A stretch of 63,548 nt of DNA, the filler included, from Octopus bimaculoides (lineage: Eukaryota): NCBI RefSeq assembly GCF_001194135.2. It is 5 parts of 5 records of this genome, joined end to end, with 100 filler letters (N's around TTAATTAATTAA, not from the genome) between each part and the next. Parts side by side here need not be neighbours in the genome. Positions count along the whole stretch, not along the records: positions 28,104 to 54,920 come from NC_068989.1; 4 more parts are not named here. The stretch is one strand, 5' to 3'. Below the pieces are notes generated by a model. The model was not told the origin of the DNA. It saw only the letters and a program-made list of their open reading frames with translations, and searched no databases. Positions 1 to 63,548 of this stretch are shown here, one piece after another (the first letter of the stretch is position 1; the number at the start of each line of letters is the position of its first letter). A program made the position numbers and the translations under genes.

Positions 1-14237: not shown

Positions 14238-14933
14238 AGACACACTCACACATAAATATTTATAGATGCAGCTATAGAAGCATTATATATATATGTGCAT
14301 ATATGGACAGACATATACACATATATATTCTTTAGAAGTGCATGTGTTGACTTTTACTATCACATTAACTTTTGTAGAGTTCCACTGTTCAGCTACAAAC
14401 TATTGAATAATATTCAAATTCCTTTGTTCTCGTCTTGAACTTATGGAGTTACTGAAGAATATAAAATTTGGTCTGCTGAAGAAATAAGGTATAAGGAGAC
14501 TTAAAGAGAGTTCATTCATAAAAGTTTCTATGAGTTTTTATAGCAGATTAGGTTCAATAAAGGTCAAGTTGAAGTTAAACTAATGTCTAGTGTTTAGTAG
14601 TAGATTTCGTTTTATAGCTAGGCCTGCGTGTGTATTGCATCTATGTGCTTTCGTGTGTGTGTATGTATGTATTTATGTATACACACACACACACATATAT
14701 ATATATATACAGAGAGAAAGATGTATGTGTATATATCTGCACACATATAGACATGACTGGCAGCTACGCAGTTTCTGTCATCCAAGTTCACTCTGATGGC
14801 ATTTGTCAGCCTGAAGACATTTGCCTAAGTTGCCACGCAGTGAGACTGAACCCGAAACATGTGTCTGAGAAGCTTTTTAACCACACAACCACAACTGCTG
14901 TGTATATATGTGTATATACACAATGTGTGTGTG

Positions 14934-14973
<40 letters not shown>

Positions 14974-15006
14974 CATACATATATATATATCCATGTATAT
15001 ATCTAT

Positions 15007-15040
<34 letters not shown>

Positions 15041-15541
15041 ATTGTAATATATATATTACATATATATATATAATATATTACATTCTCGGAGTGGTTAGCA
15101 TTAGGAAGGGCATCCAGCTGTAGAAACTCTGCCAGACCAGATTGGAGCCTGGTGCAGCCACTGGCTCTCCAGACCTCAATCAGACCATCCAACCCATGCC
15201 AGCATGGAAAACGGACGTTAATCGATGATGATGATATATATATATATAAGCCTTTTTAAAAGTTTATAGAAATCCACATTTTCCATTTTTTTGTAAAGAT
15301 TTTTACATCAATGGAATTTTCTCGATGTGAACTTTCCAGTGCAGTAATTAGATTTTTAAAATTCCGTTTACTTTGTGTGATTTAAGGGAGATTTGGCTGT
15401 TGTTTCTAGCAACTTTTATATTTCTTCCCTTCTACCTGGAACAGCGTTCTTACACACGCGCTCAACAGAGAGAGAAAGTGATACGTACAACGTCATANNN
15501 NNNNNNNNNNNNNNNNNNNNNNNNNNNNNNNNNNNNNNNNN

Positions 15542-15553
15542 TTAATTAATTAA
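15542..15553. other. Assembly linker TTAATTAATTAA embedded in N gap (also 28048-28059, 54965-54976, 62294-62305)
   Basis: Identical palindromic 12-mer, always centred between two N runs. Confidence 0.9.
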
Positions 15554-17614
15554 NNNNNNNNNNNNNNNNNNNNNNNNNNNNNNNNNNNNNNNNNNNNCCC
15601 CCCCCCCCACCTTTCTTTATCTCAAAATACTCAGTCTTAATTACCTCACTAATAATAATTAGTCTTCAACAACAACAACTGTCTCTGTGTTTAATCAAAG
15701 ATTATTGTTGTTTGCAACAACAAAAATATTTCTTCCGAAGGTCGTTGATTGGCAGAACCGGTAAGCGTTGGACCAAAAATGCCTTTTACGGTATCTAGTT
15801 AATGTTTCTGGGTCGACTTTGCATGTTACCCGCGGGTGTTGGTCGTTAAACTATCAACCTAGTACTGGGGTAGATTTAAGAGTATCCAACCCCGCCTCCA
15901 GTGTGAGGACTCCCACATTAAGAAAAAGTTTGTTTCTTCACAGATTGAAGTTATTTCTCTCTCTATATATAGACATTGGATGTGATCACTTTATGAAATT
16001 TACTGGGACACTTGGCTGAGCACATATAACGGGTAGCTGTGTGTGTGTGTGTTCATATATTTTTACACACACACACACACAATTGTTTCGTGCGACTAAA
16101 CAATATGAATCATCAGCAGTAGGACAAATGTACTCTATTACATGGATTGAGTGCGCTTTCTGCTGTTTGTACCTACCAACATGTTTATGTGTATAAACTG
16201 TGCTCGTGCCTACCCGACTTCGTGCCTGTATTACGAAGCAGTTTTATTTATATATATACATACCATCTTTTTGGTTGTTGTTTTACTCTTGAATCTACCT
16301 GTTTTCTTTTCCTATATTTGGTGTGTGTGTGCGTGTGTATCTGCTTGCTTACCTGCTTCTGTGTGTGTATTTTCTAACTGTATCTTTGTTTTGGTCTCGT
16401 ATTTTGGTTCATCACGCTACTTTATTTGGCTACACACACATGCACACACACACACACACACACAAACAGCCTGGTGCAGTCTTCTGGCTTGCCAGCGCTT
16501 GTCAAACCGTCCAACCCATGCCAGCATGGAAAACGGACATTAAATGATAATCCTGGTATATATAATGAGTGTGTGTATCTATGAATCTCAGCTATTTCCA
16601 ATATTGTTTCAATATTATTTTGGCTATATTTCCGTTGTTATTATATTAATCCCTTACACAACAATATACCTTGAATCTGCACTCACCACCGGTTTTCACC
16701 TATAGCTAATGCCCTTGGGAAGTTGCTTGTTCTAATTCTTTTTTTACTCATCCTGCTCCCCCTTTGATGTGAATGAATGTGAGGCTTTGCACCTAATTAA
16801 AAGTAACCAGTTATTTAACCACACACACACTCACTGTCCTTTTAGCGTTTACATCCATTTAGCTATTTGTGGTATGAGTAGAGGGTGGAGGGGTAAGATT
16901 AATCCCAGCCAGGTTTTTATTTTTTATATTAAAAACAAATTTTTTTACTGCAGTTCACTCACTGGGGGAGATTGGGAAAGTTATATGTAGACTTCATTCT
17001 CACTCTGTTGTACTCTCCTCTCACTTCACCTGTAATTAAGTAAATCTTACCTGTAAAAGTATATAAATACTGTAGTATTAATCTACCCTGCTATACCTGG
17101 ACACTTTATTTGACTTTAATTACTTTAATCCAACCCCAAGGAGGGTCCTCACTGGACATGCACATAGTGAGCCCTGTAGATTATTAATTAGTTCAACTAC
17201 TCCTTCACATAAAGGAAAGAAAAATAAGCAAAAACTCCTTGAGCTCTGAATCTTAATGTGTTCAAAGAGGATGTTGAAATTGGAGTAAAACCCTTTAAAA
17301 GATTAGCCAAAACAATGGTAATATATCTGAGAAACTATAATATTTACTTCCTCCAATGTATTTTAACTATGATTCTGTTAATTCTTGAATGCGTTATATA
17401 ATTTCTGTTTCCATGTGGAAGTGTGAAGTGCTTAATACTTTACTGCTGGGAGTGTGTAATCTATTAAAATTGCATGTTGATAAACTAGATTTCTTTTCAC
17501 TTAAAAGATTCATGCAGTTAATGTTCATCAACCTTTAAGAAAATAGTCTGATTAATCAGCCTTTGGTCCCACTACTGGGTTACATATATAGGGTGTGGAT
17601 GTTTGTATGTATGC

Positions 17615-17650
<36 letters not shown>

Positions 17651-19059
17651 AAGGTTGATCTCAAAATGGTAAGCTTTACGAAGTAGATGATAGGACAGTT
17701 GTGTGGTGCATTGCTGTACTAAAGAAGACCCATCTACCACAGAAGAATTGAAATTCTAAAACCAAGGTGCCATATGAAAAGCACTGGTGATGGTGCCACG
17801 TAAAAAGCGCCCAGTACACTCTGTAAAGTGGTTAGCATTAGGAAGGGCATCCAGCTGTAAAAACAGCCAAAACAGACTATGGAACCTGGTGCATCGCCTG
17901 TTGTTGCCGGCTCCTGTCAAGCTGTCCAACCCATGCCAGCATGGACAACATGTTAAATGATGATACATATGTGGATAAAAAAAGAATGTTTTAGAAAATT
18001 TTTTTTTCTTTTTCTCGGAATTTAATCATATTAATTGAGCACGAGCATGTCTGAGTATGTATATTATGTGTGTGTGTCAGCTGTTAGGCGCTGAAACCAT
18101 ACTGAATTGGTCCCTCCACTTTGGACAAATTAAAAGCGTCCCATTCTCCCATAGTGGTACCATTTATGGTGGGAGACCTTGCTGGATATGGGGCGATATG
18201 GCTAGGATGTCTTGGGAGCTTTGGCTCATCCATTATAGCATCCATTCACTGAGGGTGCCTTCTTCATGTTTGAGGCTGACCTGAGATGTATTATTATTTC
18301 TGGGTGATCCTACTTGTGTTTCCATGTACCAAACTGTGCTCCCTGTCTTTAGGGATTACAGGGTGTGTCTGCCTTCCCCTATTGCTAAGGGGTGGCCTGG
18401 TGGATTCTGTCATACCCAATTGGCATGTGTCACACCAGGCTGAGACGCGAGGTTTAGTGCACCCTTACAGTCACATCATCTGTACGGGTGGTTCGCATTG
18501 GCTATTTGGGGGTGGCTACATGGTCAGTTGTAAATCCTATTGTCCAGCAACCTCAGATGAGGGTCTCTTTTGAAGAATTTAGTGAGTGGGGTGGGGAATA
18601 GTTTTAGAATTTTATAAGCTTCATCAATGAATCCTGGTGCCACATCAGATGCATCTGGCATTGAAACTACAGATACAACAAGTAAAATGGACAAAGATGA
18701 TGCTTACATGAGAAGAAAACATTTAAGCAAAGCAATACATGAAATATGTTAGAAATTCATTGCAGAGAATGTTTTGTTAGTCTTAAAACCAAACAAAATA
18801 TATATCAATACAAGGTACTTCCTGCCCAACAAAAAATCCCCTAATGATTATAGATAACCTTTATATTCAGAGTTTTTTTTCTTTTTTTTTAATAATCCAA
18901 TTTTCATCAAATATTTTTATCTATTACAATAAGAAAAGATTACAACAAATTTTTTTGCAGAAATTACATAAAAAATTGGATTAAGCCCTTTGGCTTTGGT
19001 TTTTTTTTTTTATTATTTTTTATAGCAATCGCTGTTAAATCTCATTAGTTGTTGTTTAA

Positions 19060-20359
19060 CCCTTTAACATTCAAGCTGGCCATATCCAGCCAAGACATTT
19101 AACCTGTTTTTTTTTTAAACTGGTCAAATCAGCTTCTCACCTCAATTCTACAGTGTCATTCTGAAACTAAACAGTCACATCATTGTAATCTCAAAGCTAC
19201 AAGATAATGCAGGATTAATTCAAAACAATATAAATAAGCAAACATTATATTTGATGGTAATACGAACACTAAAAGGTTAATCACAAGTCGGCCATGATAG
19301 AACAGATTAATGGTTAAAAGCATTCCGCCTATCACTATCCAGTCTGTGATTCAGACAGAGGAAAGAACATAGAAAGGGCTGCGTTACATGGTTCTTTGTT
19401 TGATCTCCACTCCTCTTCAAATAAATATCCTTAACTTAGTAAAGTTGAAGTACAGTTGTTAGAAAATTTGAACACTTGTTCTGTGTAACCAATAGAAATT
19501 GGCAGAATTGGAACATCAAATGAAATACTGTAATCAATTAGTATACCCAGAATAACTGCATTCCACTGAGTGAAACTCGTAAAATAATTTTTTTATTGGT
19601 TTCCTACTATTTAGTCCACTTTTACTTAACCCGTTACCTCCCATAATTCTATTAACTGGAATTTTTTTTTATGAAACTTTGATTTCTAGCATAAAACAGC
19701 CTTAGAAACACGCTTGAATGATCAAAATAACATTTTAAATAGAAATAAGCAAGATATTGGGTGAAAAATTAGCAAACCTCATTTGAATATCAGAGAAATA
19801 TACCTAGTAGATATAGCAAAAAGGTTAGATATGTGTAAATATTGACAGATAATTACGAAATTTGTAATTTTTAATTGATCTCGTATGAGATCACTGGTAG
19901 GTAATGGGTTAAGTCTCAATATTTTAACCCTTTCATTGCCATATTTCTGTTGAGACACATTGCTTTTATTTCAATTAATCTTAAGAATACTAAAGAATTT
20001 ATTAAAATGACTTTATCATTAATTAAACTGGTGTGTAGAAGGTGCATTAGCATGGAATTTTGATGGAATGTTTTAATTTAGGCCACCTTAAAACGGAATT
20101 TGTTTCGTCAACCCTTCAGCATTCAGATTATTTTCTCAGATGTAATGCTTATTTATTCATTGTTTTAAATTAATCATGTATTATCTTGTAGCTTTGAGAT
20201 TTCAATGATGCTATTGTATATTTTTAGCATGACATAATTGGCTAGGTGTGAGAGGCCATATCGTTCCAGTCTGAACATAAAACAGGTAGAATATTTGGGT
20301 CAGATATGACTGGTTTAAATGCTAAAAGCTTAAGCCAAGGGTCATATCAAAAGGATTAA
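19060..20359. mobile_element. Cluster of four TTAA-flanked MITEs, one nested
   Basis: 19060-19276; 19630-19908 (TTAA-CCCGTTACCT...AGGTAATGGG-TTAA); 19928-20355 interrupted by another family at about 20112-20329. Confidence 0.75.
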
Positions 20360-21749
20360 CTGTCATTTCAATTTCTTTCATCCATATTTATCGTGAATAG
20401 ACTCAATCTATATTTGTCACTAATATACAACCTAACAAACTCAAAGAAATTTCAGGCCAATTTTGAATTTTCTTTATTAAAAACCTGCATTTACTTCATT
20501 TGCATGGCTCTTCTCTAAATGATTTGACTATTCAGGTTATCTATCTCTTCTTAGGCTGCATTAATGAGCTCATTAGCTCGTTCCTCTTCCCAGTAATTGT
20601 ATTGTAATTTATGGACAATACTTTAGAAATTCTCTTCAATGTCTGCCACTTTCACTCATCTCCATAAAGTGTGGTCAATGGCCTCCTCTTCAAAAATACC
20701 ATTTGAGCTAATTGGTTGAGAATATCACATTGTGATGTAAAGCATTGCTGACAAATAGGTTTTGTTATGTCATTGTCTGGAAGGATGAGATGATTGGGTG
20801 TGGAGTAGCAGGAGGAGGCAGTGCTTATAAGGATGCAGCCTTGTTTCTGTCTTAACATTTTGTCAGCTGTAACCAATAATCTTCATAAATTTGCAAGTCA
20901 ATCCCATCGTTCTAATATCTTGGAGAACAGTCAAGAACAGAACCACAGAAAGGACCCAGCTTTCATTAATTTCATCTCTTCTACCGGCTGAGACCTACTG
21001 GTGCCCAGGAGTGACTTTTACTGTGAACTAATTCCCACTGTGTCATTCTTTGGGGTAACTTCAATCCCAAAGCCTTTTCAAAAATTGGGGCTATTCTCAT
21101 TGAAAAATATTTTTATGTCTATAAATATCCTATGATTTATCCAGGACTGAATGGATCCGTTCTGTAAATTTCCTAGAATCATTTGATGACATCAGTTCAA
21201 GACAGTCATTGATGCTTTAAATTGTTGCTATTGGTTTTTACGTCTACTTTTGGCAAATTCTTTGGAAACACTTTCTGTGAAGAAATCTTCAGGTTTCTCC
21301 ACCATCAAAACTCATTCCGTTCTCAGATAAACGACCTGGCTTCATGGACCGAACTTTTGTCATGGTTTTTGAAACAAAAAGACAGAAACAATGTTTGTAA
21401 TTACACTCTATTTTACTTAAACACAAATGGTGTTCTCCTAGAACCCTCCCACTTGCACCAAATATTGGACCTCACTATTACTGAAGATCATCCTTAACAT
21501 AGCTAGGACTGCATCCCAAGGCCTAACCCTTCCATACAGGCTCAGAAATTAATCTAGCTGACACTCTACAAAACTCAAATGAGGTTCACATTGGAGGAAG
21601 GCAGACATTGATGATGTAGTTCAAGTATTAGATGTATAGGAAGATGCTTGCATCCTTCACATCATTTGGCTGTATTTACCAATAACAAAACTGAATTCTC
21701 TGACCCCCATGGGATCATACTGTGTGCCAAGAACTACATTAGTTGTTCA

Positions 21750-22198
21750 TTAACCCTTTAGCGTTCAGATCACTGAAGCATCATTACATTCGACACATTA
21801 CTTTGTCAAACGTAATGCTTATTTATTCACATTGTTTTGAATCCATCATGTTGCAGCTTTGTGATTGCTAATTTTTGAAGGGACATTGTAGGGTAGGAGT
21901 GAGTGGCCAGATCTGGCTGTCAGTTTTAACATAAAACAGATTAGAATATCTGAGCTAGATATGGTCTGTTTAACCCTTTAGCATTCAAATTATTCTGTCT
22001 GATATCATGCTTGTTTATTCACATTCTTTTGAATTACTTATGCATTATCTTTTTCTGTTGAGATTTCGATAATATGCTTGTATATTTTTTAATATAACAT
22101 TGTAGGGTAGGTGTGAAAGGCTGAATATGGCCAGTCTGTACATAAAACAGGTACAATACTGGGGCTCGATATGGCTGGTTTTAATGCTAACGGGTTAA
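21750..22198 (+). mobile_element. Two tandem TTAA-flanked MITEs
   Basis: Second copy 21974-22194: TTAA-CCCTTTAGCATT...AATGCTAACGGG-TTAA; same family at about 5405-5620 and 24790-24940. Confidence 0.8.
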
Positions 22199-23503
22199 AC
22201 TTATTTCTTTGTTTTCTCCTTGTATTTCTTGTAGTTCTCCATTACTTTGATATATTAACACTAACTTGTCTTTTTAAGAACTGATGATGGTCCCTCCTCC
22301 TCCTTCTCCTCCTCTTGGTTTCAACAATGACTTTTTCAGTTCAGCTGAAATTAACATGTTAGTGGCTGAGTACTCCACTGATCTGTGTACCCTTAATGCA
22401 ATTCTCAGGTTAAATCAGAGTGATACAATGATAGTAGAACCCAGAATGAAGAAAGAATCTCTTCTGTTGGTTCTTTTAATTAGCAACTCCTGAGAGAGTG
22501 AAAAAGACTTGCCCTGGCAGGATTTGAACTCACAGTATAGAGATAATTTATTTTTCTTCTTTAGCAAGGGAAATTGGTCATCTGGACTTAATCTACAGCA
22601 ATATATATACTGGTTCATTTTATATACACACAATTATACACAAACTTCTGTATACAGGAAGAATGTTTTTATCAGAAATATCACAGTGATTATATACATT
22701 TAGTAAATATAGTTGTGGTTATATAAATCATATCTATGTATATCTTAGTTTTTAGAATATATATNNNNNNNNNNNNNNNNNNNNNNNNNNNNNNNNNNNN
22801 NNNNNNNNNNNNNNNNNNNNNNNNNNNNNNNNNNNNNNNNNNNNNNNNNNNNNNNNNNNNNNNNNNNNNNNNNNNNNNNNNNNNNNNNNNNNNNNNNNNN
22901 NNNNNNNNNNNNNNNNNNNNNNNNNNNNNNNNNNNNNNNNNNNNNNNNNNNNNNNNNNNNNNNNNNNNNNNNNNNNNNNNNNNNNNNNNNNNNNNNNNNN
23001 NNNNNNNNNNNNNNNNNNNNNNNNNNNNNNNNNNNNNNNNNNNNNNNNNNNNNNNNNNNNNNNNNNNNNNNNNNNNNNNNNNNNNNNNNNNNNNNNNNNN
23101 NNNNNNNNNNNNNNNNNNNNNNNNNNNNNNNNNNNNNNNNNNNNNNNNNNNNNNNNNNNNNNNNNNNNNNNNNNNNNNNNNNNNNNNNNNNNNNNNNNNN
23201 NNNNNNNNNNNNNNNNNNNNNNNNNNNNNNNNNNNNNNNNNNNNNNNNNNNNNNNNNNNNNNNNNNNNNNNNNNNNNNNNNNNNNNNNNNNNNNNNNNNN
23301 NNNNNNNNNNNNNNNNNNNNNNNNNNNNNNNNNNNNNNNNNNNNNNNNNNNNNNNNNNNNNNNNNNNNNNNNNNNNNNNNNNNNNNNNNNNNNNNNNNNN
23401 NNNNNNNNNNNNNNNNNNNNNNNNNNNNNNNNNNNNNNNNNNNNNNNNNNNNNNNNNNNNNNNNNNNNNNNNNNNNNNNNNNNNNNNNNNNNNNNNNNNN
23501 NNN

Positions 23504-23538
<35 letters not shown>

Positions 23539-23910
23539 AACACTGTATGTGTGTGTCTGTGTGTAAAGACCTATCGAATAAACTGCACCTTGCTTGGAAA
23601 GTAAAGGTTGTTGACAAGAAAAGTATCTAACTATAAACTCTAAGTTTTGCCTTAGCCATGCCAACAGGAGGCAAATGGATGTAAAAGTAATATAAACGTG
23701 GACAGACACACATACACACACACACATGCTGCTACCTTCAGTTCAGGGGAATTTTTAAACACTTCTGGTGTATTTGTGTGTGTGTATAATAAGAAAGAAG
23801 ACATTAGTTGATGAACTCCAAACTACCAGACTCAACAATTGCCAATAATGAGTTGTTTATTTATATATGTTTTTATAACATTCAAGTTAAATCCTTTCTG
23901 TAATAAGTAC

Positions 23911-24135
23911 CGGTTATGTTTTTAGGGTTGTTTAGATTGATGTCTCCTCTAAACAATTTGTGGTTTTTGTCCTGCTGTATGTCCATTAGATTTTGTCCAT
24001 GAGATTGTCATGTGGTGACAAATTTATCGTCAAAGTTGACTCTAGCTGATTCTTCCAATTCAGAATGCATATGTTTGAATTGGAGTCTTGCCAGGTTTGA
24101 CTTTATTTTGTCCTGTTCCAGAAAAACAACAGCAG
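23911..24135 (-). pseudogene. Exon-like 225-bp segment with one in-frame TGA
   Basis: cag|CT GCT...ACC G|gtactt, phase 1-1; AVVFLEQDKIKSNLARLQFKHMHSELEESARVNFDDKFVTT*QSHGQNLMDIQQDKNHKLFRGDINLNNPKNIT (TGA at 24010-24008). Confidence 0.35.
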
Positions 24136-24944
24136 CTGTAATAATACTACTACTAATAATAATATGGTATGAAAAATTTGGCTACGGCAAATATTCTGTT
24201 CAGTACCACAGACTTGTTTGTCAGTTGTTTGACCTTAACCAGTTGAGCATGTCCCTTGATGGCCGACGATATGTGCATCTCTGATCATGAGCAGAAGTAG
24301 TGGGGGAGCATCATAGCCATGTGTTGAGAGGAATTCTTTGGGGATTTAAATAATTCACCACTGGAAACATGGGTATTTCATTCAACGTCTCTAACCCTTA
24401 TTCAGGGTCCTTTTGAGTGAGATGGGCTACTTGAGCTGAAGAAAATTCTAACTGGACCCCACCTGCAAGGTCATGCACTGTTTGTCTTGATATGAGATCA
24501 TCATGTCATACACACATGGTTGGGATGCATGTACCAAGTGTACTCTTATCAGATGGTTAGTCATGATGAGTATATTGGGCTTTGTATTTTTGTATCCCAG
24601 TGTTATTTTGATGGCATGCATTGCTCTCTCATGCAGTAATAATAATAATAATGTTTTATAAATTTTGGCACCAGACTTCAGATTGGTAAAGAGGAGGAAT
24701 TTGTAATAGCCTGAAGGATAGAAGTTTACAAGATTTGAACTTCAAATATAAGTTAAAGTTGGTTTATTTGCCGATACCATGGTTTAACAATTTTTTAACA
24801 TTTGCATTATTCTATCAAAATTAATGCTTTTTTTTTTTTTTTTTATATTCACATTTGTTTTGATTTAATCATGCATTAATTTGTAGCTGTGAGATTTCAA
24901 TGAGGGAACTGTTAATTTTTTAGAATGATATTGTAGGGTTGAAG

Positions 24945-25175
24945 GTGGCAAGCTGACTGAAACATTAGCACACCAGGTGAAATGCTTCGTGGTATTTCAT
25001 CTGTCTTTACGTTCCAAGTTCAAATTCCGCCGAGGTCAACTTTGCCTTTCATCCTTTTTTTTTGGGGGGGGGGGGTCAATAAATTAAGTACCAATTGCGC
25101 ATTGGGGTCGATTTAATCGACTGGACCCCTCCCCAAAAATTTCGAGCCTTATGCCTAGAGTAAAAAGGATATTGC
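24945..25175 (+). mobile_element. Nin/Deu-type SINE inserted into a TTAA MITE
   Basis: SINE body flanked by MITE sequence that resumes at about 25180 (tggtgtgagaggccagatctggcc). Confidence 0.7.
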
Positions 25176-27058
25176 AGCATTGGTGTGAGAGGCCAGATCT
25201 GGCCATTTTGAACATAAAACAAGTAGAATATTATGATTGGTTTAAGCCAAATTAATTCACTCAGGAAAAATAGTAAACTGATGGTATGTGCTAACAATAA
25301 TTTATTTTTTTCAACCTTTTGTCTCGTTTCTCATCAGTTTATCCATACTTTTTCTTAAGAATTTTATTTTCACATCAGGTGAACTTTCAACAAGAGATAT
25401 TAGTTTTTTTCATTTTTGTCTAATTTCTTGATAAGTAGAAAGCAGATTTAAGCAGACAGTGATGCGACAGCTGTACCAAAAGTAGCAGTTGAGTTACCTC
25501 CAGTTTCTTTTTTGTCCTTTGATTTGGTAAAAAGTCGACAGGGCAGTTTACCTTGTGACTCAAGCTGCCAGAAATTGTAACTAAATCTCCCTCAAATCCC
25601 ATTTTACTGTATTAAAAGTAGGAATAATTTAGCATGAGGAATAGAATACCTGAAAAAATATACAAAATATTGGTTAGAGCTGGGATGTCTTTTACTGTTG
25701 GTCTGTTTGATTGGAGTCAACTTGGAGTTAACCATCATCTTGACACTGTAATGTTACTGATAGATTGGTCTGTTACAGGAAATATTCTGATTGCAAACAG
25801 ATATGTAAATTTAAGTCTCCATCTTTGTTTTTGTGCATATGCACATTATATATATATATATTATGAGATATACTGTGCTTGAGAAGACCTGCCAAGCTAA
25901 GTCCGATTGTAGTCATGGCTGACGCCTGTGTTATATAACTCGCACCTGTACCAGTGGCACATAAAAAGCACCCACTGCACTTTTTGAGTGGTTGGTGTTA
26001 GGAAGGGTGTCCAGCTGTAGGAACCATGCTAAATCTGATTGGTGCAGCTTACGAGTTTTCGGTCAAACCGTCCAACCAATGCCAGGATGGAAAACAGACA
26101 TCAACTGATGATATATCATGTGATCGACCAGACTATGGATATTGTTATACATCACTAGTTACAATGCGCTTTACACTGTTTTAGTTTTCAAATAATGCCA
26201 CCCTGCTGGTTAGTTGAACAGGCCAGCATTCCCTCTGATTAAAAGGCTATTTATTCTGCTGAAGGGTTACCCATTTATAGCTAAGTGAAATGAAGTGTTT
26301 TGCTCAAGAACACAATGTGCAACTCAGTCCCAGAATCAAACCCTCGATCTAGTGATTATGAATGCAACGCCCTAACCACTAGGCCATGCACCTTCACACA
26401 CACACACACACATTGTTTTTTGTATGTCCTAATCCCTATTTTTCATTACAGGATGTTCACATTACAGAAGTGTTGTGTTCCTAAATGTTATGTGAAGTTC
26501 CATAACCTATTTTACCATCAACTCCCATGTTAGCTGCAAGTCAGTGAATATAGAAATTCTTGGGAAATGACATTTCACATTGCAGATCACCATATGAAAG
26601 ACAAGATATTCCTGAACACATTGCTTCTATTTTACAGAAGCATTTACATATCTTAGTCCAGTTTTGTACCTTGAGCTAACCTCACCTCACAACTACACAC
26701 TATGTGAGTGCCATCCTACATCTTTGCCATTCTTTTAGGGTCTCTTTTTTTCTTTTTTTGTCCAGGTATATTCAGTTCCAATCAACAGGTAATTTGTAAA
26801 AATTTTTATTCTGAAGAATTACCATAATTTGGTATAATATAAGATATTACAATTTTGTCTTGTTCATCTGGGTTCCTCAGACCACAACTAATTCCCTTGG
26901 TTTTTCACCTTGTTTTGACTGGTCATTTTGTTTAGTATTTACCTTTAACCCTTTTGATGCCATATTGCTGTCGAAATGTCCCACTTCAGTTTGAATCCTA
27001 TTTTGAAAATAATAACGAAAAATTTAGTAAAATAATTTTGTCAATATTATGTTGGAGT

Positions 27059-27274
27059 AAGATGGTAAACAGGCAGAATCATAAGCATGTCGGACAAAAT
27101 GCTTAGTGGCATTTCATGTCTTTATGTTCTGAGTTCAAATCCCACTGAGGTCATCTTTGCTTCTTATCCTTTCAAGGTTGATAAAATAAGTACCTACCAA
27201 TTAGACACTGGGGTCAATGTAATCGACTTATCCCCTCCCCTTAACTTGCTGGCCTTGTGCCAAAATTTGTAACC
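27059..27274 (+). mobile_element. Nin/Deu-type SINE with 16-bp TSD, inside a TTAA MITE
   Basis: AATATTATGTTGGAGT (27043-58) and AATATTAAGTTGGAGT (27275-90); host MITE begins TTAACCC near 26946. Confidence 0.75.
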
Positions 27275-27604
27275 AATATTAAGTTGGAGTTTGGAACAAA
27301 TTAAATTGGAATTTTGATGAAAAATTTTGAATTTAGACCTCTTTAAAAAGGAGGAAGCTTATANNNNNNNNNNNNNNNNNNNNNNNNNNNNNNNNNNNNN
27401 NNNNNNNNNNNNNNNNNNNNNNNNNNNNNNNNNNNNNNNNNNNNNNNNNNNNNNNNNNNNNNNNNNTCTACTAAAAGTAGCAGGCAAATCTCCCTTGAAT
27501 GCTTTGTCTAAAAAAAATGGAATCTAGAAAGAAAAAAAAAAACGGGATGGAATGATCACAGCTGTTCTTCCAATGATCATTAGATTTGTTTGTCTAACAT
27601 TTAC

Positions 27605-27734
27605 CTCGGGCTAAACAATTGTCTCTTACAGAACAGACTGAACCAACAAATGTGTCTCTACATGATCCATCAACCCACGAGAAGCAACAACCAATCCCTG
27701 TCATACTGGGGTAATCTGGTTTCAGTTACAGTGT
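27605..27734 (-). other. Candidate exon of an unidentified minus-strand (pseudo)gene, possible ATG at 27704
   Basis: Long poly-T + CAG acceptor, GAG|GTAAAT donor; MTGIGCCFSWVDGSCRDTFVGSVCSVRDNCLAR, with an in-frame TAA upstream. Confidence 0.35.
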
Positions 27735-27932
27735 CTGAAAAAAAAAAAAAAAAAAACATCAGGGAAATAGGGATTCAAACTAGCTGGCCATGGCTGGAAC
27801 ATCTTTATCAATCATAGGTCTCTTTGATCAGTGCTGGCCCGGGGCTAAAATAACCACCTGCAAGTACTATACGACTTTTCTGTATTAGCCTGAAAAATAC
27901 ACCACAAAGCCATTTTCACTATATACATATAT

Positions 27933-28003
<71 letters not shown>

Positions 28004-28309
28004 NNNNNNNNNNNNNNNNNNNNNNNNNNNNNNNNNNNNNNNNNNNNTTAATTAATTAANNNNNNNNNNNNNNNNNNNNNNNNNNNNNNNNNNNNNNNNN
28101 NNNATATACATATTATACATATACATATGTGTGTGTGTGTGTGTATGTGTGTGTTTATATAAAATATTCACACACACACTCTCACACACACACTCACTCG
28201 CACACATACGCACACACACACGTATATACATATATACATACATGTATATGTGTGTGTATGCACGTGTGTTTGTATATATATATATATATGTATGTATATA
28301 TATATATAT

Positions 28310-28341
<32 letters not shown>

Positions 28342-28899
28342 TGTATGTATGTATGTATACCTACACACAATCATACATACACTAGCAGATTCAGGCACGC
28401 ATGCATATAGATATGCATATAGTGTAACCTAGCTGTGCATTCTCATTATTCTGCACTTCCTTGACCTGTGTAAGATCGAATTTGCATAAAACAATTGAAC
28501 TGCTGGTGTTTAAAATGAAATATCCAATGAAAATCATTGATTTACTATTCAGGATAAATGCCTAAAGTGATACGTAGATACATTTTATGCATGTATGTCT
28601 ATATATGAATATATGAGTGTACGTATGTGAGTGACTGAGAATACATACATACATACGTACATACATACATACATACATACATACATACATACATACATGC
28701 ACACATGCACACACACCCATCGAAGGTAATTGGCGTGAAACTGCTATGATATTTTGCGACTTTGACTAAAGAGGAAAACTCAGCTGCGAATATTCTGTGT
28801 TGTGTCGATGCCTAATTTCCCGTTCGTTTAGTAATCATCCACTCGGCTTTCGTCTAAATTTTCTCCTTGTTGTATCCTTTCTGTTCAACACTTGAGACA

Positions 28900-28944
<45 letters not shown>

Positions 28945-28973
28945 GTTCATATATATATACATACATACATGTA

Positions 28974-29039
<66 letters not shown>

Positions 29040-29216
29040 CATAGATAGATAGATAGATTGATAGATAGATAGATATGTATTATGCATGTATGCATGTAGG
29101 TATGTGCTTGCAACCTTTAGGTTAGTTGAAAATTTCTTGGTGACATACTTCAACTTCTAAAGGCAAGTTCACTGCAGATACCGCGGAGGAAACATACTCT
29201 CATGATAAAAACACCA

Positions 29217-29282
<66 letters not shown>

Positions 29283-30436
29283 NNNNNNNNNNNNNNNNNN
29301 NNNNNNNNNNNNNNNNNNNNNNNNNNNNNNNNNNNNNNNNNNNNNNNNNNNNNNNNNNNNNNNNNNNNNNNNNNNNNNNNNNNNNNNNNNNNNNNNNNNN
29401 NNNNNNNNNNNNNNNNNNNNNNNNNNNNNNNNNNNNNNNNNNNNNNNNNNNNNNNNNNNNNNNNNNNNNNNNNNNNNNNNNNNNNNNNNNNNNNNNNNNN
29501 NNNNNNNNNNNNNNNNNNNNNNNNNNNNNNNNNNNNNNNNNNNNNNNNNNNNNNNNNNNNNNNNNNNNNNNNNNNNNNNNNNNNNNNNNNNNNNNNNNNN
29601 NNNNNNNNNNNNNNNNNNNNNNNNNNNNNNNNNNNNNNNNNNNNNNNNNNNNNNNNNNNNNNNNNNNNNNNNNNNNNNNNNNNNNNNNNNNNNNNNNNNN
29701 NNNNNNNNNNNNNNNNNNNNNNNNNNNNNNNNNNNNNNNNNNNNNNNNNNNNNNNNNNNNNNNNNNNNNNNNNNNNNNNNNNNNNNNNNNNNNNNNNNNN
29801 NNNNNNNNNNNNNNNNNNNNNNNNNNNNNNNNNNNNNNNNNNNNNNNNNNNNNNNNNNNNNNNNNNNNNNNNNNNNNNNNNNNNNNNNNNNNNNNNNNNN
29901 NNNNNNNNNNNNNNNNNNNNNNNNNNNNNNNNNNNNNNNNNNNNNNNNNNNNNNNNNNNNNNNNNNNNNNNNNNTATATATTATATTATATTATATTATA
30001 TTATACTATATTATATTATATTATATTATATTATATTATATTATAATGCGGGAAGCCGGCTGTGTAAAGGCTCCTGTATTTTATACGTATCCCAATCTGC
30101 AGTGCTAATCAGAGAACAGTACTCTTTATACATAAATCTATTCTTATTCTGTTGGACGAATATTGCTAAGACTTATTGAGCTATTTGGGATTTCATTCTT
30201 CAGACCGCGATAGAGAAAGAGAAAGGAAGACAGACAGATTTCCGGTTCAAGCCATATGATATATTTACAAATCATAACTGAAATAAGTTTCTTAAATATA
30301 TTAGAAATTATGTATACTGACGCTAAGTATCAATACATTATTTCTAAAGGATCCAAATTATAGATGAATGTGTGTGTATAAATGAATGTACAAATTTAAA
30401 GGATATATAACCTCTTCAACCTGTGCTTTGTATGAG

Positions 30437-30870
30437 TGGGACACCGAGGACGCAAGTATACTTCACCGACAGAAAGGTTACATCTGCAGCCTCTTAAACT
30501 GGTTTCACATGCAATGGCTAGTCCTTCGTGCTTTCTTAAGTTGTTTAGATTCCAAACCTATCTTCATTCGGCAACAATGGTTTGGACCCGATGGTCTTAC
30601 TCAAAAACTGTGGCCGCTGACTTCAATAGGCAATAAGGCCTCTTCCCGTCTTTGACAAGATCCTCATCAACCAAGATTTATTCATTTCATTAGAAATATC
30701 TAATCTAATCTGCCAGGGCATTGTACGTTCAGTCACGAGTGTTCGTTGGGCAGTCCTGGACAACAAGTTGTTTGGCCGTAGCGGTGTTAGTGCCCTGTCT
30801 TCGGGAAAGGTGAGTCCCAGTTTCAGCTTCACTTGCATCTCCCAGTCTAGAGCTTCATGGAAAGTAGGAA
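30437..30870 (-). mobile_element. Decayed RLE-clade (HERO/NeSL-like) non-LTR retrotransposon endonuclease fragment, upstream of GPCR copy 1
   Basis: Minus strand reads DWEMQVKLKLGLTFPEDRALTPLRPNNLL...VTERTMPWQIR, matching the HERO-type W.L.VDL...L.FP.....LRPDIVL...ELTVPWE pattern (recalled, not searched). Confidence 0.65.
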
Positions 30871-31510
30871 CCAAGTATTCCACATTGTCTAATAATCATT
30901 ATACAATGTCTAATAATCCTCACATATGAATAACACACGTGATGCTTTTTTAATGATATTTTCAGTCATTTTTAAGAGACTTTTTTCGAAATAATACATC
31001 AAAATACTCGACAGTTAACAGTATTCTCCGTTATAGTGGCGAGTTAAACCTACCTACGATAATGAGCGTCAAATTAATGTTTTTTCTTTATATCACTATT
31101 GGTAACGAGAAACATCAATATTGGTAATGAGAAAGAACTCCTTAAACCTTTCAAAAGGCGGATTGTTGCCCTAATCCCAGCGTTATGCATTCCTAAATAT
31201 AAAGCTTAGTTATTACAATTATATGTACAATCTAGATATCAATGAAAGTAAAGCCTAACATTGAAGGGGATTTCTTACCAATACTTCTTTAGGCATATAA
31301 GTAATGATTTAGATTTATTGAACAGATAACATTTTAGAAATATAGTAAATATGGCAGTATGTAATAAGAAAATCGACACCGTTATACATCAAAAACCGCT
31401 TTAAACACATGCCTGATGTTCAGGATATTCGCAAAGAGCAAGTCATTAGACTATTCATATTAATACTTGGAACATATCTTTATATAATATTATACTCTAG
31501 CAGAATACAT

Positions 31511-31536
31511 CTTTTTTTTTTTTCCTTTATCTGCAG
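31511..31536 (+). promoter_or_regulatory. 3' splice acceptor of a 5'-UTR intron, GPCR copy 1
   Basis: Long T tract + cctttatctgcAG|GTATAC, 210 nt upstream of the ATG; the same motif precedes all three genes. Confidence 0.7.
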
Positions 31537-31746
31537 GTATACAAAACTTGAACTCCAATTCTTCAAGGTTTCAGATTTCAATGGATTCCGCATTGTCCTC
31601 AACGTCAATCTAAACGTGGAAGCGAAATATTTAATCTAGGGATTAATTAATCATGATTATCAGCATTTCTCACAGACTAATCTAGCGAAGACAAGCTAGG
31701 ATATAATTACCAGAAAATATATTTTTTGGTATTTCCACTAGACAAA

Positions 31747-33762
31747 ATGGAAATATTTGTCACAAGCTTTTTAATGTTCAGCTTACTGATAAACCACACA
31801 GTTCAAACATCAACTATAAACAGAACTGAACCCTTCACTTGTCCACCAGTTTTGTGTTCGGAAAGCCCCAGGACAGACCGTTGTTCATGTCAGAAAGACT
31901 GCTATTTATACGATGAATGTTGTTCCGACCGTCTTAATCACACAACTTCTGACTTCGAGACTCCATATCCCTCAATGTCTTATAGTTGTAACAATATTAA
32001 TGGTGGAAATTACTATCAATTTCACCGCTGTCCAACTAACTATGATATAACGGAACATGTGAACAACTGTGAAAATCCTAACTCAGACGAACAACTACAT
32101 CATGTACCTGCTTTTGGTAAAACAAGTAAAAAACTCTATAGGAACTTATATTGTGCTCTCTGTCACAGAGAAGAATATATTTTGTGGAATGTTTCTTACC
32201 AATATTTCTCTGGGGATGATGATCCCAAAATCACTTTTGATAACGCTTCACATATTTTCAATAATGAAAGTAGTGACATAGACAAACAAGTCCCTTCTCA
32301 CGAATTTTACCAATATTTGTATACATGCACTTCTCATATTTCGGTTTGTGCGCAACATAGTACCAATAAAACATTAGAACATCTATGTGAGGACAATGGT
32401 ATGAGACTTGTTAATGCAAATAATACAGTGTTTAGAAATATTTACTGTGCACTTTGCAATGGTATTGAAATTGAGGATATCCGATGCGACATCGATATAC
32501 CATTATATGATTTTCGAAATCAAAAGAGAAAAGCAACTCCTTCTCTGATGATAATTTTTCGTGACCCTAAAATATCTATCGAAATACAATATAAAATGTC
32601 CTACAAGGAATATATTTCTATGCTCTCCTGTGCGAAAAATACTCTCTACGATAAGAATACTCAGGAATGCCGACAAATCTCCTCTAATTCTACTCTAAAT
32701 TGTACTACAACAAGATTAAATGAATCTGAGTATTACATCACTAATGATGGTCTTCTCTACCTGAATAAAACCCATCTTTTGCTGAATCAATCAGATTTCG
32801 GTTTTGATGAAGATGGTACAATTATCATCTGCGTAAAAAGTGTTATCAATGTATTACGAAAGTATTCCGATGTTGAAGCTTATATCACATTAGTGGGACT
32901 AGTGACCTCTATTCCAGCTTTAGCAATCACTATTATAGTTTATCTCTGTGTACCCGATCTCCGTACCTTACCAGGTAAATTACTCATTAGTCTTTTATCA
33001 GCATTGTTTGTAGCTGAGCTTCTCTTTCTTATCTCATCACAAGTCACTACATCTACAGTGCTGTGTAAAACTTTAGCTATAGTGATACATTATTCTTTTC
33101 TAGCGAGTTTCTTCTGGATGAATGTTGTATCATTCGATGCCTGGTACACTTTCTCAGGACTTACACAACTTCGAATTAAAAGAAACGGTACCAAGAGACT
33201 TGTATTTTATTCCTTGTATGCTTGGATCTGTCCATTTGTAATAGTAACAATATCACTGATATTTGAGTACACACCTGGAAATCATGACCTTTCTCCAGAA
33301 TATGGAAACGGTATTTGCTGGATTACAAACGGAAAAAGTCTGCTATGGCTGTTTGGATTCCCTGTTATGCTAATTTTGTGTCTTAATATAACAGCATTTA
33401 TCCTCACTATTAGAGGGCTATATATGTCTAGCAAACTTTCTGCGAAATATTTATCAAAACATAATAAATTGGAGTTCATTGTATGCATAAAACTGTTTTT
33501 TATTATGGGACTTACGTGGACATTTGCATTCCTGTATACCTTTACACAAATTGAAGAATTTTCTCTAATATTTTGTATTTTAAATTCTTTTATTGGATTA
33601 TTTATTTGTCTATCATTTCTCTTCACAAAGATCGTCTGCCGCAATATATTTAAAACATTTCATCTTATTTCAAAATGGCTTCCCACAGAATTTAGTGAGA
33701 TATCTTTAACTTCTCAGAAAACTTCATCGACAAAAATACCAACAAAAGTTTCGTTTGAATAG
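31747..33762 (+). CDS. Class B (secretin-like) / Methuselah-like 7TM GPCR with Cys-rich ectodomain, copy 1 (about 671 aa, intronless CDS)
   Basis: The ORF track starts at a TTG (31726); the first ATG (31747) aligns with the ATGs of the other copies. Signal-like N-terminus MEIFVTSFLMFSLLINHTVQT; SMB-like CSCQKDCYLYDECCSD; two RNxYCALC motifs. Seven hydrophobic segments carry Mth/7tm_2-type motifs (LRTLPGK, HYSFLASFFWMNV, YSLYAW.CP, YG.GICWI, KLFFIMGLTW, ILNSFIGLFI). Confidence 0.93.
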   Translation: MEIFVTSFLMFSLLINHTVQTSTINRTEPFTCPPVLCSESPRTDRCSCQKDCYLYDECCSDRLNHTTSDFETPYPSMSYSCNNINGGNYYQFHRCPTNYDITEHVNNCENPNSDEQLHHVPAFGKTSKKLYRNLYCALCHREEYILWNVSYQYFSGDDDPKITFDNASHIFNNESSDIDKQVPSHEFYQYLYTCTSHISVCAQHSTNKTLEHLCEDNGMRLVNANNTVFRNIYCALCNGIEIEDIRCDIDIPLYDFRNQKRKATPSLMIIFRDPKISIEIQYKMSYKEYISMLSCAKNTLYDKNTQECRQISSNSTLNCTTTRLNESEYYITNDGLLYLNKTHLLLNQSDFGFDEDGTIIICVKSVINVLRKYSDVEAYITLVGLVTSIPALAITIIVYLCVPDLRTLPGKLLISLLSALFVAELLFLISSQVTTSTVLCKTLAIVIHYSFLASFFWMNVVSFDAWYTFSGLTQLRIKRNGTKRLVFYSLYAWICPFVIVTISLIFEYTPGNHDLSPEYGNGICWITNGKSLLWLFGFPVMLILCLNITAFILTIRGLYMSSKLSAKYLSKHNKLEFIVCIKLFFIMGLTWTFAFLYTFTQIEEFSLIFCILNSFIGLFICLSFLFTKIVCRNIFKTFHLISKWLPTEFSEISLTSQKTSSTKIPTKVSFE

Positions 33763-34175
33763 TACAATTGTTGTTCGGAGAACGAAACGAATTTCATAGT
33801 TTTTCATACAAAGGCAAACAACATTTTCGGCCTTTGTAATGGGGCAATATGCTGCATATATGCTCATTAATAATAATGCTTCATATTATAAATGTATTGA
33901 GTGTACAAAATAAAGAACCTCGGTGTAAGTATGTGTATGAACTTGCATGTACTTATTGATGCATATATATCGGTATTCATATGTATGTGTGCACGTATAT
34001 CCTTGTAGCTCTATGCTTGTGCCGATGTGTGCGTGCACTTTTGCTCTCATTTGTTGTGACTGTGCGCATATATGTTTATACTATATATAAGAGTGAGAAC
34101 GTATGAGTGTGTGTTTGTGTGTGTTTGTGTGTGTTTGTGAGTGTGTGTACGCGCGCGTGGATGTGTGTCTGTGTG

Positions 34176-34217
<42 letters not shown>

Positions 34218-35146
34218 NNNNNNNNNNNNNNNNNNNNNNNNNNNNNNNNNNNNNNNNNNNNNNNNNNNNNNNNNNNNNNNNNNNNNNNNNNNNNNNNNNN
34301 NNNNNNNNNNNNNNNNNNNNNNNNNNNNNNNNNNNNNNNNNNNNNNNNNNNNNNNNNNNNNNNNNNNNNNNNNNNNNNNNNNNNNNNNNNNNNNNNNNNN
34401 NNNNNNNNNNNNNNNNNNNNNNNNNNNNNNNNNNNNNNNNNNNNNNNNNNNNNNNNNNNNNNNNNNNNNNNNNNNNNNNNNNNNNNNNNNNNNNNNNNNN
34501 NNNNNNNNNNNNNNNNNNNNNNNNNNNNNNNNNNNNNNNNNNNNNNNNNNNNNNNNNNNNNNNNNNNNNNNNNNNNNNNNNNNNNNNNNNNNNNNNNNNN
34601 NNNNNNNNNNNNNNNNNNNNNNNNNNNNNNNNNNNNNNNNNNNNNNNNNNNNNNNNNNNNNNNNNNNNNNNNNNNNNNNNNNNNNNNNNNNNNNNNNNNN
34701 NNNNNNNNNNNNNNNNNNNNNNNNNNNNNNNNNNNNNNNNNNNNNNNNNNNNNNNNNNNNNNNNNNNNNNNNNNNNNNNNNNNNNNNNNNNNNNNNNNNN
34801 NNNNNNNNNNNNNNNNNNNNNNNNNNNNNNNNNNNNNNNNNNNNNNNNNNNNNNNNNNNNNNNNNNNNNNNNNNNNNNNNNNNNNNNNNNNNNNNNNNNN
34901 NNNNNNNNNNNNNNNNNNNNNNNNNNNNNNNNNNNNNNNNNNNNNNNNNNNNNNNNNNNNNNNNNNNNNNNNNNNNNNNNNNNNNNNNNNNNNNNNNNNN
35001 NNNNNNNNNNNNNNNNNNNNNNNNNNNNNNNNNNNNNNNNNNNNNNNNNNNNNNNNNNNNNNNNNNNNNNNNNNNNNNNNNNNNNNNNNNNNNNNNNNNN
35101 NNNNNNNNNNNNNNNNNNNNNNNNNNNNNNNNNNNNNNNNNNNNNN

Positions 35147-35201
<55 letters not shown>

Positions 35202-35769
35202 TGTGTATATATAACGACGACCACTAAGTGGACAGTTAATGTGCTAGAAGAAGATCACATGTAATGTGTCTAGTAAGACCTAATAGTTCTCAAAAGAAAT
35301 TCAGCGAAATACCAAACCGTATGCTGGCAAGACAGTAAAAATTACATAATTAAAACATTATTATTCGTGGACCGGTTTCGAAATTAACATTCTCTTACCG
35401 AAAACATTTGTTTCTCTTCAGCAGGATTGTAAGGAAATCATAATTCTTAGAATCTTATACAACTTGTTCACCCCTAGAGGCGAACGAGTATATGGTTCTG
35501 CTAATTACAACTTAATGGTAAAAATCAAATGTCTTCGTTTTGGCGCGCTAATTCCGGAAATATGTCTGCAGAAATTGGTTACTGCGTCGCGTATATCCAC
35601 TTTGAGAACTTTATTATGGTTAATCAAATTAAAACATAGGGTAAAAAATCAGATATTAATTAATATCGGTTTATTACCAGATAATAAATCGATATTAATT
35701 AATAACTGTTTTTTTACCCTATGTTTTAATTTGATTATATATATATATATATAGTACCCACCACTTTGA

Positions 35770-36640
35770 CTGAGTACTGAAGCAACAGCGAAACCAGTCA
35801 GCTGTAGACGTGATATACCACGACTTTGCCAAGGCCTTCGACAAGGTTGATCATGGCATATGTCACAAGCTGCGAAACCTTGGTATTACCGGGAAACTTG
35901 GAAAGTGGCTGCATGATTTTCTGAATGGCAGGAGTCAGACAGTTGTAGTCAACGCTGCTCACTCTCAAGGGACACCAATTCTCAGCGGAGTCCCACAGGG
36001 AACTATACCGGGGCCACTACTATTTGTGGTGGCCCTCAGAATGCTCTCCACGGTACAGTCAGCCAATCTGACCAGTTATGCTGACGACAGAAAAGTATCG
36101 CAGTCAGTTAGGAAGCCAGAGGACATCATAAAGCTACAGAAAGGACTGAACGATATCTACAAATGGGCTAGCAAAAATGGCATGCAGTTCAATGCTATGA
36201 AATTTCAAGCACTCCACTATCGGTCCAACACCAGGACCAAAAGGTAATATGATCCCAGTCATATTCGATGCGTGACCTGAGGGTTCACATGAGCTATGAA
36301 GCAACATTCCATGTGCGTATTACCAAGATGGCAACACTGTGCAGACGAATGGCTGGATGGATTCTGAGGACATTCAGAACCAGGACAAGAGAAGTCCTGC
36401 TACTTTCGTTCTCGGCTACTTGGACTACTGCTCCCAACTATGGTCTCCAGAAAGTGTGAAACAAACTAGGGAACTCGAAGCAATCCAACGCCAATATACA
36501 AAGAAGATTGACTCGATGCAAAACATGGGCTACTGGGAGAGGCTAAAGGAGCTGAGTCTCTATTCTCTGGAGAGAAGACGAGAGAGAGATATGTGGTGAT
36601 ATATATTTGAAAGATCTTGGAGGGTTTAGCTCCCAATTCT
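35770..36640 (+). mobile_element. 5'-truncated CR1/Jockey-group LINE reverse transcriptase fragment
   Basis: VIYHDFAKAFDKVDHG, SGVPQGT..GPLLF, YADD, LDYCSQLWSP, LYSLERRRER; frameshifts and stops. Confidence 0.88.
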
Positions 36641-36721
36641 TGACTAATTTACTGTACATATTCTGTACACACACACACACACACGCGCACAAACATAAAT
36701 ATATCTGTGTATCTATATATG

Positions 36722-36781
<60 letters not shown>

Positions 36782-36914
36782 TGTATGTATGTATGTATGT
36801 ATGTATGTGTGTGTGTGTGTGTGTGTGTGTGCGTGCGTGCGTGTGTGTTCACACACACATATGCACACACATGGATATTTGTATGTATGTATGTATGTAG
36901 ATGAATATATGTAT

Positions 36915-39398
36915 GTACTGTGATGACAAGGAAGCAGTAGAGCCAGTTCTCGATTTTTTTAATGAATTTTTCTTGTCCCAAATTTACCTTGCACCAACAA
37001 GATATCAGAACATTTTAGAGCTTGTTTTAGTAACTACGGTAACACTATACGCAATATTACAGTGGAAAAACCCCTTCTTTCAGGCCACATCATGGTTCTC
37101 TGTAACCTGAGATTCCACCAGCCGAAGGCTAACCCTAGTGATCTCTCTCCAGCTCCATCATTCGATACCTTGATACCATGGTTTTCTATGATGTCGATAT
37201 GAAAGAGCTATCACATGTTGACTGGTCTTTCACGCATGCATCCACCTCCTCCAGCATCAAAATGTCTTGGCAGATCTTTGTAGACACTGTCACAAATATA
37301 TGTGCAAAATACATCCCACCAAGACCAGTGAAGACAACTAAGTGCAGAATTCCCCAAAACAGAAAACCTTTGTCGGATAAACAAAAAGAACTAAAACATT
37401 AACAAACTAAAATATTGCCAACAGCCACACATAAATTTGACGGCTATCGGCCTACTCGAATAAAAAAAACTGGGACTTAATTTATCGACCCCGAAAGGAT
37501 GAAAGGCAAAGTCGACCTCGGTGGAATTTGAACTCAGACTGTAAAGACATACGAAATACTGCTAAGCATTTCGCCCGGCGTGCTATTAATGCTGCCAGTT
37601 CACCGCCTTACTCTCTATGGTAATGCCAAAACCATAAGTGAGATACTGCAGAAACAGTACTGTTCTGCTTTCAGCAATCCTGATATGGTCGATCTGGACT
37701 GTATCAGTGATGTAAATCCTCAACACACTATTATTGGAGGTAACGTTTGGCGCCCCTGATGTCTTAGCGATAATGAACGAAATTATACACAATTCATCAG
37801 TGAGCCCAAACAGGTTCCTTGCTTGTGTCCTGAAGGTGTGTCGACACCAACTTGCCTCTCCACTTGCTAATCTGTGAAGGAACTCACTGGATGCTGGCTA
37901 TATTCCTGAAAACTTTGTCCCAGTCTGTTGTCCTTGTTTCCAAAAAGGGAAACAAGTCACTTGCAGTGAACTAACGTCGGATATCACTCACCTCGTTTAT
38001 CATCAAGGTATTTGAGAGGGTAGTGAGATCACGGATAACCTACTTTCTTGAAAGCAACAGACTACTGAACCCTAACCAACATGGGTTCCGTAATGGAAGG
38101 AACTGCCTAACGCAGATACTGCATCAACTTGATGACATTGTGAGAGCCTTGGGAGAGGGCTCGACTACTGATATCATCTACCTTGATTTCAGAAAGGCCT
38201 TTGACAGGGTGGATCATAAGATCCTCTTGAAAAAACTATCCAATATTGGTGTCCCTGGAAAGTTACTACAATGGATCGAGTGTTTCCTGATTGGCAGAAC
38301 CCAACACGCCGTAGTCGAAGGAATAAAATCAAGCCCAGCCAAAGTCAGTAATGGTATTCCACAAGGCACTGTTTTGGGCCCACTTCTTTTCATCATATAC
38401 TGACATCATCAAGTACAGTAACATAAGAATATTTGCAAATGATTCCAAGATCCAGGACATCAAAGAAGTGGGTAATCGGGCATGCCTTCAGTCTGATCTA
38501 CTGGCTGTCATCCAATGGGCGGAAAAGAATAATATGCTGCTGAACTAGGACAAATTTGAACTAATCCACTTCGGAAAAGAGGATACTATGAAACTCCCAC
38601 ACTCTCTTCCTTCACGTGAAAATCTCATGGCATTCAACAACATCAGAGACTTGGGAGTAATTGTAAACAACAACATAAGCTGGGCCGCTCATATAAACAG
38701 CAAAGTTGACATGACCCGCAGAATGTGTTCCTAGATTCTCAGAACTTTCCAGTCGAGAACTATCCACACCATTATCCTTCTTTTCTCCACTTTTGCCCAA
38801 CCCCACCTTGAATACTGTTGTCCACAGTGTTCTCTCTACACGAAAGAAAGTATCATGAAAGTTGAAGCGCCTCAAAGGTTACATAAAAAAAAGATATAGA
38901 TGGTATGACAGACTTTGACTGTTGGGGTCGACTAGAAGAGCTCAAGCTTTATTCTCTCCAACGCCGCTGAGAGCGCTACATCATCTGCATGATGTGGAAA
39001 ATATTCCATCAGCATTGCCCAAATGATGTCGGCATCGCCTTTAAGATACACCCAAGACTTGGGCCCCGTGCTATCCGCCCACAACATAAATTATGCTCGC
39101 ATCACATATCAACAATGCGGCACAATTATTTCACCTCAATTGATACTGTTCTCTTTAACATTACACTAAGACACATTATAGCAGAAACAGACCCCATAAA
39201 GCTCAAGAAATTTTGGAACAAATTCCTTCAAAAAATCCTAGATAAACCTCCTACACCTTACATATGTCTCCGTAAACAATAACACCCTCTTCGAGTGGGC
39301 CTTGTCCGATTCTTGATTTTAATGACTTTGCCAGGTGGTGCTATTGAGTTAGATATGGCCTGGGCCAATAATGGCCGAAACATATCAAAGTAAGTAAG
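36915..39398 (+). mobile_element. Degenerate CR1/Jockey-group LINE (APE end, RT, 3' UTR), interrupted by a SINE
   Basis: APTR..NILELVL, NPNQHGFRNGRNCLTQ, IIYLDFRKAFDRVDH, GIPQGTVLGPLLFII, RIFAND, LYSLQRR.ERY; ends in an AAGT-type short tail near 39398. Confidence 0.88.
37468..37612 (-). mobile_element. Nin/Deu-type SINE fragment nested in the LINE
   Basis: ttaatttatcgaccccgaaaggatgaaaggcaaagtcgacctcgg... breaks the LINE reading frame. Confidence 0.8.
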
Positions 39399-39559
39399 GT
39401 TCTCATGCGTATATCTAATTAAAACGTATTAACTAAAACGCATATGAAGCATGCTCCAAAAATATAGCCTGTGATTTGTATGACGTTCCCCACTTAGCAG
39501 TGCGAATGAGAGAATAGTATTCTTTATACATCAGCCTATCTTTCTTCCTTATTCTTTTC

Positions 39560-39768
39560 TACTCTAGGCACAAGGCCCGAAATTTTAGGAGAGGGGGCCA
39601 GTCGATTATATCACCCCCAATACGCAACTGGTACTTAATTTATCGACCGCGAAAGGATGAAAGGCAAAGTCGACCTCGGTGGAATTTGAACTCAGCACGT
39701 AAAGACAGATGAAATACCGATAAGCATTTCGCCCAGCGTGCGAACGTTTCTGCCCGCTCACCGCCTTT
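39560..39768 (-). mobile_element. Near full-length Nin/Deu-type SINE
   Basis: Same diagnostic core; head ...GGCGGTGAGCGGGCAGAAACG on the minus strand. Confidence 0.8.
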
Positions 39769-40019
39769 CTTCCTTATTCTGTCGGAAAAATCTTTCTAAG
39801 ACGTAGGCGCTATTTCCAATTTCTTCTTGGTGAGAGAGAGACAGAGACAGAGAGAGAGAGAGAGACAGAGAGAGAGAGAGAAAGAGCGAGAGGAGAAAGA
39901 GACACACACAAACAGACAGAGAGACGGAAAGACAGACTGATACATACACACAAATACACACATACACACATGTATATATGTATGTATGCATATACATATA
40001 TGTTTTGTCCAACGCTCTT

Positions 40020-40490
40020 CCAATAACTGTCACTAAAACTATTACAATGGTGCTAAGCCTTCTCTATCTCCAGCAAGTGTCTCAGCGTTGGCTCTGGACC
40101 CGAGGACGCAAGTAATCTTCAACGGCAGAAAGGTTACATCTGGTTGCACATGCAATGGCTTGTCCTTCGTGTTTTTTAAAGTTGTTTACGTTCAAACCCA
40201 ACTTTCATTCAAGTACATTGTTTTGAAATTCAAGATCTTATTCTAAAATTGTGGCCGCCGACTTCAGTAGGCAATGAGGCTCTTGCCATCTTTTTGACAA
40301 GATCCTCATCAACCATGTCCTGATATTTGGCTTTATTTGTTGCATTAGAAATATCAAATCTGATCTGCCAGGGCATTGTAAGTTCAGTCACAATTATCCG
40401 TTGTGAAGTCCTGGAAAGGCTCGTCTATCTTGAAATTCACTTGCATCTCTCAGTCTGGAGCTCCATGCATAGTAGGAACCACGTCTCTTA
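40020..40490 (-). mobile_element. Decayed RLE-clade (HERO-like) fragment, upstream of GPCR copy 2
   Basis: Minus strand reads RIIVTELTMPWQIRFDISNATNKAKYQDMVDED...LPTEVGGHNF (cf. ELTVPWE...KRAKYQDL...PVEVG.RGF). Confidence 0.7.
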
Positions 40491-41116
40491 CATTAGAAAA
40501 CATCTAATAATCATTATATATGAGTAACATACGCGATGCTTCTTTACTGATATTTTACTGATATTTTATAGAAACGTTTTCATAAATAATATATCAAAAA
40601 TACTCGTCAGTTAATGGTTTTCTTCATTATCATGGTGAATTAAATCTGCCTATGATAACGAGTGTCAAATTAATGGTTTTTCTTTATATCAACATTGGTA
40701 ACGAGAAGCATATTGGCAATGAGAGGCATATCAGTATAGGTAACGAGAAGGAATTCCTTAAACCTTTCAATCAGCGGGTTATTGCCCTAATAATTCTTTT
40801 GTATCCCAACGTTATACATTCCCAAGCGTAATACTTAGTTATAATTATGATATGTACAATCTAGATGTCAATCAAAGTAAAGCCTAATATTGTGAAAGAT
40901 TTATTAACAAAACTTCTTTACGTATATAACTAATGATTTAGATTTATTGAAGTGATAGCCTTTTAGAAATGTAGTTAAAATGGCAGTTTGTAATGAGAAT
41001 ATCGATATATACCAAAGACCTGTGGTTAAGGATATTCGCACGGAACAATTGATAAGGCTATTCATATTAATACTTAAAAAATATCCTTGTGTAATATTAT
41101 AATCTAGTACAGTACA

Positions 41117-41138
41117 TATTTTTTTCCTTTATCTACAG
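41117..41138 (+). promoter_or_regulatory. 3' splice acceptor of a 5'-UTR intron, GPCR copy 2
   Basis: tttttttcctttatctacAG|GTATAC, 201 nt upstream of the ATG. Confidence 0.7.
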
Positions 41139-41339
41139 GTATACAAAATTTGAACTCCAATTCCTCAAGGTTTCAGATTTCAAAAATTTTGCATTGTCCT
41201 CAAAGTTAAATCTAAAGTGGAAGCGAAATATTTAATCTTGGGGATTACTTTATTAATGTCAGTATTTCTCACGGACAGTTCTATCAAAGACAAACTAAGA
41301 TATACCAGAAAATATATTATTGTTTTTTGACAAGACATA

Positions 41340-43325
41340 ATGGAAATGTATGTCACAGGCTTTTTAATGTTCATCTTATTGATAAACCACACAGTTCAAA
41401 CATCAACTATAAACAGAACTGAAACCTTCAATTGTCCACCAGTTTTGTGCTCTGAAAGCCCCAGGACAGACCGCTGTTCATGTCAGCAAGACTGCTATTT
41501 ATACGATGAATGTTGTTCCGACTTTCTTAATTACACAAATTCTGACCTCGAGCCTCCATATCCCTCAATGTATTACAGCTGTAACAATATTAATGGTGAA
41601 AATTATTATCAATTCGATCGCTGTCCACCTGACTATGATGTAACGGACCACGTAAACAACTGTGAAAATCCTAACTCAGACGAACAACTACATGATGTAC
41701 CTGCTTTTGGTAAAACAAGTCAAAAACTCTATAGGAACTTATATTGTGCTCTCTGCCACGGAGAAGAATATATTTTGTGGAAGATTTCTTACCAATATTT
41801 CTCTGGGAATGATGATCCCAAAATCACTGGTGCTATGACTTTCACTAACGAAAGTTTTGAGGTTGAAAATCAAGTCCCTTCTCGTGAAATTAACCAATAT
41901 CTATACAAATGCACTCCTTATATTTCAGAGTGTACACTGCATAATCCCAATAGCACATTAGAGAATCTATGCAAGAACAAGCCTATGAGACTTGTTGACG
42001 CGAATAATACGGCCTTTAGAAATGTTTACTGTGCACTTTGCAATGGTTTTGAAATTGACGATATCAAGTGTTACATAAGTATACCAATATATTCTTTTCC
42101 ATTTTACGAAGTACATTATTCTCTAATAACACTTTTTGATGTCTCTAACAAACCCCAAAAAATGCAAAATGAAATGTTACTCAGGGACTCTTGTGTGAAA
42201 AATACTCTCTACGATAAGAATACTCAGGAATGCCGACAAATCTCCGCTAATTCTACTCTAAATTGTACTACAACAAGATTAAATGAATCTGAGTATTACA
42301 TCACTAATGATGGTCTTCTCTACTTGAATAATACCCATCTTTTGCTGAATCAATCAGATTTCGGTTTCGATGAAGATGGTACAATTATCATCTGCGTAAA
42401 AGATATTATCAATGTATTACGAAAGTATTCCGATGTTGAAGCTTATATCACGTTAGTGGGGCTTATATTTTCTATCCCTGCTCTAGCAATCACTATTATA
42501 ATCTATCTCTGCATACCTGATCTCCATACCTTACCAGGTAAATTACTCATTAGTCTTTTATCAGCATTGTTTGTAGCTGAGCTTCTCTTTCTTATCTCAT
42601 CACAAGTCACTACATCTACAATTCTGTGTACATCTTTGGCTATTGTGATACATTATTCTTTTCTAGCGAGTTTCTTCTGGATGAATGTTTTATCATTCGA
42701 TGCCTGGTACACTTTCTCAGGACTTACACAACTTCGAAGTAAAGGAAAAGGTACCAAGAGATTTGTATTGTATTCTTTGTATGCTTGGATCTGTCCACTT
42801 GTCATAGTAACAATATCACTGATATTTGAGTACACACCTGGAAATCATGGACTTTCTCCAGAATATGGAAATGGCATTTGCTGGATTACAAACGGAAAAA
42901 GTCTGCTATGGTTATTTGCATTCCCTGTTATGCTCATTTTATGTCTTAACACAACAGCATTTATCCTCACTACCAGAGGGCTATATATGTCTCGCAAACT
43001 TTCTGCGAAATATTTATCAAAACATAATAAATTGGAGTTCATTGTTTGCATAAAACTGTTTTTTATTATGGGACTTACGTGGACATTTGCATTCCTGTAT
43101 ACCTTTACACAAATTGAAGAATTTTCTCTAATATTTTGTATTTTAAATTCTTTTATTGGATTATTTATTTGTCTATCATTTCTCTTCACAAAGATCGTCT
43201 GCCGCAATATACTTAAAACATTTCGTCATATTTCAAAATGGCTTCCCACAGAATCGAGTGAGATGTCTTCAACTTCTGAGAGAACTTTATCTACACAAAT
43301 ACCAACAAAAGTTACGTTTGAATAG
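41340..43325 (+). CDS. Class B / Methuselah-like 7TM GPCR, copy 2 (661 aa, intronless CDS)
   Basis: Uninterrupted ORF, same domain order and conserved cysteines as copy 1; 7TM region nearly identical to copy 3. Confidence 0.93.
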   Translation: MEMYVTGFLMFILLINHTVQTSTINRTETFNCPPVLCSESPRTDRCSCQQDCYLYDECCSDFLNYTNSDLEPPYPSMYYSCNNINGENYYQFDRCPPDYDVTDHVNNCENPNSDEQLHDVPAFGKTSQKLYRNLYCALCHGEEYILWKISYQYFSGNDDPKITGAMTFTNESFEVENQVPSREINQYLYKCTPYISECTLHNPNSTLENLCKNKPMRLVDANNTAFRNVYCALCNGFEIDDIKCYISIPIYSFPFYEVHYSLITLFDVSNKPQKMQNEMLLRDSCVKNTLYDKNTQECRQISANSTLNCTTTRLNESEYYITNDGLLYLNNTHLLLNQSDFGFDEDGTIIICVKDIINVLRKYSDVEAYITLVGLIFSIPALAITIIIYLCIPDLHTLPGKLLISLLSALFVAELLFLISSQVTTSTILCTSLAIVIHYSFLASFFWMNVLSFDAWYTFSGLTQLRSKGKGTKRFVLYSLYAWICPLVIVTISLIFEYTPGNHGLSPEYGNGICWITNGKSLLWLFAFPVMLILCLNTTAFILTTRGLYMSRKLSAKYLSKHNKLEFIVCIKLFFIMGLTWTFAFLYTFTQIEEFSLIFCILNSFIGLFICLSFLFTKIVCRNILKTFRHISKWLPTESSEMSSTSERTLSTQIPTKVTFE

Positions 43326-43467
43326 TACAACTTGTTTGGTGAATGAAAGGAATTTTATAGTTCTTCAAAGAATCCAAAGGCAGCATTTACAGCTTTCATA
43401 ATGGGACAATATTCTGACTAAATGTTCATTAATAACAATATTTCATGATATAAACGTATTGTGTGTA

Positions 43468-43864
43468 TTATGTTGGCAACTAAGTTCCCGCCGTTTTTCT
43501 TTTTTTATTAAAAATTTTTTAAAGGTTTAATAAGAAATAACAACTTATTAATCTATAATGTATTCACTCTTGTTGTTTACAACTTCTTCCCAACGTTCAA
43601 CAAGATTTTCAATACCTCGTTGGTAGAAATCACCCGATTTCGATTCGAAAAATTGATCCAACGAAGCTCTCAATTCTGCATCATTACTGAACGAAACTTT
43701 GCGCATAGCATTTGAAAGAGATCGAAAGAGGTGGAAATCCGTTGGTGCCAAATCAGGAGAGTAATGCGGCTATGGAAGTACTTCCCAGCCATGCGTTTGA
43801 ATGGCTTCCTTGATCATATTGGCGATATGAGGGCGGCGTTGTCGTGCAGAAGAAGAACTCCATG
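43468..43864 (-). mobile_element. Truncated copy of the same mariner (one TIR plus transposase C-terminus)
   Basis: TA at 43466-67 then TTATGTTGGCAACTAAG at the same 3'-flank position as in copy 3; YSPDLAPTDFHLFRSL...YIID*; ends abruptly at 43864. Confidence 0.92.
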
Positions 43865-44116
43865 TTTACATGGACATTTGCATTCCTGTACACCTTTGAA
43901 CAAATTGAAGAATTCTCTCTAATATTTTATGTTTTCAATTCTTTTATTGGATTATTTATTTGTCTATCATTTTTGTTCACAAAGATCGTCTGCCGCAATA
44001 TACTTAAAAGATTTCGTCATGTTTCAAAATGGCCTTCCACCAAACTGAGTGATATATCTTCAACTTCTCAGAAAACTTTATCGACACAAATACCAACGAA
44101 AGTTACGTTTCGGTAG
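43865..44116 (+). pseudogene. C-terminal relic (end of TM6, TM7, tail) of a fourth GPCR copy
   Basis: FTWTFAFLYTFEQIEEFSLIF...IPTKVTFR* aligns with the GPCR C-termini and is followed by homologous 3' UTR to about 44260. The 5' side joins directly to mariner sequence at 43864. Confidence 0.9.
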
Positions 44117-44294
44117 TACAAGAAATGTTGTTCGGTGAACGAAACGAATTTTATTGTTCTTGAAGCAAACAAAGACAAACAATATTTTTGGCCACCATGA
44201 TGAGGTATGTTTATTAATAATATTTCATGTTTTAAATGTATTGTCTGTACAAACTGAGGTGTCTAGGATTATACGTAAGAATTGATACATATAT

Positions 44295-44361
<67 letters not shown>

Positions 44362-44375
44362 GCTTGTGTATGTGA

Positions 44376-44410
<35 letters not shown>

Positions 44411-45639
44411 TAATTTAGAGAAGAACCACCACTGTGCAACTCAAACGATGAAGGAGATCAGACACCATCAAGAAAAGCATACTATACAAAATACTAATTT
44501 AAAAATCTAAAAATTCCAAGAGAAAATTTGTAATCCATAAAATCTATAAAATATTAGACTAAAACTTTTAATCAGTTTAGTAAATTTATAGAAACGAAAG
44601 TGAAAAAAAGACTACGTGCGTTTCATGGCCACATAAAAGTGGGAAAGATCTGATCAATCTAGAATGAATCGATCAAGATAAATACCACTCATAATGAGGA
44701 CACTCTTCAAGTCTCGTAACTTCAAAAACGTATCCTAATATTTAAAAAATGCGATAAAATAAGAAAAGTAGAAAAATCTGTACGTTTAAGCAATATTTAG
44801 TACAATAAGTAAAGTGTCAAGGTTTTATAATAATAATCATAATAATAATAAACATCTGTCAAGTTAAGGGCATAAAACGTCTATTGAAGAGGTACTTTCT
44901 GTAGATTAAGAAAAAGAAAACATATATAAAGATAGTGTAATTAACTATTAAATGAAATACGGACGTTCAATAGTATTAGGAAAAAGAACAACATCACTTA
45001 TCTTGACGAAGATTCTTTGTTGACTGTAGTATTACCCATGAGGCATAGAAATTATACGATGTGTATCACGTGACGAAATGGCCACAAATTATTCATGACC
45101 ACAAATATTAAAATTACCATGTAGAATTAAAATATGAGACACGTGACAATATGGCGTTGAAGGAGAAGAGGGAAGGAAAACTTATAAATGAAGGAATGAC
45201 GAAGTATGTATGTAGACAGGGAACCAGACAATATTATGCTGTTATGTTGTTATGTAGAAGATAAATTAATAGATTTAAGTGATAGGAGCTAATAATGTAA
45301 ATGTAATTAAGGTACGTAAGATATACGATATACAAATATGAGGAAAGGTGGTATTACAGTGAACTTATTATACGTCTCTAAGTAGATTGTTTCTTTTTAT
45401 TCGAACTATGTATTAATCAAAAAACCTACACACTAACAAGACCATATTCACTGCTAAGAAGCCATTCACTACTAAGAAGTCAGATATATATATATATATA
45501 TATATATTACTCTTTTACACTTTTACTTGTTTCAGTCATTTGACTGCGCCCATGCTGGAGCACCACTTTAGTCGAGCAAATCGACCCCAGGACTTATTCT
45601 ATGGGGAGTTTTGACGAGTTTTAAATCGTCAAAACACTT

Positions 45640-46150
45640 AAGTGATGTACCCATTCACATAGGTCGGCCCTTTATAGGGATGACAGCTTGGCTATCTCAA
45701 GCCATATGAATAGCCACGCGATGGACAGGTTCAGGAAAGACTTGATAAAAATTTTCAAAGAGTTGGGCCTGCCCCTACCGGTTACCACCAACCTGACTAC
45801 AGTCGATTTGTTGGACGTAACGTTAGACCTAAACACGGGAAAGTACTACCCCTACAGGAAGCCTACTGTATCCATCTACAAAACCTCAAACCCCTACCCC
45901 GCTGTAATTAGAAACCTTATTTCAGGTATTAGCAAATGGGTACCTAAACTCTCGTCCAACAGGGAAATCTCTAATAGGACCTCTCCGCACTACAATGATG
46001 CTTTCGCTAGAACCTGATATTCTGAGAAGGTCACGTGTGTGAACGATCCCCAAACCCAGTCTCCTCACTCCAAGAAAATTCCTGTATACCATGAGTTTTT
46101 TTTTCCAAATAATTGTTGTCGCTGGAATACCAACATCAAGATATGACACC
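45640..46150 (+). mobile_element. Penelope-like element, RT C-terminal fragment
   Basis: YRDDSLAIS...FRKDLIKIFKELGL...VDLLDVTLDLNTGKYYPYRKP...SISS N-type motifs (LSSNREI) typical of PLE RT/thumb. Confidence 0.8.
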
Positions 46151-46365
46151 GCGTAACCTTTCTCAACCAATCGCAGGCCATTGTCTAGTAAGAAACATTG
46201 ATTTTTTCATACTAACTTATGATTCAAACTCCAATTGCTAAAGATTAGCATCGAACTTGAAACTCAGAGTACCAAGGATTTTGAATCAAGCTGTTTTGAT
46301 CCATACATGTAACTCCCAATAAATGTATTGAGTACCCTTCTTTCGTTTGTCTGCTCATATATATG

Positions 46366-46440
<75 letters not shown>

Positions 46441-46443
46441 ATG

Positions 46444-46737
46444 ACAGTATTAATGAAATAGGAGATGGAATGTGTAATAGACTTTATTGGATACAACACA
46501 TGCTTCAACCCGTTCTGGGTCTCTTCAGGTGCATCAATAAAATATAAAATGTCTCCCTAAAGATTTCTTTAGTCGGCTTACGAATTTAATAGACACATAG
46601 CAGTACGTAAATCAACTCAAGAAATCTCTAGTGAGACTTTCTATTAATGTACCTGAAGAGACGCAGAAAGGGTAGAAACATGTGCTGTACCCAATAAAGT
46701 CTATTACACATTGCATCGCCTATTTTATTAATACTGT
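46444..46737. repeat. Imperfect inverted repeat (arms 46444-46570 and 46619-46737), each arm carrying a hammerhead-like motif; probable Penelope pLTR inversion
   Basis: Arms align as reverse complements. Plus arm GTAC-CTGAAGA-GACGCagaaaGGGTA-GAAACATGTGCT-GTAC; minus arm CTGAAGA-GACCCagaacGGGTT-GAAGCATGTGTT-GTAT. Confidence 0.75.
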
Positions 46738-47138
46738 TACGCCAACTGCCACTTCTCAGTTCCTGCAATAAATCTACGGATAACAGCAGGTAATCGAACT
46801 GTGCCGGTGCTTTACTCATCATCTATTTATACATTTCGTACAATTTGTCCATCATATATATGTATATATAAATATATATATATATATATANNNNNNNNNN
46901 NNNNNNNNNNNNNNNNNNNNNNNNNNNNNNNNNNNNNNNNNNNNNNNNNNNNNNNNNNNNNNNNNNNNNNNNNNNNNNNNNNNNNNNNNNNNNNNNNNNN
47001 NNNNNNNNNNNNNNNNNNNNNNNNNNNNNNNNNNNNNNNNNNNNNNNNNNNNNNNNNNNNNNNNNNNNNNNNNNNNNNNNNNNNNNNNNNNNNNNNNNNN
47101 NTATATATACATATATATATATACATATACATACACAC

Positions 47139-47188
<50 letters not shown>

Positions 47189-47463
47189 CCATAGATATAT
47201 ACATTTAAGCGCATTCATATCTTCCTCAGCCACTACCACCGCCCTCATTTTTCAAAGTCTCTTCTTACCTCTTCCTCATTTCATCTACGACAAACTCTTA
47301 TCAGTTTTATATTTCGGTATCTATATCTATGCGTGCACATATGTGCCTGTGACTAGATGCTTCTGCGGATGTGTGGGTGCACCTTTGCACTCATTTCTTT
47401 TGACTCAGCGCATATATGTGTATACTATAAAGAAGAGTGAAAGTGTATGAGTGTGTATGTGCA

Positions 47464-47496
<33 letters not shown>

Positions 47497-48320
47497 GTTT
47501 GTACACCTGCACGCCTCCTCGCACCTGTCTTTCTGAATGTAGTTGTATGCCCTTTGTATCAGACATATATTTACATATTTCTGCTTGTATCGGACATATA
47601 TTTACATATTTCTGATTAATGGCCGAGTGACATCTCGCTACCCGTCGCTTACCTTCCGAAATGATTTTACTAGGTCTTGTTTCTTTTAATTTTTTTTTTT
47701 TTTAAACTTTTTTCCACTTTTCTCGTCTCTCTTTCTCACTTTATGTCTGTCTCTCACTTTCTGATTTTGATGGAGGCGTGGCGTACATATACATATGTAT
47801 ATATATATGTATATATTTATATATNNNNNNNNNNNNNNNNNNNNNNNNNNNNNNNNNNNNNNNNNATAAAGGGGGTTGTATGATAGTGTATAGAGGAATA
47901 TATTATTTAAAAGAGTTCAAACTCTGTCTGTTTTTTATGTTTTATTTATATTCTTATAAAATTAATGTGTGATATAGAATATGGAATATATACTATAAAT
48001 AGTAAAATGAAATGAAGTATTGAATGTCTTATTGAATATATGAAATATTGAGTATTAAATATATATAGGGGCTAGTATTTTTCCTGCTTCATAGCATTCA
48101 TCAAGGTCCCGTCTGACAGATGTACTGTAGTTGACTGGCTGTCCTATTGCCTTTTATACACATTCCTTTGGACAGTAGCAGTATGTGTTTGGCTATTTTT
48201 AGAGATGATGCCAAACCATTTTTCAATGTTTATTTTTAGAAATGATGACATTTGAGAGATTTTTTTGTGTTTTAGTTATAGGGATAAGATTTTTAAACCC
48301 TAAGTAAGATAAATTTAATC

Positions 48321-48864
48321 ATTGTTTGTCAAGAGTGGGTTTGAATTTCTTAATAAAGTCCTTTTCTTTGCGTTTTCTCTCAATTTTATTCAGGTTGTAA
48401 AGCTTATGGAATGGAAATATCATAAAAGTTTTCGACCACATGTTGCCAGATGGTTACTCAGTGGTATTTGGCGGACCTCTGGTTTTTTTTATCTGTTGTC
48501 GATGCACACGTGAGCGTTCCGATAGCGCATTACCTGTCTGACCAACGTACAGTTCTTCACAATTTGGGCATTTGATGCAGTAGCTTAGATTTCTACTTTT
48601 GCAGTTCATGTTCGCATTGGTGAATATTTTCCCTGTTTTTGTGTTCATATATGGGCCGGTATGAATTGATTGGTATGTACCGCATCGGCTATCATTGCAT
48701 TTGGACACAGTGAATGTTTGATTTTTGTTGCTGAGGTCAAACCTTGCCTTTGTTGATAGCTTTTTCAAGTTTTTAGGTTGTCTCTTACTGAGACGTTTCA
48801 TGCCACAGAAAATATTCAAATATAAATTAGAAGCAGCTCGAGATATATAAACAAACTCGAACAC
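48321..48864 (-). mobile_element. Penelope-like element, GIY-YIG endonuclease fragment (frameshifted)
   Basis: NCKSRNLSYCIKCPNCEELYVGQTGNALSERSRVHRQQI, then in another frame IFPFHKL...KEKDFIKKFKPTL*. Confidence 0.85.
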
Positions 48865-49011
48865 ACATACAGAAGACGTGTGTATTGTTAGTTCGTGGGC
48901 CGGTGCGTTTTAGGCGTAAGAGGATATATTTTCAATGCGCCTGGTATTAAAAATACCTGGAAGTAAATCATAAGCAAGGAAGACAACTCACATCAGGTCC
49001 CTTTTCGGAAC

Positions 49012-49054
49012 GACAGACATCGATGTTTCGTCATTATTGTGACTTTTCAGTGCC
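49012..49054 (-). ncRNA. Minimal type-I hammerhead ribozyme motif (G8A variant)
   Basis: Minus strand GGCA-CTGAAAA-GTCA caataa TGAC-GAAA-CATCGATG-TC-TGTC: stem I, core, perfect 4-bp stem II, palindromic helix III, GUC site. Confidence 0.65.
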
Positions 49055-49709
49055 TCGTACCGAACAAGGCCTGTATAGATAGCTGTTGGGTGAGCAATAC
49101 ACTTCCCAACTACATGGTTACAGGTTAATCCCATTGTGTGGTCCCTTGGATAAGTGGATAAGTGTTCGCTACTGTATCCCCAGTGTGACCAAAGCCTTTT
49201 GAATGGATTTGATACGAAGAAACTGAAAGAAATTTGTAAAGTATTTATATACATAAGTGTGTGTGTGTGTGTGTGTGTGAAAGTTATGTCTATGTGTGAG
49301 TGCATGCGCGTGACTGTGTCTGTGTGAGTGTGTGCGTGTGCGCGTGTGTGCGTGTGCGCGTGTGTGCGTGCGCGCGTGTGCGCGTGCGTGCGCCTGCATG
49401 CTTGCTTGAGCTTGTCACCCTCACTGCCTAGCAGCCATTATTAATTTGTTTACATCACCGTAACCAAGCCGTTGGTCAACACAAACCGGTAAAATAAGTG
49501 CCAGTCTTTAAAAACATAACTGCATCATACTGCATCATCTTAGAAGCAAGATCTCAATGAATGGCAATCAATTGAATATCTGCTCCATTCAGAGACACTT
49601 TGATTTCGGAGTCATAATATTTCCCATGTTTGTCAGGTGAAATAATCGTCAGAGATGTTTTGTTCAGCACAGAAACTGCAGGAGTATCAGAAGAAGTCGT
49701 AAGCTCTTC

Positions 49710-50270
49710 CGATAACGATGACTAAAGTTGTTGCAATGATGCTGGCCCTTCTCTATCTTCAGCAAGTGTCTCCGCGTTAGCCTTTCAGCCTATACTTTGC
49801 CTATACTTTGCCTGAGCGGCATAAGGGTAACATCTGAAGTCTCTAGACAACCACAACCATCTTAAATTAATTTAAGATTCTAAGGCTAGTCATTGGCGTC
49901 TTTCTTCAGATCTTTATGTTTCAAACCAATCTCCGTTTAGGAGCCAAGATCTTACTCACAAAACTGACTGCCAATTTCAAAAGGCAATGCGGCCTCTTAC
50001 CATCTTTGACAAGATCCTCGTCAACTAAGACCTGATATTTAGTGTTATTCAGTTCATTAGAATTATCAAATCTGTCAGGTTAGCACGATTATCTGTTGAG
50101 CACTCTTGAACAGTAAAATGTCTGGTCGGAGAAATGCACTCGTGAACTGCAAGATGTCTGATCGGAGCCATTTTACTGCGCCATCTTCGAAAAAGACACA
50201 TCTACGCATCAAATTCACTTGCATCTCCAGTCAAGAGCTTCTTGTAAGATAGGAATCAAGTCTCCCACAT
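49710..50270 (-). mobile_element. Decayed RLE-clade (HERO-like) fragment, upstream of GPCR copy 3
   Basis: Minus strand keeps LRPDILLF (LRPD at 50131-50120) and ...TKYQVLVDED...PFEIGS, with frameshifts; homologous to the blocks before copies 1 and 2. Confidence 0.7.
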
Positions 50271-50827
50271 TGGATAATGTTGTCTTATAATCATTATACA
50301 TGAGTAACACACGCAATGCTATTTTACTAGTATTTTCAGTCATTTTTGAGAATCTTGTTTTAGAAATAATACATTAGAATACTCCACAGTAAATGGTTTG
50401 CTTCATTATTATGGTGAGTTAAACCTCCTTGTGATAAAGAACATAATGTTCTTTTATCAAAGAAAATCCATACTGGTAGTGGAAAGGAATTCGTTAAATT
50501 TTTCAGGTTGTTGTGCTAATAATTCTACTGTTTTGTATCCCAACGTTATACATTAAGAAATATAATGCTTAGTCTTCACGATTTCATTTTCGGTTTATAT
50601 ATATATATCTATGAGAATGAATTATAAATAAGTAATGATTCAGAGTAAATAACCTTGTAGAAATATAGTTAAGATGGTATTTGTCATACGAAGATCAATA
50701 TATATCAAAGTCTGCTTTATACACACACCTGATGTGAAGGCTATTCGCATAGAACATTTGATTAGTCTATTCACATGAATACTTAAAACATAACCTTGTG
50801 TAATTTCATACTCTAGCAGAGTACATA

Positions 50828-50847
50828 CTTTTTTCCTTTATCTGCAG
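50828..50847 (+). promoter_or_regulatory. 3' splice acceptor of a 5'-UTR intron, GPCR copy 3
   Basis: ttttttcctttatctgcAG|GTATAC, 191 nt upstream of ATG 51039. Confidence 0.7.
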
Positions 50848-51038
50848 GTATACACTTTGTCCTCCAATTCTTCAAGATTTCAATAAATTCTGCATTGTTT
50901 TCTACAGAGTTTCGAAGCGTAATATTTAACCTTAATTTACTTAATCATGAACTTCAGTATTTCCTACGGAACAATCTATCAAAGAGAAGTTAGAATATGA
51001 TTACTTCAAAACATAGTCTTGTATTTCATCAAGACATA

Positions 51039-53051
51039 ATGGAAATATTTGTGACAAACTTTTTAATATACATCTTACTGATAAACCACACAGTTCAAAC
51101 ATCAACTATAAACAGAACAGAACCCTTCAATTGTCCACCAGTTTTGTGTTCTGAAAGCCCCTGGACAGACCGCTGTTCATGTCAGCAAGACTGCTATTTA
51201 TACGATGAATGTTGTTCCGACCGTCTTAATCACACAAATTCTGACCTCGAGCCTCCATATCCCTCAATGTCTTATAGCTGTAACAATATTAATGGAAGAA
51301 ATTACTATCAATTTCACCGCTGTCCAACTAACTATGATATAACGGAACATGTGAACAACTGTGAAAATCCTAACTCAGACGAACAGCTACATCATGTACC
51401 TGCTTTTGGTAAAACAAGTAAAAAACTCTATAGAAATTTATATTGTGCTCTCTGTCACGGAGAACAATATATTTTGTGGAAGATTTCTTACCAATGTTTC
51501 TTTAAGGATGATAATCCAAATGTCACTGTTGATAACTTTTTATATATTTTCAATAAAAAAAATTGTGAGATATACAAACAAGTACCTTCTGAAGAATTTT
51601 ACCAATATTTGTATAGATGCACTCCTTTTGTTTCAGTGTGTGCGCTACATAATACCAATAAAACATTAGAACATCTATGTGAGCACAAGCCAATGAGAGT
51701 TGTCAACGCAAATAATACAGCCTTTAGAAATATTTACTGTGCACTTTGTAATGGTATTGATGCTGACGATATCCAGTGCCACATACATGAAACGAACATT
51801 TTTTCATATTCAAGCAAAGTGTTTTCTCTAACGGCAGTTTTTAATTTCCATACCAATTCTATAGAAATACAAAATATGGAGACAAACAAAGGAAATACTG
51901 TTCTGCAACTACCCTCCTGTCCGAAGCATGCAGTCTACGATATGAATACAAAGCAATGTCGACAAGTTATCTACCACCCGCAACTAAACTGTACAACAAC
52001 AAGTCTAAATGAATCTGAGTATTATATCACTAGTGATGGTCGTCTCTACTTAAATAATACCCAACGTTTACTGAACCAATCAGAATTCAGTTTCGATGAA
52101 GATGGTACAATAATTATTTGTGTAAAAAATGTTACCACAGTGTTACCAAAATATTCTGAGGCTGAAACTTATATCACGTTAGTGGGGCTTATATTTTCTA
52201 TCCCTGCTCTAGCAATCACTATTATAATCTATCTCTGCATACCTGATCTCCATACCTTACCAGGTAAATTACTCATTAGTCTTTTATCAGCATTGTTTGT
52301 AGCTGAGCTTCTCTTTCTTATTTCATCACAAGTCACTACATCTACAATTCTGTGTACATCTTTGGCTATTGTGATACATTATTCTTTTCTAGCGAGTTTC
52401 TTCTGGATGAATGTTTTATCTTTCGATGCCTGGTACACATTCTCAGGACTTACCCAACTTCGAATTAAAAGAAACGGTACCAAGAGACTTGTATTTTATT
52501 CCTTGTATGCTTGGATCTGTCCACTTGTCATAGTAACAATATCACTGATATTTGAGTACACACCTGGAAATCATGGACTTTCTCCAGAATATGGAAATGG
52601 CATTTGCTGGATTACAAACGGAAAAAGTCTGCTATGGTTATTTGCATTCCCTGTTATGCTCATTTTATGTCTTAACACAACAGCATTTATCCTCACTACC
52701 AGAGGGCTATATGTGGCTAGCAAACTTTCTGCGAAATATTTATCAGAACATAATAAATTGGAGTTCATTGTTTGCATAAAACTGTTTTTTATTATGGGAC
52801 TTACGTGGACATTTGCATTCCTGTATACCTTTACAAAAATTGAAGAATTTTCTCTAATATTTTGTATTTTAAATTCTTTTATTGGATTATTTATTTGTCT
52901 ATCATTTCTCTTCACAAAGATCGTCTGCCGCAATATACTTAAAAAATTTCGTCATATTTCAAAATGGCTTCCGCAAGAATCGAGTGAGATGTCTTCAACA
53001 TCTCAGAGAACTTTATCTACACAAATACCAACAAAAGTTACGTTTGAATAG
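51039..53051 (+). CDS. Class B / Methuselah-like 7TM GPCR, copy 3 (about 670 aa from homologous ATG; an in-frame ATG at 50997 could add 14 aa)
   Basis: Uninterrupted ORF homologous to copies 1 and 2; ATG 51039 (MEIFVTNF) aligns with their starts. Confidence 0.92.
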   Translation: MEIFVTNFLIYILLINHTVQTSTINRTEPFNCPPVLCSESPWTDRCSCQQDCYLYDECCSDRLNHTNSDLEPPYPSMSYSCNNINGRNYYQFHRCPTNYDITEHVNNCENPNSDEQLHHVPAFGKTSKKLYRNLYCALCHGEQYILWKISYQCFFKDDNPNVTVDNFLYIFNKKNCEIYKQVPSEEFYQYLYRCTPFVSVCALHNTNKTLEHLCEHKPMRVVNANNTAFRNIYCALCNGIDADDIQCHIHETNIFSYSSKVFSLTAVFNFHTNSIEIQNMETNKGNTVLQLPSCPKHAVYDMNTKQCRQVIYHPQLNCTTTSLNESEYYITSDGRLYLNNTQRLLNQSEFSFDEDGTIIICVKNVTTVLPKYSEAETYITLVGLIFSIPALAITIIIYLCIPDLHTLPGKLLISLLSALFVAELLFLISSQVTTSTILCTSLAIVIHYSFLASFFWMNVLSFDAWYTFSGLTQLRIKRNGTKRLVFYSLYAWICPLVIVTISLIFEYTPGNHGLSPEYGNGICWITNGKSLLWLFAFPVMLILCLNTTAFILTTRGLYVASKLSAKYLSEHNKLEFIVCIKLFFIMGLTWTFAFLYTFTKIEEFSLIFCILNSFIGLFICLSFLFTKIVCRNILKKFRHISKWLPQESSEMSSTSQRTLSTQIPTKVTFE

Positions 53052-53192
53052 TACAACTTGTTCGGTGAACGAAACGAATTTTATAGTTTTTCATACAAAG
53101 GCAAACAATATTTTCGGCTTTCATAATGGGACAATATTCTGACTAAATGTTCATTAATAACAATATTTCATGATATAAACGTATTGTGTGTA

Positions 53193-54476
53193 TTATGTTG
53201 GCAACTAAGTTCCTGCCGCTTTTTTTTTTAATTTAAAATGTTTAAAAGGTTTAATAAGAAATAACAACTAATTAATCTATAATGTATTTACTCTTGTTGT
53301 TTACAACTTCTTCCCAACGTTCAACAAGATTTTCTATACCTCGTTGGTAGAAATCACCCGATTTCGACTCGAAAAATTGATTCAACGAAGCTCTCAATTC
53401 TGCATCAGCATTGAACGAAACTCTGCGCATAGCATTTGAAAGAGATCGAAAGTGGTGGAAATCCATTGGTGCCAAATCAGGAGAGTACGGCGGCTATGGC
53501 AGCACTTCCCAGCCATGCGTTTGAATGGCTTCCTTGGTCATACTGGCGATATGAGGGCGGCCGTTGTGCAAAGGAAGAACTCCATGCTGCCGATTAGGTC
53601 TTTTCTCTTGAAAAGCCATGTTCAGTCGCTCCATCTGTTGAATATAGAGCTCTACGTTGACCGTTTGGTTCCGTTCAAGCAATTCGTAATGGATAATCCC
53701 TTCCCAGGCCCACCATACGCACAACATCGTTTTACGCGGATGAAGATCTTGTTTCACGCGCGGTGTCGCTTGTTTACCGGGGCTAAACCATTTCTTACGC
53801 TGCTTCATATTGATGTACAGGCACCATTTTTCGTCGCCAGTAACGATTCTGTAAAGAAATCGTTGCTTGTGACCATGAGTTGAGCGGTGACGAGCAAGCA
53901 AACCAGCGAAGATCGTGGCTCGTTGATTTTTGTTGTTGTCACTTAAAGCATGCGGAACCCATGCTCCATACTTCTGAACCTTTCCCATCGAGTGAAGATG
54001 CTTCTCTATAGCAGTGTCGGAGCATTCCATTTTCTCTGACAGTTCTCTTGTTGTTTGATGAGAATTTTCGTGCAAAAGTTTGTTTAATCGCTCTTCATCC
54101 AACTCAACTGGACGGCCAGAACGAGGTGTGTCTTTGAGGTCAAAATTTCCATTTTTTAACAATCGCGAGCGGTTCTTCCAGCTAGCTATGGTACCCGCTC
54201 CATACACAGCATAAATGTCGCGAACAGCTTTTGCGGCCTTAGAACCTTCATTAAAAGCAAAAAAAAGGTGTCGAAAATGCTCGGTTTTCTTAAGTTGACA
54301 TTACATGTCAATGATCTGAAAATAAACAAAAATTAACTAAAATTAACTTTAAAAAAAAAATAGATTCCAAAATGATTCAAAAATAGAATTCTCGAAAAAA
54401 AAACAAATTCCAAGATTTAAAAACGCAATAAATTTCAAAATTTAAAAAAGCAGCGGGAAATTAGTTGCCAACCTAA
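53193..54476 (-). mobile_element. Full-length (1284 bp) inactivated mariner transposon, Hsmar1/cecropia-like TIRs
   Basis: TA at 53191-92 and 54477-78. Imperfect TIRs TTATGTTGGCAACTAAGTTCC / TTAGGTTGGCAACTAATTTCC. Transposase relic about 54306-53272 with WVPHAL, IVTGDEKW, YSPDLAP; stops right after the ATG and at 53496-94; second catalytic Asp lost (LHNGRPH). Confidence 0.93.
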
Positions 54477-54604
54477 TAGAAGGTAATGAGTCAAGATGTA
54501 TATATGTATGTATGTATGTATATGTATCAAAGGTATGTACAAATACATATATTGGCATGTATATTTATCCATATTATATATATGTATATATATATATATA
54601 TATG

Positions 54605-54900
54605 GGAGATTATACAAAAAATAACAACAGACGAGGACAGGTGGTGTAAATAACAAAAGTATATATTAGTATGACGCTCGGGAATACGGAAAGTCTTTGA
54701 CGTTTCGAGCTACGCTCTTCAACAGAAAGAATACGGAGACAAGGAGAAAAACACGGAGAAAAAAAATTGAATAGTGTTCAGTCAACGGTCAATCATAATA
54801 ATGGCCGATCATAACAATGGCTGACTGACCGGAAGTTAGAAATTCTTATTTCAGGAGAGCTAAGAAAGGGGGAGGTAACGAACGGTGATCGGGAACGAGG
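54605..54900 (-). mobile_element. Probable Penelope-type terminal repeat fragment with degenerate hammerhead-like hairpin
   Basis: Minus strand TTGAAGAGCGTAGCTCGAAACGTC at 54725-54699 (GAGC-gta-GCTC stem, GAAAC, GTC). Confidence 0.4.
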
Positions 54901-56307
54901 GGCTGTGTGTGGGAGGTAGANNNNNNNNNNNNNNNNNNNNNNNNNNNNNNNNNNNNNNNNNNNNTTAATTAATTAANNNNNNNNNNNNNNNNNNNNNNNN
55001 NNNNNNNNNNNNNNNNNNNNAGACAGAGAGAGAGAGACAGAGAGAGAGAGAGAAAATAAATTGCTACTCACAGCTCTCGATAAGTTTTCAGCAAGACTTT
55101 TATTTTCATTGAATTTAAACGTCGAATTGAAAATCAGAGGAACTACAAAGGAACTGCTCCAGCCTATGGAAGGATATAAAAATAGAAGAGAATCATTGCT
55201 TTCGTAAATGAGGGACATGTCATAGATACCATGAAGATATAAATATAATTATCAATATAATAACAGTGAGTTTTATTGAGATGAGGGAAGCTGACAAGAG
55301 ATTCACTTAATTTACAACTGACAAATGCATGAATTCCACATGATTATATTTCTTTTGTTGATGACACCAGAGAGCCTATACAGCTCAAAGGTACTTGCAA
55401 AATAAGTAAAATGTTGGCCCGTTTATATTCTGTTACTTTATCAGGGTTACAGCTTTACCACCGCTTGTTGTCCATAAATAACTAACGGAAGAACAATCCG
55501 TTTTAATCACAAACCAAAAGATTTTAACCAACTAAGAGAAATTACATCAATGTAATCATACACATACATAAATATAAACCTACATTCATACAAACGCATA
55601 GATAGAGAACAGTCATATACGCGTATCTACTCACACAATATATTACGCATAGATGCACATTCACGTAAATACATCTTCATAAACACACACACACACACAT
55701 TTATTTAAAGGACACAATACATGTCTTTATGTGCTACTAATAGTTTCATATGTTGTGAAATATCACAAGCATATTCTTCAGGAACAAGCTACATATCATA
55801 ACGAATGAATAAAATTGAATAAGAGAGAAAAAGTTCAAAACCTGAGAAGGGAACATATAGAAAATATGGAAGGTTAAGAAAACGGAAAACGGAAAAGTGC
55901 TAAAAGTAAAAGAGAAAAAAATTAAAAGAGTTATCCCCTTAGATCTTAAATTGCAAGGATGGAAAGATATCGACAAGGTAATCAAGGATTGGCGGAGTTT
56001 TCCAATTTCAAAATATATTTATACATGTTTCCGACATAAGAATAAAGAAAGGCTACTAAGTTCGCTAACCATGGAGGAGTTTGAAAGCTAACAAAATACC
56101 ACATGTGTTTAAGTGGAAAAGAAACTCAGAAATCCACACTTTATGTTACTGGATCAAATATATGTAGACTATGTTTAGCTGAAAAGCTTCATGAGATCAC
56201 AATAGATTTTAAATATCGATTAAAGCTGTTCAGTAATTTTTTAACTTACAGAGAGTGATAAGAATTCGCCATATTTGTATCTCTACTACGAATGCCTAAA
56301 CACACGC

Positions 56308-56362
<55 letters not shown>

Positions 56363-56844
56363 CCGAACCACATCAAATGTCATCCCTACTATTATTACAC
56401 ATGACACTGAGTCTGCGTTTTTGTGGGTCTATATAAATATTTCATTTATTTCCTCTCTATTCTCTGCTGACGGACGAAAAACCTTTGAGTTAATCCAGAA
56501 ATTGGCTGACCCAAACATGACTCGATTTTATGGATTTTCGTTACGTTCCTTCTTGAATTTTCGACCCGTGTGTAACAATAACAGTGATGCCATTTAATTT
56601 GGTTAGACGATTTAGTCTGTTTTCAACATAGAGGCAAGAATATTTTTATGCCCTTAATTCTAATCGTCTTTATGATTTCACCTTAATAGTTCTAACGTTC
56701 TTATATGCTGGCCACTGATAATTTTTTAACTATTGTATCCTTTGTGATTATTTTGGCTTGACCATCAGGTTAAAAAAAAAGAACAGTTGTAACGTTCCAA
56801 CCTGAAAGTTGTGCTGTTTGCAACCCCATATATATATATATATA

Positions 56845-56971
56845 AAGCGAAAATTATACAAAATTGATAAATAGATGATTAGTAAAGCGCCCGAAGAGGC
56901 CTAGAACGACGGGTCGAAACGTGTTGCTCACAATAAACTCTATTATACATTCCATCTCCTATTTTATTAAT

Positions 56972-56975
<4 letters not shown>
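56845..56975 (+). repeat. Third copy of the 46.5-kb hammerhead-bearing repeat
   Basis: CCGAAGAGGCCTAGAACGACGGGTCGAAACGTGTT followed by caataaactctattatacattccatctcctattttattaat, as at 46690-46735. Confidence 0.65.
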
Positions 56976-57003
<28 letters not shown>

Positions 57004-57949
57004 TGTATGTATGTATGCATGCGTATGCGTGTGTGTGTGTCTGTGCTTGTCTCACGATCACTGTTTGATAACCGGTGTTGGAGTGTTTATATCCCCGTAT
57101 CTTTCCGGTTAGTTAAAAAAGATTAATAGAAAAAGAACCGGGCTTAAAAAAGAACTGGGGTTGATTCATTCGACTAAAAGTCTTTAAGGCGGTGCCCCAG
57201 CATGGTCGCAGTCTAATGACTGAAACAGGCAAACAAGGTAGGCAAGACACAATAACTATTTTAATGTGTTTAACCTTTCATCTGTAATAAATCAGGATTT
57301 ATTATATCAGGAAATAAACAACACTGACCTATGAAATCGTTCTTGTTACATAAGTTTCCGATGCAACAAGCAACACAGGAAGAGCCATTTGTCCATTCAT
57401 TACATGTAAGGGTGTTGTTTCTCATGGTATCAAAACATTCTCTGTATGTGCTGCAGGACTTTTCAAACTTCGGTTTAACGCCATCCCTCGATAATTTGAT
57501 GCGGCATACAGGCTGTAACAGTAAACACAGAAATCATATACCGCTACGATAACAACACAGGTGGTATTTAAGATGGAAAACTTTGAGTCATTGCTCTTAA
57601 AATTATCAAACGACAACAAAGGAAATGCTGAAAGATGACTACATAAATAATCCCCTTTAANNNNNNNNNNAACTTTGAGTCATTGCTCTTAAAATTATCA
57701 AACGACAACAAAGGAAATGCTGAAAGATGACTTCATAAATAATCCCCTTTAACGTTTATTTATACTTACTGCATTTAAAGGATGTTTATACATGCCCCCA
57801 ATATGCAACGTCCTCATATCACGTGTCAATAACGCACATAAAGACGCGATCGCTCGCACACGCACACACATGTACACACACGCACGCACACACACACGCA
57901 TTGAGAGGAAACGACAAATAATTATAATTCTGTATAATTCGGTCAGAAC

Positions 57950-58500
57950 TTCTTACTCGGGGGTAAGTACATTGAATTCTCTGTGCAAAATGTACGAACA
58001 GCCACGATTGCAATCACCAGCAACAACAGAAATGAACACACCGGTACCCTTCGTAAAAGATGATAATCAAAATAAATGGCCGCACTTAGACGTTCAAGTC
58101 ATGGCAATAACCAGAATATGCATAAATGGATACAAAAACTGTTTCCCTTCTTCAGGCACATTTTATAACCCTGAAATGAAAACAATCACACAAAATTCGA
58201 AGTGAAAAGTAACCTAGGTCTAGAGGAATCACTGGATCATGGAAACATTATTAATATTCTTTCTGGAACGTTGGATCTTGAAGTAGATAAGCTATAAACA
58301 ATAGCATATAAATATTGTTTTTAAAAAGCCCTTTGGCTAGAAAGTGTCGATACCAAATCTCCTGTGAACATGACTGACGTTCTAACATTAGACCAAAGCG
58401 ATCTTTTGAATGTCCCCATTTCTTTTAGAAATTTTATTTTTACCACCGAAAATTGTATGTTGCTGACGTCATAAGAATGTATAAACTCCAAGAAAACATG
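57950..58500. mobile_element. Highly decayed Penelope-like fragments in opposite orientations
   Basis: Plus: PFVKDDNQNKWPHLDVQV (cf. E.E.NNKLPFLDV.V). Minus: SNIQFSVV...GIDTF*PKG (cf. GIY-YIG C-terminus). Confidence 0.35.
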
Positions 58501-61274
58501 CAATAATTATTTCTTGGCACGAAACAAGCCAATAATAACAATAACAACAGCAATATTAATAACAATAATGATAATAATAATAATAATAATAGTAAAGATC
58601 GGGACATCCATAAGAAAGGTTCCATAGGTCAGGAGAAATTGAACCGTCCTATACCTGTTATGACATACACAACCAATAGCCTGAGGACACTCACTTCACA
58701 GTAGGCAGCTCTTACTTTCAGACAGACTTTGTGCAACATCCAGAAGCTGCCTGTACTTTGAAATTTAAGGATTTCCAGGATAATTCTGTTACACAATCGT
58801 TCAAATAGAAAATACTATGAGATATGAATATCTCAAGGTCACCAAAATTGGGAATGAGTGTGAGCAGTTCAGAGATCTTGATCCTGCTGGCTGCTACCAC
58901 TAATAATCTTGTTGAGCTCGTTGAACAGCGGAACTTGCTTCCAGCTTGACTCAGGACAAGTACTTCATACATACCACTCTAAGCACAGCCACGTTTGCTG
59001 GAGAAGGAGAAAGGAAGAGGCCACACTTAAGTTCGTGAGCTCAATTCCTGGAACGAGTGGAACCTTGTGTTCTTGAACAAGGCACTTAATTTTACGTTGC
59101 TCCAGTCTACTCAGCTGAAACTGTGTAACCAGCCTATTGCCGGTCATCTTTCTCTCCCCTCAGATGTGTAATCTTCGTTGTTCTGCTAAGTCAAAAATCG
59201 AGCGGATGTGTGTATCTGCTTGCGACTCTATAAGGCACTGAAAACAATTAGCAAATGCATGTTACAAATGCAAGATACTTGGCCATTCTGGCTTTGGGTG
59301 TGGGTTATGAGCATATTATAGCAAATAGGAAGAAAGGAACATTTCAATTTACCTCATCGCCTGTACAGTTTGTCACTTCTGATTCATTGCACATCAACCC
59401 TGAACATGTTTGACACTGCACATTCCGTTGAAATAACGAGTAATCTATACAATACAATAAAATATCCATATTTAGGAACCAAATATGTAATGTATAAGAA
59501 TAAGAAAAAATAATTACTTTGTGTTTTAAAGCAAATGTAAAAGGGATAATGTTGGAATCAATACATGTGACATATTCAAATTTAGTTATCAATGGAGACT
59601 AAAGAAGCATGTTACGATTTTCACCTGCAATTGTTTCAGTTTTGTCACAAATTAAACTAAGAAAACTACGAAAGCTACTTGATGGCATTTTCTATTTGTA
59701 TTCTGCTCTCACAAAAAGTGCGAACACTGAAATAAAGAGAAATAATACTAAAGTGGTAATTATGCTTTTGTAGAATGAAAACCTTTATGAAATCTGTGAA
59801 TGTAATTTAAATTTTGTAATACCTATCAAAATATAATCGTTGATTTAATGAGGAAGCCTCTATGTGGTGACGCAACCTCCTCAAATAGTAGCCAAAGCAC
59901 ACACTTTATTTTCAAAACAGAAACACCACGCGATATCATGTGATCTTCAAAAATATCCTGGAGTTTCCTTTATGGTAATAAACCACAAATCCTGAACATT
60001 TTGGAGAGAACGGCAATCCATTACATCAACCGCAGGGCTCAACTGATACTTTTTATTCACCCCCAAGAGGATGAAAAGTAGAGTCGACATGGACGTAAAT
60101 TGAACTCAGACCCTAACGGATGAAATGTCGCTAGGTGTTTTATCCGGCCTGTCAACGATTGTACTGTCAGTGATAATAATAAAATAACAACACAAACAAG
60201 GAAGATTTTACTAACCTTTACATTGCGAGTATTCCATTATTGGTATTAATTTGTTTTGGTTATTGCCTGGATCTGCCTGACACTCGCCCTGGACCTTCAC
60301 AGTCCTGCTGAATGTTGAGTTCACATAATTTACCAAGGCTGACAGATGACATCCACACATCATATCTGTATTGTTTCTGAGGTCGCTGCAATTATAAACA
60401 GAACTTTAAGTGAATGTGCTTTAGAGATTAGAGTATCGTCTCTTGTATTTGACAAGAAACAAGGATAATGTAATTCCAGAAAGAGTATAGAAGTAATGAC
60501 ATCTTTTTATGAGTTAAGTTTGACGACATTTTTTTATGAATTTAATTTGATGACGTCTTTTTTATGAGTTTAGTCTGATGGCATCTTTTTATGTGAATAC
60601 AAAGACTTTTGGCTTTCCAATAAAGGAAGATTTGTTGTACATACATGGAAAAAATACGGGGAAGGAATAAGAACGCGCCATTCTCAGAGTTTTGTATTCG
60701 GTTGTTCTGCAAATATCTGAAAGAATGAAACAAATATTTTATTAGTTAAAATACGCACAAGTTAATAAGTCTGTTTTCTCCTCTTAATATACTGTCCAAA
60801 CTAAGCGAATAAAAGCTTTTGTTTACTGCAAAGTTGTTTATTTCTCTATGATTTTTCTGTCTGTAGTTTGTACAGGAATAATTAACCTAATTTAGATATC
60901 CTCGGGGAAAAGAGTCTTCTGTGATATCCGAGTAACAACATATGGAAGATGATAAGCGATAAGAATAACAAAACATCAAGAAGACTTTGTTGTGTGGGTT
61001 TTACATAACATTCACATTTAATGCGATATCAACAAGATTTATCCAACTTACAGAAATCTTAAATTGCGCAGATCATCGAAGGATCCTATTTGAATTTTCT
61101 CGATATTATTTTCATTCAAATATCTGTAACATAAAATGTTAGTTGGTAAAATAACGCGGAGAAGAGTTTCATAATAAAATAATATTATCATCGAAATGTC
61201 TATGAAGCAAAATGTTTAGTGATTAGAAAATCTATAGAAGTGTCTTATGATAAGATGTAAAGTATAATGGCTAA

Positions 61275-62249
61275 AAATTTACTCGGTAGAGAAGGAAAGG
61301 AGATGAGGATGAAGATGATAATAATATTGAGGTTGAAGAGGAAGAGGATAGTGTTGGAGGTGGTAGCATGGATGAATGTGAGGAAGATGCTGAGGACAGG
61401 AGTATGGTAGTAGTGTTAATGAAGATAATGTTGCTGCTGATGATGATGATTTTGATGACGACTGTTGACGATGATAATATGTTGATGATGATAAAGGTAA
61501 AGGTGTTAAAGCTTGCACAGGAGACTATGAAGATGGTAATGTCGAGGATGGTGAAGATGAATACGATGAGAGTATCGATAGAAATTAAATTAAAAAAGAG
61601 AGCAAGAAAAACATGATGGGGATGAAATTTGAGTCGACGGAAGGAAAAATGTTTAATGTTTGGTAACAGATAGTGAAGGAAAAGGGGGAGAATAAAAAGA
61701 AGACGGAAACGAGGCAGAAAGGCAGAACAGTGTGAAGTAGAAGGAGGACGAAGATAAGAGGAAAGAGAAAAAAATGAGAACACAAAGAGAGAACAACAAC
61801 AATAACGAGCAAGTGATATAAGAGATAATGGAAAACGGCAATGCGGAAACAAGCGGACGATGTGGGGTGAAATCTGAAAGAAACTCCAAAAGAAGGGTAA
61901 GTGGAAAATGACGAATAAGATGAGGATAAGGAAACAGAAGGAAAAAAAATAGGTAGCAGAATTACAATAAGTCAAAGATAAAAGAAATAAGAGAAAGGAT
62001 GAAAATAAATAAGCGTAGAAGGAAAGGTCGTAGTAGTAATAGAAGAAGAAGAAAAGAACAAGGAGCAGAGGAAGTGAAAGCGGAAGTGAAAGAGGAAGAG
62101 GAAGAAAAACAACAATTAAAGAAGAAATAGAAGATGAAGTAAAGGACGAAGACGAAGAAGACAGAAAAGAAATTGATGAAGAAGAAAAGAAGGAAGAACA
62201 AGAAAAAGAAAAAAGAAGAAGAAGAAGAAGAAGAAGAAGAAGAAGAAGA
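61275..62249. repeat. Purine-rich low-complexity tract ending in (GAA)n
   Basis: GAT/GAA/GAG-rich run into a gap. Confidence 0.85.
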
Positions 62250-62549
62250 NNNNNNNNNNNNNNNNNNNNNNNNNNNNNNNNNNNNNNNNNNNNTTAATTA
62301 ATTAANNNNNNNNNNNNNNNNNNNNNNNNNNNNNNNNNNNNNNNNNNNNATATATATATAAATACGTATGTATATTTGTATTTTTATGTGTAAGTGTATT
62401 ACGTGTTTGCCTTCTAATGTTCGCACTTGTAAGTCACTGTTTTAGGCGCTAATGAGGTGCATAGAAAATAAAATGTGAGTGTGGTCATCAATACGCCCTA
62501 ACATGAAGCTCTCCACATATATACACACACAAACACACGTTTACATATA

Positions 62550-62582
<33 letters not shown>

Positions 62583-62630
62583 ATATGTATGTATATATAT
62601 ATATATGTATGTATGTATACATACATATGC

Positions 62631-62702
<72 letters not shown>

Positions 62703-63395
62703 GTGGGTAAGTATACATATATACGTGTGAATATATATGTCAGTGTGTTATTGTATATGTGCCCGTATGTGTCTGTCTCTGTGTGTGCGCGTGTAAGTGT
62801 TTGTATTTGTATATTTGTGCGTGCTTAGTATGCGTGCGTGCGCACATAAGAAGAAAAAAGGCTTTTAATCTTCCTTTGTGTGTTGCTATGGAGAAATATG
62901 TGTCGGTGTCTATATACATTGGCGCATTAGAGACGAACAACGCTTTCCGTTCTCCAACCTCTCCCGTCTGCATGTTAAGAAACCTTCTCTTGACTTTCCT
63001 ACCACCGCAGTCTATCGTTTTCTGGCCAGGTTTTCCTAAGTAACAGATTAGAAAGGAAGGTTATCGCAACGGTGGCAGCATTGCTCTCAACCGGATATCT
63101 ACTTTAAATAGCTTTACAGCTTGCACACTTGATTTACCAACGAAATTCTCGCTTTTTGGTTTCGACCTAAATGACAAACGGTCCAGCGATCAAGACTGCT
63201 TGGTGAATAATGACATTTTGCGGCCATTTATAGATTTCTTTGCATACGGCTCTGTGTAAGTGTGGGTAGAAGAGATACGGAATGTATGCACTCATGAATG
63301 AATGAATGTATTTATGCATCTATACATGTATCTATATATATATATGTGTGTGTGTGNNNNNNNNNNNNNNNNNNNNNNNNNNNNNNNNNNNNNNN

Positions 63396-63447
<52 letters not shown>

Positions 63448-63548
63448 GTGTATGTAAGTGTGTGTGGGTGTGCATGTATTGTAGTATGTGTGTGCAAGTA
63501 ATCATATGTTTAGATGTATTTGTATACACAAACATGTATATATGTATA

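What the first reader, a model, noticed from the sequence alone, without database searches (positions are those of the whole stretch)
31747..53051. Tandem array of intronless Methuselah-like GPCRs with near-constant 7TM and divergent ectodomains
Three intact paralogs and one relic lie in 21 kb. The 7TM domains are almost identical while the ectodomain varies between fixed cysteines. No GPS/GAIN motif (C.C.HLT.F) is visible before TM1, so they are not classical adhesion GPCRs; the TM motifs fit the class B3 Mth-like group. One signalling core with varied ligand-facing surfaces is what a lineage-specific sensory or recognition receptor repertoire would look like. That function is inference.
Basis: partly seen in the sequence, partly recalled or inferred. 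Interest (0 to 1): 0.75.

Follow-up and report, generated by a model that had tools for sequence, protein, structure and literature searches.

The report
Octopus Methuselah-like receptor array, shared leader
This is part of an already published tandem cluster of Methuselah-like receptor genes in Octopus bimaculoides. The copies trade sequence with each other, and they are spliced to shared upstream non-coding exons rather than being independent intronless genes.

Summary
Three intact ORFs (671, 661 and 670 aa) and an 83-codon relic lie on the + strand, and no assembly gap touches them.

The locus is on an Octopus bimaculoides chromosome. The three genes are Ocbimv22021291m, 290m and 289m, already published as the octopus-specific, tandem "group 4" Methuselah-like GPCR expansion, expressed mainly in the axial nerve cord (Ritschard 2019). 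The core finding is therefore known.

Each protein has a signal peptide, an SMB-like cysteine knot, DUF8401 and a 7tm_2 domain. There is no GPS/GAIN and no Methuselah ectodomain, and the ectodomain model matches no solved fold.

Two things are new here.
- **Gene conversion.** The near-constant 7TM is partly due to it. In the 7TM, copies group by species (bootstrap 100); in the hypervariable middle of the ectodomain they group by ortholog with O. sinensis. That middle evolves at dN/dS of about 0.9, against about 0.3 elsewhere.
- **Shared 5' exons.** Only the CDS is intronless. Each coding exon has a conserved 3' splice site about 210 nt upstream of the ATG. RNA contigs join one identical leader to c1, c2, c3 and an exon made from the relic. 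That relic exon splices to c3 or to another paralog.

The leader's genomic position was not found. Function remains inferred.

The parts
30439..31536 (+). Duplicated non-coding upstream part of unit 1. It ends in a polypyrimidine tract and the 3' splice site CTGCAG| at 31534-31536.
   Evidence: It is 79-82% identical to 40096-41138 and 49860-50847. The acceptor core is conserved in all O. sinensis copies.
31537..33925 (+). c1 coding exon (Ocbimv22021291m). It holds a 210-nt 5'UTR part, the CDS at 31747-33762 (671 aa) and a 3'UTR reaching about 33925.
   Evidence: ORF. 7tm_2 E 4e-30. Exact RNA contigs at 31534-31811 and 33619-33925. Leader joined at 31537. Coordinates match Table S2.
32197..32640 (+). 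c1 hypervariable ectodomain segment (aa ~151-298). The equivalents are c2 41790-42203 and c3 51489-51929.
   Evidence: 48-54% aa identity with indels. dN/dS is 0.8-1.1 between paralogs and 0.88 between the orthologs b3 and s3. Trees of this segment group copies by ortholog.
32872..33681 (+). c1 seven-transmembrane domain plus helix 8 (aa ~376-645).
   Evidence: Pfam 7tm_2. The AF2 model shows seven helices and H8. Nearest solved structures are adhesion GPCRs at 24-26% identity.
41139..43730 (+). c2 coding exon (Ocbimv22021290m). The CDS is 41340-43325 (661 aa). RNA cover continues to at least ~43730.
   Evidence: ORF. RNA contigs start at the acceptor and depth rises 5-8 fold there. The leader ...ACGACAGAGACAAAGCGTA is joined to it in X1, X16 and X39.
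43865..44253 (+). Relic: a copy of the last 83 codons (TM7 plus tail, stop at 44114-44116) and of the 3'UTR of a lost unit.
   Evidence: tblastn 76-81%. blastn 81-82% to the 3' ends of c1, c2 and c3. The frame is open.
43983..44204 (+). Non-coding exon recruited from inside the relic. Acceptor ...TTCACAAAG|ATCG. Donor GATGAG|GTATGT, apparently created by a 17-nt deletion relative to the intact 3'UTRs.
   Evidence: RNA contigs cover exactly 43983-44207, at depth 18-279. The leader is joined at 43983 (X1, X16, X17). The donor is joined to c3 at 50848 (X1, X16, X17, X39) and to another paralog's exon start (X1, X16, X17).
50848..53195 (+). c3 coding exon (Ocbimv22021289m). The CDS is 51039-53051 (670 aa; 684 aa if translation starts at the ATG at 50997).
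   Evidence: ORF. RNA depth jumps at 50846-50848. It is joined to the relic exon and to the leader. DNA depth of c3-specific segments equals that of the flank in three runs.

Best explanation
What it is. The piece is a stretch of the octopus-specific tandem cluster of Methuselah-like class B GPCR genes on an Octopus bimaculoides chromosome. This is 'group 4' of Ritschard et al. 2019, and the genes are Ocbimv22021291m, 290m and 289m.

What each unit encodes. One exon encodes a complete receptor: signal peptide, SMB-like cysteine knot, DUF8401 ectodomain, adhesion/Mth-type 7TM core and a short tail. The DUF8401 part holds two internally duplicated cysteine modules, each ending in (Y/F)RNxYCALC, followed by a beta-rich stalk. 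There is no GAIN/GPS domain.

How it evolves (shown). The paralogs are older than the O. bimaculoides / O. sinensis split. Segmental gene conversion between neighbours keeps the N-terminal part and the 7TM alike within a species. The middle of the ectodomain (aa ~151-300) escapes conversion and evolves almost as fast at non-synonymous as at synonymous sites. Copies are also lost or broken over time: the relic here, and frameshifted copies in O. sinensis.

How it is transcribed (junctions shown; position of the leader inferred). The duplicated unit carries a splice acceptor but not all of its 5' exons. The same non-coding leader is spliced to c1, c2, c3 and to an exon recruited from the relic. 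That relic exon is spliced either to c3 or to a further paralog. The array therefore behaves at least partly as one complex transcription unit. Shared 5' exons are joined to alternative terminal exons, each of which encodes a whole receptor.

What it does (inferred). The products are orphan receptors of arm-cord neurons. They share one signalling core and differ in a ligand- or partner-binding surface.
For: Identity:
- Exact protein matches on chromosome CM046609.1.
- Gene ends and spacing match Scaffold31252 in Table S2 exactly.
- Published annotation gives cd15039 Methuselah-like.
- Published expression is 0.41-0.67 axial nerve cord.

Architecture:
- 7tm_2 and DUF8401.
- SMB-like cysteines, with a significant SMB hit in homologs.
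- Internal repeat in the ectodomain, E 3e-6.
- AF2 models with pLDDT 78-79.
- The 7TM is nearest to adhesion GPCRs.
- No fold match for the ectodomain.

Gene conversion:
- Synonymous divergence is mosaic. 7TM dS is 0.028 for c2-c3, against 0.15-0.17 to c1 and 0.145 for the ortholog pair. Stalk dS is 0.04 for c1-c2, against 0.66-0.77 to c3.
- Trees are incongruent. In the mid segment, b3+s3 has bootstrap 80, b4+s4 100 and b2+s1+s2 100. In the 7TM, b2+b3 and s1+s2+s3 both have 100.
- Mid-segment dN/dS is 0.88 in the ortholog pair against ~0.3 elsewhere, Fisher p = 0.002.

Splicing:
- The acceptor is conserved in all copies of both species.
- Junction contigs appear in four to five runs from at least three studies.
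- The old JGI model 290m runs from the c2 stop to ~12.5 kb upstream of c1, and model 289m starts inside the relic.

Real paralogs:
- Copy-specific DNA has the same depth as the flank in three DNA runs. Shared segments are 2-10 fold deeper.
- A syntenic array exists in O. sinensis.
Against: - The leader exon was not located. Its 30 known bases are absent from the window piece and from all fetched loci. The region where the JGI model starts could not be fetched.
- The RNA evidence is assembled unitigs, not reads or full-length molecules. Their kind is guessed for X1 and X2 and unknown for X16, X17 and X39. Each junction shows only 16-30 nt of its partner.
- Identity of the leader across copies is shown for only ~21-30 nt.
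- Unspliced cover extends 1.3-1.5 kb upstream of the c2 and c3 acceptors. In X39 the relic exon appears to start co-linearly near 43976. Both suggest that local promoters exist as well.
- A dN/dS near 0.9 does not separate diversifying selection from relaxed constraint. The published site tests found no positively selected sites.
- No ligand, G-protein coupling or cell-level expression is known.
Confidence: 0.72

Rival explanations
1. One reading: independent, intronless, single-exon genes, each with its own promoter. The constant 7TM would result from purifying selection alone and the variable ectodomain from diversifying selection.
For: - Each ORF is complete and uninterrupted.
- About 1.25 kb upstream of each ORF is duplicated along with it.
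- Unspliced RNA cover extends 1.3-1.5 kb upstream of the c2 and c3 acceptors, so local promoters may exist.
- 7TM dN/dS is 0.22-0.30 where it has not been recently converted.
Against: - RNA depth jumps 5-10 fold exactly at a conserved acceptor.
- Junction contigs join the same leader to c1, c2, c3 and the relic exon.
- 7TM dS is 0.028 between c2 and c3, and the 7TM clusters by species with bootstrap 100. Selection alone does not explain either.
Confidence: 0.1
2. The common leader is a spliced leader added in trans to the acceptor of separately transcribed units. Each unit's ~1.3 kb upstream transcript would then be an outron.
For: - The identical leader is found on four different acceptors.
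- No copy of it lies in ~27 kb of locus sequence.
- Low-level RNA cover is limited to 1.3-1.5 kb upstream of the acceptors. It is zero just after the relic-exon donor and just before the relic exon.
Against: - Spliced-leader trans-splicing has never been proven in molluscs (PMC3795323).
- The JGI model places a 5' exon ~12.5 kb upstream of c1.
- Long-range cis-splicing across units is shown directly: the relic exon joins c3, 6.6 kb away, and also another paralog.
- c1 also uses two other, different 5' partners.
Confidence: 0.12
3. Each unit has its own near-identical copy of the leader exon. These copies would be hidden in the assembly gaps that lie upstream of every copy.
For: - An N gap lies upstream of c1 (29283-29974), of c2 (34218-35146) and of c3 (46891-47101, 47825-47865).
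- Leader identity is only shown over ~21-30 nt.
Against: - The duplicated unit ends well before the gaps. About 5 kb of transposon-derived sequence lies between the gap and unit 2.
- No gap lies between c2 and the relic exon, yet that exon also receives the leader.
- Flanking non-coding DNA is only ~80% identical between units.
Confidence: 0.1
4. The fast-evolving middle of the ectodomain reflects relaxed constraint in redundant, slowly decaying copies. It would not be a selected diversity of binding surfaces.
For: - dN/dS is ~0.9, not clearly above 1.
- Published tests found a uniform omega of 0.306 and no selected sites.
- c1 and c2 have lost a cysteine pair that is conserved across the family.
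- Two O. sinensis copies carry frameshifts, and a relic exists.
- The AF2 model is least confident at aa 250-300.
Against: - All three ORFs are intact after divergence deeper than the species split.
- 22 cysteines and both (Y/F)RNxYCALC motifs are kept inside the variable part.
- The rest of each gene is under purifying selection.
- All three copies are transcribed.
Confidence: 0.35
5. The copies are uncollapsed haplotypes or an assembly artefact.
For: The assembly is gappy and the spacing between copies is only estimated.
Against: - The copies differ by 18-21% in DNA, flanks included.
- c3-specific unitigs have the same depth as the unique flank in three DNA runs from different years. Shared segments are 2-10 fold deeper.
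- An independent O. sinensis assembly has a matching tandem array with copy-by-copy orthologs.
Confidence: 0.01

Closest known systems
Octopus 'group 4' Methuselah-like GPCR expansion (Ritschard et al. 2019, PMC6408891)
   Same: These are the same genes. Ocbimv22021291m, 290m and 289m on Scaffold31252 match c1, c2 and c3 in length, ends and spacing. [quoted passage not shown]
   Different: The passages of that paper read here report uniform purifying selection (omega 0.306) and describe no domain mosaic. They do not describe gene conversion inside the genes, the DUF8401/SMB ectodomain, the shared leader or the exon made from the relic. Gene conversion is mentioned only in general terms.
Drosophila Methuselah / Methuselah-like family (de Mendoza et al. 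2016, PMC4768249)
   Same: Class B 7tm_2 core of the Mth/Mthl type. Like the old members Mthl1, 5, 14 and 15, these receptors lack the Methuselah ectodomain. Lineage-specific tandem expansions are typical of the family.
   Different: No Methuselah_N (PF06652) domain is present. The ectodomain here is SMB-like plus DUF8401. No functional data exist for this type.
Adhesion GPCRs (ADGRG2, ADGRL3, ADGRD1, ADGRE5)
   Same: They are the closest solved 7TM structures and sequences: 24-26% identity, phmmer E ~1e-17, TM-score to target 0.74-0.84. They also have a large cysteine-rich ectodomain.
   Different: There is no GAIN domain, no GPS cleavage motif and no recognisable tethered-agonist sequence before TM1. 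Activation by a Stachel peptide is therefore not expected.
Mammalian odorant receptor genes
   Same: The whole CDS lies in one long last exon, preceded by one to four short, alternatively spliced 5' non-coding exons. In one case (OR51E2) the coding exon is spliced to a 5' non-coding exon of a neighbouring OR pseudogene (PMC4982115). This parallels c3 using an exon made from the relic.
   Different: They belong to a different GPCR class (A, not B) and have no large ectodomain. Here one leader is seen on at least four acceptors of neighbouring paralogs.
Clustered protocadherin and UGT1A loci
   Same: Tandem variable units are combined with shared exons by alternative splicing. From my own knowledge, gene conversion in clustered protocadherins homogenises some segments while other ectodomain parts stay diverse.
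   Different: The polarity is reversed. In those loci each variable exon has its own promoter and is spliced to shared 3' coding exons. Here the shared exons are 5' and non-coding, and every variable exon encodes a whole protein.

Membership tests
Class B (secretin/adhesion) GPCR, Pfam 7tm_2 | A 7tm_2 profile match above the gathering score, and seven transmembrane helices | tested here: met
   PF00002 scores 103-105 bits against a cut-off of 20.6, E ~1e-30, in all three copies. The AF2 model shows seven long helices plus helix 8.
Methuselah / Methuselah-like (7tmB3) | The 7TM domain groups with Mth/Mthl (CDD cd15039, 7TM phylogeny) | not testable with these tools
   No CDD library or Drosophila sequences were on hand. 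Published InterProScan of these same genes gives cd15039 at E 1.9e-83 (c3) and 5.6e-85 (c2). A published tree places them with Mth/Mthl.
Methuselah / Methuselah-like (7tmB3) | Methuselah ectodomain (PF06652; ten cysteines forming five disulfides) | tested here: not met
   No PF06652 hit at E <= 1. No Mth ectodomain chain among the PDB sequence hits. No fold match. By the 2016 definition this domain is arthropod-specific and is not required of Mthl members.
Adhesion GPCR (class B2) | GAIN domain with a GPS cleavage motif directly before TM1 | tested here: not met
   No GPS or GAIN Pfam hit. The ectodomain model (pLDDT 79) has no PDB match better than E = 1.1, although many GAIN structures are solved. 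The sequence before TM1 is ...GTIIICVKSVINVLRKYSD..., with no HL(T/S) site.
Adhesion GPCR (class B2) | 7TM core closer to adhesion receptors than to secretin-type receptors | tested here: met
   The top 13 fold hits and the top 24 sequence hits are all adhesion GPCRs, at 24-26% identity. Secretin-type receptors score 14-19%.
SMB + DUF8401 + 7tm_2 receptors (invertebrate-wide architecture) | DUF8401 (PF28443) ectodomain | tested here: met
   Precomputed Pfam hits on the window's own proteins. A profile of ectodomains alone finds the same architecture in crustaceans, spiders, ticks, bivalves, gastropods and a hemichordate. PF28443 is absent from the local Pfam copy, so I did not rescore it.
SMB + DUF8401 + 7tm_2 receptors (invertebrate-wide architecture) | Somatomedin B domain (PF01033; eight cysteines) | tested here: inconclusive
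   Sub-threshold hits of 11.7-15.3 bits against a cut-off of 23.1. Seven cysteines have canonical SMB spacing (C32-x4-C-x8-C-x-C-x3-C-x5-CC) and the eighth is displaced. Aligned homologs carry significant PF01033 hits.
Variable-exon clusters of the protocadherin / UGT1A type | Variable 5' exons with their own promoters, spliced to shared 3' coding exons | tested here: not met
   Each unit ends in its own stop codon and 3'UTR. The shared exons are 5' and non-coding.
Spliced-leader trans-splicing | The same short leader on many unrelated mRNAs, donated by a dedicated SL RNA gene | not testable with these tools
   Arbitrary sequences cannot be searched in the RNA runs. The leader was seen only on this cluster's acceptors. 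It is not proven to occur in molluscs.

The most novel reading that the evidence does not exclude
The array is a single complex locus. One upstream promoter and leader exon, plus a relay exon recruited from a dead copy, is spliced to one of many tandem terminal exons, each encoding a complete receptor with a different ectodomain. Choice of splice and polyadenylation site would then decide which receptor an arm-cord neuron makes. Gene conversion keeps the signalling half uniform while the binding half stays diverse. This would be a receptor-choice architecture with the opposite polarity to clustered protocadherins.
Probability: 0.45. Interest if true: 0.7.

Novelty: already known. Interest (0 to 1): 0.42.

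Why it matters
The cluster as a gene family is already published, so the core finding adds nothing new. The two added observations matter in different ways.

- **Gene conversion.** It mixes the histories of different parts of these genes. Whole-gene trees and whole-gene dN/dS, as used so far, will therefore mis-date duplications and average away a fast-evolving ectodomain segment.
- **Shared 5' exons.** If they are confirmed, current annotations are wrong, and the published per-gene expression values rest partly on reads from regions that are nearly identical between copies. Some annotations give separate single-exon genes, one a 24 kb model that swallows a neighbour, and the O. sinensis models are truncated. 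Confirmation would also make the question of how an octopus arm neuron chooses among near-identical receptors testable with long-read and single-nucleus RNA data.

DUF8401 is a widespread invertebrate receptor ectodomain with no solved or recognisable fold and no known ligand.

Tried and rejected
- **Locating the leader.** I searched for the 17-, 20- and 30-nt versions in the window and in nine loci, allowing up to 5 edits, and found nothing. The region ~12.5 kb upstream of c1, where the JGI model starts, lies 2.5 kb beyond the furthest DNA I could fetch.
- **Testing the distant paralog.** I tried to see whether the paralog 59 kb upstream (P0021) also receives the leader, which would have separated cis- from trans-splicing.
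- **DNA reads over 40000-53400.** I repeated it on c3 only.
- **Fold search of the ectodomain against PDB.** Nothing scored better than E = 1.1, so neither a GAIN nor a Methuselah fold can be claimed.
- **Retrogene origin of the intronless CDS.** Rejected. Gastropod, bivalve and starfish homologs also have a single coding exon, while a bug homolog has introns.
- **Haplotype artefact.** Rejected.
- **120-aa antisense ORFs inside each 7TM region** (for example 33282-33644 on the - strand). I treated them as by-products of the conserved sense frame and did not pursue them.
- **Literature.** Searches for shared first exons in octopus gene clusters found nothing relevant.

Full report
**1. What is in the sequence**

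The piece (28104-54920) holds three long ORFs on the + strand:
- c1 at 31747-33762 (671 aa)
- c2 at 41340-43325 (661 aa)
- c3 at 51039-53051 (670 aa, or 684 aa from an in-frame ATG at 50997)

They are 79-81% identical as proteins. tblastn finds one further fragment at 43865-44113, matching the last 83 residues. Its frame is still open.

The N runs lie at 29283-29974, 34218-35146, 46891-47101 and 47825-47865. All are intergenic, flanked by CA/TA microsatellites, and outside the repeated unit. They therefore affect spacing only, not any reading frame.

The repeated DNA unit is ~3.4 kb: ~1.25 kb upstream, the CDS and ~150 nt downstream, at 79-82% identity. The spacers hold decayed reverse-transcriptase fragments, a mariner transposase and a weak GIY-YIG match.

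**2. Where it comes from, and what is already known**

The proteins match exactly on Octopus bimaculoides chromosome CM046609.1, at about 74.76-74.79 Mb. All close relatives are from Octopus species. The next hits are only 25-31% identical.

Ritschard et al. 2019 (PMC6408891) described an octopus-specific 'group 4' of class B receptors. They called it Methuselah-like, derived from an Mthl15-like ancestor and tandemly arranged. They found a uniform omega of 0.306 and no positively selected sites.

Their Table S2 lists three genes on Scaffold31252:
- Ocbimv22021291m at 28498-30513, which is 2016 bp, exactly the length of c1
- 290m, ending at 18935
- 289m, ending at 9209

These positions reproduce the c1-c2 and c1-c3 distances in the window to the base. 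Their Pfam coordinates also match mine.

Published expression shares are as follows:
- Axial nerve cord: 0.41 (c1), 0.65 (c2), 0.67 (c3)
- c1 in testes: 0.37
- Skin: 0.09-0.16
- Suckers: 0.01-0.06

Their InterProScan gives CDD cd15039 '7tmB3_Methuselah-like' at E 1.9e-83 and 5.6e-85. The core of the finding is therefore already published.

**3. The protein**

All three copies have a strong 7tm_2 match and only a sub-threshold Somatomedin B match near residue 40. Precomputed annotation adds PF28443, DUF8401, over the ectodomain.

Seven cysteines have canonical SMB spacing. Distant homologs aligned there carry significant SMB hits.

The ectodomain contains an internal duplication: two modules, each ending in (Y/F)RNxYCALC.

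AlphaFold models have mean pLDDT 78 for the full length and 79 (pTM 0.71) for the ectodomain alone.
- The 7TM core is closest to adhesion GPCRs in both fold and sequence.
- The ectodomain has no PDB match better than E = 1.1. So there is no GAIN fold and no Methuselah ectodomain fold, in agreement with Pfam.

By the published definition, Methuselah-like membership rests on the 7TM domain. Old members such as Mthl1, 5, 14 and 15 also lack the Methuselah ectodomain.

A profile built from ectodomains alone finds SMB/DUF8401/7tm_2 receptors in crustaceans, spiders, ticks, bivalves, gastropods and a hemichordate. The whole-protein search adds an insect, a springtail, a nemertean and echinoderms. 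The architecture is therefore old.

The single coding exon is old too. A gastropod, a bivalve and a starfish homolog each occupy exactly 3 x length + 3 bases of genome, whereas a bug homolog has introns.

**4. How the copies evolve**

Identity is uneven along the protein:

| Region | aa identity |
|---|---|
| Residues 1-150 | 84-93% |
| Residues 151-300 | 48-54%, with indels |
| Stalk | 95% (c1-c2), 68% to c3 |
| 7TM | 92-96% |

Twenty-two ectodomain cysteines are fixed. A further pair that is conserved across the family survives only in c3.

Synonymous divergence is a mosaic:
- 7TM: 0.028 for c2-c3, but 0.15-0.17 to c1
- Stalk: 0.04 for c1-c2, but 0.66-0.77 to c3
- Middle segment: 0.30-0.48 in all pairs

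The syntenic O. sinensis region has its own array: two frameshifted copies, two intact copies and a relic. Bootstrapped trees for each segment disagree:
- In the middle segment, copies pair by ortholog: b3+s3 at 80, b4+s4 at 100, b2+s1+s2 at 100.
- In the 7TM, copies pair by species: b2+b3 at 100, s1+s2+s3 at 100.

So the paralogs predate the species split, and gene conversion has since homogenised parts of them. In the 7TM the c2-c3 dS of 0.028 lies far below the b3-s3 ortholog value of 0.145. In the stalk the c1-c2 dS of 0.04 compares with 0.25.

In the cleanest comparison, the ortholog pair b3-s3, dN/dS is 0.88 in the middle segment against 0.20-0.30 elsewhere. Fisher p = 0.002.

The near-constant 7TM thus reflects purifying selection plus conversion. 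The variable middle is either diversified or relaxed; these data cannot tell which.

**5. Are the copies real?**

In three DNA runs from different years, c3-specific segments have the same depth as the unique flank: 26/22/51 against 27/19/48. Segments shared with paralogs are 2-10 fold deeper. Together with 18-21% divergence and copy-by-copy orthologs in another species, this rules out haplotigs.

The array also continues beyond the window, with at least a fourth and the start of a fifth copy. A 45%-identical paralog lies 59 kb upstream.

**6. Transcription: not intronless**

All three units, and all four O. sinensis copies, carry a polypyrimidine tract and CTGCAG|GTATAC ~210 nt upstream of the ATG. 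RNA contigs start at that site, and depth rises 5-10 fold there.

The sequence attached upstream is the same in each case:
- c1...ACAGAGACAAAGCGTAA, in two runs
- c2...ACGACAGAGACAAAGCGTA, in three runs
- c3: in one run

The amount of leader visible is what a 31-mer graph would keep if the leaders were identical.

The relic is used too. Contigs cover exactly 43983-44204, at depth up to 279.
- Upstream they are joined to the same leader, now read for 30 nt: ATAAGCCACGACAGAGACAAAGCGTAAC plus AG.
- Downstream they are joined from a GAG|GTATGT donor either to the c3 exon at 50848 or to a paralogous exon start that is not in the available sequence.

The donor appears to have arisen from a 17-nt deletion relative to intact 3'UTRs.

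The old JGI models fit this picture. Model 289m starts inside the relic, and 290m starts ~12.5 kb upstream of c1 and skips over it.

c1 also has two other 5' partners. The relic-exon isoform carries six upstream ATGs.

**7. What is not settled**

The leader's genomic position could not be reached. Three readings remain:
- One cis exon upstream of c1. I favour this one, because long-range cis-splicing between units is directly shown for the relic exon and because of the JGI model.
- Spliced-leader trans-splicing, which is unproven in molluscs.
- Private leader copies hidden in the gaps.

Unspliced cover 1.3-1.5 kb upstream of c2 and c3, and a co-linear start of the relic exon in one run, suggest that local promoters exist as well. 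The RNA evidence is assembled unitigs whose library kind is guessed or unknown.

**8. Verdict**

'Intronless' and 'constant by selection' need correcting.

The closest functional parallel in gene structure is the mammalian odorant receptor gene: 5' non-coding exons, a single coding exon, and occasional use of a neighbouring pseudogene's exon. Function, meaning ligand, coupling and cell-level choice, is inference only.

Noticed in passing
L004:18000-20012 (O. sinensis, CM016868.1): This copy has an intact 670-aa ORF orthologous to c3. The public annotation gives only a 417-aa product, named 'latrophilin receptor-like protein A'. The neighbouring 387-aa model sits on a copy with two frameshifts. 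Either the long-read assembly has indel errors or these are pseudogenes.
   Followed up: partly
window 32203-32205 and 32272-32274 (c1 codons 153 and 176), and the same columns in c2: c1 and c2 have both lost the two cysteines (C153 and C176 in c3) that are nearly invariant across the wider family and are kept in c3, s3 and s4. Losing both together suggests they form a disulfide pair.
   Followed up: partly
window 35810-36600, 38023-38550, 48454-48864 (-), 53494-54207 (-): The spacers are filled with decayed mobile elements: two reverse-transcriptase fragments (RVT_1, E 1e-14 and 7e-18), a weak GIY-YIG match (E 0.002, below threshold, possibly Penelope-like) and a mariner-type transposase (E 6e-24).
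   Followed up: partly
window 33964-34147 and 47308-47491: A 184-nt stretch just downstream of c1, ending at the gap, is 81% identical to a stretch between the two gaps upstream of c3. The ancestral repeat unit was probably longer than the 3.4 kb that is now recognisable.
   Followed up: no
L005:15145-15379 (O. sinensis): A second relic of the same kind (TM7 plus tail) lies ~280 nt after copy s4 in O. sinensis. It resembles the relic ~540 nt after c2 here. I did not test whether it is orthologous or is also used as an exon.
   Followed up: no
L003:10001-11965 (paralog P0021, 59 kb upstream): This more distant paralog is at least 90% identical in protein between O. bimaculoides and O. sinensis (a partial O. 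vulgaris model shares its 90% cluster), so it is far more conserved than c1-c3. It also has a candidate acceptor (TTTGTTCACAG|) ~150 nt before its ATG.
   Followed up: partly
window 33282-33644 (-), 42845-43207 (-), 52571-52933 (-): A 120-aa antisense ORF is preserved inside the 7TM region of all three copies. It is most likely a by-product of the conserved sense frame.
   Followed up: no
window 35621-35737 and 46444-46737: Two perfect-register inverted self-matches (117 nt at 92% and ~300 nt at 78%) lie in the spacers. They are probably transposon termini or hairpins.
   Followed up: no
window 41207: All four RNA runs show C where the assembly has T, in the c2 5'UTR. This could be a polymorphism, an assembly error or A-to-I-unrelated variation. 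It was not examined further.
   Followed up: no
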